DNA from: Anaerolineae bacterium
GTDB lineage: Bacteria > Chloroflexota > Anaerolineae > UBA1429
Reading direction: 5' to 3'
Assembly (NCBI GenBank): GCA_963675785.1
Contig: OY776562.1
Span: 2,368,001 to 2,432,000, forward strand
Length of the DNA: 64,000 nt
Below the pieces are notes generated by a model, which saw nothing but the letters and a program-made list of their open reading frames with translations, did not search any database and had not been told where the DNA came from. A program made the translations under genes and the position numbers. Of the stretch, positions 1 to 64,000 are shown in pieces; positions within the stretch are counted from its first letter, which is position 1, and each line of letters starts with the position of its first letter.

Positions 1-180
1 TACTAGTTCCAACACCGGATGCTGGCCCGCAAAGGGCAGGCAAGACGCGAGATCGTAGGCAGCAATGGTGCGCATCACCTCGGCACGCATCAAGGCAAAA
101 TCCACGCGTTGCTCGACAAGCGTGCCGTCCAAATCGAACAACCAGGCCCGAGCCCGGCTCAAACGTTCCAGATTGTCCAT
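1..180 (-). CDS. HAD-superfamily hydrolase, N-terminal part (runs off window edge)
   Basis: Manual translation from ATG at 180: MDNLERLSRARAWLFDLDGTLVEQRVDF...; contains HAD motif I DxDGT; starts 1 nt after the upstream gene's stop. Confidence 0.8.
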   Translation of the reverse strand, partial: MDNLERLSRARAWLFDLDGTLVEQRVDFALMRAEVMRTIAAYDLASCLPFAGQHPVLELV

Positions 181-181
181 G

Positions 182-3100
182 CTATTTGAATCCCAACACC
201 CGGTTATTCAACGTATCGCACACATAGAGCGTGCCATCATCACTCAGGGCCACGCCAGTAGGCTGGTTCAAGCCATTCACGCCCGATCCCGTCTGCCCCC
301 AGGTTCTCACCAGATTTCCCTCGCCATCAAACTCTAGGATACGGTCATCCTCGGGATCACTGACAAACACATGGCCCTCATCATCCACAGCGATATAGGG
401 CTTGTTCACCACGGAGGTGCCTTCCCAGGAATAGATTGTCCATTCCCGGACATAGCGCAACTGATCATCAAAAACCTGTACGCGGTGATTCCATGTATCC
501 ACCACATATAAATAGCCGTCAGGGCCTATCGCCAAGCCCACCGGCTCTTGGAACTGGCCCGCATCCGAGCCAGAGCCGCCGATGATAGCCAGCGTGTCTC
601 CATCGGCATTGTACTTGACGATGCGTTTGTTACCGGTATCGGCCACATACACGTTACCCTGCTCATCCAGAACGATATCACGTGGACCATAGAGTAAATA
701 GCCCGAGCCGGACACATCCTCTTGACCAAACTGCCCCCAGGCATTGACGAGTGTGCCATCGGGGTCAAACACCTGGATGCGCCCGTTCCAGGTATCGGCC
801 ACATAACAAGTGCCATCATCGGCTACAGCAATGCCCCAGGGTTCGGAAAACTGGCCCAGCTCGGAACCGCTGCTGCCCAAAGTGCCAATTTCGATGCCTT
901 CACTCGACAGAATGGTGACACGGTTCGCCGATCCTTCGGCAATATAGATATTGCCCTCAGCGTCTATGTCAACATCTTTGGGCGCACTCAAAGTCAACGT
1001 GTCCGCTGAACCTGTCAGGATCACATCGGCGTCTACTGATTCCCACAAGTCGAGGTACTCGTCGCCCGGGAGCGTACCGTCGAGCGAAGCCGTCTCGATG
1101 CCATAATCCCAGAGCTGCTGCGCAATATCGCGGCGAATATACATGGAAAAGCGGCTCACCAGCGGCCAATTATCGGTGCTCACGGTGTATTCACGACTCC
1201 AGATAATGTTCCATATCTGCTCGCGACTCTCAGCGTTGGTGAGCTTGTCCCACACATTGCGCAGGGTAAGGTTAAAATAGGTGTCTTGATTGGGCCACCA
1301 AATGAGGCGGTAATCACGCACATAATAGTCAGTACCCAGATAAGATGAGACTGCCGCTTGGTTACCAGAACTCACCAGAATAACATCAGCGCCCATTACG
1401 CTAGAAGCTGTATCTTCTGTAAAGAGAATGCGGTTATCGAAATCGCGCAGGTACCACTCGAAAGGCCACGATGATTCGTTGTCATAAGCAACTGTGAGGT
1501 GCAGATCGCCGGTCAAACGCTCTGAAAGCTCTTCCAACTCGTCGGCCACCAAAGCCACGTCTGGCGTGCCCTGGGCGTATACCATGTATTCGGTCGCCAT
1601 GGCCGCATTGCTAAAGCTAGCCATGAAAGCAAAACGTAGTGTGACGGCAGCCAGGATAGAGAACAGCGACAGACCGACCATGCGCCAGCCATCTTGGCGC
1701 GACAGGCGAGACAGGATCCGTGTCATGAAATAGATCACAATTGCCCCGCCAATGAGAGTGACAACCGTTCTCATCCACTCTTGCTGGGCAATGCGGCTCA
1801 CATCCAAAGGGTTCCCCGGCGAAAGCAGGCGATAAACGACATAGAGAAGCATGGGCACGAGAAGCAGCAGCCACAGGCCACCCTTTTCGCGCAGCGCCTT
1901 CCAGTCAGTCTCAAACAGGTGTGCTGCGGTCCAACCGGCCAATAACTGCATCGGGATGGCGATGTGGATCATCAACCAGGGCATTTTCTCGCCAGCCCAG
2001 CTGTACATGACAAAAGTAAGGACAAACCAAACGATGAGCAGCGGCACAAAGGGGATGGAAGGTAGGTTGCTCAAGCCTTCGATCTGCGGCGATTTCTGGC
2101 GGCGATCACCTTTGGCGGCGTAAACACCAATGCCGCAAAGAGCGAGGATGAGCGGCAGGAATTCGTACAGCGAGATGAACAGGGCATAGTAATAGCCAGG
2201 CTGGTTGCCGCGCTTGACGCCCTGCTGAGAAAGCCAGTAACCCAACTGCCCCACGATACCCGTCGCTAGGCCCTCGACGGGATTGGTGAACATGCTGGTA
2301 AAGAGGGGGATGAAAATAGCCCAGAAAATGCCCGCCGAAACGAGCCACTTTTTGCGATTCCACAGAATGCCCAACAAAGCAGAAAGGGCAATCATGCCAC
2401 CCACAATGGCCGCCTTGGCCCCCAACTGGGTGGTGTAATCCACCGAATCCATGCCCAACAGGTTGATCACAAAGGGCGAGGCAAGGGGCAATATGAGCGT
2501 GACCATTACGGCCATGAGATCGAATACGGGAAGGTCGATAGCCTGACGGAAATTGAGCGGACGCATTCTATAAAGATGGTAGAGCCAATAGGCAAACAAG
2601 AACACGCCAAAGATGAAATAGGTAATAAAGGTGGTCTCTTTGGCCGTGAAGCCCAATGATATCATGGCGGCAGCCAAATAGAGATCGCGCGGTTTGCGAT
2701 GCGCAAGGTAGCGCAGGCTGGCCACTAACAATAACAGGTTAAAGAGCGCTACAAATTGATCGTGGCGAATGTAGCGAGAACGAGTCATCAATACGGGCGA
2801 AATGGCCATAAATAAGGCGGCCAACAGAGCACCCTTTTTGCCCAACCACTCTTTGAGCAGCAGGGGCACCAGGGTGATGCCGATGCCAAAGAGAGCCGCC
2901 CCCAGACGCGCTGTAAAGTCGGTATCGCCAAATATGGAAAAGATAAAGGCCGTAAACGTGTACAGGAAGGGGCCATGATAGACGGGGTTATGTTGGTAGC
3001 CCTGGCCGGTGATGTATTTCCATGACATCCAGGCATGGATGCTCTCATCATGGCTGTAAGCACGCCCGCCCAGGTCCCACAGGCGAGTAAATACGACAAA

Positions 3101-3199
3101 GACAAACACCGCCACATAGAGCACCATGAACCATGAAATTCGCGAGCCCTTGAACAGCGGCCGGTCTAGAAATGTTGTTCGTTCCTGATCATTGGTCAT
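182..3199 (-). CDS. TIGR03663/Agl23-like GT-C-fold membrane protein fused to C-terminal NHL-repeat beta-propeller
   Basis: 1005 aa, many TM segments; N-terminal HDE and YHGP motifs typical of TIGR03663; ~6 NHL repeats (P.GIAV..DG..YV.DT.N.RI) in the last ~270 aa. Confidence 0.85.
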   Translation of the reverse strand: MTNDQERTTFLDRPLFKGSRISWFMVLYVAVFVFVVFTRLWDLGGRAYSHDESIHAWMSWKYITGQGYQHNPVYHGPFLYTFTAFIFSIFGDTDFTARLGAALFGIGITLVPLLLKEWLGKKGALLAALFMAISPVLMTRSRYIRHDQFVALFNLLLLVASLRYLAHRKPRDLYLAAAMISLGFTAKETTFITYFIFGVFLFAYWLYHLYRMRPLNFRQAIDLPVFDLMAVMVTLILPLASPFVINLLGMDSVDYTTQLGAKAAIVGGMIALSALLGILWNRKKWLVSAGIFWAIFIPLFTSMFTNPVEGLATGIVGQLGYWLSQQGVKRGNQPGYYYALFISLYEFLPLILALCGIGVYAAKGDRRQKSPQIEGLSNLPSIPFVPLLIVWFVLTFVMYSWAGEKMPWLMIHIAIPMQLLAGWTAAHLFETDWKALREKGGLWLLLLVPMLLYVVYRLLSPGNPLDVSRIAQQEWMRTVVTLIGGAIVIYFMTRILSRLSRQDGWRMVGLSLFSILAAVTLRFAFMASFSNAAMATEYMVYAQGTPDVALVADELEELSERLTGDLHLTVAYDNESSWPFEWYLRDFDNRILFTEDTASSVMGADVILVSSGNQAAVSSYLGTDYYVRDYRLIWWPNQDTYFNLTLRNVWDKLTNAESREQIWNIIWSREYTVSTDNWPLVSRFSMYIRRDIAQQLWDYGIETASLDGTLPGDEYLDLWESVDADVILTGSADTLTLSAPKDVDIDAEGNIYIAEGSANRVTILSSEGIEIGTLGSSGSELGQFSEPWGIAVADDGTCYVADTWNGRIQVFDPDGTLVNAWGQFGQEDVSGSGYLLYGPRDIVLDEQGNVYVADTGNKRIVKYNADGDTLAIIGGSGSDAGQFQEPVGLAIGPDGYLYVVDTWNHRVQVFDDQLRYVREWTIYSWEGTSVVNKPYIAVDDEGHVFVSDPEDDRILEFDGEGNLVRTWGQTGSGVNGLNQPTGVALSDDGTLYVCDTLNNRVLGFK

Positions 3200-3214
3200 G
3201 AAAGCATCTCCAAC

Positions 3215-4921
3215 CTAATTCGCGAAAACCCACACCTGCACGCTGGTTTCCTCAAGATCACCTATGGCATCTCGCCACAGCAACCAGCTCAGCAGAGCGT
3301 TGGCATCATCCAGATGTTCGGTCCAATCCCAGCTCTTGCTCATAGAGAAAGTTTGAGCAACCATGCCCAGCGGGCCATCACGGCCATCCGCCGGGGCAAT
3401 CAATACATCATACGTTGCATCAGCATCCGCTGCCGAAACGCATTCAAAGCCACGTGTGGCCCACAGCGCCTGCGGCGAGACATCGGCATCGATGGCAACC
3501 ACGGCAACAGAAGCATCACCCAGATTATGTGCAGAATATGTATGAATCCAATCCTCTAGGAGCGACACCTCGCTGGAAGAAACATCCTCCACCAGCAGTT
3601 CCCGGGGATCTGCGGCCGTTTGATAGCCCACAGCCGTTGCACTGCGGATGGTGACCATAGCGGCTATGGCGCATAGCATCGCCAGGGCAATACGCCCCGC
3701 ACCCCAATCTGTGGTATAGGCGCTCATGGCCAGGGCAGCAACAATGCCGATACCACAGGCAACAAGGGTCATTGAAAGCACAGTGTTGTTGGCATAGACC
3801 ACATAGCTGGCTACCGAGAGGCCGCCAAACACTAGAAAAAGCCCAATCCCCCAAAGCAAGATGCCCTCGCGTGTACCAGGACGCGGCCAATTGACGATCA
3901 TATGCTGCAAACCGAATCCGGCCAAAACCACGGCCGGCACGAGGATGGCCATGGATGAGGAAAGAATAGCCTGTCCGGAGAGCAAGCCATAGAAGATCGC
4001 CATCCCCGCCCATATGGACAGGCCAATGCCCGCAGCATTGCGTTGGTGAATGCTACTGACTACTCCCGTCACGGCCAGAATGGTGAGCAGCGGCTCATAA
4101 AGCAGGAGCACAGCGAGCTGTTTCCACCAGAGCTGCGGCGCAAAGAGCAGCCCAAACTTGCCGATGCTGTCGATAGTCGTAGCGATGCCATCCAGATTGG
4201 TGAGTAGAGCGCTGGACAGCATCAAGAACACAGCCAGAGCAATCAGCCAGTCCTGTCCATCCTTCAACCAGGCGGAGAGGCGCTGGCGGATGATCGTCCG
4301 CTGGGAATAGCCTGACAGACGGTAGGCAGCCCAGCCAGCCACCGCAGCACCGAGCAGGGTGCCCACAAAGGCACCACCTGCTACCAAGCCAACGCCGACA
4401 AGGATAATCGAGGCTTTGGCACAGCGGGAATCGCCCTCAGCCCAGGCACGCCAAATGATCACCAGCCAGGCCAGAGACATCGCCCCCACCAGAATGCTGG
4501 TCGATGAGGTGCGCGAGGCCAAGGCCCACACGGGGCTCACCAATAAGAGCAGGCTCATGCCCAAGGCGCCCCAGCGCCCCACGTAACCTCGCAGGCCCAA
4601 GGGCAGCAGCACAATTAAAGAGCCCAAGAGTGCCGGCAGCACACGAGTTGCCACCACCGAGCTACCGAATATCTCAAACATGAGGGCGTCTGCATCATAC
4701 AGTAGTGCCGAATAGGCGTCGGGCAGGGCCTTCAGACCCAAAGCGCCCAAGGCCGTGAGCAAGCCCTCACTCGATAGAGGTGCATCGCCAAGCGCCCAAA
4801 AGCGCGCGAGCAGTGCCGCGAGGGCAATCAATGCATACGCGGCTACCTCGACAGTAATCGTAAACGGCCGTGACTCTTTTCCTGGCAATTCGCTGGAAAC
4901 TGTGGAATCAAACATGCTCAT
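3215..4921 (-). CDS. PMT/GT-C-like polytopic membrane protein, degenerate TIGR03663 paralog
   Basis: 568 aa hydrophobic; shares layout with neighbour (R-W-x-LG after TM1, R..ALLG, SPV...SR, LYE.L) but lacks DE and HGP. Confidence 0.65.
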   Translation of the reverse strand: MSMFDSTVSSELPGKESRPFTITVEVAAYALIALAALLARFWALGDAPLSSEGLLTALGALGLKALPDAYSALLYDADALMFEIFGSSVVATRVLPALLGSLIVLLPLGLRGYVGRWGALGMSLLLLVSPVWALASRTSSTSILVGAMSLAWLVIIWRAWAEGDSRCAKASIILVGVGLVAGGAFVGTLLGAAVAGWAAYRLSGYSQRTIIRQRLSAWLKDGQDWLIALAVFLMLSSALLTNLDGIATTIDSIGKFGLLFAPQLWWKQLAVLLLYEPLLTILAVTGVVSSIHQRNAAGIGLSIWAGMAIFYGLLSGQAILSSSMAILVPAVVLAGFGLQHMIVNWPRPGTREGILLWGIGLFLVFGGLSVASYVVYANNTVLSMTLVACGIGIVAALAMSAYTTDWGAGRIALAMLCAIAAMVTIRSATAVGYQTAADPRELLVEDVSSSEVSLLEDWIHTYSAHNLGDASVAVVAIDADVSPQALWATRGFECVSAADADATYDVLIAPADGRDGPLGMVAQTFSMSKSWDWTEHLDDANALLSWLLWRDAIGDLEETSVQVWVFAN

Positions 4922-4947
4922 CTCTTTACAACTAGAACGACAAGAGG

Positions 4948-4956
4948 ATTATACCA
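4948..4956 (-). promoter_or_regulatory. Extended -10 promoter (TGgTATAAT) for the 4921-to-1 genes
   Basis: Minus strand TGGTATAAT in the 50-bp gap, ~27 nt upstream of start 4921. Confidence 0.6.
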
Positions 4957-4971
4957 CACCACTTTTTTCGG

Positions 4972-7326
4972 CTATGGACGCTCAAAGACAAGGTAGTCAC
5001 CCGATTCATAGGCCACCGATAAAAACTGACTCAAACGAAGTACCGTTGTGTCTGATACCCCGTAGGTCGTTCGCTCACGCGGCCCGATAATGACATAGTC
5101 CACATCATATTCGGCCAGGGTCTGGGAGATGGCGTCGATATCGGTACTGGTGTAGATCAACTCGACTGCCGCTTCGCGCTCTGCGGGAAGCTCGTAACTG
5201 CCACGCCATTGCAGCTCATGGCCGGTCCAGCCCAGCAGCGTGGGGATACCCGTAGCCGCCGAGATCCAGCCGTATTCAGTATAAGAGCCCCCTACAGCCT
5301 CGACTAATACGGCTTCATCGGGGGCGTTCTCGTTCAGCCAATCAATGACCGCTTGCTCATCGGGACGATAAACGGCTACATAAGCTGTGCCGTCCAAAGA
5401 AGGTGTGCCTGCAAACCCGTCGGTGCGACTGATAGCAGCCGCCACAGTATAGACACTGCCAGACAGGATGAGCACCACCACAACCACCAGCCAGGGAGCC
5501 ATCGCCAAGCGGCCAGCCATACGCAGTGCCTTCCAACGACTAGCCACTGCATACATGCCCCAGGCCGAAGCACAGGAGAGCAACAACCAGCCCGCATAAT
5601 AGAACTTGAATACCGTGTTCATGCGCGTGCCAAAACTATCACTCAGCATGATAAATTCGACGCTGGACACCAACAGCAGACCGCCGATGGTCATCAGCAG
5701 GGCGAGCATATCGGGCATATCAAGCCGAGCGCCATCCTCGCGCCAGTTGGCAAAAAAGACCGCAGCAGCAGCGGCAGCCAACCCCAGGGCGATGGCCGCA
5801 GTCCACCAGCCCTGCACCAAGCAAAGGCCGATGACGAGGAGCCCCAACACCTCAATCAGGCGTACGACAGGCTTGAGCGAACAGCGCGCACGATCCTTGA
5901 GGGCAGGCACAGCCAGTGAGATGATATAGCCCAACAGCGCTACAACGAACACGCCGAACATCAGCATGAACTGCTGTGGCTGCGTCTTGACATCGACAGC
6001 AGCAAAACCGCCCGCTTGAGAGCGGAAGGAGAGGTAAAAGGGCATATAGGCGATGATGGCAATGGACCCGATCGCCAGGCATTCTACCACCCAGGTAGAA
6101 AGCCACGCGCGCCAGTTACCGACCTGATAGCCAACCCGCACGCCCAACACCACCAAGAACAAACCAAGGTAAACGGGCAAGTCCCAGGTGTTCATAAAGC
6201 CAAAAGCACCTAACAGCAGGCCCCACAGCCAGGGATCCCAGCGCCAACCTGTGTCGACGCCCGAGAAGAGACGCGTCAGCACCATGCTGAGGCCGCCCTC
6301 TTTGTCACCTTCTTCACGTATGATGCGCTTGGCCGGCATGAGCAGCAGATTCAGGGCCAGTGCAAAAGCCAGCATGACAAAGGGCAGAGCCAATACGTGA
6401 GGGTGAATATCGCCCAAGATGAGGCTAAAGAAGGGAAACTCGTCAATGACCTCGGAAGATTGTCCCAGGGCGTTATAGTCGTGGACGACGCGCGAGGCAC
6501 GCCACCACCACCAGGAATCGGCGGGTAGCCAGGTGCCGGTACCGGAAACAGTGAGGTTCTTGACATCCAGCCAGGTAAAGAGCGCCTCAGAGCCCAGGCC
6601 GCGAGAGCGAATTACCTCAAAGAGGCCCTCAAGATTGCCCATGAACAAGGCCAAAAAGCCACCCAATAGGCCAGCCCCAACACCACTGGCGCCCTCTTTG
6701 CCCTTGTGAGAAAGCACCATATTGCGCAGCAACGAAAAAGCGCCCATGAAAGCCAGAGCGAACACGGTCGCGCAGACCAGGTTATAGGTGATTGAGGCGC
6801 TCAACCCGGAAAAGAGCGTCACAAAAGCAGCGAGGATATAGCCAAAGTAATAATAGCTGATGCCATAACCGGCCAACCAGGGATCGGCTGGTGGAAAGCT
6901 ATCCGAATGGAGGATGCCATTGATAAAGGCATATTCCATGGGTTTTTCAGTGGCAGAAATCTCGGGGCGGTAGGCCACAAAGAAGGTAATGCCCAAAAAG
7001 ATCAGCAAAAACAGCCCCTCATTGAGCAGCAGGTGCCCACGAATAGCCTGCCAGTTTTCGCGCATTGCCTCATGATCGCGCAGCCACGGCAACCAGGAGA
7101 TCACCCCAAACACCGTGATGATCGATATGACCGCCGCGCGGCTGTTATGCAGCAAACCTGCGGTAACCAGCAGCCAGTAAGCCAGGCCGCAGAGGGCCAG
7201 CCCCACCACACGTGCAAGGGCAACGCCCTTGTCCGGCAGGTGCCGAAAAAGCTGCACCGTCAGGGGCAGAGCGGCAAAACCGATGATTGCCAGGGAGAGA
7301 TACCAGACAGCAATGTCGAGAATCAA
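4972..7326 (-). CDS. Chlor_Arch_YYY / DUF2298 (TIGR03662) membrane protein, single module
   Basis: 784 aa; motifs EKPME, DPWLAG, SYYYFG, IDEFPFFS..GDIHPH, RMNTVFKFY, GWTGHELQWR; TTG start with GGAGGAG SD. Confidence 0.88.
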   Translation of the reverse strand: MILDIAVWYLSLAIIGFAALPLTVQLFRHLPDKGVALARVVGLALCGLAYWLLVTAGLLHNSRAAVISIITVFGVISWLPWLRDHEAMRENWQAIRGHLLLNEGLFLLIFLGITFFVAYRPEISATEKPMEYAFINGILHSDSFPPADPWLAGYGISYYYFGYILAAFVTLFSGLSASITYNLVCATVFALAFMGAFSLLRNMVLSHKGKEGASGVGAGLLGGFLALFMGNLEGLFEVIRSRGLGSEALFTWLDVKNLTVSGTGTWLPADSWWWWRASRVVHDYNALGQSSEVIDEFPFFSLILGDIHPHVLALPFVMLAFALALNLLLMPAKRIIREEGDKEGGLSMVLTRLFSGVDTGWRWDPWLWGLLLGAFGFMNTWDLPVYLGLFLVVLGVRVGYQVGNWRAWLSTWVVECLAIGSIAIIAYMPFYLSFRSQAGGFAAVDVKTQPQQFMLMFGVFVVALLGYIISLAVPALKDRARCSLKPVVRLIEVLGLLVIGLCLVQGWWTAAIALGLAAAAAAVFFANWREDGARLDMPDMLALLMTIGGLLLVSSVEFIMLSDSFGTRMNTVFKFYYAGWLLLSCASAWGMYAVASRWKALRMAGRLAMAPWLVVVVVLILSGSVYTVAAAISRTDGFAGTPSLDGTAYVAVYRPDEQAVIDWLNENAPDEAVLVEAVGGSYTEYGWISAATGIPTLLGWTGHELQWRGSYELPAEREAAVELIYTSTDIDAISQTLAEYDVDYVIIGPRERTTYGVSDTTVLRLSQFLSVAYESGDYLVFERP

Positions 7327-7341
7327 GGATACTCCTCCAGG

Positions 7342-10300
7342 TCACATGGACGCGGGAACCTCATAGATTGCAGTCTCCGCATTTTGGTAGACGCGCTGTA
7401 GTTGACCAAGCGCCGCAAGCTGCTCGAACTTTTCCAAGCCTTCAGCATTGTACATGGCGTTCTCAAGCTGGCCTACATAGATGTACCGTACATCATAGAG
7501 AGATAAAAGGTCAAAGAAAAGGGCCTCGTCTGTGGTGTTGTACAGGGTCGAAACATCGTTTTGCCGACTCAGCACCGTCGCCCCATCGTGCTGTTCGCCA
7601 GAGTGCGCCCCTACGATGACCGCCAAACCCGTATAGGAAGAAACGCGCATGCCGCCTTCGCGATAGTAGCCTACATAGGCCTCCAGCAGGACGGGCGCAC
7701 CCTCGACGTTGTTCCACAACCAGGTGATCGCCTCGTAATCGTAGGTCAAGTCAATGGTATTGCTGGCATCAGGCCAAGTGTAAACGCCGCCGTCCATATA
7801 TGCCAGACCATCCAGTCCTACGGGGCGCGGTCCAACCTGACCGTTCACCTCGGGAAAGCGCTGAACGATACGTGAGGGAATGCTGAACGGCACATAAGAA
7901 AACCCGATAAACAGCACGAGCAGCAGACCCACGCGCCACGACCAGCGTCCCCAACCGAGTTTTTTGCTGGCCCGCCAGAGCAGGGGCAGTGTCGCGCCCA
8001 CAGCCAGCCCAATGAGAATCCAGGACTGAATGCCGAATTTGAACACCGTGTTCATGCGGAACCAATCGCCGCCATCCAAAAAATCGGGGAGATAAACGAG
8101 CTCTACACAGAGCAACATGCCCCAGCCGATACATAGCAACAGCGCGATCATACGTAGAGCCGCTGAATCGGCAGTAAGAGCGCCCCAGCCAGATAGCAAC
8201 ACCAGTACCGCGCACAGCCCCACCACTGGATGTACCCAGAAGCCCAGGGCGACACCGCCAACAATAGCCGCCAGAACCACGCCCCAAGTAGCCTTGCGTA
8301 AGCCGGCTGAAAGATGAGCCAGCTGCCATACCAGATAAGAGATGGAGGGAATGAGCAGCGTTCCCCATACCACAAACCACAATGCCGGTGCCGAACGCGA
8401 TGCCGAAGGGACGAGGCTGAGACCCGATTCGGGGGCATCAAAGGTAGCGTAAAAAGGCGCATAGAGAAGCACCGCCAGCAACACTAGGGCAAGCGCTATC
8501 AACAAGCCAATACCCAGGCCATGCCATCGTGCCTGCCTCCAGCCGCGTAACACCAGTGCCCCGGTCAGCAGCAGCACGGCGGCGGGCAGAGACCAGGTGT
8601 TCATGGGACCCAACGCACCCAGAGTCACAACAGCCCAAACAAACCAGCAGAGGGCACGTCGCCAGAAGAATGTCTCTTGCTCCTGAGCTAATACGGCCCA
8701 AGCCAAGGCCGCAATAAAGAGCATAAAGGGAATGGCGATCATGTGCGGATGCAGATCGGCAAACAGGAAACTGAAAAAGGGAAACTCGTTGATGGTATAG
8801 GGGATAATGCGCGTGCCATGGCTCCAGTAGTCGAACGAGCCGAGCTGCGCTGACCCTGCCAACACGCTGCGCAGCCCCTGCCACACAGCGCCGATATCGG
8901 ACCACTGCCAATCGGTGGCCGAGGCAAAAGTAGTGCCGCCGGCTGCAGCTAATTGCTCCAAGAGCTGCGCAAACGACGAAAGGTTGGCCAGCAAGGCCAC
9001 ACAAGCCGCGGCCGCCACCCCACCCCATAAGGCCAAACGCGAATCGAGGCGCTCGCCAGACAATCGCGAGGTCAACCATCGCCCCAGGCTATAGGCAATG
9101 GAAATGGTGAGTGCGAAAAAGGTGGGAATAGCCAGATTGAAAGCCACTTCGGGGGTCAGACCAGCCAACTTTTGCAGAAAATTGACCACGAACAAGCCGT
9201 AATAGTAATAGTTGATCGTCAGACCGGATAGATAGGGATCATAAGGCGGCATATAAGCCGATTTCGAGGTGGCGTTGAGAAAGGCGATCTCCATCATCTT
9301 TTCGCCGCCGTACCAGGGCTGCCACAAATCGGGGTTGAGCATGCGGATGATGACAAAGACGACGAACGCCGCGGTAAAGATCAGTTCAGTGCGCAGGATA
9401 TCCTGCAGGATATCCTGGCCGTTCTCGCGCCAGGCAACGCGCAACGCGGGTTGGCGGCGCCAGGCGCAAATCCCGACGATGAACATCACGCCCAGCACAG
9501 CCCAGGCCCAGCCAGCACTGTTGGGGATGATCTCCAGACTAGAGCCCAACCACAGCAGCAAACTGCCGAGCAGTAAGCCTGCCGTGCGCGCAAAACCATA
9601 GCCCTTGCCGGGCAGCGCCTCAAACAAGGGAGCGATGAGCGGCCAAGCGGCCAGACCCAACAGCCACAGCACCAACCACCAACTGACAATGGCAACATTG
9701 TCAGAAACAGCCGCGAGTGAGTTCCACCCGCGGCTGTCGACGGTCTCCCGCCCCAGAGGATCGAGCGCTGCTTCTTCGGCAGTAGCGCCATCGTCCTCAT
9801 CGGCCAGCACCGAAGCGCCAACCCAATGTTGGTTCAGCCAGCCCTTGATGCCATCGAGCAGACCGACAGCCTCGCTAACTTCTTTCTCTCCGATGACCTT
9901 GTAGATGACGGTATTGCCCTGTGAAAAGACAATCTCAAGGCTTTGACCCTCCATCTCGGTGAACTTGGACAAGCCCAAAGCGGTGTAGGAACTGCGTTCA
10001 ATCTGCCCCACCATCACATAGGCCACATCATATTCATCCAGAATCTCGAGAGCTCGTGAGATATCCTCCGTGTTATAGAACTCGGACACATCCTGCAGGC
10101 GCCAATCAATGCGCGTGCCGCCGGCCACAGAGCGCTGCTGGCGTTGGTGCCAATCCCAGCCAATAACCGTGGGCAGGCCAGTATAGATGGACACCCGACT
10201 ACCCCAACGATAGAGCTGGCCCACGCCTTCCATCACCACCGGCGAACCCTCGACGTTCTCTTGCAGCCACTCGATGGCCGCCAGATCCTCGTTGAGGCTC

Positions 10301-13300
10301 TCCGCCATGACGCCATCGTTATACATGGCCCGCTTCATAAAAGCGGTGCCATCCAGCGTGGCCTCTTGCTCAGAATCCCATTTATCGTTGACCTTGCCCC
10401 AGGTGCCCAGCACCGGATAAAGAAGGCCCGCAACCAGTAATAATACAAAAGCCACCCGCCAGAGCACCTTGCCCCAGGAGCGCCAGTTCACTTGGGCGTG
10501 CAACAGATCGGGGAGGAGCAACGCCGCGACCACGGCCCAGAGTATCCAGGCTTGCAAGTAGAACTTGAAGACGGTATTCATGCGACCGATATCGCCGTCC
10601 AGCACCACGTATTCAACAGCGATGACCAGCCCGGCTCCAACGGCTGCCAGAATACCAGCAAAGCGCATCATGTCGCTGGAATCCTGACGCAGGGCCAACC
10701 AACCACCCAAAGCCAACACCGGCAAAGCTAAGAAAAGTGCCCAGGAGCCAGAGAATAGAGCCATCACTTCTACCAGCAGCAGCACCAGAGCCAGAATCCA
10801 CAGATAGCCATAGGCCACGCTCTGGCAGCGCACCAGCAGGTCATAGAGGTGCGTGCGTCGTTCGCCATGACCAAGCTGCGTGCCCCATAAACGCGCGCGG
10901 CGCGCACAGGCATCGCGAGAGCGCCGCCGGAAACAGGCACCCAGCAAGCCAGAGAGGAGCGGCACATAGAGCACGATCCAGATGGTCAGCAACTCGCTCA
11001 GGGTGCTGGTCTCGCCCTCCCACAGTTCAAAGCTGGAATAGGCCGAGCCGTAAGCGCTGTGGAAAGGCAGATAGAGGATGATGCTCAACGCCACCAAGGT
11101 CATGGTTAGCAGCACCCAGGTGCGAATGGACTTGAAATCGACATGCCTAGCGGCGGCATAGATGCCCACAGCCAGCGCCGCGATGGTAATCAGTAGATAG
11201 GTGGGATAATCCCAGGTGTTGGTACACCACAAGGCCCCCACCACCAGTGCGCTGAGGCCCACAGAAAGGCCCAGCCGCAGCCAACGGCGCTTGCCATCAG
11301 TCTGTGAGCCGTCACGCAGCACAAAGATCAGATTAACAGCCAACCCCAGGGCCAGTACCACCAGCGGCATGGCCATCACATGGGCATGCAAATCGCCATA
11401 CAAGAAGGAAAAGAAGGGGAACTCGTTGATCTCGCCGTTGGCCATAATGCGCGAGGCGTTCCAGTACCACCACTCGGGACGGAAAGACAGGGTGATATCG
11501 GTTGTTAGCCAGGTCCAAAAGCCCGTAGCGGCCTGAGACAGGCCCGATGCGGTTGTCTCCACCAATCCCCGCGACAGGGCCAGGTCTTTGAAGCCACCCC
11601 ACAAGAGCTCTAGCTCGCCCAGATTACCGATGATCGCCGCCAGCACCGCCCCCACTAGACCAGCCCCCAGCCCAGAGAGCAGTTTTTTAGCGCGCGGGCG
11701 CAGATTATACACCAATGAAACAACGCCCGAGACCAGCATGGCGAAAAAGGTGGGGATGAGCAGGTTGTAGGCGGTGGTGGGCACAACCGCCGAGAGCTTG
11801 ACCATCACGGCGCTCAAGACAAAGCCGAAATAGTAATAGTTGATATAACCACCGGCAAACCAGGGATCATAGGCCGGGAACCAGGTGCTCTTGATGATGG
11901 CGTTGAGGTAGGCCAAGTCCATAGGCTTTTCGCCACCCGTCACCGAATGCCACAGATCGGGATTGGCGCGACGGATGAGCCAGAACAGGGCAAAAGCTCC
12001 CATAAAGATAACGCTCTGCGCCAGCATGAGCTGCCAGTGTTCGCGTAGCCAACTACTCAAAGCAGCGCGGTTACGCCAAGCACACCAAACTGCCAAGGCC
12101 CAGAGCACAGCGACAAGGCACCACAACACCGTCTGCGTAAAAGGCAACACCTTGACCGAGGCGCCCAACCAACTGAGCCATCCCACGACCACGAGGCCCA
12201 GCGTCAAAGCAAAGCCATAGCCGCGATCACGCAGGCCGCTGAACAGCGGAAAGCCCAATACAAAGGCCGGCACCGCCAGCAGAAACAGGATGAGCAACCA
12301 GGCCAACGTGGGCACGCTGTTGGCCAGTGAATCGCGGTCAAACATCTCGGACCAAGTGCCGCCCGCTTGCTGCTCCTCCCATTCTTTGTCCGAGAGCAGC
12401 AATGCTGTGGGCGCCTCGGTGATCTCGACGGGGCGCGTCCGGGCGATGCGCTCCAAGTCATAATCGTCAAAGAGTGCTTGTACGGCCGCAGGGTCATAGT
12501 CCGCGGTCTTGCGATAAATCAACACCCGTGGATGGTCATAGACGGTAAAAGTCTCATCGGCATTGTCATCTACGAACTCGAATCCCAACAGAGACGGGCG
12601 CGAGGTGAACTCGGCTACCAACTCAAAGCCCAGGTCACCGTCGAACAAAGCCTCATAGTAGGCCGTGGCCATGGGGTAGCGGCTCTCCATACGAGGGATG
12701 GAACCATAAAGGCGATTGCTGGAGAGGATGATGTAATCCGCCTGATCCAGCCAATTGTAAAGCGACTCGCGCTTGTCCTCAATGTCCTCCCAGTAGAGAT
12801 CCATGGTGATGATGTCATACTCGATGCTGGCATTATGACCATCGATATTGAGGGGCAGGGCGTCATCCCATAGTTCGTAGGTAATGCTCGTGCCCTCAGG
12901 GATATTCTCATAGATCCACCGTGAGGCCGTGAGACGCGTCACTGGCTCGGAATAGATGCCCATAAAAGAGATGGCATAGAACAGTGTGCCCAGCACCACA
13001 ACACCCGCGCCACCATAAGCGGCCACACGCGGCCATTTGATACCCCCCCGCCTGGCGCTGTATTCTTTGGCTCGTGAACAAAGGTACATCAGGCCATAGC
13101 CCGCCACCAGAGCCATAGTCGGATAGATGGGCAGCATATAGCGCACTGTTTTAACGAACTGGACGCTCTGATAAAAAAAGGTCAGCGTCATCCAGGTCCA
13201 GGGCAAGAGGTGCTGCCACCTCTTTTTAAAGAACATGTCATAGGCCATCAGGCCCCAGGAGGCCCACACGGCGAGGCCCAAGGGCACACCAAGACCCCAC

Positions 13301-14391
13301 AACACCATGTTCTTGAGGGAGTACCAGACGGGTGTACGATCCGTCCACTGGTCGCTGGGGGGATAGTCGGTCTCGCCGGTCACCATCTTTTGGCTGGATT
13401 CCATATCATCCAGCCACTGCTCGTTCAGTTGGAGATCAAAAAAGCCGGGGCCGGTAAAGGCCTGAGGCTGGGCGACACGAAAGGTGAACAAGGCGACCAC
13501 CAGAATGACCACCAAGGTCAGCGCAGTAGGCAGTAAGCGAAAGAGGAAGCGATCCGTCTTGGATTCGGGGCATTCCAACGGCGTCTCGGCTTCGCAGGTC
13601 AGGCGGACGCGGCCCAGGCGCAACCGCCAACGGCCGATGTAATCGGGGCGAACGTGTTCGGCGTCCTGACAAGCCCGCACCGTACGCTGAATCAACGCCA
13701 AGCCAATGACGGCCAAAAAGGTGAGCACGCTGATCTTGCTGCTAACGGCCATACCAAAGGAAAAGCCCAGCAGCAATACACTGCCCCAGCCGGCCCCCTT
13801 GGCCACGCGCACCGCTGCCAACAGAGCCAGGGTGACAAAAAAGGTTGTGGAGGAATCCACCGTGAAAAAGTGGGCGTGCTGGATGCTGAGCACCGACATG
13901 GAAAAGAGCAGGGCGCTCAACAAGCCGGTGCGCCGATTATAGAGTGCCTTGCCGATGAGATAGACAATCAACACGCAGGCCAGATCCATTACGCCGGACA
14001 TGACCCGCCCCGCCAGATAGACGCCCGAATAGCCGGTATAGCCGGTGAGTTGACCCACTGCCTTGGACAACACCACCGGAAAGATGCCGTACACATACGA
14101 ACCAAAGCCCTTGTTGTAGGGACTCAAGGGGTTGATGGAGCTGTCCCAATAGTCGCTCAGTGAGTCGGGCCATTCCAGGCCGTTCTCTACCATGGTAAGA
14201 AAGCGCTCGTCGGGATGCAGATGGGTGCCATCGTCCCAATCGACGTTGTAAAAGCGGAATATCGCTCCCAGCACGAGGATGGCAAGCAGCAGGATCGTCG
14301 CGCCGCGTTTGGTGTCCGTCCAGGCCAGCAGACGCTGCCAGGTGCTCATTTCGTCGTCTTTTACAATGTGGGGTTCACTATTGGGCATCAA
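7342..14391 (-). CDS. Giant tri-modular membrane glycosyltransferase: PMT/ArnT-like module plus two DUF2298 (YYY) modules
   Basis: 2349 aa uninterrupted ORF; HPDE module at N-terminus; two copies each of EK.M, YYY.G (~11830, ~9200), INEFPFFSFL..DLH.H and RMNTVFKF. Confidence 0.88.
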   Translation of the reverse strand: MMPNSEPHIVKDDEMSTWQRLLAWTDTKRGATILLLAILVLGAIFRFYNVDWDDGTHLHPDERFLTMVENGLEWPDSLSDYWDSSINPLSPYNKGFGSYVYGIFPVVLSKAVGQLTGYTGYSGVYLAGRVMSGVMDLACVLIVYLIGKALYNRRTGLLSALLFSMSVLSIQHAHFFTVDSSTTFFVTLALLAAVRVAKGAGWGSVLLLGFSFGMAVSSKISVLTFLAVIGLALIQRTVRACQDAEHVRPDYIGRWRLRLGRVRLTCEAETPLECPESKTDRFLFRLLPTALTLVVILVVALFTFRVAQPQAFTGPGFFDLQLNEQWLDDMESSQKMVTGETDYPPSDQWTDRTPVWYSLKNMVLWGLGVPLGLAVWASWGLMAYDMFFKKRWQHLLPWTWMTLTFFYQSVQFVKTVRYMLPIYPTMALVAGYGLMYLCSRAKEYSARRGGIKWPRVAAYGGAGVVVLGTLFYAISFMGIYSEPVTRLTASRWIYENIPEGTSITYELWDDALPLNIDGHNASIEYDIITMDLYWEDIEDKRESLYNWLDQADYIILSSNRLYGSIPRMESRYPMATAYYEALFDGDLGFELVAEFTSRPSLLGFEFVDDNADETFTVYDHPRVLIYRKTADYDPAAVQALFDDYDLERIARTRPVEITEAPTALLLSDKEWEEQQAGGTWSEMFDRDSLANSVPTLAWLLILFLLAVPAFVLGFPLFSGLRDRGYGFALTLGLVVVGWLSWLGASVKVLPFTQTVLWCLVAVLWALAVWCAWRNRAALSSWLREHWQLMLAQSVIFMGAFALFWLIRRANPDLWHSVTGGEKPMDLAYLNAIIKSTWFPAYDPWFAGGYINYYYFGFVLSAVMVKLSAVVPTTAYNLLIPTFFAMLVSGVVSLVYNLRPRAKKLLSGLGAGLVGAVLAAIIGNLGELELLWGGFKDLALSRGLVETTASGLSQAATGFWTWLTTDITLSFRPEWWYWNASRIMANGEINEFPFFSFLYGDLHAHVMAMPLVVLALGLAVNLIFVLRDGSQTDGKRRWLRLGLSVGLSALVVGALWCTNTWDYPTYLLITIAALAVGIYAAARHVDFKSIRTWVLLTMTLVALSIILYLPFHSAYGSAYSSFELWEGETSTLSELLTIWIVLYVPLLSGLLGACFRRRSRDACARRARLWGTQLGHGERRTHLYDLLVRCQSVAYGYLWILALVLLLVEVMALFSGSWALFLALPVLALGGWLALRQDSSDMMRFAGILAAVGAGLVIAVEYVVLDGDIGRMNTVFKFYLQAWILWAVVAALLLPDLLHAQVNWRSWGKVLWRVAFVLLLVAGLLYPVLGTWGKVNDKWDSEQEATLDGTAFMKRAMYNDGVMAESLNEDLAAIEWLQENVEGSPVVMEGVGQLYRWGSRVSIYTGLPTVIGWDWHQRQQRSVAGGTRIDWRLQDVSEFYNTEDISRALEILDEYDVAYVMVGQIERSSYTALGLSKFTEMEGQSLEIVFSQGNTVIYKVIGEKEVSEAVGLLDGIKGWLNQHWVGASVLADEDDGATAEEAALDPLGRETVDSRGWNSLAAVSDNVAIVSWWLVLWLLGLAAWPLIAPLFEALPGKGYGFARTAGLLLGSLLLWLGSSLEIIPNSAGWAWAVLGVMFIVGICAWRRQPALRVAWRENGQDILQDILRTELIFTAAFVVFVIIRMLNPDLWQPWYGGEKMMEIAFLNATSKSAYMPPYDPYLSGLTINYYYYGLFVVNFLQKLAGLTPEVAFNLAIPTFFALTISIAYSLGRWLTSRLSGERLDSRLALWGGVAAAACVALLANLSSFAQLLEQLAAAGGTTFASATDWQWSDIGAVWQGLRSVLAGSAQLGSFDYWSHGTRIIPYTINEFPFFSFLFADLHPHMIAIPFMLFIAALAWAVLAQEQETFFWRRALCWFVWAVVTLGALGPMNTWSLPAAVLLLTGALVLRGWRQARWHGLGIGLLIALALVLLAVLLYAPFYATFDAPESGLSLVPSASRSAPALWFVVWGTLLIPSISYLVWQLAHLSAGLRKATWGVVLAAIVGGVALGFWVHPVVGLCAVLVLLSGWGALTADSAALRMIALLLCIGWGMLLCVELVYLPDFLDGGDWFRMNTVFKFGIQSWILIGLAVGATLPLLWRASKKLGWGRWSWRVGLLLVLFIGFSYVPFSIPSRIVQRFPEVNGQVGPRPVGLDGLAYMDGGVYTWPDASNTIDLTYDYEAITWLWNNVEGAPVLLEAYVGYYREGGMRVSSYTGLAVIVGAHSGEQHDGATVLSRQNDVSTLYNTTDEALFFDLLSLYDVRYIYVGQLENAMYNAEGLEKFEQLAALGQLQRVYQNAETAIYEVPASM

Positions 14392-16304
14392 GAATCTCCA
14401 TAAACGGCAAGAAAGGCGATATTGCCCTCATAATCCAAATGCTCGATGATGCGCAGATCACCGCAGCTCTCCAGCAGTTGAAGCGAAGCAATGTCATCGG
14501 GGTGCAGCAAATAAAGGGAGTCATCTTGGGCACAGGCTGCTGCATCCAACTGCCTCGTCTCGTCAAAGGTATCATACCCCATAGCATCAAGCTGGCAGGC
14601 CACGGCGTTGCCATCGTACCAGTAGGGCCAAATGATCACCGTTCCCTGGCCGCTGTGCTCGGCGATGGTAGTGGCCATATCCAACGAGATGGAATAGTTG
14701 TCATAGGGCACTGCCAGTGGATAACGGCTAAAGCAGACATCCCAGGTATCGACAGCCTCGTATCCGGCCAGCCCCGCCAGCACAGCCCCAACCGCGACCA
14801 AACGCCAGGTTCTGGCCAGCCCAGTATCTGCAACAGATAGCGCATTGGCTAGCAGCAGGTCCAACCCATAGGCAGCGATGAGCAGTGCCGGTGGGCAAGC
14901 TCCAATGGCCCGAATGGCGTTGGGCACCTCATTGGGAAAAGCCAGAGCCATCATCGAGGGCCCAGACAGGCCAAAACCGGCCACCAGTACCCAGGCATTT
15001 TGCCCCTTGCGGCAGTTATGTACAAGCAGCACCAAACCTAATAAAAAGAGCGCCGCCGTCAGAAAGCCCAATTGACGAAGATAAGGCAGATTGGCCACAT
15101 AGACGGTATCGCCGTGGACGTTGAACATGAGTAGGGCGTTCAACATGTTCTGGCCAAACACTGCCAATAGATTGCCAGACAGAGAACGTTCTGTAGAAGT
15201 AACCCGCGTAGCCGTGCGATAGAAATATTGGGCGGGGTCATCGGCGATGTAACTCAACAGCGGCGTCATCACCACCAACGCCGCGATGACGCACAACAAG
15301 AAACCTGCCCGGTGCTCGCGCAAGCGCACGCCGTTGCCCTTGATGGCCTCTACTGCCAACCAAACCAACAGAATGAGCGGGGCCACCATCCAGGCATTAT
15401 AGGTGTAAAACCCCAATCCCAGAGCCAGCCCACTGACGATGTACCAGCGGCGAGAATTCGTCCGCCAGGCGCGCAGCAAGGCCCCCCAACAGATCAGCCA
15501 CACCAGTGGCAGGGTAATGGCCCGCAAGCCACTGCGGCTCATGAGGATATGCCAATGACTCACGGCCAGCATCAAGGCAGCAATCAGGCCCGCACGCCGA
15601 TTCCACAACTCTCGCCCCACCCAATAGACCAAAGGGATGGTCAGCGTGCCCAGCAACGCCGAAGAGAACTTGATGGCGTAAAAGCTCTGCCCCAATATAG
15701 CCGCAATGGGCGCCGAGAGGTAGAAGAAAAGCCCTTCACGGCCAGGGTAGGAGGTGAAAAAGATGGGGTATTCACCAGAGAGGATTTGGGCAATGTTCTT
15801 GTAGACATGGGGCACATCGCAGCCCATCTCAGATGGCAGGGCGTTGAGAATATAAAAGCGATAGACCGCACCCAGGGCGGTAATCAGCAGCAGAGCAACA
15901 CCGTACCAGCGCGCACTGCGCGTGGTGAATAACCCACGGCTCACTTTGATACCGCGAAAGAGCGGCACAGCCAAACAAGCCAGGGCCAGCAGCCAGGGAA
16001 TGGTGCCCCGCAGAGTGAAACAATTTTCGCCCAAGAGTACAAAGGCCACACCAGCCAACACTATGGCCAGAATGCTCCAGAAAGTACCCTTGATGACGAT
16101 GCTGCTTGGAGAAAGCTCTGTTTCAGGCGGCGCTTGTAATCCGACAAGGGCTCCAGCAGCAGCCAGAACGTACATCAGGCCGCCCCACAGGTAACGTTCA
16201 GCATCCACAGAATTCTGGGCCAATACAACAAGCACGAGAACGCAGATGGCAACAAGCCATCGGTATCTCGTGCATGGCGAGCAGATTTGGCGAATGCGCC
16301 GCAT
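14388..16304 (-). CDS. ArnT/PMT-family (GT-C) glycosyltransferase
   Basis: 638 aa; GREGLFFY, GTLTIPLVYWVGRELW...GLIAALMLAVSHWHILMSR, GLGFYTY signature stretches; overlaps downstream start by 4 nt. Confidence 0.8.
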   Translation of the reverse strand: MRRIRQICSPCTRYRWLVAICVLVLVVLAQNSVDAERYLWGGLMYVLAAAGALVGLQAPPETELSPSSIVIKGTFWSILAIVLAGVAFVLLGENCFTLRGTIPWLLALACLAVPLFRGIKVSRGLFTTRSARWYGVALLLITALGAVYRFYILNALPSEMGCDVPHVYKNIAQILSGEYPIFFTSYPGREGLFFYLSAPIAAILGQSFYAIKFSSALLGTLTIPLVYWVGRELWNRRAGLIAALMLAVSHWHILMSRSGLRAITLPLVWLICWGALLRAWRTNSRRWYIVSGLALGLGFYTYNAWMVAPLILLVWLAVEAIKGNGVRLREHRAGFLLCVIAALVVMTPLLSYIADDPAQYFYRTATRVTSTERSLSGNLLAVFGQNMLNALLMFNVHGDTVYVANLPYLRQLGFLTAALFLLGLVLLVHNCRKGQNAWVLVAGFGLSGPSMMALAFPNEVPNAIRAIGACPPALLIAAYGLDLLLANALSVADTGLARTWRLVAVGAVLAGLAGYEAVDTWDVCFSRYPLAVPYDNYSISLDMATTIAEHSGQGTVIIWPYWYDGNAVACQLDAMGYDTFDETRQLDAAACAQDDSLYLLHPDDIASLQLLESCGDLRIIEHLDYEGNIAFLAVYGDS

Positions 16305-16313
16305 GGGTGCCTC

Positions 16314-17222
16314 TTATTCCCCGATTCCATCCTCTGGTTTGCGCGCCAGTACACCGACGTTCACAAACGTCTTTTTGCGCGCCAGGCGCTGGGGATTCTC
16401 ATTGAAATGATCGAACCAGCGAAAAAGCCCCAGAACCCAGTTGATGGGATTATACCAGCTCCCCTTGTTATCCGTTCCCTGAAAACGGTGTGTCGATTTA
16501 GCCAAGAACCCCGGCAACAGGTTATGGTCGATCAACCCCTTGCCAAAGGTGTAGACGATGGTTTGTGTGGCGGGGAAACAATAGTGGGTGAGCATGTCCA
16601 TCTGCACCACCTCAAAGCCCGCCGCAACTATGCGCTCGACGATCTGCTCACGGGTATAGAGGCGCACATGATTGGCCCAGATGCCCGCAAAAGGCCCTTT
16701 ACGAATGGGTCGATGGAACAGTCCTTCGGCCACACGATTGATGGGATCATACCAGGCCGGATAGTTACTGCAAGGCACAGTGATGGCCAACATGCCGCCC
16801 GGCTTGAGCACGCGATACATCTCGGCCAAGCCGCGGTCATCGTCCGGCAGGTGCTCGATGATCTCGGAAGCGATGAGCCGATCGAAAGAGGCATCAGCAA
16901 AGGGCATACGCTGAATATCGCTGCGCGACAAGAGCAGGCGGGCCTGATCGACGTGCTGGCGGGCGAAATCGAGCACACGAGGCTCCATATCGCAACCCCA
17001 CACCAGGCAATCGGTATAGAGCGAATGCAGCACCATGGGGTAAAAGGCCATGCCCGTGCCGCAATCCAGAATGCGGTCCCCCGGCTGCACGTTCAGGTAG
17101 CGCAACATCGTCTTGACCCGCCGCCGATAGGCCACGTCGGACTCGTTGCGCAACAGCGCTTCCAGCGTCTCTCGTTGGGCTGGGGTCAGCTCCAGATCGG
17201 GGTTTACTGTACTGGCCATCAA
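16314..17222 (-). CDS. Class I SAM-dependent methyltransferase
   Basis: ILDCGTGMA motif I, MPFADASFD, EIIEHL, RVLKPGG. Confidence 0.88.
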   Translation of the reverse strand: MMASTVNPDLELTPAQRETLEALLRNESDVAYRRRVKTMLRYLNVQPGDRILDCGTGMAFYPMVLHSLYTDCLVWGCDMEPRVLDFARQHVDQARLLLSRSDIQRMPFADASFDRLIASEIIEHLPDDDRGLAEMYRVLKPGGMLAITVPCSNYPAWYDPINRVAEGLFHRPIRKGPFAGIWANHVRLYTREQIVERIVAAGFEVVQMDMLTHYCFPATQTIVYTFGKGLIDHNLLPGFLAKSTHRFQGTDNKGSWYNPINWVLGLFRWFDHFNENPQRLARKKTFVNVGVLARKPEDGIGE

Positions 17223-18355
17223 TTCACCAGCCGCTCGAATAACGTCTCGTAAGCATCGATAGTACGCTCCAGACTAAACACATTGCGGATGGTCTCGGGC
17301 GACTTGATATAGGCCTGACGGTTACGCAACACCTCGATGATCCCCTCGGCCAAAGCCCGTTCGTTCCGCGGCTCGACCAGTTTGCCCATGCCTGTCACTT
17401 GCAGCACCTCACGGGCACCGGGAATATCGGTGGTCACCAACGGCGTGCCACAGAGCAGCGACTCGATCTGTACACTGGGAAAGCAATCAGTGCGACTGGG
17501 CAGGGCGAACACATCGCACATGGCGTAAAAGTTGGCCAACTTTTGCTGATCGGTCAGCAAGCCCAGCATGGCAATGGCATCCTTGTGGGCCTCGAGCATG
17601 GGACAACAGGATTCATAAAAGCCCTCATAGACGACGTTGCATTCGCCCGCATAGGCGAAACGCACATCGGGGAAAGCCTCTTGCACAAAAGGGATAGCCT
17701 TGAGCAGATAATCAAAGCCCTTTTCCTCGACAAAGCGGCCGGCAAAGCCCACCAAGGGTTTGCCCTGCAGACCCAGCTCAGTGCGCCAGAAGGCAACAGC
17801 CTCGCTATCGGGATCGGGCAGCACCGCCGGAGGATAGATGGCCTCTAGTTTATCGAGATAGGGCCGCAAATAAGCCGAATGCTCGGCGTAATCCTGGCTG
17901 TGGGTGGTGATGACATCGGCAGCGGCAGCGCCGTCGTCCAGCATCCTGCCCACCGTCAGCTGTACGAACTGGTTAAATAGCCCACTGGGCATTACCAAGT
18001 CACCATGATGGGTCATGACCATCTTTTTGCCAGCGCGATGGGCGATCCGCCCTACCAGGGCTGTCTCCAACATGGGGGTATGTACTTGAACGATATCGTG
18101 CTCGGCCATGAGCTGTTTCACCATACGCGGAAAGATGGGCATCACCCGACCGCGACTGAGACGAAACCAACTGGGCACACGCACAATGCGCACGCCAGCG
18201 TGCTCGTCTTCCAGAGGCTGATCATCCGCAAACTGGGCGGTCACCACCGTCACCTGGTGGCCGCGAGAAACGAGGCCTTCGGCGATGCGTTTGGCATAGG
18301 CAGTGAGCCCGGTCCAGTGGGGATAATAATAGGTTAGGGCCATCAGGATCTTCAT
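17219..18355 (-). CDS. GT4-family (GT-B) glycosyltransferase
   Basis: MKIL..LTYYYPH..G start, FAGRFVEEKG, DVFALPS..DCFPSVQIESLLCGTP. Confidence 0.9.
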   Translation of the reverse strand: MKILMALTYYYPHWTGLTAYAKRIAEGLVSRGHQVTVVTAQFADDQPLEDEHAGVRIVRVPSWFRLSRGRVMPIFPRMVKQLMAEHDIVQVHTPMLETALVGRIAHRAGKKMVMTHHGDLVMPSGLFNQFVQLTVGRMLDDGAAAADVITTHSQDYAEHSAYLRPYLDKLEAIYPPAVLPDPDSEAVAFWRTELGLQGKPLVGFAGRFVEEKGFDYLLKAIPFVQEAFPDVRFAYAGECNVVYEGFYESCCPMLEAHKDAIAMLGLLTDQQKLANFYAMCDVFALPSRTDCFPSVQIESLLCGTPLVTTDIPGAREVLQVTGMGKLVEPRNERALAEGIIEVLRNRQAYIKSPETIRNVFSLERTIDAYETLFERLVN

Positions 18356-18376
18356 GAAATGCGATTCTCCGGAAAA

Positions 18377-19411
18377 TCAATCCGTGCTATCAACGCTGGC
18401 GCTGTCGCCGAGAATATCGCGCCGCACATCAGAGAAGGAGAGATCCTGGCTGCGCAAAGATAGCAAACCATAGACAATGAGGGTGAGATTGGTGAACATG
18501 TGCAGGCCAAAGGCATAAGCCGAAGCATCGGCATTGCCCACTGCAAAGACACCAGTGAGCACCAGCACCGCGGCCGCCTCAAAGGGGCCAATGGCGCCCG
18601 GCGAGGAAGGCACAACCATGGATAGCCCGGTAGCGCAGAGTACGGTCAGCGCCGCTACAAAGGGCAAGTCTGTCATGCCCAAGGCCAGAAATAGCACATA
18701 ATTGAGCAGTGCATAGCCCAACCAAACCACCAACGACCAAGCCAACGAGCGCAGTAAAATGCCGGCATCGGTTAGCACGCCAAAGCCCTCGACTAAACTG
18801 GTCACCAAGCGCTTGACGATAGGATGGCCAAGCACAGGAATGCGTGCCATCTTGGCCCAAAAGCGCTCGGTCGCGGCCTCACTCAGACGCGAGAGCACCG
18901 CCAAAATGACAATGCCCACCAAAGCAACGATACCGAGGAGAATGCCCCCCTGCACTAACCACTGGGGCAAATCGACAAAGGGAAGCAAGCCGAGAGCCAA
19001 AAAAACAACGACGAGCACGTCGAGGAGGCGTTCCACCACCAGTGAGGAGGCGCCTTGCCCCAGTCCCCCCTTGAGCTTACGCCCGGCCAAATAAGCCCGC
19101 ACCACTTCGCCCGCCTTGGCCGGCAGCACATTGTTGAACAGGTAGCCAATGTTGACGATGGCGAACACTTGCAGCACCGGAATCGTCTTTTCACCCATGA
19201 GCACACGCCAACGCATGGCCCGCGCCATATTAATGCCCACCAGCAATAACAAGCCTGGCAGCAAATAGTCATATTTGCCGTTGGCAAAGATGCGCCACAG
19301 TTCGGTGAAATCCACTTTGGCAAACACATACACCAGACAGGCAGCGCTGATGAGAATGCCGATAATCAATTGCAGATGGTTACGAAGCCAGTTCAAGACA
19401 GACTTGATCAT
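18377..19411 (-). CDS. Lysylphosphatidylglycerol-synthase TM / UPF0104 flippase-like membrane protein
   Basis: RAMRW, GYLFNNVLPAKAGEVVR, VERLLD, PSSPGAIGPFE motifs. Confidence 0.85.
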   Translation of the reverse strand: MIKSVLNWLRNHLQLIIGILISAACLVYVFAKVDFTELWRIFANGKYDYLLPGLLLLVGINMARAMRWRVLMGEKTIPVLQVFAIVNIGYLFNNVLPAKAGEVVRAYLAGRKLKGGLGQGASSLVVERLLDVLVVVFLALGLLPFVDLPQWLVQGGILLGIVALVGIVILAVLSRLSEAATERFWAKMARIPVLGHPIVKRLVTSLVEGFGVLTDAGILLRSLAWSLVVWLGYALLNYVLFLALGMTDLPFVAALTVLCATGLSMVVPSSPGAIGPFEAAAVLVLTGVFAVGNADASAYAFGLHMFTNLTLIVYGLLSLRSQDLSFSDVRRDILGDSASVDSTD

Positions 19412-19460
19412 GTATCAACTCGTCGCTTCTGCCCACCTGAACGGCAGGCTTATCCGGGCG

Positions 19461-19489
19461 ATTATAGCATCGGCAGCACATCGGGCCAA
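19461..19489 (-). promoter_or_regulatory. Sigma70-type promoter TTGGCC-17-TATAAT with TGn extension
   Basis: Minus strand, in the gap upstream of the 19411 start. Confidence 0.6.
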
Positions 19490-19493
19490 GCCC

Positions 19494-21335
19494 TCAGTCA
19501 GCGCTCTCACCAGCCATGAGCAGATCGTACAGCGCGTCGGCAGTGAAATACCCGGTGTTGGCAAAAACCAAGGTCATGGGGTGATCATAAACATCATAGC
19601 TCTCGTCAGCACGCCCGATGACCAAGCCGTTCTGACGCTCTTGTTCAATCAGTTCAGGCAAAGCCAAGTCCGTGCCCGTAAAAGTATCGTTGATCAGGTC
19701 AAGGCCGAATAAGGATGGGTAGCTTGATGCAGTATAGACGAGTTCATAGCCCAACTGTTCCGCAAAAAGCTGCTGATAGTAATTCGTAGTCAGCGGATAG
19801 CGCTCGGGCAGACGCGTGATGGTGGCATATAGGCGCTGGCTGGACAAGATCACATAGTCGGCGGAGGCCAGCTTTTCGGCCAATTCGGCCATTTTTTCTT
19901 CCGAATCCACGCCATAGGAATCAAAGCTGATCCATTGCACCCATTTGGTTGTGTCCCAGCCATCCACTCGCGTGACGGGCAAATTGTCATCCCAGGTCTC
20001 GCAGATCACTATTGATCCACGGGGCGCATCCTCTGAGAACCACAGCGAGGTTTGCACCCAGGTATGGGGCTCGTCATAAATGCCCAGATAGGCACAAGTA
20101 TAGAGGCCGCTGCCACTCAAAACGAGAACCAGCAGTGCACCACCTGCCGTATGCCAATGACCACGTTGCTTTAGGCAACGCTCGATGAGCATGGCTGCCC
20201 AGATAGACCACACGGGAAAGATGGGTAGCATATAACGCAAAAATCGCGCCTGCATCCTGCCAATGATGGCGAAATAGATGAGCGTCCAAGCAAAGAGGAT
20301 GATCGTGCCAACCTCAAAGGTGTGTTCACGGCGCCAGTCGCGCAGAGCCGCAATCGCCTCTCCGATACCGCCAACAAGGGCTGCCAGCCCCAGGGCTATC
20401 CCTGTCGACCAGACTACCGCCTGCTGTAACTGATACCAATAGGCGGTGGTACCCAAGAACTGGCGCGTATAGGGCACATCGATCAAGCCGCTGGCCATGC
20501 CGGATTCAAAAGTGACGTCGATGATAAAGGCGCCAATATCGATCAGGGCATAGGGTTCGATGATGAGAAAGATGACTATGCCAACGAGGACGGTCATTGC
20601 TGACAAGGAAATAGCCTGCCAAAGCCGCAGCCAAAAGCGATTTCCGGTTCCTTCAATAGACGCCAGGAAAAAACCAAGAAAGATGCAAACGCCAATGGGA
20701 GCCGCCGAAAGCTTGGTGGCCATAGTCATGCCCAAAACAACGCCAATCAACGCAGCCCGCTTAGCGGAGGGAGCTTCTGACGCCCAGAGGATGAGATAAA
20801 AGAGGAGTACAAGAAAAGTGGTGAGCAATGTATCCACAGTATAGAAATGGGCCAGCTGTACGTGGAGCACCGTCAGTGCCGTCAGTGCCGCAGCAATGAG
20901 GCCCACATTGGCGCTCCTTAGCTTTTTACCCAACACGTACACCCAAAAGACAGTCAGTGTGTCCGCCAAAGCCGAGATGATCCGCCCTACGAGATAGGGC
21001 TCGACCTCATAGTTGAACCATGCGCCGATGGGCGTTATCACATCAATGGCAATACGTAGCAAATAAACGGGCAGCGAGCCGTAGGAGAAGAAATCAGGGT
21101 TCCAGGGACTGTCCGCGCTCAGAAGGAGCTGCAAGTCCAGTGGCCAGGGGAAAGAGAGGTCATCCACCACCATGAGCAATTGGCGCTCATCTGGGTGAAA
21201 CTGGAGGCCATTATCCCAGTTGACGCCGTAGAGACGCACACACAGGGCACACACCAAAATGGCAGCCAGGGCCCATTTTTGCCAGTAGGCCGCTGGCTGG
21301 TCCTTTGCGTAGGAACGTGTCGCTTTGTCAGTCAC
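19494..21335 (-). CDS. PMT/ArnT-like GT-C glycosyltransferase; stand-alone paralog of the N-terminal module of the 2349-aa protein
   Basis: [40 protein letters not shown] each match module A; GTG start overlaps the lepA stop (GTGA). Confidence 0.85.
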
Positions 21336-23152
21336 GACTCGTCAAGAGAGAGAACGGCCATAAACGCCTCTTGCGGGATTTCGACCTTGCCGATGCGCTT
21401 GAGCCGACGCTTGCCGGCTTTTTGTTTCTCCAAAAGCTTGCGCTTGCGGGTAATGTCGCCACCATAGCACTTGGCCAGCACATCTTTGCGCGTGGCCGAT
21501 ACTGTAGAGCGAGCAATGATTCGCGAGCCAATAGCCGCCTGAATGGGCACGGCAAAAAGCTGCTGTGGTATAACTGCCTTGAGCCTCCGCACAAGCAAAC
21601 TCCCCTTGTTATAAGCCATCTCGCGGTGCACAATCATCGAGAGTGCATCCACTGGCTCACTGTTGACCAGCACATCCATCTTGACCAGATCGCTGGTGCG
21701 ATAGCCACCAAAGACATAATCCATGGAGGCGTATCCGCGTGATCGTGATTTGAGCTGATCATGAAAATCGATAATGATTTCGGACAAGGGGATATCAAAA
21801 GTCATTAGTACACGAAGTTCATCGAGAAACTCCATCTCGCCAAACTCGCCACGACGATTGGTAGCCAGCTCCATTAGCGGCCCAATATATTCCTTGGGCG
21901 AAAAGATAGAGAGCTTCATCCAGGGCTCACGGATTTCGTCAATCTCGCTGGCATCCGGCAGTTCAGCAGGGTTATCGATTTCGATCAATTCACCACTCGT
22001 GCGCAGCACCTGGTATTCTACACTCGGTGCAGTGGCCAACAGGTCAAGATCATATTCACGCTCCAGGCGCTCCTGCACAATCTCCATATGCAGTAACCCC
22101 AAAAAGCCGCAACGAAAACCAAGGTTCAGCGCCACCGATGATTCCGGCTGAAAGACTAGCGAGGCATCGTTGAGCTGCAACTTTTCGAGCGAGTCGCGCA
22201 GATCCTGATAGTCGTCGTTTTCAATGGGATAGAGACCGGCATAGACCATCGGCTTGGCCGGCTTGAAGCCAGGGAGCGGCTCATGGGCAGGATTTGCCGC
22301 CAAAGTGATGGTATCGCCAACGCGGCACTCTCGCACGTTCTTTAGGCCCGTGGCAATATATCCCACCTCGCCAGCGTGCAACGCATCCACCTTGCGCATA
22401 TCTGGCGAGAACACGCCCACCTCCATGGGTTCGATCTCAACTTGCGTCGACATGATCAAACCGAGGTCATCGGCCGTATACACACCGCTGATAACGCGCA
22501 CATAGGCTATCACGCCGCGATACGAATCATAGTGGGAATCAAAGACCAGTGCGCGCATGGGTTCGTCATCAACAAGCACGGGGGGCTTGATGCGCTGCAC
22601 AATGGCCTCCAGTACCGCCTCGACGCCCATCCCGGATTTTGCCGAAACCTGAAGTGCATCCTCGGCTGGAATGCCGAAAAGCTCTTCAATCTCTTCGGCA
22701 ACCTCGTCTGGCCGTGCAGAAGGCAGGTCGATTTTGTTGACCACCGGGATGATATCAAGATCGTGCTCCAGCGCCAGATAGAGGTTGGCCAGAGTCTGCG
22801 CCTCAACGCCCTGGGTTGCATCCACCACCAGAATCGCGCCTTCACAAGCCGAGAGAGCGTGCGAGACTTCATAGGAAAAATCGACATGCCCTGGCGTATC
22901 GATCAAGTTCAATTCGTATTGTTGGCCGTCGCTGGCATCATAAAACATACGGACTGCCTTGCTCTTGATCGTAATACCCTTTTCGCGCTCCAGGTCCATG
23001 CGGTCGAGAACCTGCTCTGACATGTCGCGTTCGGCAATGGTGCCCGTTAGCTGCAGCAGGCGGTCTGACAATGTAGATTTACCGTGATCGATGTGCGCAA
23101 TGATACAGAAATTGCGTATCCGTCCGGTCGTTCCAAATTCATTCGCGGTCAT
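21332..23152 (-). CDS. lepA: Translation elongation factor 4 (LepA)
   Basis: [25 protein letters not shown]-terminal [18 protein letters not shown]. Confidence 0.98.
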
Positions 23153-23183
23153 TATCTATACTCCCAAGGGCAAACAGGAACAT

Positions 23184-23239
23184 TTTGTTGGATGACGATT
23201 CCCAACAAACTACCCCTGACAAGTATACATCAGGGGTAG
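23184..23239. promoter_or_regulatory. Two tandem inverted repeats upstream of lepA; TATACT (minus) lies in the loop of the second
   Basis: TTTGTTGG..CCAACAAA (23184-23209) and CTACCCCTGA..TCAGGGGTAG (23210-23239). Confidence 0.45.
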
Positions 23240-23270
23240 GCAGGGTCGAAACTGTGTAGGATTGTACGTG

Positions 23271-24398
23271 CTAGGAAAGGCGGGCCTTCATAATCTCCAT
23301 AGCCAATTCGGGAGTGGCTCCTCGCTCTGTGGTGCGCAGATTAAAGTAACGGAATACGTCGCGTAAAATGGCCGCCAGAGGCACGCCCAAAAGCATCCCC
23401 CAGATGCCGCTCACTTCTGCGCCTACTACCACAATGACCATGACCACTGCGGGGTGGAACTTGACAGCATTTCCCTGAATTTTGGGCAACAACAGTAGAT
23501 TCTCTGCCTGCTGTACGATGAAAAAGACGACGCCCACCCAGAGCACCTTTAGCAGATCGCCACTGGCCAAAGCAATGATTAGCGGCAGCAGCGCACCGAG
23601 GTAGGGGCCAAGATAGGGGATGATATCTAGGATGCCGGCCACACTACCCAGCAACAACGCGGGCTCAATCCCCAGAATGAGCAAACCAATGGTAGAACCA
23701 ATAGCAATCGAGAGACATAGTACGATCTGACCACGCACATAAGAAGACAGCAATCTGTCTACAATCTGGACCACCGCCCGCACATCAGCACGGGCCTTGT
23801 CAGGGATCAATTCATAAAAACTCTCTGTAAAACGCTTTTGATCGTTTAGAATATAGAATCCCCAAAAAGGTACAATGACAAGACCAATAACAAAACCCAC
23901 TGTACTGAATAACGTTTTGGCAGTGGCTTCGAGGCCTGCAGAAGCCGAGTCGATGATCTGATTGAATAGGTTTTCTACATTCGTCTCGATAGCCGTACTT
24001 AATTCGGGAGGCACCTTCTCTAGCCATTGGGGGAGGTCATGGGTGATGACGCGCTGCACGCTCTCAATCCAGCCAGGGATCTCTTCTACAAAACTCGCCC
24101 CCTGCTCACGGAAAAGCGGCACAAACACGGTTAGCACACCAGCGACTAGCCCGAGCAAAAGGATGTAAACCAACACAACTGCCAGTGTGCGTGCTACTCT
24201 CTTGCCACGCCAAAAGCGAGGTGCGTGCGCCTCTAACCAATCTACAATGGGCATTAACACATAGATCAAGATGCTTCCCAGGAAAAAGGGCACCAGCGCC
24301 GCTGCCCCGCGGATGAGAATCCAGAGCAGGATAATGCCAAAAACGGTATAGAGAATAACCCGGTTGCGCGTTCTGCTGTCATAAAACCAATCAAACAC
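23271..24398 (-). CDS. AI-2E family (UPF0118/PerM) permease
   Basis: YVRGQ, IPYLGP, QQAENLLLLPKI.G, HP, G.WGMLLGVP motifs; GTG start at 24398 with GGAGG SD. Confidence 0.9.
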   Translation of the reverse strand: MFDWFYDSRTRNRVILYTVFGIILLWILIRGAAALVPFFLGSILIYVLMPIVDWLEAHAPRFWRGKRVARTLAVVLVYILLLGLVAGVLTVFVPLFREQGASFVEEIPGWIESVQRVITHDLPQWLEKVPPELSTAIETNVENLFNQIIDSASAGLEATAKTLFSTVGFVIGLVIVPFWGFYILNDQKRFTESFYELIPDKARADVRAVVQIVDRLLSSYVRGQIVLCLSIAIGSTIGLLILGIEPALLLGSVAGILDIIPYLGPYLGALLPLIIALASGDLLKVLWVGVVFFIVQQAENLLLLPKIQGNAVKFHPAVVMVIVVVGAEVSGIWGMLLGVPLAAILRDVFRYFNLRTTERGATPELAMEIMKARLS

Positions 24399-25185
24399 GA
24401 GAACCTCCTGCACCAGCAACTATCTCTTGGATGTCTTGTTGCCAATCACCCAGCGCCGGCCTATTCCACCTCAACCAGACAAAAAACTCGACATTGCCCT
24501 TGGGGCCAGTAATAGGAGAGCGGCAAAGACCATTATAATGCCAGCCAGACTCTACTGCCCATGAAATAACACTCTCAAGTACCCGACGATGCGTATCTGA
24601 ATCACGAATTACACCATCTTCGGAGAATTCTCGCTCTGCTTCAAACTGAGGTTTGATCAGGGCGACCAGATCGCCTCCCTCATCAGCAAACCAGCCTGTA
24701 ATAGGGGGAAACAAAGCCTTGAGCGAAATAAACGAAGCATCGATCACAACCAAATCGACGGGCTCGGGCAGATTCTCCAGGTAACGCGCATTGGTACGAT
24801 CCATCACCACTACGCGGGGATCACTACGCACAGACCAGGCCAGTTGGCCGTAGCCCACATCAATAGCATAGACGCGAGCGGCGCCATGCTGAAGCAAACA
24901 ATCGGTAAAGCCACCGGTAGAAGCCCCAACATCGGCGGCGATGCGTCCCTCGACGCAAATGCCTAACAAGTCCATCGCTCCAGCCAGCTTGATGCCGCCA
25001 CGACTGACATACTGGCGCAACTCGGCCAACTGGATATCGGCATCCAAGGGAACACGCGTTTCAGAGGTAACAAAGCCCATACCGGGCACCGATACCTCGC
25101 CAGCCATGATGATTCGACGAGCTTGATCAATATCCGAGACGAGATCTCGCAGTACAAGAAATTCGTCCAAGCGAATTTGTTTCAT
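24391..25185 (-). CDS. tlyA: TlyA-family rRNA 2'-O-methyltransferase
   Basis: S4-like RLD start, YVSRGGIKL, DVGASTGGFTD, DVGYGQL, LIKPQFE, SPITG.KGN.EF. Confidence 0.95.
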   Translation of the reverse strand: MKQIRLDEFLVLRDLVSDIDQARRIIMAGEVSVPGMGFVTSETRVPLDADIQLAELRQYVSRGGIKLAGAMDLLGICVEGRIAADVGASTGGFTDCLLQHGAARVYAIDVGYGQLAWSVRSDPRVVVMDRTNARYLENLPEPVDLVVIDASFISLKALFPPITGWFADEGGDLVALIKPQFEAEREFSEDGVIRDSDTHRRVLESVISWAVESGWHYNGLCRSPITGPKGNVEFFVWLRWNRPALGDWQQDIQEIVAGAGGSRV

Positions 25186-25192
25186 AAGATTT

Positions 25193-25221
25193 AACCTATC
25201 GAAGTAGAGCGCATGTGTCAA
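25193..25221 (-). promoter_or_regulatory. tlyA promoter TTGACA-17-TAGGTT, likely leaderless
   Basis: -10 ends 7 nt before the ATG at 25185; no SD present. Confidence 0.55.
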
Positions 25222-25234
25222 CCTGCAAGCCATC

Positions 25235-25263
25235 TTGACGATATAATGCCCCCCCACTAGTAT
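25235..25263 (+). promoter_or_regulatory. Promoter TTGACG-17-TAGTAT for the GH63-like gene
   Basis: Divergent from the tlyA promoter; consensus-like hexamers. Confidence 0.45.
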
Positions 25264-25334
25264 AGTGCAGATTAGGTATGGAGTATCGGCTGTATTTTGC
25301 CAAGCCTTCATTCAGTGAAAACGGAGTGAAACCG

Positions 25335-26543
25335 ATGACGGATATGCCGTCTAGAGAACAAATTCTTGAAAAGGCTCGTCTGGTGCGACAGCGCATCCAT
25401 GATGTGCACATCAAGCAGTTCCCCGACCAACCCGGGCCTGTGTTTCTGATCTCAAACGCCTACCCCGGTGTATGGCTAGAGCACGTATACGACGCCATCA
25501 GCTTTGCCCGGCTAGAGCCTGCCATGGCGCACATCGCCCGCAATCAGGTGCTTCTTTTTCTACGCAATCAAAAGCCTGATGGACGGCTGCCTTTTCAGGT
25601 AATCGATATGAGCAATCCGAGGAGCAATCATTACAAAGAGGCTGTAGGGTACAATCAGATACAGGAATGCGTATCCTTTGCTCGATTATGCCTAGAAGCC
25701 GCCCAACTGACCGGGGATCGGGCCCTTTTAGAAGAAGCATACGCTGGTTGTGCTAAATGGGATGACTGGCAGTGCCAGAATCGCATGACGCTAAATACCG
25801 GCCTTATCGAGCTTTTTTGTTTATACGATACCGGCCATGATCATAGTGCGCGTTTGGATGGTATCCCCGTCAAGTGTCCCGACGACGAGGGACGCGTGTG
25901 TGCGGACCATCCTGCATTGCCGATTCTCGCGCCAGATATGAATGCCGTGTTTTATGGTTCGCGCAAAGCCCTGGCCGAAATGGCCGAACTGCTCGGAAAA
26001 CCAGATGAGGCCGCACAGTGGTGGCAAAAGGCCGAAACAGTTAAACAGGCAATGCTGGCGCGGCTGTACGATGCGCAAGACGAGTTCTTTTATGATGCGG
26101 ACAAAAATGGCAATCATCGCAAGTTCCGCAGCATCCACATCTCTAACGTCCTATCAGAGCGGGTACCGGATGAGGAGATGGCTCAGCGCATCTACGAACG
26201 CCACATGAAGAACCCAAAAGAGTTCTGGACGCCTTACCCCTTCCCTTCGATGTCGATCTCTGACCCTGGCTCCAAGCAGGATCGTGACGGCAACAGCTGG
26301 GGCTTTTACTCGCAGGGCCTAACAACACTGCGAGCCATGCGCTGGATGGATGACTATGGTCATGGTGACGATCTCGAGTACCTGATGTCGCGCTGGGTCA
26401 AGGCGTTCACTGAATCGCAAGAAATGAACTTTTCGCAAGAACTGCATCCTATCACTGGAAAACTGTCGCGCAGCTCGGAATGGTATTCTAGTTCGATGCT
26501 GGTTTTCCTTCACGCCATCAGACGATTGGGATATGAATCATAA
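25335..26543 (+). CDS. (alpha/alpha)6 glycoside hydrolase, GH63/MGH1/trehalase-like
   Basis: DTGHDHSAR (cf. ESG.DNSPR), PDMNA, FWTPYPFPSMS, FSQELHP.TG; no signal peptide; ATG at 25335 with GGAG SD. Confidence 0.7.
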   Translation: MTDMPSREQILEKARLVRQRIHDVHIKQFPDQPGPVFLISNAYPGVWLEHVYDAISFARLEPAMAHIARNQVLLFLRNQKPDGRLPFQVIDMSNPRSNHYKEAVGYNQIQECVSFARLCLEAAQLTGDRALLEEAYAGCAKWDDWQCQNRMTLNTGLIELFCLYDTGHDHSARLDGIPVKCPDDEGRVCADHPALPILAPDMNAVFYGSRKALAEMAELLGKPDEAAQWWQKAETVKQAMLARLYDAQDEFFYDADKNGNHRKFRSIHISNVLSERVPDEEMAQRIYERHMKNPKEFWTPYPFPSMSISDPGSKQDRDGNSWGFYSQGLTTLRAMRWMDDYGHGDDLEYLMSRWVKAFTESQEMNFSQELHPITGKLSRSSEWYSSSMLVFLHAIRRLGYES

Positions 26544-26591
26544 CCTTATCGTCAAGGTTTTGCCACCAGCAGCAACTGATCAACGCAAACC

Positions 26592-26620
26592 TTGACGATA
26601 CCACACCCTCTCGCTACTAT
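26592..26620 (+). promoter_or_regulatory. Promoter TTGACG-17-TACTAT for the ubiA-like gene
   Basis: 28 nt upstream of the GTG start, with AAGGAG SD between. Confidence 0.6.
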
Positions 26621-26648
26621 TGGGTAATCTACATACAAGGAGCCAAGG

Positions 26649-27521
26649 GTGCATCCGCTACTCAAAACCATGCGGCCCAAGCAATGGGCCAAGAACGTTT
26701 TTGTTTTTGCCGGCTTGTTCTTTGACGGCAAGTTACTCAATCTCAAGAGTGTTGCTCTATCTGTGGCCGCATTCGCCGTTTTCTGCTGCGTTTCTAGTGC
26801 TATTTACCTGGTGAATGATCTCGCAGATATTGAACAAGACAGATTGCACCCCAAAAAACGCTTTCGACCACTTGCCGCCGGTACGCTTAAACAATCCACA
26901 GCTCGCATTGCTGCCGTCGTATTGTTGGTTGTTGCACTGGCAGGCAGCCTGGCCATTTCTACAACATTTGCTATCGTCGTGGCACTCTATGCCGTCATTA
27001 TGTTGCTCTACAGCTTGCGCCTCAAGCATGTGGTCATCATTGATGTACTCATCGTCGCTACGGGATTTGTGCTGCGCGTTTGGGGCGGTGCTGTTGTGGT
27101 GCAAGTAGCGCGATTTTCTCCGTGGTTGTACGTTTGCACCACGCTGCTAGCACTATTTATCGCCGTCAGCAAACGACGTAATGAACTCATCACCCTGGGA
27201 GAAGATGCAGGCGATCATCGTGCTGTGCTCAATGGTTACACTCTCGGTTATATCGATACACTCACCTCGATCATCATCTCTACGACTTTGGCAGCCTATT
27301 CCTTTTATACTTTCAGTGCGCCCAATCTGCCAGATAACCACGCCATGATGCTCACCATCCCCTTTGTACTCTATGGGTTGATGCGCTACATGTACCTGGT
27401 TTATGTCAAAGAGATGGGGGGCGCCCCTGAAGAGATCGCCTTATCGGACAGGCCATTGATCATCTGCATCATTCTGTGGATGCTCACTGCCGGTATCGTC
27501 ATCTATCCAAGCCTTATCTAG
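26649..27521 (+). CDS. UbiA-family polyprenyl-phosphate phosphoribosyltransferase (DPPR synthase, Rv3806c-like)
   Basis: RPKQWAKN, YLVNDLADIEQDRLHPKK.RPLAAG, LKH...DV, KRRNE, R.VL..Y, RY motifs. Confidence 0.88.
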   Translation: MHPLLKTMRPKQWAKNVFVFAGLFFDGKLLNLKSVALSVAAFAVFCCVSSAIYLVNDLADIEQDRLHPKKRFRPLAAGTLKQSTARIAAVVLLVVALAGSLAISTTFAIVVALYAVIMLLYSLRLKHVVIIDVLIVATGFVLRVWGGAVVVQVARFSPWLYVCTTLLALFIAVSKRRNELITLGEDAGDHRAVLNGYTLGYIDTLTSIIISTTLAAYSFYTFSAPNLPDNHAMMLTIPFVLYGLMRYMYLVYVKEMGGAPEEIALSDRPLIICIILWMLTAGIVIYPSLI

Positions 27522-27553
27522 CCTAACTGCTAGAACACGGGCATATAAACAAG

Positions 27554-27585
27554 ACGAGCTATGCGAGGATTCTCGCATAGCTCGT
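27554..27585. terminator. Intrinsic terminator between convergent ubiA-like and rpsI
   Basis: Perfect 14-bp stem ACGAGCTATGCGAG-GATT-CTCGCATAGCTCGT; U-rich tail on minus strand. Confidence 0.8.
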
Positions 27586-27608
27586 TGATATTCCGGATCC
27601 AAGCCGGA

Positions 27609-28001
27609 TTAACGCTTGGTATACTGCGGCGCCTTACGTGCGCGCTTGAGACCGGCCTTCTTGCGTTCCTTGGCACGCGGATCGCGCGTCAAAAAGCCAG
27701 CTCGCTTGAGTGCCGGGCGGAACTCGGGATCTGCCTCCAGCAACGCTCGTGCGACACCATGGCGGATAGCTTCGGTCTGGCCAGTTACACCGCCGCCGGC
27801 CACAACAACCGAGATGGTGAATTTGCCATCCACTTCAACCAGGCGAAGCGGAGCCAAAGCAACATCCAAATCGCCCTCGCGAGAAAAGAACTCTTCAGCG
27901 GGCTTGCCGTTTACTACAAAAGCACCGTCGCCAGGGTAAAGGCGTACACGCGCTACTGAAGACTTGCGGCGGCCCGTGCCATAAAAATACCTAGAAGCCA
28001 A
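27609..28001 (-). CDS. rpsI: 30S ribosomal protein S9
   Basis: GTGRRKSSVARV, RKAPQYTKR; TTG start. Confidence 0.98.
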   Translation of the reverse strand: MASRYFYGTGRRKSSVARVRLYPGDGAFVVNGKPAEEFFSREGDLDVALAPLRLVEVDGKFTISVVVAGGGVTGQTEAIRHGVARALLEADPEFRPALKRAGFLTRDPRAKERKKAGLKRARKAPQYTKR

Positions 28002-28047
28002 TGGAATCCTCCTTTAACGATCCGGCATTCTGGTCAGCCTTGGCCGC

Positions 28048-28476
28048 CTAGAGAGCCAGTTCCTTGGGCTGCTGGGCCGCATGGGGATGCGACTCGCCGG
28101 CATATATCTTGAGTTTCTTGATCATCTGACGACCAAGTTTGTTCTTGGGCAGCATACCCTGTACGGCGTGCTCAATAACACGCTCAGGGTGCGTTGCCAG
28201 CATAGTCTCTAGCGTGGTCTCGGTCAACCCACCGGGATACCCGCTGTAACGATAGTACTTTTTGCTGGCCAACTTGTTACCAGTCACTGCAACTTTGTCG
28301 GCGTTGATAACGACAACAAAATCTCCCGTGTCCATGCTAGGGGTAAAGATGGGCTTGTGCTTGCCGCGAAGAATCTGAGCAATCCCAGTCGCCAGGCGAC
28401 CAAGAGTTTTACCTTCGGCGTCCACCACATACCACTCTCGCACAATATCTGACGGCTTGGCAGAGTATGTCTTCAC
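28048..28476 (-). CDS. rplM: 50S ribosomal protein L13
   Basis: [26 protein letters not shown]. Confidence 0.98.
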
Positions 28477-28543
28477 GTTCCGGAACTCCTTAATCCAACA
28501 CTCGGTGAGCTTGGCTCACACAACCACTGCTGCGCGGTCAGCG

Positions 28544-29314
28544 CTAATCAGCAGTCCCATGGTCATCATAACACACATGCCACAGAATCAGCCCTTGCGG
28601 AGGCGCGGGTGGCGCCGACTCGTTGATGTCCTTCTGTAGCAGTAACTCGTCAATTCGGGATACTGGCCAATCGCCAAGCCCGACCTGAACGAGTGCTCCA
28701 ACAATCCGTCTGACCATGCCTCGCAAAAAGCCCGATCCCTCAATGGTAAAAGTAACCTGGGCATTTGCAGCATTCGCTTGGCACAGAGCGTGATCGATAC
28801 GGCGTATTGTGCTAAAGCCCGAAGTAGGCTGACCGAAACCAGCAAAATCGTGCTCTCCGAGCAGGCTTTGTGCCGCCACATTCATGGCGTCCACATCCAG
28901 CTCGGCGCGTACTCGCCACATGTAACGCTCTCGGAGCGGATCGCGAATTGTAGAGCTATACAAACTGTAAACGTACGTTCGCGACGTTGCACTGTAACGG
29001 GCATGGAACCTGGGATCACAGATAGCCAAATCACGAAATGAAACTGCTGGATCGACTACCGCATTCAGTGCACGTTGCAATTCGCAAGTATCATGACGCC
29101 AGATTAAATCAAAAGTGATAACCTGGCCTCTGGCGTGTACTCCTGTATCGGTGCGGCCTGCGCCCGCAATACGAACTTGCTGGCCAGAGACCTGGCGGAT
29201 CGCATTCTCAATCTCACCCTGCACTGTCAAAAGGTCACGCTGATACTGAAAGCCATAAAACGTCGTCCCATCATAGGCGACGATTGAGCGGTACCTCTTG
29301 GAATCATCCATCAT
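28544..29314 (-). CDS. truA: tRNA pseudouridine(38-40) synthase
   Basis: AYDGT.FYGFQ, GAGRTDTGVHARGQ, FLRGMVR. Confidence 0.97.
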   Translation of the reverse strand: MMDDSKRYRSIVAYDGTTFYGFQYQRDLLTVQGEIENAIRQVSGQQVRIAGAGRTDTGVHARGQVITFDLIWRHDTCELQRALNAVVDPAVSFRDLAICDPRFHARYSATSRTYVYSLYSSTIRDPLRERYMWRVRAELDVDAMNVAAQSLLGEHDFAGFGQPTSGFSTIRRIDHALCQANAANAQVTFTIEGSGFLRGMVRRIVGALVQVGLGDWPVSRIDELLLQKDINESAPPAPPQGLILWHVCYDDHGTAD

Positions 29315-29334
29315 GCACCGCCCGAACAGTCGAG

Positions 29335-29715
29335 CTAGTCAACCAGCTCCACCACGACCATCTCGGCACCATCACCCTTGCGGGGGCCCAAATTATATAT
29401 TCGCGTGTAACCACCATTACGTTCTGCGAATCTGGGGCCGATCTCATCCAAAAGTTTGCGTGCTACTGCAGGATCGCTCAACCTTGCCACAGCAAGCCGA
29501 CGCTCATGCACATCCGAAGCATCATCTGCACGCTTAGCCGCACCATTTTTGGCAATCGTGATCAAACGCTCAGCATAAGGCCTAAAAGCCTGGGCCTTGG
29601 CTTTGGTCGTTGTGATCCTCTCATGCCGGAACAGCTCTGTTGCAAGTCCTCTAAATAGCGCCAGGCGCTGCGACGTATTACGACCCAGCTTCCGTCCGCT
29701 TACACGATGTCTCAT
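29335..29715 (-). CDS. rplQ: 50S ribosomal protein L17
   Basis: MRHRVSGRKLGR, RNGGYTRI. Confidence 0.98.
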   Translation of the reverse strand: MRHRVSGRKLGRNTSQRLALFRGLATELFRHERITTTKAKAQAFRPYAERLITIAKNGAAKRADDASDVHERRLAVARLSDPAVARKLLDEIGPRFAERNGGYTRIYNLGPRKGDGAEMVVVELVD

Positions 29716-29764
29716 CGAAAGCTACCTCACTCATCATCTACCAGGGACAGGTGCCCCGCTGGCA

Positions 29765-30712
29765 TTACAGATCCAGTTCATAGTCCGAGGCGAGATAGCC
29801 TCGTTCCTTGAGCGTATCCACGAGCTCGACCAACGACTTTTGGCCAAAGTTTCTGATGGCAAGCATCTCTGAAGCACCTTTTTCAAGGCGATCAAGGATC
29901 TCTCCAACCGTCATGATCCCCGCCCGCTTTAGGCAGTTAAAGGCGCGCATTGGCAGCTCTAGCTCTTCAATAGCTATATCTGCAAATTCGCTCTCTTCTT
30001 CCAGGGGAATCTCGGCTTCTTCCTCAGAAACGCCCTTTTCAAACACAGCAATCGGTTCAAAGTGGGCCAGCAAAAGCTTGGCTGCCCTTCGCAAAGCCTC
30101 GGTCGGCTGCATAGTGCCATCAGTCCAAACCTCAAGCTTGAGAAGGTCATAGTCGGTGCGCTGCTCAATTCGCGTCGCAGTCACATCGGTATGCACTTTG
30201 ACGATCGGGCTAAAGATGGCATCGATGGGGATTTGCCCAATAGGGAGAGTGCCTCGCTCCTCTGCAGGAGAATAGCCGACCCCTTGGTCAACTGTCATCT
30301 CAAAGTCCAATTCCGAATCCAAAGTGTCCAATGTCAGCAGCTGCAACTCTGGGTTGATGATCTCGATATCAGCCGGAACCTCAATATCACCGGCCGTGAT
30401 CACGCTCTTACCCTGAGCACTCACCCGCATATGCACTGTATCCTCACTGTGCGAGATCAAACGAACCCGCTTGAGGTTGAGAATAAAGCGCATTACATCT
30501 TCTTTAGCGCCTGGGATTGGTGAAAACTCGTGCGGGACACCAGCTACTCGCACAGACGTAATTGCTGCACCGGGCAGCGACGAGAGCAGCACACGACGCA
30601 ACGTCGTGCCAACAGTCATACCGTAACCCCGCTCCATCGGACCGATCGCAAAACGCCCGTAACTGAGCGTGGTAGCCTCACATACAATCCTCGGCAATAC
30701 TTGCCTCAGCAA
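29765..30712 (-). CDS. rpoA: RNA polymerase alpha subunit
   Basis: PMERGYG.T.G..LRRVLLSS.PG, RAFNCLKRAGI, RNFGQKS. Confidence 0.97.
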   Translation of the reverse strand: MLRQVLPRIVCEATTLSYGRFAIGPMERGYGMTVGTTLRRVLLSSLPGAAITSVRVAGVPHEFSPIPGAKEDVMRFILNLKRVRLISHSEDTVHMRVSAQGKSVITAGDIEVPADIEIINPELQLLTLDTLDSELDFEMTVDQGVGYSPAEERGTLPIGQIPIDAIFSPIVKVHTDVTATRIEQRTDYDLLKLEVWTDGTMQPTEALRRAAKLLLAHFEPIAVFEKGVSEEEAEIPLEEESEFADIAIEELELPMRAFNCLKRAGIMTVGEILDRLEKGASEMLAIRNFGQKSLVELVDTLKERGYLASDYELDL

Positions 30713-30787
30713 GGGGCTTCCTCCTTTGTTTTAGATGGCGACACCGGATGCCACAGCAACTCGGCCAACGCCACCAAACGGTCCGCC

Positions 30788-31423
30788 TTATCGCGAATAG
30801 TATTCGACAATAAGTTGTTCCTGGACGGGGATATCAATTTGTTCACGTGTCGGAAGCGCGAGAACCTCACCCTTGAGTTCGGCAGCGTCAAGACGCAGCC
30901 ACACAGGGGTTGTTCTGTGCTCCAGAACCTCGCCCAAGCTCTTGAAATAAATGTTATTCTTGGAACCCTCGCGCACTTCGATCACATCGCCTTCGCTGAC
31001 GAGCGCCGACGGAATGTCCAAACGGCGACCGTTTACACGAAAATGACCGTGATTGACGAGCTGACGAGCCTGAGCGCGGGAATCACCGAAACCCATGCGA
31101 TACACGACGTTATCCAGGCGGCTCTCGAGAATAATCAAGAGATTAGCGCCGGTTGGGCCGGACTGGCCCAGAGCCATATCAAAATAGCGCCGGAACTGAC
31201 GCTCCAAGACGCCATAGTATCGACGGGCACGCTGCTTCTCGCGAAGCTGTGTACCATAGTCGGATTCCTTGGAACGAAAACGCCCTCTCTTGGGATCAAA
31301 CCCAGGGGGTGTGGGGCGCTTTTCCATAGCGCACTTGGGCGACATGCAACGCTCACCCTTCAGGAAGAGCTTCATCCCTTCCCTGCGGCAGAGCTTGCAA
31401 ACTGAACCTGTGTACCTAGCCAT
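30788..31423 (-). CDS. rpsD: 30S ribosomal protein S4 (zinc-type CxxC)
   Basis: [34 protein letters not shown]. Confidence 0.98.
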
Positions 31424-31576
31424 CTTACCTCCAAGACCAATGATTCATGCGAAACGGCAGAATCACGGTAGCGGGTTTACGCTCATTCATGACAGTCGGA
31501 ATGCCCAGTGTCATCCCCGCGCTACCGCAAGTGGGTGGGCTAAAAACACCCTCTTGCTACTACCGGCTCATGCAAA

Positions 31577-31972
31577 CTAGATTCGACGCTTCTTTGGCGG
31601 ACGACATCCGTTATGCGGAATAGGTGTTGTATCAGTAATAGAGCGCACTCTAAGGCCAACGGCCTGAATGGTGCGCATTGCAGCTTCACGGCCCGGCCCC
31701 GGACCTTTGACATAGATGTCGACTTCACGCATTCCATTATCCATCGCCGTGCGTGCTGCAGCCTCGCAGGCTACCTGTGCGGCATACGGCGTGCTCTTGC
31801 GCGAACCACGGAATCCCTGTCCCGCAGAACGCCAGCACACAACGTTACCCTGTGGATCAGTAAACGTCACAATGGTGTTATTAAATGTCGCCTGAATATA
31901 AGCACGCCCATAAGGCACGTTCTTGCGTTCTCGGCGAGACGTGCGCCCCGCGACATGTCCTCGACGCCCCAT
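31577..31972 (-). CDS. rpsK: 30S ribosomal protein S11
   Basis: [24 protein letters not shown]. Confidence 0.98.
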
Positions 31973-32024
31973 ACTATCCTCCGTGTAATGACTACGCGCT
32001 AGATGCAGCGCTCAAGCTCAAGCG

Positions 32025-32402
32025 CTACTTGCTGGCGCGCTTTCTGCCAGCGACAGTACGCCTCATGCCGCGATTTGTGCGAGCATTCGTCTTGGTGCGC
32101 TGCCCATGACAGGGCAACCCACGACGATGCCGCAATCCGCGATAGGAGCCAATCTCCTGGAGGCGCTTGATATTCATCGACGTCTCGCGGCGGAGATCAC
32201 CCTCGACGAGGTACTCGTTATCGATGAGCTCACGCAAACGAGCGCTCTCGGCCTCAGTTAGATCCCGACAACGTGTATCTGCATTAACCCCAGTGCGATC
32301 CAAAATCTCGCGACTGCGAGTAAGCCCGATACCAAAGATGTACGTCAGGCCGATCTCCACGCGCTTGTCGTTGGGGAGATCAATTCCCGCAATACGTGCC
32401 AT
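32025..32402 (-). CDS. rpsM: 30S ribosomal protein S13
   Basis: [25 protein letters not shown]. Confidence 0.98.
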
Positions 32403-32434
32403 TCCCTATCCTCCTGCTTGCCCGACCGTAATCG

Positions 32435-32548
32435 CTATCCTTGGCGCTGCTTGTGTCGCGGGTTTTCACATATCACGCGAACAACGCCCTTGCGACGAAT
32501 GATCTTGCACTTCTCACATCTTTTTTTGACCGATGGACGAACCTTCAT
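32435..32548 (-). CDS. rpmJ: 50S ribosomal protein L36 (below ORF-track size cutoff)
   Basis: Manual translation [37 protein letters not shown]; GGAGG SD. Confidence 0.97.
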
Positions 32549-32574
32549 CGAAATATCCTCCAAAACAGATGACG

Positions 32575-33360
32575 CTAAACTGTCGGTGAAAGGGTAAGCT
32601 TCTCTGCACCATCTCGAGTGATCAAGATGGTGTGTTCGTAATGAGCAGAAAGACTATTATCTGCTGTTACCACAGTCCAACCGTCTTCTAACGTCCGCGT
32701 TTCAAACCCACCCAGGGTAAGCATAGGCTCGATACACAGCGTCATGCCCGTATCCAGTATAGGACCACGCCCAGGCGCACCCCAATTCCAGATAAGCGGT
32801 GGCTCATGCATCTCACGGCCGATCCCGTGTCCACCGTACTCACGCACAACCTCTAGCTTGGCAGCACGAGCAGTAATCTCGACAACATGGGAGATATCGG
32901 TCAGATGAACCCCTGCTCTTGCGGCTGCAATGCCAGCCTCCAGCGCGCGTTCTGTACCAGCCATCAGACGTTTTGCTTTCTCAGAAACACAACCCACCGC
33001 CACTGTTGTGGCGGCATCTCCTTGAAAGCCGTTCTTGATGGCCCCTACATCCACACTGAGGATATCACCCTCTATTAGTGTGTAAGCGCCAGGAATGCCG
33101 TGTACGATCTCTTGGTTTACAGACGCACAAATGCTGGCCGGAAACCCATGGTAACCCTTGAACGATGGAATAGCGCCCATGTCACGGATCACTGTTTCTG
33201 CCAGGGTGTCCAGCTCAGCAGTAGTTACACCGGGACGAATCGCCTGCCGCAGTGCCTCAAGCACAGCTCCAACGACGCGACCAGCATCTCGCATACATTC
33301 TACTTCTAAAGAGCTTTTTCGCCTAATTTGGCGACGGTCTCTGTTAAACCGCACAGGCAA
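32575..33360 (-). CDS. map: Methionine aminopeptidase type I
   Basis: CASVN...HGIP, GHGIG..MHE.P, SAHYEHT. Confidence 0.96.
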
Positions 33361-33363
33361 CCT

Positions 33364-34032
33364 TCATTTATCGCAGCAAGCGTTCTGGGCATTGAGTAAA
33401 AGCGCTCGCAGATCGGCTTGAATAGCTTCAATATCGCGATTCCCATTGATTGTTCGCAGAGCTCCCGTAGCTCTATAGTACTCAATCAACGGTGCCGTAG
33501 CCTCTTCGTAAACCTTAATTCGACGATTCTGAACCGCTGGCTCATCATCACTCCGTCTTTCCAAAGGGCGGGTGCAATTGTCACATACACCCTCTACCGC
33601 TTCGGGGTTAAAAACGTGATGATAAGTAGCGCCACAGTTAGAACAAAACCAACGGCCAGAAAGTCTATCAAGCAAGACATCTTGGTTCACACGGATATAA
33701 GCGGCAAAGCCCAAACTTCTACCCATGTCCTTTAGCATTTCGGCAAATGCTTCAGCTTGAGCCACTGTACGAGGGAAACCATCCAGAATGACACCCTCAG
33801 CACAATCAGATTCGCTCAAACGTTCGCGAACCAATGCAATGGTCGTCTCGTCCGGTACAAGTGCTCCTCGATCAATGAACGAGACAGCGTACTTGCCAAG
33901 CTCAGTCTCTTGCTCTATCGCGTTCCGAAAGAGGACCCCCGTCGACACTGTAGGGATATCAGCCCATTCAGACAGTAAAGCAGCCTGTGTACCTTTTCCA
34001 GCACCCGGAGCTCCCAGCAGAAGGATATCCAC
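33364..34032 (-). CDS. adk: Adenylate kinase (zinc LID)
   Basis: GAPGAGKGTQ, LDGFPRT, CSNC...CDNC. Confidence 0.97.
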   Translation of the reverse strand: MDILLLGAPGAGKGTQAALLSEWADIPTVSTGVLFRNAIEQETELGKYAVSFIDRGALVPDETTIALVRERLSESDCAEGVILDGFPRTVAQAEAFAEMLKDMGRSLGFAAYIRVNQDVLLDRLSGRWFCSNCGATYHHVFNPEAVEGVCDNCTRPLERRSDDEPAVQNRRIKVYEEATAPLIEYYRATGALRTINGNRDIEAIQADLRALLLNAQNACCDK

Positions 34033-34036
34033 GACG

Positions 34037-35335
34037 TTACCTTAATTTTTTGATAAAGCCCTCATAGTGCCGCATCATTAGCTGCGCTTCGAGTTGCTTC
34101 ATCGTATCTAACACAACGCCTACGACAATCAACAAACCGGTGCTTGTAATAAGCATTTGATCGGTTTGCACCAACGGCTTGACCAGGAACGGCAGAACGG
34201 CAATGAGCCCCAAGAAAAGTGCGCCAACTGCAGTGATACGGCGCATGACACCCTGTAGATAATCAGCCGTTCGTTTGCCCGGACGAATACCCGGCACAAA
34301 ACCACCCTGGCGCTGAAGCGTCTCGGGCAAATTTTGTTGCTGGAACATGACATCCGAGTAAAAGTAGGTAAAGCCGACCGCCAGCAAAAAGTACATGATC
34401 CAATACCAAACGCTGGATGAGCTGAACACGTTAGAAACCCAAGTCGCAAAGCTCGCGATCCACTGCACATCTGCATTGACAAAGTAGCTAGCCAATACGC
34501 CCGGGAACATCATGATAGAAACCGCAAAAATAAGCGGGATCATACCAGCCGAGTTCACCTTGAGGGGGATGTGCGTGCTCTGGCCGCCATATACCTTGTT
34601 CCCGCGTACGCGCTTGGCATACTGCACGGGAATGCGGCGTTCGCCCTCATGCACATACACAATACCCACAATGGTGATAGCCGTAACCACCACAAATACC
34701 GCGATGGACCATGGATTGACGACCCACAATTCACCAACGTTGGAAGGGATGCCCGAGACAATGTTGCCAAAGATGATAATGGACAAGCCGTTGCCAATAC
34801 CAATCTCATCAATAAGCTGACCCAGCCAGATCGCTCCCATGGTTCCGCCAACTAGTGTCAACAAAGTAGCCGTCGTCGGTAGCCAGGTGCCTGCTGCAAA
34901 GCCAAAGTTCTCAATGACCGCACCAGAAGACGACGTGGATAACATCGCCGCCTGAGCCCATCCCTGCAACAAGCAGAGGGGAATGGTCAAAAAGTAGGTG
35001 TACATGTTCATCTTGCGTCGGCCAGCCTCGCCCTCTTCACCAAGCCTTTCAAGCGCTGGGATTACGGGCTGCAGCAGCTGCAGAACGATCTGGGCTGTGA
35101 TATAAGGATAGACGCCCAATGCCATTACAGAGAAACTTTGCATGGCCCCACCGGAGAACATGTCCAGCATGCCAAGAAGCTGGTTCTGCTCGATAACAGA
35201 TTGCAGAGCGGCAGCATTGACATTAGGCACAGGAATGTGCGCAGCCAAACGATAAATTGCCAAAATCAGCAAAGTAAAGAGTAGCTTTTTGCGCAACTCG
35301 GGTAGCTTGAACGCGTTCGTTAGTGCCTGGAGCAT
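34037..35335 (-). CDS. secY: Preprotein translocase SecY
   Basis: ALGVYPYITA, GIGNG.S, PGIRPG. Confidence 0.98.
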   Translation of the reverse strand: MLQALTNAFKLPELRKKLLFTLLILAIYRLAAHIPVPNVNAAALQSVIEQNQLLGMLDMFSGGAMQSFSVMALGVYPYITAQIVLQLLQPVIPALERLGEEGEAGRRKMNMYTYFLTIPLCLLQGWAQAAMLSTSSSGAVIENFGFAAGTWLPTTATLLTLVGGTMGAIWLGQLIDEIGIGNGLSIIIFGNIVSGIPSNVGELWVVNPWSIAVFVVVTAITIVGIVYVHEGERRIPVQYAKRVRGNKVYGGQSTHIPLKVNSAGMIPLIFAVSIMMFPGVLASYFVNADVQWIASFATWVSNVFSSSSVWYWIMYFLLAVGFTYFYSDVMFQQQNLPETLQRQGGFVPGIRPGKRTADYLQGVMRRITAVGALFLGLIAVLPFLVKPLVQTDQMLITSTGLLIVVGVVLDTMKQLEAQLMMRHYEGFIKKLR

Positions 35336-35378
35336 CTATTCCTCCAATACCGCAATCAGCCAACGCGGCCGCATCAAT

Positions 35379-35822
35379 TTAGAGAATTTCGACCGTTCCG
35401 CCCACAGCTTCGATCTTGGTGCGAGCCGAAGCCGAGACTTTGTCAACCTTGAGCGTCAAAGGACGATCCAAGTCTCCATCACCCAAGATCTTGACGGGGT
35501 AATGGTCGTTTTTGACAAGCCCGACGGCGATAAGCTCTAGAACGCTGACCACGGCGCCCGCTTCAAAACAATCCAGATCTCCAACGTTCACTGGAGAATA
35601 GGGAACTCGATTAAAGTTGGTAAACCCAGGACGGAAAGCAAGCCTCCGAACCAACGGCAGCTGGCCGCCTTCAAAGTATAACTTGCCGCCGCGCCCAGAA
35701 CGAGAACCAGCGCCTTTTGTACCATAACCACAGGTTTTGCCCTGCCCTGACGAGATGCCACGCCCAACGCGCTTGCGCGAGTGAGTGGCTCCCTCAGGAG
35801 AAGCAAGTTCGTGTAACTTCAT
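35379..35822 (-). CDS. rplO: 50S ribosomal protein L15
   Basis: RVGRG..SG.GKT, FEGGQ.PL. Confidence 0.97.
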   Translation of the reverse strand: MKLHELASPEGATHSRKRVGRGISSGQGKTCGYGTKGAGSRSGRGGKLYFEGGQLPLVRRLAFRPGFTNFNRVPYSPVNVGDLDCFEAGAVVSVLELIAVGLVKNDHYPVKILGDGDLDRPLTLKVDKVSASARTKIEAVGGTVEIL

Positions 35823-36007
35823 TATGCTACCTCTTCAACCTCAAGGAGATGCTGCACCTTGTTAACCATGCCGCGTATCACAGGATTATCTTCATGTTCG
35901 GACACATCACCCAGGCGCCTAAGCCCCAAGGCATGTACCGTGTCTTTTTGATCCTGTTTGCGCCCAATGGCGCTCCTCACATACTTGATTCGAAGCTTGC
36001 TAGACAT
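35822..36007 (-). CDS. rpmD: 50S ribosomal protein L30
   Basis: [15 protein letters not shown]...LGLRR...RGMVNKV; true start is ATG 36007. Confidence 0.95.
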
Positions 36008-36554
36008 CGGCAGACACTTTCCAGGGCGCAAGCAGATCAGACACGGGCAGGCCGCGTCGTTCAGCTTCAACCTCAACATCCTTAAGCTGCTTTAGCCCTT
36101 CAAACGTCGCAAAGACCACGTTGAACACATTATCGCTGCCCAAAGATTTGGCCAGCACATCTTTGCAGCCCAAAGCCTCAAGCACGGCACGCACGCCGCC
36201 ACCCGCGATAACGCCGGTACCAGGCGAAGCCGGCTTCATCAACACCTGAGCCGCACCGAACTTGACCAAAACTTCGTGGGGAATTGTGCGTTCGGAAACC
36301 ATGGGCACAGTAATCATGCTACGACGAGCATGCTCTCCCGCCTTGCGAATTGCCTGCGGCACTTCGCGGGCCTTACCCACACCCACACCAACGCGACCTT
36401 TGCCATCACCAACGACCATCAAAGCACGGAAGCCAAAACGGCGTCCACCTTTGACAACCTTGGAAACACGACTGATGTGAACGACGCGCTCAGTAAGCCC
36501 GTCATCCTCACGTCCACGAGAGCGGTCACGCCCTCGATCGTCATTTCTCGCCAT
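36000..36554 (-). CDS. rpsE: 30S ribosomal protein S5
   Basis: [21 protein letters not shown]. Confidence 0.98.
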
Positions 36555-36606
36555 TCACTCTCTCCTAGTCTTAAGCCGTTAGAGCCCAAGCTCTTACTAA
36601 GCAGCC

Positions 36607-36975
36607 CTAGAAATCCAGGCCAGCTTCTCTAGCGGCCTCAGCAAGGGCTTGTACTCGCCCATGATACTGGAATCCACCGCGGTCAAAGACAACGGTCTTG
36701 ATTCCTTTGCCAAGAGCACGCTCTGCGGCCACTCGCCCAACCACCTTGGCGGCATCTGTCTTGGTCATACCTTCGACTTCAGACGCGATGTCCTTATCCA
36801 CGGTGGAAGCCGAAACCAGTGTATGCCGAAGTGTATCATCTATCACTTGCACATAAATGTGCTCCAAGCTGCGATAGACGTTAAAGCGGGGGCACTCGGC
36901 CGTGCCATTGATCTTGTTGCGCACACGACGATGACGCCGAATGCGACTTTCACGTCTTTCCATTGCGGTGTTCAC
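36607..36975 (-). CDS. rplR: 50S ribosomal protein L18
   Basis: RRHRRVR, VFDRGG..YHGRV. Confidence 0.97.
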
Positions 36976-37514
36976 TTGGCACCCGCCTTTCCGGCCTTAC
37001 GACGGATAACCTCACCCTCGTAAGCAATACCCTTGCCCTTGTAGGGTTCTGGCTTGCGCACTGCGCGGATCCGTGCGGCCATCTCACCAACAGCAGCCTT
37101 GTCATTGCCTTGAATCACAATGGCTTGGCCACCGTTCTCAACACCAAAAGTGATGCCCTCGGGTGCGGTTACTGGCACAGGATGAGAAAATCCCATCTGC
37201 AACACAAGATCTTTGCCTTGTGCTTCTGCACGATAACCCACACCACTGATGACAAGCTTTTTCGCGAACCCTACAGTTACACCGGTCACCATATTGGCGA
37301 TCAATGCTCTTGAAAGGCCGTGAAGAGCCTTGTTGAACTTGGTGTCATCAGGGCGTTCAACTACGATTTGGCCACCCTCGATCTTGACGATCATGTTCGG
37401 GTGGATATCCTGTTCCAGGGTACCCCTAGGGCCACTGATAATCATCTTGCTGCCATCCAGCTTGGCACTTACTCCGGCGGGCAGCTCGACGGGCATGCGT
37501 CCAATTCGAGACAC
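36972..37514 (-). CDS. rplF: 50S ribosomal protein L6
   Basis: [13 protein letters not shown]. Confidence 0.98.
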
Positions 37515-37542
37515 TAGAAACCTCCCAATATCCAGCTGCGAA

Positions 37543-37947
37543 CTACCAGACCTTGCAGATCACTTCGCCGCCAACACCGAGCTGGCGTGCCTTGCGGCCC
37601 GTCATAATGCCCTGTGATGTCGATAGGATCACGGAGCCCATGCCTGACTGAACCATAGGGACATCAGCCTTGCCGGCGTAAACACGACAACCCGGCTTGC
37701 TCACGCGCTCCAAACCTCTCAAAACGGGAATACGCTCACGACCACCCGCATACTTGAGATAGATGCGCATCGTCGGCCATTTCGCACCAGCCACGTCTTC
37801 CACTCTCGCGACATATCCTTCACTAAGAAGAACGTCCGCCACAGCGGCCTTCATCTGTGACTTGGGGACAATTACCGTATCATGCTTTGCCATCACTGCA
37901 TTACGCAGCCTGGTGAGCATGTCAGAAATCGGGTCTGTTACCGTCAT
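37543..37947 (-). CDS. rpsH: 30S ribosomal protein S8
   Basis: [26 protein letters not shown]. Confidence 0.97.
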
Positions 37948-38017
37948 CGTTCCAACTCTCCTGTTCCGCACTCAGCACTCGTCAGGCGGTAACACGCCTG
38001 CAGCACCGGCACGACTG

Positions 38018-38200
38018 CTACCAGCTCGACTTGACGACGCCAGGAATCTTGCCAGACATTGCCAGCTCGCGGAAGCAGATGCGGCACAGCCCAAACCGGC
38101 GCATATACGCTCTGGAACGTCCGCATCGACTACAGCGATTGCGAACTCTGGTCGGGTACTTGCGCCGAGTTTCTCGCGCGATCATCGACTTTTTTGCCAC
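38018..38200 (-). CDS. rpsZ: 30S ribosomal protein S14 type Z (zinc-binding)
   Basis: RCSRCGR...[14 protein letters not shown]; GTG start. Confidence 0.96.
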
Positions 38201-38255
38201 TGCACACTCCTCCACGCATCCCCCGGGCAGGGGGTTCGCTCGTCGTCCTTAAATC

Positions 38256-38798
38256 CTAGACACGCTGAAACGGCATGCCAAACAGCTCTAGCAATGCACG
38301 GCCTTCTTCATCGGTCTCTGCTGTAGTGACAACAGAAACTTCAAAGCCACGCACGCGATCGATCTTGTCATAGTCGATCTCGGTAAAGATAAGCTGCTCT
38401 CTCAAGCCGAGGGTATAATTGCCTCGGCCGTCAAACGCCGTCCTGGGCACGCCAGAAAAATCACGCTGGCGCGGCAAAGCCACGTTAATCAGACGGTCCA
38501 AAAAGGCATACATCCGGCGCCCGCGTAGGGTCACCTTGGCACCGATCGGGTTGCCTTCGCGCAATCTAAAGGTAGAAATAGACTTGCGCGCGCGCCGAAT
38601 GATCGGCTTTTGACCCGTGATGGTTGTCAGGTCACTAACAGCGGAGTCAAGTGCTTTGGCGTTTTGCAGCGCCTCACCGACACCCACATTCACCACGATC
38701 TTTTCGATACGCGGCACCTGCATCACGTTGTCATACTGGAATCGTTCCATCAAACCAGGAACGATTTCTTCTTTGTACTGTTCCAAAAGATTGGGCAT
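38256..38798 (-). CDS. rplE: 50S ribosomal protein L5
   Basis: [20 protein letters not shown]. Confidence 0.98.
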
Positions 38799-38837
38799 TT
38801 TTCGGGTACTCCTGGTCTAAACTCTGCGGCAATAGCG

Positions 38838-39152
38838 CTAATCGAGCGCTTCGTTGCAGCGCCGGCAGATCCGAACCTTGGTCCCGTCTTCACCGATCTG
38901 ATAGCCCACTCTAGAGGGCTTGTCACAATGAGGACAGACGACCGATACGTTCGAAACTTGAATTGGCGCCTCGCGTTCGATGATGCCACCCTCGCTGCCG
39001 GGAGCACCGGTGCGCCGCTGGTGCTTTTTGATCATCCGCACTCCGGAAACAATAAGGCGATTCTCGCGCAGCATAACCTTGTTAACGGTGCCGCGCACGC
39101 CCTTGTCATTCCCGCTGATTACTTCAACTGTATCGCCCTTTTTGATCTTCAT
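38838..39152 (-). CDS. rplX: 50S ribosomal protein L24
   Basis: KKGDTV.VI.G.DKG, EAPI..SNV. Confidence 0.97.
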
Positions 39153-39201
39153 ACCACTCACTCCTCGACGTGGCCGCCCTCCAGAGCGCCGCCCGATGCT
39201 G

Positions 39202-39570
39202 TTATAGCACCTCAGGCGACAGAGAGACGATTCTCATAAAGCCCCGCTCACGCAGTTCGCGCCCAACCGGGCCAAAAATGCGCGTACCGCGAGGGTTCTG
39301 CTCAGCGTCGAGAATGACTGCGGCATTGTCATCGAAGCGAATGTAAGAACCATCGGGCCTACGATAAGTCTTGGCCTGCCGCACGATTACGGCACGAACC
39401 ACATCCTTTTTCTTGACGGCACCACCCGGCGACGCACTCTTGACCGAAGCCACGATCACATCGCCCACACTCGCATACCGACGCCGCGAACCACCCAACA
39501 CCTTGATGCACATGATCTCGCGTGCGCCCGTGTTATCGGCGACCTTTAGCCTTGTATTTGCCTGAATCAT
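39202..39570 (-). CDS. rplN: 50S ribosomal protein L14
   Basis: [15 protein letters not shown]. Confidence 0.98.
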
Positions 39571-39661
39571 TGCTCGTCACCCCAATGTTACTTGCGCGCC
39601 CAAGCGCCCTCGGCATTGCGCAGAACCACCCCAAGGGCAGGCCAGCCATGGGAATTGTGCG

Positions 39662-39898
39662 CTAGCGCACAACCTCCACGACTCTCCAGCGCTTCCTCTT
39701 ACTCAGTGGACGAGTCTCTTCAATCAGGACAATGTCGCCCTCTTGGCAGATCTCGTTCTCGTCATGTGCAAGATACTTTTTGCCTGTGCGTATCGTCTTT
39801 TTATACAAACGATGCTGGAAAGCGCGCTCAACACGCACTGCCACGGTTTTTTGCATCTTTGTACTCACGACGACGCCACTCATTTGCTTTTGCGCCAT
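39662..39898 (-). CDS. rpsQ: 30S ribosomal protein S17
   Basis: GVVVS.KMQKT, ETRPLSK.KRW. Confidence 0.97.
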
Positions 39899-39900
39899 AC

Positions 39901-40101
39901 CTACTGTACCTCCTCGACGACCTGCTCGCTGAGCACCGTCTTGGTACGAGCGATCTCACGTCGAACAGTCCGCAGTCGACCTACATTCTCAAGTTGCCTA
40001 GTAGCCGCCTGGAACCGAAGATTGAACAGCTCCTGGTATAGCTCCTCAAGGTGCTGCGCGAGCTCGCCGCGCGTCATCTCTCGCATATCACTGGCTTTCA
40101 T
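39901..40101 (-). CDS. rpmC: 50S ribosomal protein L29
   Basis: [15 protein letters not shown]. Confidence 0.96.
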
Positions 40102-40658
40102 GCCGTCTCCTCCTCGGCGGATGCAACCTCGACGGCCTCTTCTTCAGCCAGTGCTTCGGCCTCTTCTTCGGCCTCAGATGCAACCATCTCTGCAGCAGCA
40201 GCCAAGTTCTCCGCGACTTCTTGAGCGCGCTCAGCGCGCTCGGCCTTGGTCAATTCGCGCTCGACGATGATGGTAGGAACAGCGAGCTTTTGGGCTCCAA
40301 GTTCCAGTGCACGAATTGCTGTGGCTCTATCTACACCGCGGATCTCAAAGATGATCCGACCCGGCTTGACAACTGCCACATAGTGATCCAAGTCACCCTT
40401 ACCACTACCCATGCGGGTTTCTGCAGCCTTGGCAGTGACGGGCTTGTCAGGAAAGACACTCGTCCACAATTGTCCCGCTCGCTTCATCTGGCGCACAATC
40501 GCTCGACGTGCAGCTTCCAATTGACGGCTGGTAACCCAGGCAGGCTCGATGGCCTTCAATCCATAGTCACCGTAGTTAAGTTCACAACCACGATAGGCCT
40601 TACCACGCATGCGACCACGATGCTGCTTGCGGTGCTTTAGCCTCTTTGGCATCAACAT
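40098..40658 (-). CDS. rplP: 50S ribosomal protein L16 with acidic C-terminal extension
   Basis: [21 protein letters not shown]; ~50 extra A/E-rich residues. Confidence 0.96.
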
Positions 40659-40670
40659 GATACTGACTCC

Positions 40671-41336
40671 TTAGGCGCTGGCAGAGGCATTAGCAGCCTC
40701 GGGCAGTACTTCGCCGCGATAGATCCACACCTTGACACCGATGCGACCCTGTGCGGTCAGCGACTCTGCAACAGAATAGTCAATGTCTGCGCGCAGTGTA
40801 TGAAGAGGAACGCGTCCCTCTCTTACCCACTCTTTGCGAGACATTTCAGCACCACCCAGGCGCCCACTGCAGCAGATCTTGATGCCCTCGGCGCCTGCGC
40901 GCATAGCACGTACAACTGCCTGACGCATGGCGCGCTTTTGCGAAACGCGTCGCTCCAACTGCTCTGCGACACTTTCAGCAACCAGATGGGCATCCAAGTC
41001 TGGCTGTTCGACCTCTTGAACATCGAGGCGCAAATTCTTGCTCTCGATATCCGTTAGTTCTTCAACCTTGTGCTTGAGGGCGTTAATGCTGGCACCTTTA
41101 CGCCCGATGACAACACCTGGCTTGGCTGTTACGATCGTAACTGCAACCCGCTTGGGGAAACGCTGAATCTCTATACGAGAAACACCGGCGCGGCCAAGTT
41201 CACTGTTGATCAACTTGCGTATCTGTTCGTCTTCGTGGACCAGCTTGGCATATCGATTGCCTTCAGCATACCACGTGGATTCCCAACTCTTAATCACCCC
41301 AAGCCTGAAGCCTATGGGATTAACCTTCCGGCCCAA
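40671..41336 (-). CDS. rpsC: 30S ribosomal protein S3
   Basis: MGRKVNPIGFRLG, GRVPLHTLRADID. Confidence 0.98.
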   Translation of the reverse strand: MGRKVNPIGFRLGVIKSWESTWYAEGNRYAKLVHEDEQIRKLINSELGRAGVSRIEIQRFPKRVAVTIVTAKPGVVIGRKGASINALKHKVEELTDIESKNLRLDVQEVEQPDLDAHLVAESVAEQLERRVSQKRAMRQAVVRAMRAGAEGIKICCSGRLGGAEMSRKEWVREGRVPLHTLRADIDYSVAESLTAQGRIGVKVWIYRGEVLPEAANASASA

Positions 41337-41361
41337 GATCTCCTCCTTGTACTCTCACGCT

Positions 41362-41709
41362 TTATGCCTGTGCCCGTTCTGTTACCATCACCGAGATGTG
41401 GGAGCCGCGCTTGAGAAGGGGCTTGTAACGCCCACGAGCGCCTGCACGCCCACGACGCAATGTCGGGGCATCATCCACCTTGATCTCAGCGATGTACAAA
41501 TCATCCAACAGCAATCCATAGTTTTCTTCGGCGTTGGCAGCAGCCGAAGCGACTACCTGGGAAACGGACTTGGCAGCAGCGCGGTTCGTAAACTGGAGCA
41601 CTGTCAGGGCCTCTTGTACATTCTTGCCACGCACGAGGTCAGCCACCAGGCGCACCTTTTGCGGAGACATCCGAATGTATTTGGCCACAGCTCGCACTTC
41701 AACGCTCAT
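41362..41709 (-). CDS. rplV: 50S ribosomal protein L22
   Basis: SPQKVRLVADL.RG, SA.ANA. Confidence 0.97.
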   Translation of the reverse strand: MSVEVRAVAKYIRMSPQKVRLVADLVRGKNVQEALTVLQFTNRAAAKSVSQVVASAAANAEENYGLLLDDLYIAEIKVDDAPTLRRGRAGARGRYKPLLKRGSHISVMVTERAQA

Positions 41710-41760
41710 GCCTTATCTCCTAATCGTTCTCTCAAGGCACTATGCGTGCCAGAAAACTCG

Positions 41761-42045
41761 CTATCCGACACGCGAACCACGTTCGCTGGACCTTGCGTGT
41801 CCACGGAAGTAACGTGTAGGAGCAAACTCACCTAGCTTGTGCCCTACCATATTCTCGGTGATGTAGATGGGCACGTGACGGCGACCATCATGTACTGCGA
41901 TAGTATGGCCAACCATCTGAGGGAACACGGTGCTTGCCCGCGACCACGTTTTGATGACCCGCTTTTCGCCGCGGCGGTTCATCTCTTCGACTTTTTTCAG
42001 AAGCTTGTCCGCTACGAACGGACCCTTCTTCAACGATCTCGACAT
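41761..42045 (-). CDS. rpsS: 30S ribosomal protein S19
   Basis: [21 protein letters not shown]. Confidence 0.98.
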
Positions 42046-42108
42046 TACCTAGCCTCCTGACCGGCTCCCGGGGATCCGGGGTGGCCCGGCCCAGTGCCTA
42101 CGCTGATA

Positions 42109-42945
42109 TTAGCTGCGTCCGCTTCCGCGACGACGGACAATGTACTTGTCACTCTGCTTCTTACCGCGAGTCTTGTAGCCCAACGCGGGCTTGCCCCACG
42201 GCGTACGCGGCCCCGGAAGACCAATGGGGGCCTTGCCCTCACCACCACCATGCGGATGGTCGCAAGGGTTCATCGCAGAACCACGAACTTGCGGACGACG
42301 GCCCATCCAGCGCTTACGCCCGGCCTTACCAAGCTTGATGTTGCCGTGGTCGACATTGCCGACCTGACCAATGGTTGCCATGCAATTTGCCTTGACAAGC
42401 CGCATCTCACCAGAGGGGAGACGCAAGAGCGCAGTATCGCCTTCTTTGGCTGCAACTTGAGCGCCAGTGCCAGCTGCACGAGCCAGCTGGCCACCCTTAC
42501 CCGGCGTCAGTTCAACGTTATGAACAATTGTACCGAGCGGGATGTTTGCCAGCGGAAGGGCATTCCCAGGTCGAATTTCGGCCTCTGCACCGGAGCTCAG
42601 CATATCGCCAACTTGAACACCCACCGGAACCAGAATATAGCGCTTTTCACCGTCACGATAAGCGATCAATGCAATTCGCGCCGACCGATTAGGATCGTAC
42701 TCGATGGTCTGCACTTTGGCGGGAATACCAACCTTATCGCGTTTGAAATCGATAATACGATAACGGCGTTTGTGTCCACCGCCACGATGTCGGACAGTGA
42801 TTTTGCCACGGACGTTACGTCCGGCATGCTTGCTTTGCTTTGCCACCAGCGAGCGCTCGGGCTTGGATGCCGTAATCTCTTCAAAAGAGTATCCCGTCAT
42901 CGACCTGCGCGAAGGCGTGGTGGGCCTGTAAACCTTTATAGCCAT
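42109..42945 (-). CDS. rplB: 50S ribosomal protein L2
   Basis: [21 protein letters not shown]. Confidence 0.98.
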
Positions 42946-42977
42946 TGCCTCTTCCTCTCAGACTCCGCGAAACAGCC

Positions 42978-43265
42978 CTATACGCCTTCGAAAAAGCTGA
43001 TGCTGTCGCCCGCTTTTAGTGTCACGATGGCCTTCTTCCACTCTGGACTCTGACTGTAGAAGCGACCAAAACGACGGCGTTTGCCGCGAACATTGATGAC
43101 ATTCACGCGGAGGACAGTTACATCAAAGATCTTTTCGACAGCCTGGGCTACCTGAATTCTATTAGCCCTGGTATCGACCTCAAAGGTGTACGTGTTCAGC
43201 GCGTCAGCCTGAAAATTGCTTTTTTCTGTCAGAATCGGGCGCCTAAGCACTTCATATGTATGCAT
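42978..43265 (-). CDS. rplW: 50S ribosomal protein L23
   Basis: P.LTEKS, WKKAIVTL. Confidence 0.96.
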   Translation of the reverse strand: MHTYEVLRRPILTEKSNFQADALNTYTFEVDTRANRIQVAQAVEKIFDVTVLRVNVINVRGKRRRFGRFYSQSPEWKKAIVTLKAGDSISFFEGV

Positions 43266-43300
43266 CTCAACGTTCCCCCTATGCCTACCGGCTCGCTAGC

Positions 43301-43927
43301 CTAAGCAGCCTGGCCCAGCCAGCTCTCGATCAACTCGACCGCATCCACAGGGATGATGACATACTCATACTTGAGCAGGTCGCGCACATTCAGACATCCG
43401 GCGGCAAGCGTCTTGATTTCGCCAAGGTTACGAGCAGCTTGCTCGACGTTGGCGTTTCGCTCGGCCAAAAGCACCAGAGCCGACCCATCGACACCTAGAT
43501 TGCCCAGACATACCTTCATGGCTTTGGTCTTGGCCTCAAGTGTCAGATCATCCATCACGATGATGCGCGACTCACCCGCCTTGACCGATAAAGCCGATCG
43601 CAACGCAAGCCTGCGCATCTTGCGGTTCATTTTTTGGGTGTAGAGCCGAGGACTTGCGGCAAAGACTACACCACCACCTTTAAACTGCGGGGCGCGGATG
43701 CTTCCCTGACGAGCACGACCAGTGCCCTTTTGCCGCCACGGCTTGCGTCCACCACCACTAACTTCTGCGCGTGACTTGGCTTTTTGCGTGCCAAGCCTTG
43801 CATTGGCCTGTTGCATAACAACAGCCTGATGCATAACGGCCTGATTGGGTTCGATCCCAAAAATGTCGTCTCGCAGTTCTATCTCTTTGACCGTCTCTCC
43901 GGCCACATTGCGAATCGCAACTCGCAT
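43301..43927 (-). CDS. rplD: 50S ribosomal protein L4
   Basis: KPWRQKGTGRARQGS. Confidence 0.98.
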   Translation of the reverse strand: MRVAIRNVAGETVKEIELRDDIFGIEPNQAVMHQAVVMQQANARLGTQKAKSRAEVSGGGRKPWRQKGTGRARQGSIRAPQFKGGGVVFAASPRLYTQKMNRKMRRLALRSALSVKAGESRIIVMDDLTLEAKTKAMKVCLGNLGVDGSALVLLAERNANVEQAARNLGEIKTLAAGCLNVRDLLKYEYVIIPVDAVELIESWLGQAA

Positions 43928-43982
43928 GATTAACTCTCCTGCGTTTCATCCAACGGTCCGCTTATCGCTGACCTCTAGTGCG

Positions 43983-44642
43983 TTACGCTTCCAGAAGACT
44001 CTTTTTCTTTGAAACTGTGGTCTTGGCAGCCTTCCGAATGAAAACCAACCCACCTTTGGGGCCAGGAATCGCGCCACGTACCGCAATCAAGTTCCTGTCA
44101 GCATCAACCAGCTGAACCGTTAGGTTGAGAACAGTCACACGGTCGTTGCCCATGTGGCCGGGGCCACGCATGCCCTTGTAAACACGCCCAGGCGTTGTGC
44201 CAGAGCCAATGGATCCCACAGCGCGGGTTCGGTCAGACTGACCATGCGTTACCGGGCCACCGCGAAAGTGATGCCGCTTGACAGCGCCAGCAAAACCCTT
44301 GCCTTTGGAGGTACCAATCACATCCACCATGTCGCCCAGCTCAAAAAGCGAAGCGTCAAGTCGTTGGCCAAGCTCATAGGTCTCAGCATCGTCCGTACGC
44401 AACTCGCGAAGCGTCTCAAGCTGAGGCAGATCACCTAGGTGACCACGCTCTGGCTTGTTCAAGCGCTTGGCATTGCCAAAGCCCATCTGCACCGCATCGT
44501 ATCCGTCTTTGGCGGTTGTTTTAACCTGCGTAACAAAGCAGGGTCCAACCTCAACGACGGTAACCGGTACTGCTTCACCGGACTCGGTAATGAGCTGCGT
44601 CATACCGATTTTTTTACCGATCAATCCTTGTCGTTTTGCCAT
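43983..44642 (-). CDS. rplC: 50S ribosomal protein L3
   Basis: GKKIGMTQ, SKGKGFAG..KRH. Confidence 0.98.
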   Translation of the reverse strand: MAKRQGLIGKKIGMTQLITESGEAVPVTVVEVGPCFVTQVKTTAKDGYDAVQMGFGNAKRLNKPERGHLGDLPQLETLRELRTDDAETYELGQRLDASLFELGDMVDVIGTSKGKGFAGAVKRHHFRGGPVTHGQSDRTRAVGSIGSGTTPGRVYKGMRGPGHMGNDRVTVLNLTVQLVDADRNLIAVRGAIPGPKGGLVFIRKAAKTTVSKKKSLLEA

Positions 44643-44759
44643 CTCTCTTCTCCGGGAGCTTACCGACAGCCACGGCGTGAGCCGTAGGGCTGCAAGTGAT
44701 GCTCACTTTCCCCCATTGTTTCAAGGGATGACGCGACCAGCGCATCATCCAGATTCGTA

Positions 44760-45071
44760 CTACAACTTGATCTCAATATCGACGCCTGCAGGCAAATCCA
44801 GGCGCATCAAAGCATCAACCGTCTTGGGGTTCGGATCAAGCACGTCAATAAGGCGCTTGTGCGTCCGAATCTCCAGAGCCTCACGAGAGTCTCGGTCGAT
44901 AAATGGCGATCGCGCGACAGAAAACTTTTCGATGCGCGTAGGAAGGGGCACTGGGCCCACCACTGCTGCACCTGAACGCTCTGCTGACTCGACAATCTGT
45001 TGGGCTGACTGATCGAGCACGCGATGGTCATAAGCTTTGAGTCGAATCCTAATACGCTGTTGCTTGGCCAT
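44760..45071 (-). CDS. rpsJ: 30S ribosomal protein S10
   Basis: [23 protein letters not shown]; start ATG 45071. Confidence 0.98.
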
Positions 45072-45147
45072 ATTCTCCCATGGGCAGGGTCTCCTCAACG
45101 CGAGGATCCCCTAACGCCCAACCTCCTTGTCAGCTATTCGCTCAGTC

Positions 45148-46350
45148 TTACTCGATGATCTTGGTGAGAACGCCCGAACCCACTGTGCGGCCGCCCTCTC
45201 GAATCGCAAAGTGCGAGCCTATCTCCAGCGCCACCGGCGTGATCAACTCTACTGTCAGGTTCGCATTGTCCCCCGGCATTACCATCTCTACGCCTTCGTC
45301 CAACCGCACTTCACCCGTTACGTCCATCGTCCGAATAAAGAACTGCGGACGATATCCATCAAAGAATGGCGTGTGACGCCCGCCTTCTTCCTTCTTCAAT
45401 ACGTATACTTCACCACGAAACGTCGTGTGCGGCGTGATCGACTTGGGCGCTGCCAGTACCTGCCCGCGCTCTACCTGCTCTCGATCTATGCCTCGCAGCA
45501 AACAACCTACGTTGTCTCCTGCCTGCCCCTGCTGCAGTGTCTTGCGGAACATCTCTACACCCGTCACTACTGTCTGACGTATGTCTTCTCGCAAACCCAC
45601 GATCTCGACTGTGTCGCCAGTCTTTACCATGCCGCGATCAATTCGACCCGTCACTACCGTGCCGCGTCCCTTGATCCCAAATACGTCCTCAATCGGCATC
45701 AGGAACGGACGATCGACTTCTCGCACCGGCGTCGGTATGTAGCTGTCTACTGCATCCATCAGCTCCAAGATCGGCGCATAGATCGGATCGTTGATATCTG
45801 TCGACTCGCACTCCAATACATCTAGCGCTGACCCGCGAATGATGGGAATGTCGTCGCCAGGAAACTCATAGTCCGTCAGCAGCTCGCGCAGCTCCAGCTC
45901 TACCAGTTCCAGCAACTCTTCGTCATCCATCATGTCGCACTTGTTCAAGAACACTACCATCGCCGGCACTTCTACCTGCCTCGCCAGCAAGATGTGCTCT
46001 CGCGTCTGTGGCATCGGCCCGTCTGGCGCACTTACTACCAGAATCGCTCCGTCCATCTGCGCCGCACCCGTAATCATGTTCTTGATATAGTCCGCGTGAC
46101 CCGGGCAGTCTACGTGCGCATAATGACGATTGTCTGTCTCGTACTCAACGTGCGAAATCGCTATCGTCAGTCCTCGCGCTTTTTCTTCCGGCGCGTTGTC
46201 GATTTGATCATACGCTTGAAACTTGGCATCACCCTTCATCGCCAATACTTTGGTGATCGCCGCTGTCAGTGATGTCTTCCCATGGTCTACGTGCCCAATC
46301 GTACCAATGTTTACGTGTGGCTTGGTACGCTCGAATACCTGCTTCGCCAT
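45148..46350 (-). CDS. tuf: Elongation factor Tu
   Basis: [28 protein letters not shown]. Confidence 0.99.
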
Positions 46351-46420
46351 CCTAATCCCCTTTCAGGTGCCGAGATCATACTCAGGCACGCGTCCACTGT
46401 TTTACAAGAGAAACCGACGA

Positions 46421-46449
46421 ATTATAACTGAACTATCTCGACAGCCCAA
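46421..46449 (-). promoter_or_regulatory. Internal tuf promoter TTGGGC-17-TATAAT
   Basis: In the 122-bp fusA-tuf gap; perfect -10. Confidence 0.55.
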
Positions 46450-46472
46450 AACGACGGACCGTACTGTAAAAT

Positions 46473-48572
46473 TTACCGATACTGGCTGATCGGACCACCC
46501 AAGATGCGTTCCACCACGTCATCGGGGGCAGGTTCATAATGATCAAACTCCATTGTAAATGCCCCACGCCCCTGAGTTGAAGATCGTATATCCGTTGCGT
46601 AACCAAACATCCCAGATAGAGGGACAAATCCATCAATGGCTTGCGTTTCGCCCGGTTGTGGCTGCATCGCCACGATCTCGCCTCGCCTACTGGTGAGATC
46701 CCCGATTACATCGCCCGTGTTCTCAGCGGGCACCGTAATCTCGACCTTCATAACAGGCTCCATCAAAGTAGGCATACCCTTACGAAGTGCCTGCTGAAAA
46801 GCCAGGGAAGCGGCTCGATAAAACGCTGCCTCGGTCGATTCTCCTTCATAAAACGTGCCATCGAGCAATGTAGCGGCGACGTTTACCAACGGATAACCAG
46901 CTAGAATCCCTGAGCTGAGAGAATCTCGCACAGCGTCCTCGACCACCTTGACCATGGTGGGCGGTACAGCCGTCTTGGAAGCTTCATTCGTAAAGATGAA
47001 TTTATCACCACCGGATGAAGGAAACACTTTGAGCACTACACGTGCCGACATGACTTTGGCACCGTGCTGGATGTGACTGTCCTCTTCACCAGTAGCAATC
47101 TTTCTTATCGTCTCTCGATAAGCAACCTGCGGCCGCCCTACTTTGGCATCGACATGGAATTCGCGCCGCACCCGCTCAACGAGAATCTCGAGGTGAAGCT
47201 CACCCATACCCGAGATGATTGTCTGGCCGGTATTCTCATCGATTGAGACCCTAAAAGTTGGGTCCTCTTCAGCAAGAGTTTCCAAAGCGGCAGCCAATTT
47301 TTTCTCGTCTGCTGCACTGCGGGGCTCGATGGCCACACGAATCACAGGCTCTGGGAAGCGGATTGCCTCCAAAAGGACAGGATTACTGGGGTCACACAGG
47401 GTCTCGCCAGTAAAGGTGAACTTGAGTCCGCCTACAGCAGCGATATCGCCTGCGGAGACCATGTCCACATCTTCACGACGCGATGCATAAACGTAGGTAA
47501 GGTGCCCAATGCGTTCTTTGCGAGACTTGATGGGGTTATATGTAGAAGAGTTCGAGGAAAGGGTGCCGGAGTAGACGCGCATGTAGGCTAACCTGCCCAA
47601 AAAGGGGTCCGTCACAATCTTGAAAACGAGCGCTGAAAAAGGCGCATCGGGATCCGCAGCACGCGATACTTTGTCGCCTGTGCGCGGATCCACCCCCATA
47701 ATAGAGGGGACCTCAAGAGGTGAAGGTAAATAGTCTACAATAGCGTCAAGAACCGGCTGTACGCCCTTGTTGCGCAGTGAAGCCCCCGCCAGAACAGGCA
47801 CTAGCCTGCCATCCAGAGTGGCCTTTCGAAGGCCAAAGCGCAATTCCTCAGAACTCAACTCCTCACCATCGAGATACTTGGCAAGAAACTCATCGTCAGT
47901 TTCAGCAACTGCCTCGACGAGCGCCTCACGCACTGCCGACACTTGTTCAACAAGGTCAGCAGGTATCTCGCGTTTCTCCGGGTCCAGTCCCAGCTCATCT
48001 GTCCAGATAAGCGCGACCTGGTCGATAACATCGACCACACCGGAAAAGGAAGCCTCAGCTCCAATAGGCACCTGTATTGCCACAGGTACAGCTTGAAGGC
48101 GATCTCGAATTGTATCAATCGAGCGCCAAAAATCGGCTCCTGTACGGTCCATCTTGTTAATGAAGCAGACACGAGGAACATGAAAACGATCTGCTTGCCG
48201 CCAAACCGTTTCGGATTGCGGCTCTACACCATGAACGGCATCAAATACGACTACGCCCCCATCCAGCACACGCAAGGAACGCTGAACTTCGGCAGTAAAA
48301 TCGATATGGCCGGGTGTATCAATGATGTTAATGCGATGATCACGCCAAAAACATGTTACTGCCGCAGATGCAATCGTGATCCCGCGTTCGCGTTCCTGCT
48401 CCATGAAATCCGTGACAGTCGTACCGTCATCTACGTTACCCAAGCGATGCGTTCGCCCGGTATAAAACAGAATACGCTCAGTTGTTGTCGTTTTGCCCGC
48501 ATCAATATGGGCTATGATCCCAATATTGCGAACACGACCTAGTTCAACGTCCCGGCTCACCACCGTGGTCAT
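46473..48572 (-). CDS. fusA: Elongation factor G (str operon) with divergent domain IV
   Basis: [30 protein letters not shown] conserved; domain IV loops degenerate. Confidence 0.93.
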
Positions 48573-48651
48573 CTCTGCTCCTGCCAGTATGTATTGCTAT
48601 GGACGCCAAGCGAGACACCAGATAGCTGAACCGCGCCGGTAGATTCAAAGG

Positions 48652-49122
48652 CTACCAGCGGAAATGGGCAAACGCCTTGTTCGCTTCAGCCATGCGATGT
48701 GTGTCTTCACGCTTTTTGACTGCTGAACCCGCATTATTAGCAGCATCCAACAGCTCAGCCGCAAGTTTATCAGCAAAAGTTTTGCCGTTGCGACTACGGG
48801 CTGCATTCAACAACCACCTCATCGCCAAAGACGTGCGGCGCTGCGGGCCCACTTCTACAGGCACCTGGTACGTTGCACCACCCACTCGGCGAGGTTTAAC
48901 CTCGATAGTAGGAGCAATGTTATCCATGGCCTGCTCAAAAACATCAATCGATGCCTTACCTGTTCGCTCAGATACCAAGTCAAGCGCATCATAAACGATG
49001 CCGCGAGCCGTGCTCTTTTTGCCATCAACCATTACATTGTTGATAAACTTGGCAAGAAGCTCACTGTTGTACTTGGGATCAGGCGCAACTACCCGGCGTT
49101 CGGGTCGGTAGCGTCTCGGCAT
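48652..49122 (-). CDS. rpsG: 30S ribosomal protein S7
   Basis: [21 protein letters not shown]. Confidence 0.98.
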
Positions 49123-49210
49123 TACTACACCCTCCGATAGATTGTGCCCAAGCCCCGCCCAAATGGCGGGAAGAGCAACCTAATCGCGGGCAACAACCCG
49201 CGCGATATTC

Positions 49211-49630
49211 CTAACGACGAGGACGTTTTGTTCCGTACTGGGAACGACCACGACCACGACCCTCAACGCCAGCTGCATCCAGCGTACCACGAACGATGTG
49301 ATAGCGAACACCAGGCAAGTCACGGACACGACCACCGCGCACAAGCACCACAGAGTGCTCTTGCAGGTTATGCCCTTCACCGGGGATATAGGCGGTAACT
49401 TCCACACCATTGGACAACCGAACACGGGCAATCTTACGAAGTGCCGAGTTCGGTTTCTTGGGCGTTACCGTGCTTACGCGTGTACATACACCACGTCGCT
49501 GCGGAGCACCTTTTTCCGAACGCGTCACAGTACCCTTTTGGCCGTTGAGGTTATAGCTCAACGCAGGCGCATTGGATTTCTTTGTTGTGCGCTTGCGGCC
49601 CTTTCGCACGAGCTGGTTAATCGTTGGCAA
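49211..49630 (-). CDS. rpsL: 30S ribosomal protein S12
   Basis: [27 protein letters not shown]; TTG start. Confidence 0.98.
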
Positions 49631-49683
49631 AGCAATCCTCCCTGGTTCCTTTTACGCGAGCTTTTCACTACTCACGAAGTATG

Positions 49684-49712
49684 AGTATATCCTGTCATCT
49701 ATTTCCTGTCAA
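49684..49712 (-). promoter_or_regulatory. str operon promoter TTGACA-17-TATACT
   Basis: Near-consensus hexamers in the 105-bp rpoB-rpsL gap; contains a TGACAGGA direct repeat. Confidence 0.75.
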
Positions 49713-49735
49713 AACAGGTCAGAGCAACGCCAAGC

Positions 49736-52700
49736 TCAGCGCATTGAGGCGCCAAAGCCCAGCCCCAAGCCCAGATTAGGCATAGTTGCAGCAGTATCAT
49801 CGTGCTTGAGCGAGACTTCTGCCCCATCGTCATCATACACGTGCACCGCCAACCCCAAGCCCTGAAGCTCTTTGATCAAGACACTGAACGATTCGGGAAC
49901 GCCGGCATCTTCGATGGGCTCTCCCTTGACGATAGCCTCATAGGTCTTGACTCGCCCCACTACATCGTCAGACTTGATGGTAAGCATCTCTTGCAGTGTG
50001 TGCGCGGCACCATAAGCCTCCAACGCCCACACTTCCATCTCGCCAAAACGCTGCCCACCAAACTGTGCCTTGCCACCCAACGGCTGCTGAGTAACCAACG
50101 AGTACGGGCCAGTAGAACGGGCATGAATTTTGTCCTGCACAAGGTGGTTCAGCTTGAGCATGTAAATGATGCCGACTGTAACTGGGCGATCAAACGTCTG
50201 GCCGGTTTTGCCATCATACAGCACCATCTTGCCGCTGGTGGGGAGTGCTGCCCCCATCTCTTTCGCCTTGGTAAGAGCCTGCTGACTTGTTTGATCGCGA
50301 GAAAGACCCTCGACATCAACGCCTTCGTCCTGAAGCCAGACGCGCAGGCAAATCTCGGTAGCATAAGTATCTACGGCTTCTCGATGAGCTATCGATGCTT
50401 TCTCATCCTCGTACATAAGTGCGTCGGCGGGGTTGTATCCCTTTTCAGCAAGCCAGCGGCTCAACCAGAAACGGCGCACACGAACCTCATCGCCAAACAG
50501 CGAGTCAATCTCGCTAAAACTCATGCCTTCTGCACCGAGCAGCCCGCCCAGATAGTTAAGCACGACTTCCGAGTCATCTCGCATAAGCGTGGTGTCGATC
50601 TCATCCTCGACCACCCAATCCCAGGCGCGAACATGCAGGTCGGCCCAGGCGCGATCCATGAGCCAAGCACGGGCCAACTCGGAGGCAATCTCATCCTCAC
50701 TGGCACCATCAGAAACCGGCGTCATTACCTTAAAGCCAAGTCGCTCTGCGGCCCAACCAAGGTGGGTCTCCAGAATCTGGCCTACGTTCATACGGCCAGG
50801 CACGCCCAGCGGGTTCAGAATAATCTGGACCGGCGTACCATCAGAAAGATAAGGCATATCCTCAATGGGAACGATGCCCGAGATAACGCCCTTGTTTCCG
50901 TGGCGACCAGCAATCTTGTCGCCTTGAACGATCTTGCGGCGCTGAGCCACGGCAACACGAACCATCTTTTCAACACCGGCAGCAAGGTCCTGGTTATCGT
51001 CACGTGTAAACACATTGACTTCGACAACCTTGCCTTCTTCGCCATGAGGCAGTTTAAGGGAGGAATCCTTCACCTCGCGCGCCTTTTCACCAAAGATCGC
51101 GCGCAAGAGCTTTTCCTCAGGTGTCAATTCGGTTTCACCCTTGGGGGTAATCTTACCGACCAAGATGTCGCCAGGACTTACTGAAGCGCCGACATAAATG
51201 ATGCCGTCTTCATCCAGATTACGCAGGGCATCTTCACCCACGTTCGGGATGTCACGTGTGATCTCTTCGGGGCCGAGCTTGGTGTCGCGGGCCTCAACCT
51301 CGTGCTTTTCGATGTGGATGGAGGTAAACATGTCCTTGCGAACACAATCCTCGCTCACAACGATAGCATCCTCATAGTTGCCGCCCTCCCAGGACATGAA
51401 CGCGCAAAGCACGTTTTGCCCAAGGGCTAGCTCACCATCTTCGGTGGCCATAGCATCAGCCAAGGCATCGCCCTTGCGAACTATGTCCCCTCGGTTTACG
51501 AGAGGTGTCTGATCCACACAGGTAGACTGGTTAGAACGAGCAAACCGGCGCAATTTGTAGACGCGCTCGCCGCTCTCCCCCTCTACCACAATCTCTTCAC
51601 CACTGGCATGCTTTACCCGGCCATCTTCAAGAGCCAACACAACCTGACCCGAGTCGACAGCAGCACGCGCTTCCATGCCCGTTCCCACAACAGGAGAGTT
51701 CGCATTCAACAACGGAACAGCCTGACGCTGCATGTTTGAGCCCATCAGAGCGCGGTTTGCATCGTCATGGTCCAAGAAGGGAATCAGAGCCGCAGAAACA
51801 CCGAACACCTGCTTGGGTGAAACGTCCATATGCATCACGCGATCGACATTTTCGATCACAAACTTGTCATAGTAGCGCGCCGAAACACGATCACCGATGA
51901 ACTGATCTAGCTCATCGAGCTCAGAGTTGGCCTGAGCCACAACGGAATTCTCTTCTTCATCAGCCGAAAGATAGAGAACGCGATCAGTTGCGTAGGGGTG
52001 TACGCGGAAAGACTCGCGATCCAAGGCGGCAAGCGCCTCGGCAGCTGCTTCCGTAATCACATCGCCGCTTTGGATAATAGTCTCGCCATTAGCATCCGAA
52101 ACAGACTCACGAATGGTACGGCCAACAAGAAAATCCTTGTCGTTCGGTGCTTCGTGTGCCACAACGCGATAGGGCGTCTCGATAAAGCCATAGTCATTGA
52201 TTTCAGCAAAGGTGGCCAAACGCACGATCAAACCGATGTTCGGGCCTTCGGGCGTCTCTACCGGACAAATGCGGCCATAGTGAGAATAGTGCACGTCGCG
52301 CACATCAAAGCCGGCGCGCTCACGACGCAAGCCGCCAGGCCCCAAAGCCGAAAGCGTGCGCTTGTGCGTCAATTCATCCAGCGGGTTGTGCTGGCTCATG
52401 AACTGAGAAAGCTGACTGCCACCAAAGAACTCGCGAACTACAGCAACAACTGGTCGAATGTTGATCAGCGAAACCGGCGAAACCTGTTCTTGATCGTGCG
52501 TGCTCATACGCTCGCGCACAACGCGCTCGGTTCGCAAAAAGCCCACACGAAGCTGATTCTGCAAAAGCTCGCCCATCGTCTTGATTCGGCGGTTGCCCAA
52601 ATGGTCGATATCATCCGGTTCGGCAAGACCGTTATCAATGCGAATAATGCGCTTGACCAGCTCGAGCACATCGCGCTTGGTTAGCGTACGAATCGCAAAG

Positions 52701-53662
52701 TCGTCAGGCCGTCCGATCCGGCGGTTCAACTTGTAGCGCCCCACACGCCCCAGATCGTACCGACGGGGGCTAAAGAGAAGCTGGTCAAGGTAGCTGGTAG
52801 CATTCTCTAGTGTGGCAGGATCACCAGGACGCATGCGCTTGTAAAAGTCGATCAGCGCATCTTCAGCAGTCGTATTTGGATCGTGCTGCAGCGTGGTAGC
52901 GATAAAAGGATGATCAGCATCCCTGTCTACATCCACAAACAGCGCGAGCAGTGCCTCATTACTCACATCATCCAACAAGGGATCCAACATCTGATCGGGC
53001 ACTGCGCCAAGAGCCTTGAGCAAAACTGTTACGGGGATCTTACGCTTGCGATCAACCTTGACAGAGATCACATCGCGCTTGCTGGTCTCAAATTCAAGCC
53101 AGGCGCCGCGATTCGGAATGAGCTTGGCCATACACAAGCGGCGTCCCGTGGTACGATCTTCTTGTGCCGTATAATAGGCGCCAGGAGAACGAATCAGCTG
53201 CGAGACTACAACGCGCTCTGCACCGTTAATGATAAAAGTCGCATTGTCAGTCATCACAGGAAAGTCGCCCATATAGACTTCCTGCACTTGCTGCTGGCCG
53301 GTTTCGGCGTTCTCAAGAAGTACCGTTACATAGAGTGGGCGAGCATAAGTCGAATCACGCTCACGACACTCGTCTTCGGAATAAGGAGGCTCATCAAAGC
53401 GAAAAGCGAGCCCCCACTCATCGTTAAATGTCTGATCAGAGCCTGGGAAATAAAGCCTGAGGTTTTTGTTAAAGCTCTCGATAGGGGATATTTCATCAAA
53501 GAGTTCTATCAAACCCTCTGAGCAGAACCAGTCATAAGATTGGCGCTGTGCCTTCTTAAGATCGGGAATCGGCACAATGTCGGGAATACGTGCATAGTTT
53601 TTGCGCTGTTTTGCACGCGCGGTACCTGAGGTTTCGGGAGCCGCCATCACCGAGATTGCCAT
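49736..53662 (-). CDS. rpoB: RNA polymerase beta subunit
   Basis: RIF region [27 protein letters not shown]; ATG 53662 with AAGGAG SD. Confidence 0.98.
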
Positions 53663-53884
53663 ATGCCACACACTCCTTGAGCACTAGAAGGGTCCCGCCA
53701 CCCGCGCTTTGCGGCGTGCCAGGAACACCCTGCTCACCACACCTGGCTATGGCCAGGAAATGGCTCAACGTAGAATCCGAACAGCATCCCCGAAAACGTC
53801 TACTGCCCAGACAATATGAACGCCGCGTTCAAGAAATCAGCGCGGGTTCATGAGGTATAAATACCGAAAGACTACCAAACTAAC

Positions 53885-53912
53885 ATTATACCGCTCTGAG
53901 GGATAATGTCAA
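53885..53912 (-). promoter_or_regulatory. rpoB promoter TTGACA-16-TATAAT
   Basis: Perfect consensus hexamers ~220 nt upstream of the rpoB start. Confidence 0.75.
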
Positions 53913-53942
53913 ATGGTTTTATCAAACCAATCACAACACACA

Positions 53943-53970
53943 TTGACCCGTTTTCTCCTCACCCTATAAT
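53943..53970 (+). promoter_or_regulatory. Divergent promoter TTGACC-16-TATAAT for the Zn-ribbon/CSD gene
   Basis: Followed by AAGGAG SD and ATG 53992. Confidence 0.7.
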
Positions 53971-53991
53971 AACATCATAAGGAGACGCGCG

Positions 53992-54303
53992 ATGAGACAG
54001 ACCAGTTCCGTATGCAGTTCCTGTGGGATTGAATATCTGGGATTTGATAAGGGCAAGAAATGCCCAGGGTGCCGAAAGCTCGACGAACTGACCCGAGGTG
54101 AGGGCGTCGTCCGTTGGTTTGACCCTCGCCGAGGTTACGGCTTTATCCGTTCGGAGCATCATGGAGATCTCTTTTTCCATCACTCGGATTTGTATGTCCC
54201 TAGGAGATCCATTCACCCCAATGTATCCGTTATCTTTTTGGTGGAACGAACCGATTCGGGCGTACAAGCGCGCCAGGTACACATGAACCAAGACGCAGAA
54301 TGA
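53992..54303 (+). CDS. Cold-shock-domain protein with N-terminal CxxC...CxxC zinc ribbon
   Basis: CSSC...CPGC followed by GVVRWFDPRRGYGFI (RNP1) and DLFFHHS (RNP2). Confidence 0.85.
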   Translation: MRQTSSVCSSCGIEYLGFDKGKKCPGCRKLDELTRGEGVVRWFDPRRGYGFIRSEHHGDLFFHHSDLYVPRRSIHPNVSVIFLVERTDSGVQARQVHMNQDAE

Positions 54304-54327
54304 CGTTTATCGAAGCAATACAGCGTA

Positions 54328-54336
54328 TGCTATAAT
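54328..54336 (+). promoter_or_regulatory. Extended -10 promoter TGcTATAAT
   Basis: 35 nt upstream of ATG 54371, at the head of the argF-cdaA-cdaR-der run. Confidence 0.55.
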
Positions 54337-54370
54337 CGTCAGACCATTGCATTAATCAAGAAAGTAAATC

Positions 54371-55054
54371 ATGGCTGACAAGGAAAATCCATCACTCATC
54401 CCTTATGCCCCCGCCGCCTGGGCAGCCGTGTGCGGTATAGCCGCAAGCGGCTTGGAGTTAACCTCTCTCACTCTGCTGGTAGCACCCATTATGGCCTGGC
54501 TAGCCGCCGATTCACTTGAAGGATTTATCGTTGTCAGCATAAAAAACTGGTGGCAGGATAAATCGCTTCGAGTTCTGTTTGTCGAAGCACTCGTCGTTTT
54601 TGCAATTGCGCTGGGGCTCGTCGCCCATTCAACACAGGCTGTGCTCATCATCATTGGGGCAATCGTCATCAACCTAGCCGCATTACTTTTGCCCAAGAAT
54701 GTAACCCCCACCATCCACCAGGCTACCCGAGTAACGGCTGCCTGGTTGGCGGCCCATGCAAGCCTAGGAATGCTAACCCTGCCGTCGCTCTTGTTGGGAT
54801 TGGGTGTAGGGCTGATGACTGCACTGCGTACAAGTCGGCACATGCTCGTCCCTCGTGTGGCCATGGGCCTCTTGTGGGGGACGTTGGCCGTTGGGCTCTT
54901 CCTCGCCCACCAGCCTCAGTTGGGTGTGCCCGTTGTTGCAGCAGGGCTGGTCGATATAGGTCTCGCGCAAGATATTCCCGATTCTGCTCCCAGTATTGGC
55001 TGGTCAGCAAGTATGCTATTGGGCGCCCTGGCCAGCGCCTACTGGAACATCTGA
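54371..55054 (+). CDS. Hypothetical integral membrane protein
   Basis: 227 aa, ~7 hydrophobic segments; 3 nt gap to the next gene. Confidence 0.65.
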   Translation: MADKENPSLIPYAPAAWAAVCGIAASGLELTSLTLLVAPIMAWLAADSLEGFIVVSIKNWWQDKSLRVLFVEALVVFAIALGLVAHSTQAVLIIIGAIVINLAALLLPKNVTPTIHQATRVTAAWLAAHASLGMLTLPSLLLGLGVGLMTALRTSRHMLVPRVAMGLLWGTLAVGLFLAHQPQLGVPVVAAGLVDIGLAQDIPDSAPSIGWSASMLLGALASAYWNI

Positions 55055-55057
55055 TTC

Positions 55058-55732
55058 ATGACGGCGTTTTGGATTGGAGGACTATTTCTACTGGCGGCAG
55101 CTGCCCTGTATTGGCTGCTGATCAGTACAGAGGGAACCTATCTCGGACCGCAAATAGTAGCCCTTCTCTATGATTGGACCGCACACCGTTATGAGAATAT
55201 TAAAAACGTATCGTTCCTGAACGAAGTTCAATACATCGGTTTGCCCCTGGCAGAACGGTTAGAAGGTATACAGGAGCCTGTCATTCTTGATGTGGCCACC
55301 GGCACAGCACGAGTCGCCAGAGCACTGTTGCGCGGTACGAATCAGAGGGCACACATCATCGGCTTAGACCGCTCACCCGGCATGCTCAAAGAGGCAGCGC
55401 ATATCTGTGAGGACTTGGTTTCGCTTGACCTTGTTCTGGGCGACGCCGCAAACCTCCCCATTGCCGATGGCTGCTGCGATTGCGTTGTCTGTCTTGAGGC
55501 TCTCGAATTCTTTGCCTCACCTGACACGGTATTGCGCGAATTTCTGCGCGTACTCAAGCCCGGCGGGCAACTCTTGGTCTCTAATAGGGTTGGAACGGAT
55601 GCACTGGCCTTTCCAGACCGACTTGCAGGGCGTGGCGATACTGAAAGACGACTGGAAAAAGCTGGCTTGAGCCAGATTCAGACAGAACGCTGGCAAATTC
55701 ATTATGATATCATCTGGGCAGCCAAGCCCTGA
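55058..55732 (+). CDS. Class I SAM methyltransferase with N-terminal TM anchor (UbiE-like)
   Basis: ILDVATGTA, GLDRSPGML, GDAANLP, RVLKPGG. Confidence 0.85.
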   Translation: MTAFWIGGLFLLAAAALYWLLISTEGTYLGPQIVALLYDWTAHRYENIKNVSFLNEVQYIGLPLAERLEGIQEPVILDVATGTARVARALLRGTNQRAHIIGLDRSPGMLKEAAHICEDLVSLDLVLGDAANLPIADGCCDCVVCLEALEFFASPDTVLREFLRVLKPGGQLLVSNRVGTDALAFPDRLAGRGDTERRLEKAGLSQIQTERWQIHYDIIWAAKP

Positions 55733-55754
55733 ATTCTAGATGCGCGGAGGCAAC

Positions 55755-56684
55755 ATGAAAGACAACTGGCTATCTCTTGAGACGCAAACCCCCGACTCGC
55801 TCAATGCCCTGTTGGACCTGGCAGAGAGCCTAAAGGCCCAGCTGCAGGCCGGGGGCAATGAGCCTCTGTTGAGGGGTAAGGCATTGGCCATGCTTTTTAT
55901 GAAACCCTCTTTGAGAACACGCGTTTCCTTTGAGATGGGCATGGAACAGCTCGGGGGACATGCTCTTTATCTTTCACCTGATGAGGTAGGCCTGGGCAAA
56001 CGCGAAAGTGTCGCCGATGTTGCCCGCGTGCTGAGCCGCTTTGTGGATGGCATTATGGCGCGCGTCTTTGCGCATGATGACGTCGTTGAGCTGGCCAAAT
56101 GGGCCTCTATCCCCGTTATCAACGGCCTTTCAGATTACAACCACCCCTGCCAGGGGCTTACTGATCTGTTGACAATTCGTGAGAAATTGGGGTATCTCAA
56201 AGGAGTTTCACTGGCCTATGTCGGCGATGGCAACAATATGACGCATACACTCATGTATGCGGCCGCCTTGACGGGCATGAGACTCACTATTGCTACGCCT
56301 CCTTGTTATGAACCCTTGCAAAACGTTGTGGCACGTGCACTAGAGCTTGCCAAGCAGTATGATACAGGTGCAACGATTACGGTTACCCGTGATTGCACAG
56401 CGGCCGTATATGGCGCTCAGGTTCTATACACTGATACTTGGACCAGTATGGGACAAGAGGAAGAGGAAGAGGAACGGCTCAAGGTTTTTCCGCCTTACCA
56501 GATCAATGCCGAGCTGTTGAGCAAAGCGGCTCCGGACGCTAAGGTGATGCACTGTCTTCCTGCGCATCGCGGACAGGAAATCACAGACGAGATTGCGGAT
56601 GGCGCAGACTCGTGGTTGTTCGATCAGGCTGAGAATCGCTTGCATGCCCAAAAAGCGATACTGGTAACGCTTTTGAAGGACTAG
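55755..56684 (+). CDS. argF: Ornithine carbamoyltransferase
   Basis: [28 protein letters not shown]; ATG 55755 with GGAGG SD. Confidence 0.97.
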
Positions 56685-56702
56685 CCCCGAAAGGTACAGC
56701 CC

Positions 56703-57551
56703 GTGGCCAATGTTCTGTGGATTCTGCAAAAAATAGATCTCTTGAACATTGTCGACATCCTGCTGGTTGCCGGCATTATCTACATGATCCTGCTGCTCCT
56801 TCGCGGCACGCAGGCCGTCCAATTGCTGCGTGGTGTTATTCTGTTGGTGCTCGTCGTCGCTGTTATCGGCAGCCTGGCAGGCCTTACCGCTTTTAACTGG
56901 TTGATACGCACAGGCGGGCAGTTTCTGGCTATTGCTGTCGCTGTCGTACTACAGCCAGAATTGAGGCGCGCGCTGGAGCGCATCGGTAGAGCCGGCACTG
57001 CCGCATTGTGGCGAGGCCGCGAGCTAGAGCTAGACCTGGTCATACGAGAAATCGCCAGCTGTGCGCAGCATTTGTCAGATCGGCGACACGGCGCACTCAT
57101 CGTCATCGAACGCGAATCTGGCTTGCAGGACGTGATCGAAAGCGGTGTAGAGATCGATAGCAAAGTCACAGATCAACTTTTGCAAACCATCTTTTTCCCC
57201 AACACAGCCCTGCATGACGGCGCCGTTATCATCCGAGCTAACCGTGTTGTTGCAGCGGCCTGTGTATTGCCGCTTGCACAAAATGTATCCACAGGTGCTC
57301 ACATTGGCACAAGACATCGTGCCGCGCTAGGCATCACGGAACAGACCGACGCCCTGGCAATTGTCGTTTCGGAAGAGACTGGCACCATATCGCTAGCTCG
57401 TAGCGGCCGAATGGCGCGCTATCTTGATGAACGAAGACTGACAACACTCTTGCAAAGCCTGCTCTCACCCAAAGTAGAGCGCAAGAGCACGGGACTATGG
57501 CGCTTTATGCCCTATTCCTGGCGCCCAGAAAAAACCGACCGACGCTCTTGA
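56703..57551 (+). CDS. cdaA: Diadenylate cyclase CdaA
   Basis: 3 N-terminal TMs, QPELRRALE, LHDGA, GTRHRAA, VSEETG. Confidence 0.96.
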   Translation: MANVLWILQKIDLLNIVDILLVAGIIYMILLLLRGTQAVQLLRGVILLVLVVAVIGSLAGLTAFNWLIRTGGQFLAIAVAVVLQPELRRALERIGRAGTAALWRGRELELDLVIREIASCAQHLSDRRHGALIVIERESGLQDVIESGVEIDSKVTDQLLQTIFFPNTALHDGAVIIRANRVVAAACVLPLAQNVSTGAHIGTRHRAALGITEQTDALAIVVSEETGTISLARSGRMARYLDERRLTTLLQSLLSPKVERKSTGLWRFMPYSWRPEKTDRRS

Positions 57552-57562
57552 GGGGGCACCCG

Positions 57563-58903
57563 ATGAAAAAATTAAAGTGGGACAACCTCAGCTCCATACT
57601 TCTAGCCATTACACTGGCCCTTATCCTCTGGGTCTATGCCACCTATGAGAACGATGCCCCCTATACCGATATATTTTCGGAAACAATTACTATCCAGATT
57701 CAGAACCAGGATGTCGATATGGCCGTCGTCGATTCCGTCGAGGAAACCGTCCAAGTAACCATACGCGCTTTCCAATCCGATTGGGATACTCTTACGGCAA
57801 ACAGTTTTCGGGCAACCGCAGATTGGGGCGGGCTCGGTGAGGGCGTACACACTGTACCCATCGTAGTGACTTGTTCTGATCCCACAGTGACGATTATAAG
57901 CGTTCAACCCGAGGCAATGTATGTAGAACTCGAACCCATCATCTCGCGAACAGCGCAGATCGATCTGCGGCTCACCGATGAAGACTCGCTTGCGCTGGGT
58001 TATGTGCTGGGTACGCCGGCCGTATCACCAACCACCGTTACTATCAGTGGCCCGGAAAGCGTCATAGAAAAAGTTAGCTCCGTCAGAGCCACTTTGAGCC
58101 TCCTCGACAAAAGCGAGAGCATCGACCAAGATGTAGTGCTTATTGCACTTGATGCCAACGGTGAGATCGTTGGTGGGGTGACAATCTATCCCGAAAAAAC
58201 ACACGTCTCTATAGAGCTGGAACAAACACTCACTTCACGCGAGGTTGCCGTACGCGCCTCCACTACCGGCCAGCCTGCTCGTGGCTACTTTATCAGCGGC
58301 CTCTCTACAGATCCGGCTACCATCACTGTTATTGGGCCGCCATCTATCGTCGAAGATATGTCTGGTCTCATTTCCACTGTGTCCGAGATCGATGTAACCG
58401 ATGCTACGCGCATGATTGCTGAGCGCCTCGAACTCGATCTGCCCGATGAGGTGACAGCCATCGATGAGAACAATGAGCCGCTGACAGAGGTGCTGGTTAC
58501 AGTCGAGATCGATGCCATTACCAGCGGAACCACTATCGAAGTTCCCCTCACAGCTCGCGATCTTTCGGATGGATATGAGGTAGAATTGTCTGTAGAGACA
58601 GTTGATGTTATCCTAACAGGACCGGCTGTTGTCATTGACGAGTTGAACACGGCGCTCGTTGAGGCATATGTCGACTTGAGCGGTCTTGAAGAAGGCACAC
58701 ACCAACTCAAGACATCGGTAGAATTGCTCGTTGCGCAGAATCCGAACCTGGCAGATCTGGTGGTTACCAGTATCTCGCCCGCGTTTGTTGAGGTCACCAT
58801 CCAGTCGCTGGCTACTCCCACGCCAACGCCAACCGTGAAACCGAGCGCCACACCAACCAGAATCGCCACACCGGCACCAACCAAGAACAGCACATCCCCG
58901 TGA
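57563..58903 (+). CDS. cdaR: CdaR/YbbR-like regulator with Thr/Pro-rich C-terminal tail
   Basis: N-terminal TM (LALILWVYA), repeated YbbR domains (P.TVTISGP), directly after cdaA. Confidence 0.88.
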   Translation: MKKLKWDNLSSILLAITLALILWVYATYENDAPYTDIFSETITIQIQNQDVDMAVVDSVEETVQVTIRAFQSDWDTLTANSFRATADWGGLGEGVHTVPIVVTCSDPTVTIISVQPEAMYVELEPIISRTAQIDLRLTDEDSLALGYVLGTPAVSPTTVTISGPESVIEKVSSVRATLSLLDKSESIDQDVVLIALDANGEIVGGVTIYPEKTHVSIELEQTLTSREVAVRASTTGQPARGYFISGLSTDPATITVIGPPSIVEDMSGLISTVSEIDVTDATRMIAERLELDLPDEVTAIDENNEPLTEVLVTVEIDAITSGTTIEVPLTARDLSDGYEVELSVETVDVILTGPAVVIDELNTALVEAYVDLSGLEEGTHQLKTSVELLVAQNPNLADLVVTSISPAFVEVTIQSLATPTPTPTVKPSATPTRIATPAPTKNSTSP

Positions 58904-58927
58904 TGTTGCGATAGAAAATGGAAGCGA

Positions 58928-60265
58928 ATGGCCACTAAACCAATTGTCGCCCTTGTTGGGCGGCCTAACGTAGGGAAATCTACGTTATTTAACCGCCTCG
59001 CAGGCGAACGCATCGCCATCGTCGAGGATTTGCCCGGCACCACGCGAGACCGGCAATACGCTGATGTCGAGTGGCAGGGGCGCATCTTTACCATTGTTGA
59101 CACGGGAGGGCTGGTACTCGGTGACGAGGACAAGCTCGTCGAAGCCGTCAGAGGCCAGGCGCAAATGGCCATCGATGAAGCCGATGTGATCGTTTTTCTC
59201 ACCGACATTACCACCGGCCTCACCCCTGCTGAACATGAAATTGCCGATATCCTGCGACGAACACACAAACCTATCATTCTGACCGCCAACAAGGCCGATA
59301 ACTTAAAACGAGAAATGCTCATTCACGAGTTTTACGAGCTGGGTTTAGGAGAACCCTACCCCATCTCGGCGCTGGGCGGGCTCAGCACGGGCGACTTGCT
59401 GGATAGAATCGTCGAGAGGCTGCCTGAAAGCGGCTCACAAGAAGAAGACGATGATGACTTGCTGAAAATTGCCATCGTCGGACGGCCCAACGTCGGCAAA
59501 TCATCCCTGGTCAATCGTTTGATGGGGGAAGAACGCGTCATCGTTTCTGACATCCCCGGCACCACACGTGATTCGATCGATACCACCATTCGCTTTCACG
59601 GCCAGGATATCAAGCTTATTGATACCGCCGGTATCCGCAAACGTGGCAAAATAGACCAGGGTATTGAGAAATACAGCGTGCTCAGAGCACTGCGCTCTAT
59701 AAGCCGCGCTGATGTGGTACTGCTGCTCCTTGATGCTTCAACTGGTGTTACCGAGCAAGATACGCACGTGGCCGGCTATATCCTCGATGAGGCCAAAAGC
59801 GTGATTGTGTTGGTGAACAAATGGGACCTGGTAGAAAAAGACAGCTATACCATGCTCGAATACGAAAAGCGTGTCCGCAACGAGCTCAAGTTCATGTCAT
59901 GGGTGCCTGTTCTGTTCATCTCGGCACTGTCAGGGCAGCGGGTCGGCAAAGTCATCACTGAAGCCATCCGCATCAATGACCTGCGGCAAAAGCGGCTCAG
60001 CACGACGGAAATCAACGACATCATCCGCAACGCCACCGCACGGCACTCGCCGCCCACAAAATGGGGACGCAAACTGCGTATCTACTTTGGTACCCAGGTA
60101 TCGATGACACCGCCCACATTTGTCATGTTCGTTAATGATGTACGCCTGGTGCACTTTGGCTATGAACGTTACCTGGAGAATCAAATTCGGGAACGGTACA
60201 AGTTCGAGGGGAGCCCTCTCAAGCTAGTCTTCCGAGGACACGAACCTAGAAAAGATGAGAGATAA
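58928..60265 (+). CDS. der: Ribosome biogenesis GTPase Der (EngA)
   Basis: Two GRPNVGKS P-loops, DTGG/DTAG, KH-like C-terminus. Confidence 0.98.
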   Translation: MATKPIVALVGRPNVGKSTLFNRLAGERIAIVEDLPGTTRDRQYADVEWQGRIFTIVDTGGLVLGDEDKLVEAVRGQAQMAIDEADVIVFLTDITTGLTPAEHEIADILRRTHKPIILTANKADNLKREMLIHEFYELGLGEPYPISALGGLSTGDLLDRIVERLPESGSQEEDDDDLLKIAIVGRPNVGKSSLVNRLMGEERVIVSDIPGTTRDSIDTTIRFHGQDIKLIDTAGIRKRGKIDQGIEKYSVLRALRSISRADVVLLLLDASTGVTEQDTHVAGYILDEAKSVIVLVNKWDLVEKDSYTMLEYEKRVRNELKFMSWVPVLFISALSGQRVGKVITEAIRINDLRQKRLSTTEINDIIRNATARHSPPTKWGRKLRIYFGTQVSMTPPTFVMFVNDVRLVHFGYERYLENQIRERYKFEGSPLKLVFRGHEPRKDER

Positions 60266-60292
60266 ACGGCGCACCTGGCCTCCGGTCATCAT

Positions 60293-60326
60293 AAAAAGGG
60301 TATTTCCATTTGGAGATACCTTTTTT
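60293..60326 (+). terminator. Intrinsic terminator after der
   Basis: AAAAAGGGTATTTCC-ATTT-GGAGATACCTTTTTT stem-loop with T-tract. Confidence 0.7.
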
Positions 60327-60466
60327 ATCAATTGAAGAATACCCGGTGTTCGTAACCACCTGTATTCTCACCCATAAAAATACCTGCTTGTAAAACCATT
60401 GCATCAACCTACCAAGTGCCATATCTTGGCTGCATTCGATTGTTGTTCTGTTCAGAGGGGAGAACA

Positions 60467-63292
60467 ATGAGAGAGCGACTTTTGATGAACCGCAATTGGT
60501 TGTTCTATTTCGGCGAACCTGATTACAAGAGACCCAAGCCCACCTCTTCGGATCAGACCTACCACGGCAGTCGTGCCGAAAACGCCAGAGGCCCGGCAAG
60601 GCGCGATTTTACTGACAGTGACTGGAAAACTGTCACCCTTCCCCACGATTTCGTCAACGAGAATGGCCCCTCCCCGGATTGTTTGCCTGGCGAAAAACAC
60701 GGCTATCCCCTGGATAGAGGTTCCGCCTGGTACAGACGCTATTTCCGCCTGGAAGAAACAGACAGAGGCAAGAGGATTACACTGCTCTTTGATGGCGTAG
60801 CGACCCGTTGTGAAGTCTATGTCAACTCGATGTTCTTTAAACTCAACCGAACAGCGGGCATCGGCTTTGAAGTCGACATTACGGATGCCGCCCGCTTTGG
60901 CACGGATTACAACCTCGTTTCCGTCCATGTGGATTGTCATGATTACGAGGCCTGGTATTATGAAGGCGGCGGCATCTACAGAAACGTCTGGCTCATCAAA
61001 ACCGATCCGCTCGCCGTCGACCTTTGGGGAACCTTTGTGCGTTCAAAGCAGCTCGACGGCAACCAGTGGCAACTAGGTGTCGAGACAAAAGTTCGCAACG
61101 ACTATTACTCGGACAAGACTGCCAAAGTCATCTCCAGGATAGTCGATCCCTCTGGAGAGACCGTCGCCGAGCTCGTCTGTGATACCGAGAACTTTTTCGC
61201 TCAGGCAGTCACAACCGTATATCAGAATGTGCTATTGAGCGATCCCGCCCTCTGGAGCCCAGAGATCTGCAATCTCTACACGCTCTATACCGAGATCGTG
61301 CTCGACGGGGAAACTGTAGACGATTATCAGACTACCTTTGGCATCCGTGAGTTGAGATTCGATCCCGATCACGGCATGTTCCTCAATGGCAAAAAGACCG
61401 TCATTTACGGCTTTGCCAACCACCAGATACAGGTTGGCGTGGGCAATGCCATGAGCGACTCGATGCGCGAGTTTCAGCTTCGTACCATCCACGATATAGG
61501 CGGCAACGGCTTTCGCACAGCGCACAGCCCCCACGGCCCCGCTACATACGACTATTGCGACCGCTATGGCTTGATGGTGATGGATGAGAACCGCATCTTT
61601 CAACCTTCGGATACCGTCAAGGATGAGGTTCGGCGTTTGATCAAGCGTGACAGAAATCACCCTTCCGTAATCATGTGGTCGCTTTACAATGAAGAGGACA
61701 CCGTAACCCACGAAACCGGCAAGCGTATCTACCGTCGTCTGGCTTGCACGGCAAGAGAACTCGATCCGACCCGACCCATATCTGGTGCAACCTCTTATGG
61801 GATGTTCTCTGAGGGTGCAGATGAGGATTACGATCTGTTGGGCATCAATCACCAGACGATGAATTTCCCCGCTTTGCATCATGCCAAACCCGACAAGCCG
61901 CTCTACTCCTCCGAGATGGTCATTCCATTGGGAAAAGCCCGCAGTTTTCTGGGGTCGGATATAGTCCCTGGACAAGATGCGCATTCCACCGAGCTGGAAT
62001 ACGCCATAGGCGGTTATCATTTCACCGCCTGGGCCTTTGGCAGTGATAGGGGTAGGATATTCGCCTGCGACGGCACCCCAAGAACGATTGCCCACGGCTT
62101 TAGGGCCTATCTCAAACAAGACGAACCCTTTGTCAAGATATGCCCTGGCTGGAATCACCCCGAGAAAGAGGGGCAAAAGGTTGAGCTCAACATCGCCAAC
62201 AATGGTGATTATGTCGAGTTATTTGTGAACGGTACAAGTAGGGGAACGGTCAAAACGGATCTTTATACGATTACCCCTTTCACCACCCTCTACGAGCCTG
62301 GCGAAATCCAAGCTATCGCCTACAAGGATGGCAAACGATGGGCTGAGGACACGGCGCGTACATCAGGAGAGCCTGTGGCAATCAAACTCGTCATGGAGAA
62401 CCCCTCTCTGAAAGACGACAACGATGATGTGGCTATTATCTCCGCCTATCTCGTAGACGATGGCGGCAATTGGTGTGACACAGAAACCGGCTATCCCGTG
62501 CATTGGGACTGCAACTGCGCCGGCGAGTACGTGAGCTCTGTCTCCATACGAAATGACGGCTATATGGGCTGGCACGGCCCTGACACAACCTTCTTCGAGG
62601 GCAAGGTACAAGCCTTTTTCCGCTCATTGGCCGTTGATCAAGACCTCGTCATCACTGCAGAAACCGAAGGTTTGCCCAAAGCAGAGCTGGTGATACGCCG
62701 CGATAAGGTTGGTGCTATACCTGCTGTCACGGAGGTTCCCAACAATTTCATCCTCGATTGGCGAATTTCTAAACTCTATCCCTATACGATGGATGACGAG
62801 CAAGTCATGAAAGAGAGACAGATCGAACTTTGGGAGCACATTGATACCCAGGGCTCACCAGATATACTCTATGGCGCGCTGCCAGGGAGAACTGGCCCGG
62901 GCCTGTACCCCGCAGGAACGAGCATGAACTATGCCTACTATAGTTGCACCATGATTCCTGACATGGGCAATAAAGGTGGCAAAAAGCTGGCTTTGTTCTT
63001 TGAAGGACTAGATGGCATCGCCAACATCGTTGTCACCGACGGCACTAAAACAGCCCAAGGCCACCACCCTGCCAATTCACCCTGGCCGGGGCATTACCGC
63101 CCAGAGATGGTGGTCGACTGCGACCAATTCAAGCCTGGTGATCAAGTCGAGATTTGGGTGTTCATCCACGATGCCGTGAGGATTACTGGCATCGGTTGGC
63201 CAGTGCGTTGGGCATTTATGACGCAGCAAGAGATAGATGAGGTTGCGGAAAAGGAACGCCGAGAGTGGGCACTGCACACCTACAAAGGTTGA
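60467..63292 (+). CDS. GH2 glycoside hydrolase (beta-galactosidase-like), cytoplasmic
   Basis: LPHD, WYRR.F, FDGV, GGIYRNVWL, FGIR, RTAHSP, RDRNHPSVIMWSL.NE (acid/base), SE (nucleophile). Confidence 0.9.
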   Translation: MRERLLMNRNWLFYFGEPDYKRPKPTSSDQTYHGSRAENARGPARRDFTDSDWKTVTLPHDFVNENGPSPDCLPGEKHGYPLDRGSAWYRRYFRLEETDRGKRITLLFDGVATRCEVYVNSMFFKLNRTAGIGFEVDITDAARFGTDYNLVSVHVDCHDYEAWYYEGGGIYRNVWLIKTDPLAVDLWGTFVRSKQLDGNQWQLGVETKVRNDYYSDKTAKVISRIVDPSGETVAELVCDTENFFAQAVTTVYQNVLLSDPALWSPEICNLYTLYTEIVLDGETVDDYQTTFGIRELRFDPDHGMFLNGKKTVIYGFANHQIQVGVGNAMSDSMREFQLRTIHDIGGNGFRTAHSPHGPATYDYCDRYGLMVMDENRIFQPSDTVKDEVRRLIKRDRNHPSVIMWSLYNEEDTVTHETGKRIYRRLACTARELDPTRPISGATSYGMFSEGADEDYDLLGINHQTMNFPALHHAKPDKPLYSSEMVIPLGKARSFLGSDIVPGQDAHSTELEYAIGGYHFTAWAFGSDRGRIFACDGTPRTIAHGFRAYLKQDEPFVKICPGWNHPEKEGQKVELNIANNGDYVELFVNGTSRGTVKTDLYTITPFTTLYEPGEIQAIAYKDGKRWAEDTARTSGEPVAIKLVMENPSLKDDNDDVAIISAYLVDDGGNWCDTETGYPVHWDCNCAGEYVSSVSIRNDGYMGWHGPDTTFFEGKVQAFFRSLAVDQDLVITAETEGLPKAELVIRRDKVGAIPAVTEVPNNFILDWRISKLYPYTMDDEQVMKERQIELWEHIDTQGSPDILYGALPGRTGPGLYPAGTSMNYAYYSCTMIPDMGNKGGKKLALFFEGLDGIANIVVTDGTKTAQGHHPANSPWPGHYRPEMVVDCDQFKPGDQVEIWVFIHDAVRITGIGWPVRWAFMTQQEIDEVAEKERREWALHTYKG

Positions 63293-63324
63293 GCACTAAA
63301 AAGCCTATACCTGCCTAAATATAA

Positions 63325-63361
63325 AAGGGTGTATTTCTCCCAAGACGAGAAATACACCCTT
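63325..63361. terminator. Bidirectional terminator-like hairpin between GH2 and miaB
   Basis: Perfect 15-bp inverted repeat AAGGGTGTATTTCTC-7-GAGAAATACACCCTT. Confidence 0.75.
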
Positions 63362-63403
63362 AAACTATCATCTGTGAAACATCTCTAGATCACAGAACCC
63401 TGT

Positions 63404-64000
63404 CTAGTCGCCGGCAGGTGCCGAGCCAACGATCTCGCCAATGAGAGACCAAGGTCCCGTCCAAAAGATCTTGACTCGAGCCAGTTTGCCATGATAGTCG
63501 TCATCGCTCTCAAAGAACACCAGCCGGTTGGTTGTGGTGCGCCCACGCCAGCGATTGCGTGATCTGCCCTCCACCAGCACTTCAACCGTCTCGCCGAGGA
63601 ATTGAGCCGCAATCTCGGAAGCAATCTCCTCTTGCAGTGCTTCAACGGCCTTGCGCCGTGCCTCTTTGACCTCGGGCAATACATCATCCTCCCAGCGAGA
63701 GGCCGGCGTGCCCGGCCGTACCGAATACGAGGCCGCATGCACCTGATCACAGCGTACCGTGCGCAGCAGATCGAGGGTATGCTCGAACTCGGCATCGGTC
63801 TCACCGCAAAAACCCACGATGATGTCGGTGTTGATGGCACAGTCGGGCGTGGACTGGCGAATGCGCGACACCACATCCAGGAATCGCTCCGCCGTATAGC
63901 CGCGAGCCATACGACGCAGCACATCATCATCGCCAGACTGTACCGCCAGTTCCCAGGTGGGACAAACCTTGGGCAGTTGCCCCACGGTATCGATAATGCG
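63404..64000 (-). CDS. miaB: MiaB-family methylthiotransferase, C-terminal part with TRAM domain
   Basis: VQSG...L..M.RGYT, TDIIVGF.GET, YSVRPGTPA, GRT..N..V; truncated by window edge. Confidence 0.85.
   Translation of the reverse strand, partial: RIIDTVGQLPKVCPTWELAVQSGDDDVLRRMARGYTAERFLDVVSRIRQSTPDCAINTDIIVGFCGETDAEFEHTLDLLRTVRCDQVHAASYSVRPGTPASRWEDDVLPEVKEARRKAVEALQEEIASEIAAQFLGETVEVLVEGRSRNRWRGRTTTNRLVFFESDDDYHGKLARVKIFWTGPWSLIGEIVGSAPAGD

Follow-up and report, generated by a model that had tools for sequence, protein, structure and literature searches.

The array starts the window (the whole 64,000-nt stretch of DNA that was analysed) and takes up ~21 kb as ten co-oriented, tightly packed minus-strand genes, with spacing that ranges from a 4-nt overlap to an 82-nt gap (Table 1). 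Eight GT-C-type modules are spread over six of its polytopic proteins; four are recognized through PMT_2 (one of these also through TIGR03663), three are DUF2298 modules, and one is a degenerate paralog. The other products are one GT4, one methyltransferase, one MprF-type flippase-like protein, and one HAD, whose gene was read from the genome where it passes the window start. An earlier reading from sequence only had listed the ten packed or overlapping genes in this order and had counted eight GT-C-like modules, and was right on both. What we show directly is the content of the locus, the predicted folds of its proteins, and the paralogy, synteny, and co-occurrence of its genes.

Table 1. Features of the array and its surroundings (window coordinates unless noted)
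Feature	Position	Strand	Size and matches
HAD-IA hydrolase	-491..180 (crosses window start)	-	223 aa; HAD_2 70 bits
g1, TIGR03663-NHL	182-3199	-	1005 aa; TIGR03663 287 bits (cut-off 126); NHL 133.5 bits
g1 C-terminal NHL beta-propeller	197..847	-	NHL repeat 133.5 bits, four stretches
g1 GT-C membrane part	1436..3118	-	TIGR03663 287 bits; PMT_2 60.5 bits
g2, degenerate TIGR03663 paralog	3215-4921	-	568 aa; TIGR03663 42 bits (cut-off 126)
g3, stand-alone B	4972-7326	-	784 aa; TIGR03662 504 bits; PF10060 354.6 bits
g4, A-B-B fusion	7342-14391	-	2349 aa; one PMT_2-type and two TIGR03662 modules
g4 B2 module (DUF2298 / TIGR03662)	7357..9696	-	TIGR03662 532.2 bits
g4 B1 module (DUF2298 / TIGR03662)	9895..12312	-	TIGR03662 563.5 bits
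g4 A module	12322..14391	-	residues about 1-690; PMT_2 48.9 bits at genome 2381687-2382013
g5, ArnT/PMT_2-like GT-C	14388-16304	-	638 aa; PMT_2 53.3 bits
g6, SAM-dependent class I methyltransferase	16314-17222	-	302 aa; Methyltransf_11 70.4 bits
g7, GT4	17219-18355	-	378 aa; Glycos_transf_1 93.9 bits; Glyco_transf_4 63 bits
g8, flippase-like (UPF0104 / LPG_synthase_TM)	18377-19411	-	PF03706 169 bits; TIGR00374 73.7 bits
Promoter-like site	19461..19489	-	TTGGCC, 17 nt, TATAAT with TG; in 82-nt gap before g8
g9, GT-C(A)	19494-21335	-	613 aa; PMT_2 44.5 bits (cut-off 26.1)
lepA	21332-23152	-	4-nt overlap with g9; upstream of array
UbiA-family polyprenyl-phosphate phosphoribosyltransferase-type protein	26649..27521	+	290 aa; NF008977 255 bits (cut-off 234); NF008978 237.5 bits (cut-off 207)

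Array limits. The co-orientation of the ten genes stands, while the edges drawn earlier around them do not: the co-oriented run continues upstream through lepA, an AI-2E transporter and TlyA, and downstream through NUDIX and CCA-type nucleotidyltransferase genes, so orientation alone sets no limits of the system. The promoter-like site matches 10 of 12 consensus positions, a consensus match alone and not functional evidence. Around the array, the order of housekeeping genes is itself conserved (lepA, TlyA, ribosomal genes).

PMT_2-type modules. The A modules of g9 and g4, together with g5 and g1, match PMT_2 (44-60 bits), and relatives in other genomes also match PMT. The whole genome holds 18 PMT_2-type matches. 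The two A modules are paralogs (29% identity over 672 aa, E 7e-73) that share an HPDER motif, placed in the first outer loop in g9. Orthologs of g9 come after lepA in 5/5 same-family genomes. A weak STT3 match (23-26 bits) was seen for g5, whose ortholog immediately precedes the fusion gene in 16 of 27 Anaerolineae loci, counting those where the sequence extends far enough upstream. The fusion protein of another class (G076) bears TPR repeats.

DUF2298 modules. None of 51 DUF2298 members matched a GT-C Pfam model, a PDB sequence search gave no matches for DUF2298, and hhalign of DUF2298 against TIGR03663 returned a probability of 1.6%. The AF2 model of g3 (pLDDT 90.4, pTM 0.93), read by eye, has a predicted 13-helix core with a C-terminal domain outside. 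Its ten best structural matches were GT-C enzymes only, led by AglB (Z 14.9, rmsd 6.9 over 454 aa), with ALG12 (Z 14.7), STT3 (Z 14.5), PMT, ArnT, AftA/B and DPY19 spanning Z 12.6-14.7; Foldseek gave 20 matches at E<=0.001, GT-C enzymes throughout among the matches listed. These matches are global yet loose (rmsd 4.7-7.8 A, Foldseek TM 0.27-0.34), and the structural aligner cautions that Z below about 13 is frequent among helical bundles. The C-terminal domain (residues 649-784) also matches its counterparts in AglB (Z 11.8, rmsd 2.7 over 115 aa), PglB (Z 9.8) and STT3 (Z 7.2). The model thus suggests a GT-C fold for DUF2298, though without sequence similarity to any GT-C family. Module B1 keeps 74 of 102 family-invariant columns, among them E127, D148, E296, D306, H308, H310 and R568, which all three extra DUF2298 modules retain; B2 keeps 66 of the 102, with its C-terminal GW..H..QWRG motif mostly gone. 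DUF2298 also keeps acidic and His residues in loops equivalent to the first outer loop of g1.

TIGR03663 pair. NCBIfam names the family of g1 'flippase activity-associated protein Agl23' after the Haloarcula hispanica protein, reportedly first described by Lu et al. 2020, and orthologs of g1 are annotated Agl23 in public records. The TIGRFAMs description pairs this family with a TIGR03662 gene. GT-C transferases carry a catalytic acid in the first outer loop, where g1 orthologs have a near-invariant D-E pair (39/39 and 38/39); H50-D51-E52 and H75-G-P77 of g1 are retained in 34-39 of 39. The NHL propeller, predicted to lie outside the membrane, is also present on the g1 ortholog of another class (L130).

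The neighboring g2 has no Pfam family match and scores below the TIGR03663 cut-off, but hhalign against the g1 family gives a probability of 100% (E 1.3e-59). Structural comparison of its model (pLDDT 88.4) gives ArnT at Z 24.7 (rmsd 4.0 over 404 aa); the best 20 matches are all GT-C or GT-C-like. Missing from g2 are D51, H50, H55, H70, H75 and G76 of the family, kept by g1 orthologs (34-39/39), and across 35 g2 orthologs neither the His residues nor the D of the DE pair is conserved. g2 is a fast-evolving paralog of the g1 protein that has lost most conserved loop residues, and it probably serves as a non-catalytic partner. The sequence-only reading had staked itself on the GT-C fold, and the predicted models of g3 and g2 do match solved GT-C enzymes.

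That reading also held TIGR03663 to lack a well-established function, which overlooks a studied member. As reported in PMC11182771, purified Agl23 moves a lipid-linked oligosaccharide (M5GN2-PP-lipid) across liposome membranes and Agl23 rescues a yeast rft1 deletion; in haloarchaea it acts together with hexose-P-dolichol when N- and O-glycans are made, and it is characterised as a flippase rather than a transferase.

Accessory genes. The g7 product lacks a predicted TM helix, as for a cytoplasmic GT4; against NCBIfam equivalogs it fell far under all cut-offs (38 bits for the GlcNAc-PG synthase model, cut-off 480), and for g6 no equivalog scored above cut-off. UPF0104 genes lie beside B/TIGR03663 genes in other lineages too (G029, L069, L081, L082, L111, L123). 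Among the 74 Anaerolineae loci with a full stand-alone B (drawn from 80), 6 have a GT4 ortholog and 4 a UPF0104 ortholog, many flanks being short. The HAD-IA protein has PpaX/PGP-type matches, all sub-threshold. Its gene follows g1 in 5/5 same-family genomes, 8/80 Anaerolineae loci and 0/3 other-family stretches holding the cassette, and it accompanies the NUDIX and CCA genes; its membership in the system, assumed before, is doubtful.

Conservation. Gene order was kept in 5/5 same-family genomes, with the GT4, the ArnT-like gene and NUDIX each absent from some, and a core of fusion, DUF2298, degenerate paralog and TIGR03663-NHL, in this order, was kept in 3/5 other-family stretches. TIGR03662 is present in 41/41 relatives. 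Where at least 2.5 kb was available downstream of stand-alone B (56 Anaerolineae loci), a TIGR03663-like gene lies within 1.5 kb in 37 loci and within 4.5 kb in 5 more; where at least 5 kb was available upstream (48 loci), 33 have an A-B fusion directly upstream. Five loci from other classes, selected beforehand for TIGR03662/TIGR03663 adjacency, all have B and a PMT_2-type gene side by side or overlapping by 4-11 nt. The 151 Chloroflexota genomes divide into 101 with both TIGR03662 and TIGR03663, 3 with TIGR03662 only, 1 with TIGR03663 only and 46 with neither; among 14 control genomes, only Haloferax volcanii and Methanosarcina acetivorans have both. The clustering in relatives on which the earlier reading had also staked itself is found, as is co-occurrence, with the qualification that related genomes are not independent and co-occurrence counts therefore overstate support. 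Part of the synteny (UbiA and HAD included) could likewise be inherited order rather than a functional link, since housekeeping gene order is conserved.

Across the phylum, the shared core consists of the A-B(-B) fusion, a stand-alone DUF2298 and the two TIGR03663-type genes, whereas the GT4, the methyltransferase, UPF0104 and the ArnT-like enzyme were added in particular lineages. Placing a 'whole pathway' in one locus was too strong, because nothing but this core is kept beyond the family.

Donor synthesis. In the earlier proposal, the donor is made or modified by the GT4, the methyltransferase and HAD, and flipped by UPF0104. This is unsupported: known polyprenyl-phosphate-sugar synthases are GT2 or UbiA-type enzymes, and none of either type was found in the array. 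The best candidate donor synthase is the UbiA enzyme encoded 5 kb upstream, present as one copy in the genome, whose product would be polyprenyl-phosphate-ribofuranose. Its gene adjoins TlyA in 4/5 same-family genomes. Across the 151 Chloroflexota genomes, 96 have both TIGR03662 and NF008977, 8 TIGR03662 alone, 5 NF008977 alone and 42 neither; in 9 loci outside the class, about 8 kb around the B/TIGR03663 pair contained no UbiA gene. In mycobacteria, a UbiA-type phosphoribosyltransferase opens the pathway to the arabinan donor. This genome (94.8% complete) yielded no DprE1-type (ALO domain) oxidase, which makes an arabinofuranose donor unlikely here.

The array probably makes or decorates a cell-surface glycan outside the membrane. 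We lean, by a modest preference, to a conserved glycosylation cassette that acts at the outer face of the cytoplasmic membrane, with a surface or S-layer-type glycoprotein as the favoured acceptor; an archaeal-style surface or S-layer glycan is possible. Seven modules would be active transferases, judging by the polar residues of their own families that they keep: two A-type PMT_2-like, one ArnT-like, three DUF2298, and the Agl23-family protein with the NHL propeller, with g2 as its putative non-catalytic partner. To our knowledge, all studied GT-C enzymes use single sugars on polyprenyl-phosphate carriers, and by analogy these modules may draw on such carriers for stepwise addition to an extracellular acceptor. 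The donor would be made outside the array, perhaps by the UbiA enzyme. For GT4 and UPF0104, synthesis and flipping of a glycolipid, be it a primer, an anchor or a product in its own right, is more likely than a part in supplying a polyprenyl-phosphate donor. A protein acceptor is hinted at by the Agl23 precedent in haloarchaeal N-/O-glycan synthesis, by the NHL propeller on g1 and the TPR repeats on the fusion of another class, and by the PMT_2 matches of the A, g1 and g5 modules, whose relatives match PMT. The sequence-only reading is partly supported: the fold and the clustering stand, the donor roles are unsupported, TIGR03663 does have a studied member, HAD membership is doubtful and a whole pathway is too strong.

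The same machinery might instead extend a lipid-anchored glycan or secondary wall polysaccharide, as mycobacterial Emb/Aft/Mpt do for arabinogalactan and lipoarabinomannan, which we hold as a tentative second choice. GT4 would make a glycolipid primer, UPF0104 would flip it, and the GT-C enzymes would extend it outside, the A-B-B protein adding alternating linkages. Eight GT-C modules and 18 PMT_2-type genome matches suit such multi-step polymer synthesis, the fold matches include AftA, AftB, AftD and EmbA/B, and a phosphoribosyltransferase-type UbiA gene lies near the array and co-occurs with DUF2298. The GT4 and UPF0104 pairs gpgSDF and hexSDF yield glycosylated membrane lipids (PMC12713373). 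However, GT4 and UPF0104 are outside the phylum-wide core (6/74 and 4/74 Anaerolineae loci, many flanks short), an arabinofuranose donor is unlikely without a DprE1-type oxidase, and proteins are favoured by the Agl23 precedent as well as by the NHL and TPR domains.

It is unlikely that the ten genes are not one system and that DUF2298 and the TIGR03663 genes alone cooperate, the GT4, methyltransferase, UPF0104, ArnT-like, stand-alone A and HAD genes being neighbors through stable gene order. Flanking order is indeed conserved as well (TlyA, AI-2E and lepA upstream; HAD, NUDIX and CCA downstream), a promoter-like site falls within the array, and in other classes the B/TIGR03663 pair stands alone amid unrelated genes. 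Against this, genes overlap by 4 nt or are at most 82 nt apart, g5 sits immediately before the fusion in 16/27 loci, UPF0104 recurs by the pair in unrelated contexts (L123, L069, L081, L082), and, HAD apart, every gene is glycan- or lipid-related.

Least probable of all is a reading in which some of the GT-C-fold proteins (the TIGR03663 pair and perhaps DUF2298) translocate lipid-linked sugars or handle their carriers rather than act as transferases, with an array that mainly moves or presents polyprenyl-linked intermediates to enzymes encoded elsewhere: the activities of purified Agl23 in liposomes and of Agl23 in yeast (PMC11182771), the family name, and the retention of g2 despite lost loop residues fit this, but g1 orthologs keep the first-outer-loop D-E pair, DUF2298 retains acidic and His residues in equivalent loops, the array already has its own flippase-like gene, and a three-module fusion is hard to account for in simple translocators.

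The favoured cassette shares features with several known systems. Like mycobacterial EmbA/B/C, AftA-D and PimE, which are among the fold matches, it would apply many GT-C enzymes to one polymer outside the membrane, and the UbiA-type phosphoribosyltransferase, above its equivalog cut-off, recalls the DPPR synthase pathway; unlike the mycobacterial set, it has no DprE1-type domain and no sequence similarity to Emb or Aft, and its fused multi-module proteins and DUF2298 have no counterpart in that set. With GtrA/GtrB/GtrC it shares the logic of lipid-phosphate-sugar synthase, flippase and GT-C transferase. In the Citrobacter youngae pentofuranose system (PMC11127046), the synthase combines a HAD-family phosphatase domain with a UbiA-type phosphoribosyltransferase in one fusion; here too HAD and UbiA genes are near the array, but they are encoded separately, on opposite strands and 26 kb from each other. 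These three-component systems differ further in that the array has UPF0104 in place of a MATE or GtrA flippase, and eight GT-C modules rather than one. As in gpgSDF (Pseudomonas aeruginosa) and hexSDF (Clostridium difficile), each a GT4, a deacetylase and UPF0104, a cytoplasmic GT4 adjoins the flippase-like gene, although the array lacks a deacetylase and g7 is far from the equivalog cut-off (38 against 480 bits).

STT3, AglB and PglB are among the best DUF2298 fold matches, C-terminal domain included. DUF2298 nevertheless cannot be classed as an oligosaccharyltransferase: the STT3 Pfam model matches 0/51 members, a WWDYG-type motif is found in none of the three B modules, and the predicted structure has three extra N-terminal helices and lacks a long loop joining core helices 9 and 10. 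Agl23 shares its family and PMT_2-like membrane core with g1, which differs in being bacterial, in an extra 480-aa outer part ending in the NHL propeller, and in the adjoining degenerate paralog. Eukaryotic TMTC proteins, of the PMT family, carry TPR repeats. Scores against the PMT family are modest (44-60 bits) and no MIR domain is present, yet A, g5 and g1 match PMT_2, relatives in other genomes match PMT, and the outer repeats that bind protein, NHL here and TPR in G076, have parallels in the MIR and TPR domains found in PMT and TMTC.

The array lies on a single 3.22-Mb contig, and the proteins most closely related to its own are those of uncultured Anaerolineae (Chloroflexota). It comprises nine complete genes and the first part of a tenth, all on one strand, with spacings that range from a 4-nt overlap to an 82-nt gap. 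Profile matches and gene coordinates bear out the gene list and order of the sequence-only reading. The same-strand run extends past the array, to TlyA, AI-2E transporter and lepA genes upstream (lepA overlaps g9 by 4 nt) and to NUDIX and CCA-type enzyme genes downstream. A stem-loop and a promoter-like site before lepA may, judging from sequence, mark a transcript boundary upstream of the array. The remainder of the window is the ribosomal-protein, rpoA, secY, tuf, fus and rpoB region, and it also carries the usual cdaA-cdaR pair. Outside the window, the CCA gene is followed on its strand by a gene for a 574-aa protein, whose ortholog in a relative (G008) has the same position.

Array genes in transcription order, and other features. 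A, PMT_2-type GT-C module; B, DUF2298/TIGR03662 module; G000, source genome; other G numbers, other genomes; L numbers, loci.
Feature	Order	Coordinates	Strand	Description
Array		window 1-21335	-	g9 to g1, then HAD
g9	1		-	PMT_2-type GT-C
g8	2		-	PF03706/UPF0104 flippase-like protein
g7	3		-	GT4
g6	4		-	class I methyltransferase
g5	5		-	PMT_2/ArnT-like GT-C
g4	6		-	2349-aa fusion of one PMT_2-type (A) and two TIGR03662 (DUF2298) modules (B1, B2)
g3	7		-	stand-alone DUF2298 (B)
g2	8		-	568 aa; no Pfam family; sub-threshold TIGR03663 match
g1	9		-	TIGR03663 protein with terminal NHL propeller
HAD hydrolase	10		-	extends past window start
Stem-loop and promoter-like site		window 23210-23239 and 23222-23249	-	118-nt AI-2E/lepA gap; 12-pair stem-loop, then T's
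MGH1-like glycoside hydrolase		window 25278-26543	+	between TlyA and UbiA-family genes
UbiA-family gene		window 26649-27521	+	5.3 kb outside array
cdaA-cdaR pair		window 56703-58903	+	diadenylate cyclase (DAC domain) gene, then YbbR-domain gene
574-aa protein		L001:5758-7482	-	2.5-4.2 kb before window start; no Pfam or NCBIfam family
Fourth DUF2298 gene		G000:C1:2751134-2753359 (L005)		872 aa; 455.5 bits to TIGR03662
Flavoenzyme ortholog		G000:C1:1365365-1366660		adjoins acpS
GT2-GtrA fusion		G000:C1:2446387-2447397		14 kb past window end
Second UPF0104 flippase-like gene and GT2		G000:C1:135454-136883		directly adjacent genes
A-B-B-TPR fusion (genome G076)		L129:6684-14435	-	2583 aa; C-terminal TPR repeats
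Phosphoribosyltransferase-type matches with one in-frame TGA each		G100:C130:6779-7648; G082:C1:595837-596706; G162:C5:27799-28668		three genomes of the same class

Four modules (g9, g5, the A module of g4, and g1) pass the PMT_2 cut-off. The TIGR03662/PF10060 (Chlor_Arch_YYY, DUF2298) cut-off of 300.25 bits is exceeded by g3 (504), B1 (563.5) and B2 (532.2), and the YYY motif is visible in DUF2298 sequences. Against the curated TIGR03663 cut-off of 126.25 bits, g1 scores 287.4 and g2 falls short at 42. Comparison of g2 with the g1 family gave an hhalign probability of 100% (E 1.3e-59), and the g2 model (pLDDT 88.4) matches ArnT at Z 24.7 and STT3, AglB and PMT at Z 23-24, with all of its top 20 matches being GT-C or GT-C-like.

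For DUF2298, GT-C Pfam models matched none of 51 family members, the hhalign comparison with the TIGR03663 family was null (probability 1.6%), and neither g3 nor the family profile matched any PDB sequence. We modelled g3 with AlphaFold2 from 51 homologs (pLDDT 90.4, pTM 0.93). Its ten best VIA matches among 48,161 representative chains were all GT-C enzymes: AglB (Z 14.9), ALG12 (14.7), STT3 (14.5), Pmt1/2 (14.1), ArnT (13.6), Pmt4 (13.5), AftB (13.1), AftA (13.0), ALG9 (12.7) and DPY19 (12.6). Foldseek gave 20 matches at E<=0.001 (best E 2.6e-6), and those shown were again all GT-C. The individual fits are loose (rmsd 4.7-7.8 A, TM about 0.3, with a caution from the aligner on helical bundles); it is the consistency of the match list that makes the case for a GT-C fold in the modelled DUF2298 convincing. 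Both g2 and DUF2298 had been counted as GT-C-like before any database search, and their predicted structures do match solved GT-C enzymes. Homology between the C-terminal domains of the A and B modules was also considered, and dropped at an hhalign probability of 6.6%.

In the GT-C enzymes that have been studied, the catalytic base is an acidic residue where the first outer loop begins. Of 39 g1 orthologs, 35-39 retain each of the first-loop residues H50, D51, E52 and H55 (all 39 for D51, 38 for E52), and 34-38 retain H70 and H75-G-P. In the 35 g2 orthologs only E52 and P77 survive, the first-loop D not being kept, and orthologs are 20-32% identical to the window's g2 versus 41-55% for g1. Because of these losses and the low identity, we take g2 as a paralog that evolves fast and is probably non-catalytic. 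Both g9 and the A module of g4 have an HPDER motif. In DUF2298, E127 is invariant and E131 nearly so, just past the helix that aligns with GT-C helix 1. The invariant polar residues of the family are TEKPME at 126-131, D148, E296, D306-x-H308-P-H310, N379/D382, R568 and H703. Of 102 invariant columns, B1 keeps 74, B2 66 and the fourth genomic copy 77; all three keep E127, D148, E296, D306, H308, H310 and R568. Reading the model's helices against GT-C topology, we infer that these conserved polar loops lie outside the membrane.

The sequence-only reading predicted that these genes would cluster and co-occur in relatives, and the core genes do both. The order lepA, g9, g8, (g7), g6, (g5), fusion, B, g2, g1, HAD, (NUDIX), CCA is kept in all five genomes of the same family; one lacks g7, two have g5 at full length, and in one no NUDIX gene was found. 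Wherever the fetched stretch extended that far, these genomes also have the TlyA and AI-2E genes. In three of five stretches from other families, lepA, the A-B fusion, B and the g2-like and g1-like genes are kept. All 41 sampled relatives have TIGR03662, usually as tandem copies, and the frame often exceeds 2300 aa. The DUF2298 profile found 80 loci in the Anaerolineae set, 74 of them with a full stand-alone B. Where at least 2.5 kb of downstream sequence was available (56 loci), a TIGR03663-like gene lies within 1.5 kb at 37 and within 4.5 kb at 5 more; where at least 5 kb of upstream sequence was available (48 loci), the A-B fusion directly precedes stand-alone B at 33. Partnerless loci probably hold a solitary DUF2298 paralog. 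The source genome has such a gene, its fourth, which is flanked by genes for enolase and a YhfC-type protease and has no glycosylation genes beside it.

In other classes, five loci were chosen for adjacency of TIGR03662 and TIGR03663; at each, B and a PMT_2-type gene either adjoin or share 4-11 nt, and the genes around them are unrelated. Three of these loci (L123, L125 and L126) add a PRK07233-type flavoenzyme, and L123 also has a UPF0104 gene. The flavoenzyme (CrtI/HpnE-like, a 'hypothetical protein' of NCBIfam PRK07233 type) lies 3' of the DUF2298/TIGR03663 pair, overlapping the TIGR03663-type gene by 4 nt in L125 and L126 and following the UPF0104 gene in L123; the source genome's own ortholog is unlinked. 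A relative in another class, G076, has an A-B-B fusion with TPR repeats. It sits amid restriction-modification genes and away from a PMT_2-type pair (locus L130; one protein of 787 aa, the other of 1124 aa and bearing an NHL propeller) at the TIGR03663 profile matches.

Among 151 Chloroflexota genomes (at least 85% complete; match lists compared by hand), 101 hold both TIGR03662 and TIGR03663, 3 TIGR03662 alone, 1 TIGR03663 alone and 46 neither, tallies that are descriptive rather than a test, related genomes not being independent. These include the unpublished genome G078, without which 100 of 150 hold both. In 14 control genomes, both families were found only in Haloferax volcanii and Methanosarcina acetivorans. 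The contig profile scan returned Chloroflexota-type records only, plus one labelled Proteobacteria. One search gave >5,400 DUF2298 relatives, and a protein atlas yielded nothing beyond unnamed Chlor_Arch_YYY clusters in Bacillota and some weak DUF6541 leads. The TIGRFAMs descriptions already have TIGR03662 and TIGR03663 as co-occurring and often neighbours. Our full-text literature search returned no functional study of DUF2298; TIGR03662 was not named, TIGR03663 was named only in unrelated work, and 'YYY domain' matches otherwise concerned other proteins.

We propose that the array would work as an outer-face glycosylation machine. By analogy with known GT-C enzymes, seven active modules would take sugars from polyprenyl-phosphate carriers and attach them to a single acceptor. 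That A is fused with one or two B modules suggests that they act in succession on a shared substrate. The putative role of g2 would be that of a non-catalytic partner of g1; prediction of a complex between g1 (1-530) and g2 (1-430) scored 0.02 and gave no support. We lean towards a surface glycoprotein as acceptor, because of the Agl23 precedent, the similarity to PMT_2 and PMT, the NHL and TPR domains, and the C-terminal domain of B, which resembles that of oligosaccharyltransferases. Almost equally likely is a polysaccharide that is lipid-anchored or part of the wall, as mycobacteria have.

The flippase-like g8 scores 169.3 bits to PF03706/UPF0104 against a Pfam cut-off of 33.4, which places it with MprF-type flippase domains and predicts a flipping role. 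UPF0104 is described as a predicted flippase of archaeal glycosylation pathways, next to PMT/STT3-like genes (PMC5898192), and pairs of GT4 and UPF0104 are reported to make glycosylated membrane lipids (PMC12713373). The sequence-only reading had GT4, methyltransferase and HAD making the donor for UPF0104 to flip. Nothing here supports that scheme, and no GT2 or UbiA-type lipid-sugar synthase lies in the locus. Nor does the array have a MATE or GtrA flippase gene; GtrA-domain genes occur elsewhere in the genome. Such synthases do occur elsewhere in the genome, among 18 GT2 matches. One of these is a GT2-GtrA fusion and one adjoins a second UPF0104 gene; by gene content these are possible lipid-phosphate-sugar synthase/flippase pairs.

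A donor lead is the UbiA-family gene on the opposite strand. It passes two equivalog cut-offs for decaprenyl-phosphate phosphoribosyltransferase (NF008977, 255 bits against 234), and so has the profile of the UbiA-type polyprenyl-phosphate phosphoribosyltransferase of a pentofuranose system. It is single-copy in the genome, and lies beside TlyA in four of five same-family genomes. By hand comparison of the 151 genomes, 96 have both this type and TIGR03662, 8 TIGR03662 only, 5 the UbiA type only and 42 neither. Against the lead, this region keeps its gene order in any case, and the DUF2298/TIGR03663 pair has no UbiA gene close by in nine other-class loci. The 80 Anaerolineae loci gave no UbiA ortholog, a count that carries no information because their flanks are too short. 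If the lead holds, ribofuranose is more likely than arabinofuranose as donor sugar, because no DprE1-type domain or oxidase was found in the source genome (94.8% complete). The HAD-IA gene has only generic sub-threshold family matches. It gets a possible role because the Citrobacter pentofuranose synthase is described as a phosphoribosyltransferase fused to a HAD-family phosphatase (PMC11127046).

The MGH1-like gene next to the UbiA gene looks like an insertion, because the UbiA gene adjoins TlyA directly in three relatives (G014, G020 and G023). The UbiA gene is followed by a 132-aa frame that matches no family and looks non-coding. Three phosphoribosyltransferase-type matches each have an in-frame TGA, which may merely be the stop codon ending the match.

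Taken as a whole, the sequence-only reading was sound in its observations and right in kind in its interpretation, with several details wrong. A joint reading that goes further seems to us a long shot. DUF2298 would be the catalytic transferase of an unrecognised, ancient protein-glycosylation system of Chloroflexota and some Archaea, distantly akin to oligosaccharyltransferases. An Agl23-type GT-C pair would deliver the lipid-linked donor, pentofuranose (ribofuranose from UbiA-made polyprenyl-phosphate-ribose) would go to surface proteins, and A-B-B fusions would assemble a short, defined glycan in a single pass.

Chloroflexota abound in sludge, sediments and ocean, and their envelope is poorly understood: it is not known to contain lipopolysaccharide, and how its layers are built is disputed. 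Most of the sampled phylum retains a cassette of eight GT-C modules beside core housekeeping genes, and this breadth and setting point to a major, so far undescribed surface glycan. For DUF2298, the array provides a first placement by structure, together with residues that can be tested. Both families also occur in the genetically tractable Haloferax volcanii, where a functional result would bear on the dispute over Agl23 as flippase or transferase.

NCBIfam now names TIGR03663 for Agl23 of Haloarcula hispanica, which is described as a putative flippase of the hexose-P-dolichol that serves to make N- and O-glycans (PMC11182771). The purified Haloarcula protein is reported there to translocate lipid-linked oligosaccharide in liposomes, and to rescue a yeast rft1 deletion. 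Translocation of lipid-linked sugar is reported for that protein only.

The STT3 family (PF02516) matched none of the 51 DUF2298 proteins, and its whole-genome matches were marginal and partial (at most 25.8 bits), in PMT_2-type genes only. The oligosaccharyltransferases have WWDYG as a motif of their C-terminal domain, and a pattern search found no motif of this type in g3, B1 or B2. Read within the whole-protein model, g3 appears to end in an outer alpha/beta domain of the oligosaccharyltransferase type. This soluble domain (649-784) resembles the C-terminal domains of AglB (3vu0, Z 11.8, rmsd 2.7 over 115 aa), PglB (3aag, Z 9.8) and STT3 (2zag, Z 7.2).

Follow-up and report, generated by a model that had tools for sequence, protein, structure and literature searches.

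A str-operon elongation factor G with a degenerate domain IV tip beside a canonical paralogue in Anaerolineae, and a probable division of labour between them

The window analysed here is a stretch of 64,000 nucleotides from the genome of an Anaerolineae bacterium (G000), with the genes of the str operon on its reverse strand. The fusA gene (46473..48572) is an open reading frame whose translation is a 699-residue EF-G I with a degenerate tip of domain IV. Directly downstream lies tuf (45148..46350), whose translation agrees with an EF-Tu-like match in the genome search, and directly upstream is rpsG (48652..49122), assigned by its translation to ribosomal protein S7, which served as the marker of str context. 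The reading frame at 49211..49630, with an approximate start, is taken to be rpsL (S12) from the resemblance of its translated start to that protein, and a 1311-residue frame further upstream of fusA is presumably rpoC. In respect to family membership, the fusA product scores 919.7 bits against the TIGR00484 equivalog (cut-off 659.4), as expected for an EF-G of the EFG I type, and GTP_EFTU, EF-G_D2, EFG_III, EFG_IV, and EFG_C are all found above their Pfam gathering scores. The rpsL-rpsG-fusA-tuf location is also the genomic context that characterizes EFG I (PMC3150367). The GTPase motifs are canonical, comprising the P-loop, RGITI, DTPGH (with the switch II histidine), and NKMD; an earlier note, made from the letters of the window, had described them as intact, and all four are present.

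Domain IV (residues 481-598, 46779..47132, reverse strand) matches the Pfam EFG_IV profile over positions 1-119 of 121, with 96.6 bits. Its fold is kept, with the change limited to the residues of the tip. The first tip loop (residues 501-510, 47043..47072) corresponds to the canonical RQ[ST]GG[RKH]GQ[YF]G, and its second conserved glycine is replaced by alanine. An alteration at the conserved Gly-Gly of loop 1, here Gly-Ala, is a feature of recycling-only EF-Gs (PMC8203779). The second tip loop (residues 533-537, 46962..46976) reads KTAVP, where GG.[IV]P is canonical, so that the proline stays and both glycines are gone. The loop equivalent to that of E. coli H583 (residues 572-580, 46833..46859) is GTFYEGEST, with GS[YF]HEVDSS as the canonical form: histidine is changed to tyrosine, valine to glycine, and aspartate to glutamate, while Ser-Thr-Glu, equivalent to E. 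coli residues 587-589, is retained. Altogether 7 of the 18 scored tip residues are canonical, and the protein lacks the conserved tip that EFG I uses for translocation. All three loops are of unchanged length, with no insertions or deletions in the alignment, and the conserved residues are substituted, not deleted. The loss of three conserved tip motifs, as claimed by the earlier note, was borne out, with all three strings located within 46800-47100.

The assembly consists of a single 3.22 Mb contig, with a marker-gene completeness of 94.8%, and holds three full-length genes of the EF-G family: the str copy, a gene called here alt-A, and an EF-G II. The alt-A gene (G000:C1:838853-840925) encodes 690 residues with 51% identity to the str copy. 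Its tip (KQTGGHGQFA, GGAIP, and GKFHEVDSS) and its GTPase motifs, including DTPGH, are canonical, and its TIGR00484 score of 942.9 bits is above the 919.7 bits of the str copy. The EF-G II gene (G000:C1:2085989-2088058) encodes 689 residues with 37% identity to the str copy, and has a canonical tip together with the marks of EFG II, namely the P-loop GHGSSGKT and the switch II sequence DAPGY, in which histidine is replaced by tyrosine. The earlier note had supposed a second EF-G elsewhere in the genome, and would have been contradicted by a genome with the str copy as its only EF-G; the genome-wide inventory finds two more, and a separate paralogue of translocase-type sequence, with canonical tip loops and GTPase, is present as alt-A beside the tip-less copy. 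The ribosome recycling factor RRF is encoded by a single frr gene, whose neighbours follow the common order tsf-pyrH-frr-uppS; EF-G and RRF meet only on the ribosome, and such pairs may show species specificity. The alt-A gene has a CarD-like gene upstream and NiFe-hydrogenase subunit genes downstream, and this neighbourhood shows no translation-related context and gives no hint of function. Codon adaptation was tried as a proxy for expression and dropped. With 20 ribosomal-protein genes of the window as reference and 2379 crude ORFs for comparison, the index is 0.753 for the str copy (41st percentile), 0.811 for alt-A (89th), and 0.833 for EF-G II (97th), and because tuf reaches only 0.723 (19th percentile) the index does not follow expression in this genome.

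The distribution of the degenerate tip was followed in a class sample of 121 genomes, evenly drawn from the same GTDB class, from which every detected EF-G I-like gene was retrieved. A str EF-G adjoining the S7 gene was recovered in 118 of the 121 genomes (the S7 gene adjoins 118/118 recovered copies), and these are the basis of the counts; G057, G081, and G088, in whose assemblies the sole EF-G gene is of EFG II type, are excluded. The H583-equivalent histidine is lost in 32 of the 118 str copies and kept in 86. In a phylum sample of 26 further str copies (24 from other Chloroflexota classes, two from this class) the histidine is present in all. The database list for the str query comprises 120 proteins, the query among them, of which 109 are without the loop-1 and histidine motifs and 11 have both; those with a named source come from Anaerolineae or Chloroflexota metagenome-assembled genomes. 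With alt-A as query, 120 of the 120 proteins listed carry both motifs, and among these best 120 matches all the source-named ones belong to Chloroflexota. An EFG II gene is found in 101/121 genomes of the class (E <= 1e-215).

The loss of conserved residues is confined to the tip. The canonical reference set of 139 EF-G I sequences (the str copies that keep the histidine, 86 from the class and 26 from the phylum sample, plus 27 alt-A) has 235 alignment positions conserved to at least 90%, and in this set the tip is near invariant: the histidine is present in 139/139, the first glycine of loop 1 in 139/139, and the second in 137/139. Of those positions, only six are kept in 50% or less of the 32 histidine-less copies, and all six belong to the domain IV tip (G000 residues 507, 533, 575, 577, 578, and 580). 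The same copies retain 113/114 conserved positions in the G domain, 29/29 in domain III, and 25/25 in domain V. In the case of the tip columns, the entropy lies at the 88th-99th percentile of the protein (106 close database homologues), a variability that appears to reflect lost constraint, not a new conserved motif. At least one glycine of loop 1 is missing in 19/32 histidine-less copies, and the proline of loop 2 persists in 31/32. In the third loop the equivalents of H583, V585, and D586 are gone, with the loop length unchanged; the S587 equivalent is serine in 27/32 copies, the S588 equivalent is serine or threonine in 27/32, and the E589 equivalent is glutamate in 26/32. Pairwise dN/dS values of the tip-less str copies range within 0.043-0.141, and in 6/6 computable genome pairs the value of the str copy is lower than that of alt-A (one more pair is saturated at synonymous sites). 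Both the str copy and alt-A are under purifying selection.

These values bear on the simplest alternative, that the divergent loops mark a gene decaying towards a pseudogene or arise from an artefact of assembly or alignment. Such a reading might account for the disappearance of an invariant histidine and of several glycines, but a full-length frame with the low dN/dS given above, and the retention of nearly all conserved residues of the G domain and all those of domains III and V, are not what decay would leave. An artefact, in turn, is opposed by the lack of indels at the G000 loops in the alignment and by the tip-less state recurring among the listed database proteins (109 of 120, query included) and in 32 genomes. 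The pseudogene or artefact reading is very improbable, and was rejected for its conflict with the conserved domains, the low dN/dS, and the recurrence among the listed proteins.

A second EF-G I-like copy accompanies the histidine-less str copy in 26 of 32 genomes of the class sample, versus 8 of 86 for the histidine-keeping one. Two types of such copies are found, alt-A and a different, deeper-branching paralogue, alt-B. The 32 genomes with the histidine lost comprise 23 with alt-A, three with alt-B, and six where no second copy was found, whereas the 86 with the histidine kept comprise 6, 2, and 78, respectively; two alt-A copies are fragments at the end of a contig. As a raw contrast, the histidine is lost in 26/34 genomes with a second copy and in 6/84 without (Fisher p 1e-13), a value which ignores kinship. 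An independent-pairs test on supported branches left only 8 usable pairs, of which 2-3 behave as predicted and 5-6 show no difference (median p 0.25), and none runs the opposite way, apart from 1 pair in a small number of the 200 pairings; the Fisher contrast is thus not independent evidence. The co-occurrence of second copy and histidine loss is heavily confounded by shared ancestry, and the phylogeny-corrected association is underpowered.

Two groups of genomes run against any strict pairing of a tip-less str copy with a translocating partner, namely the 6 of 32 histidine-less genomes in which neither alt-A nor alt-B was found, and the 8 genomes in which a second copy stands alongside a canonical str tip. 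In respect to the former, G010, G056, G061, and G071 have as their only other EF-G an EFG II with canonical tip and switch II D.PGY (histidine to tyrosine). G119 (92% complete) has likewise only an EFG II, with D.PGY, besides the str copy, and alt-A is found in its two congeners. In G101 (94% complete) no gene with an EFG_IV domain was found besides the tip-less str copy. An alternative is redundancy without specialisation, where both copies would do both jobs, the str copy being a slower or less accurate translocase whose tip drifts while alt-A buffers the defect: the eight genomes indicate that coexistence without division is possible, G101 shows only the tip-less copy in a 94% complete assembly, and the tip is highly variable instead of newly conserved. 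Purifying selection on the str copy at least as strong as that on alt-A argues, on the other hand, for a retained essential job. Engineered tip changes in E. coli tell against redundancy as well, since H583K, S588P, and E589A abolish translocation and are toxic (PMC4666400), and alt-A has losses of its own in domain III (see below), unexpected if all functions were kept. Redundancy is considered unlikely, albeit the strongest of the alternatives.

The phylogeny was calculated in FastTree (LG+gamma) from 186 sequences; the three windows of the tip were masked, and EFG II served as root. All alt-A sequences form one clade (27/27, support 1.0) nested inside the Chloroflexota EF-G I radiation, and alt-B forms a separate, deeper clade (5/5, support 1.0). 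The histidine-less str copies are interspersed among the histidine-keeping ones. Well-supported separate cases are G096 within the group of G054 and G008, G029 beside G025, and G026 with G071 elsewhere in the tree. Parsimony requires 10 changes of state with the str tree from FastTree and 12 with a quick tree from IQ-TREE, and a single clade of all 32 histidine-less copies is rejected by the AU test (delta lnL 293.4, p 3.7e-6). The loss of the tip arose more than once within the class.

The str copy of G000 nests among the Chloroflexota str EF-G I proteins and passes the EF-G equivalog, which, with a tree calculated without spdEFG2 and mtEFG2 references, argues against its membership in the spdEFG2/mtEFG2 clade. 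The partner subfamily spdEFG1 is defined by a three-residue KDG insertion in switch I (PMC3150367), and this insertion is absent from alt-A and alt-B when aligned with the str copies. Since alt-A nests within the phylum, is without the switch I insertion, and has only Chloroflexota among its source-named best matches, the alt-A/str pair is likely to have an origin separate from the spirochaete and mitochondrial split, a reading that rests on in-phylum nesting and family scores, in a tree without spd, mitochondrial, E. coli, and Pseudomonas references. The earlier note had proposed a possibly independent subfunctionalisation in this lineage. Its independence stands as likely, but a single event does not, as the decay of the tip recurs across the class; this recurrence, together with the six histidine-less genomes without alt-A or alt-B, calls for a wider reading than the one first proposed.

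A change in the reverse direction was looked for in alt-A, at positions conserved to at least 90% both in the 105 str EF-Gs of genomes without a second copy and in the tip-less copies, and retained in 50% or less of the alt-A sequences (n=27). This reciprocal screen yields six positions (37, 416, 440, 450, 453, and 559 in G000 numbering). Domain III, which has 35 of all 253 conserved positions, accounts for 4 of the 6 (Fisher p 0.004). According to PMC9067457, domains III and V of EF-G form the cleft in which domain II of RRF docks, and loops of domain III in EF-G2mt meet the RRF hinge. With domain III in contact with RRF, the losses in alt-A would be compatible with an easing of an RRF-related constraint there; domain III has further roles as well.

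The reading that best fits these data is an independent division of labour, in which the str copy would serve RRF-dependent recycling and alt-A translocation, and we assign it a probability of roughly 0.6. It is favoured by the E. coli tip mutants, the known recycling-only EF-Gs, and the P. aeruginosa pair (discussed below), taken together with the present data. The sequence states, the paralogue inventory, the clade pattern, the tip-specific loss, the purifying selection, and the multiple origins are observations; the biochemical job of each copy we infer from mutant data and precedents. In E. coli, deletion of loop I and most point mutations of the tip abolish translocation and leave the RRF-dependent breakdown of polysomes intact; only deletions in the histidine loop and S588P harm recycling (PMC4666400). 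Recycling in E. coli hence still depends in part on the H583-bearing loop, a point that counts against the division of labour.

The course of events under a division of labour can be outlined as follows. An old duplication of EF-G I within Chloroflexota would have given rise to alt-A, outside the str operon, after which selection on the domain IV tip of the str copy, the part that contacts the decoding centre, may have weakened and the tip residues decayed, independently several times in the class. The str EF-G would remain a functional ribosome-dependent GTPase, retaining all else that is required (ribosome binding, GTP hydrolysis, and the pushing of RRF), but would no longer be the main translocase of the cell. 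Most likely it would split post-termination ribosomes together with the single RRF, whereas alt-A would reach into the decoding centre with its canonical tip to drive tRNA-mRNA translocation.

A GTPase without the tip could also have taken up a role other than recycling, such as the splitting of hibernating or stalled ribosomes, or the maturation of subunits. Tip-less eukaryotic EF-2-like factors perform work of this kind, on other ribosome states and in subunit maturation. The conservation of everything but the decoding-centre tip would suit any tip-independent task of a ribosomal GTPase, and in S. aureus the 100S ribosomes of hibernation are reported to be split by RRF and EF-G as well (PMC7196661). 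A new role would be easier to accept with a new conserved motif at the tip or an added domain, and neither is seen; the position in the rpsL-rpsG-tuf operon is moreover unchanged in 118/118 recovered copies, and recycling would be left without a factor if alt-A and the str copy had both abandoned it. Such a role appears improbable, more so than redundancy.

Extending the division of labour to much of the class is a more tentative step. That the str fusA product is not the translocase in much of Anaerolineae, having repeatedly become recycling-only after an old duplication within the phylum, with the partner losing conserved residues of domain III in return, we would place slightly short of an even chance. 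If so, it would be a textbook ratchet of duplication, degeneration, and complementation acting on a core translation factor. In G010, G056, G061, and G071 translocation would then fall to an EF-G II with tyrosine for the switch II histidine. The genomes with only a tip-less EF-G and an EF-G II lacking this histidine raise the question of which protein translocates. Either a tip-less EF-G or an EF-G without the switch II histidine would then be able to drive elongation, and neither has been described before.

EF-G is a universal marker gene, and here it is the str copy that has, on several independent occasions, lost the protein's most conserved functional element. In PMC3150367 it is an explicit premise that duplication leaves the str copy as the stable, dual-function factor. 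Caution is advised in annotating or modelling Chloroflexota translation from the str fusA alone. The 32 class genomes and the 109 listed database proteins amount to a natural mutagenesis series, with varied tips on an otherwise intact EF-G, and this series bears on the debated contribution of the tip to splitting versus translocation (PMC4666400 as against the view of a 'negligible effect' cited in PMC8203779).

The splitting of EF-G jobs between paralogues is already known from mitochondria, spirochaetes, and P. aeruginosa. The closest parallel is P. aeruginosa EF-G1A/EF-G1B (PMC3832671, Palmer et al. 2013), which, like the pair described here, are two paralogues of EF-G I type, one of which is encoded within the str operon. 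This operon copy, EF-G1A, shows 75-fold lower activity in poly(U) translation and has a functional interaction with RRF, and translocation is carried out by EF-G1B, encoded elsewhere; we propose the same roles for the Anaerolineae pair, with the str copy recycling and the non-str copy translocating. The P. aeruginosa copies are 84% identical, as opposed to 51% for the Anaerolineae str copy and alt-A, and their domain IV differs only moderately, by a 5-residue insert and the C-terminal helix. In Anaerolineae, by contrast, the str copy no longer has the invariant residues of the tip; this decay is recurrent, and the duplication is old and extends across the class.

In human EF-G2mt and Borrelia burgdorferi EF-G2, with EF-G1mt and spdEFG1 as their partners, the jobs are likewise split between paralogues, in the same way as proposed here. 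One loop-1 glycine is missing in each of these two recycling-only factors (PMC8203779), comparable to the Gly-Ala of the G000 str copy. mtEFG2 and spdEFG2 are, however, different subfamilies, occurring in genomes without EF-G I (PMC3150367), whereas both Anaerolineae copies are EF-G I-like, and the degeneration of the tip is broader in the Anaerolineae str copy, where it includes also the histidine, valine, and aspartate and the second loop. A further accessory EF-G, widespread and present in G000 as well, is EFG II (T. thermophilus EF-G-2 and M. smegmatis EF-G2; Margus et al. 2011, PMC3150367). It has diverged in the GTPase and preserved the tip, the reverse of the Anaerolineae str copy, in which the GTPase is intact and the tip degenerate. 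The E. coli tip mutants (delta-loop I, H583K, and others; Zhang et al. 2015, PMC4666400) are laboratory equivalents of the Anaerolineae tip. They are engineered single changes, toxic in the sole, dual-function EF-G of the cell, whereas the many changes in Anaerolineae are natural and stand beside a canonical paralogue. A literature search outside subscription journals found no description of a tip-degenerate EF-G in Chloroflexota. In comparison with the searchable literature, the new features are an independent, in-phylum pair of EF-G I proteins in which the invariant tip, including the histidine, has decayed in the operon copy, the recurrence of this decay within one class, and a corresponding change in the partner's domain III.

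The third EF-G family gene of the organism's own genome belongs to the accessory EFG II subfamily and lies on the minus strand at G000:C1:2085989-2088058 (1468-3537 of locus L003). Its domain IV tip is fully canonical, despite divergent GTPase motifs: the P-loop reads GHGSSGKT, RGITI is replaced by RRGLSV and DTPGH by DAPGY. EFG II-type genes were detected in 101 of the 121 class genomes (E <= 1e-215). Four genomes (G010, G056, G061 and G071) carry only EFG II beside the tip-less str EF-G, the str-operon copy with a degenerate domain IV tip; in their EFG II genes (L205-L208) switch II reads D.PGY, with tyrosine in place of histidine. In G101, an assembly 94% complete, a tip-less EF-G (G101:C53:21710-23758) is the sole gene with an EFG_IV domain.

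Alt-A, the EF-G I-like gene with a canonical tip outside the str operon, has neighbours in the own genome at 769-1284 and 3692-5070 of L175: it is preceded by a CarD-family gene and followed by genes for the small and large subunits of a NiFe-hydrogenase, and no translation-related context was found within these flanks (G000:C1:837353-842422). Codon bias in this genome is weak; the highest codon-adaptation ranks belong to two GroEL-like genes (G000:C1:574339-575976, plus strand, and 2907960-2909606, minus strand), and the str-operon tuf (window 45148-46350) reaches only the 19th percentile. The genome has another EF-Tu-like gene, at about G000:C1:3076256 (L009). The window also holds, along with the str fusA, an ordinary lepA (EF4; 21332-23152, minus strand; TIGR01393, 949.7 bits).

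A third type of EF-G I-like paralogue, alt-B, is present in 5 of 118 genomes: G015 (L067, 2001-4064), G026 (L063, 2001-4034), G065 (L061), G104 (L065) and G070 (L160). It retains the tip histidine and canonical GTPase motifs, and passes TIGR00484 with 801-830 bits. Loop 1 is YKKQ[ST]GGRGHFAE (YRKQTGGHGHFAV in G070), and the second tip loop is unusual, APPxxFP (VPPSELP in G070). Alt-B shares 45-49% identity with the other copies, and its branch in the tree, with support 1.0, emerges between those of EFG II and EF-G I.

In the sample of other Chloroflexota classes, a second EF-G copy occurs only in G122 (L188) and G134 (L192), both of family f54 in one such class. Only these two genomes of the sample have a str copy with drift of the second tip loop (ARPEAVPQ/ARPDVVPK) and with HEEDSS in place of HEVDSS. 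Compared with alt-A, their second copy is 48% identical.
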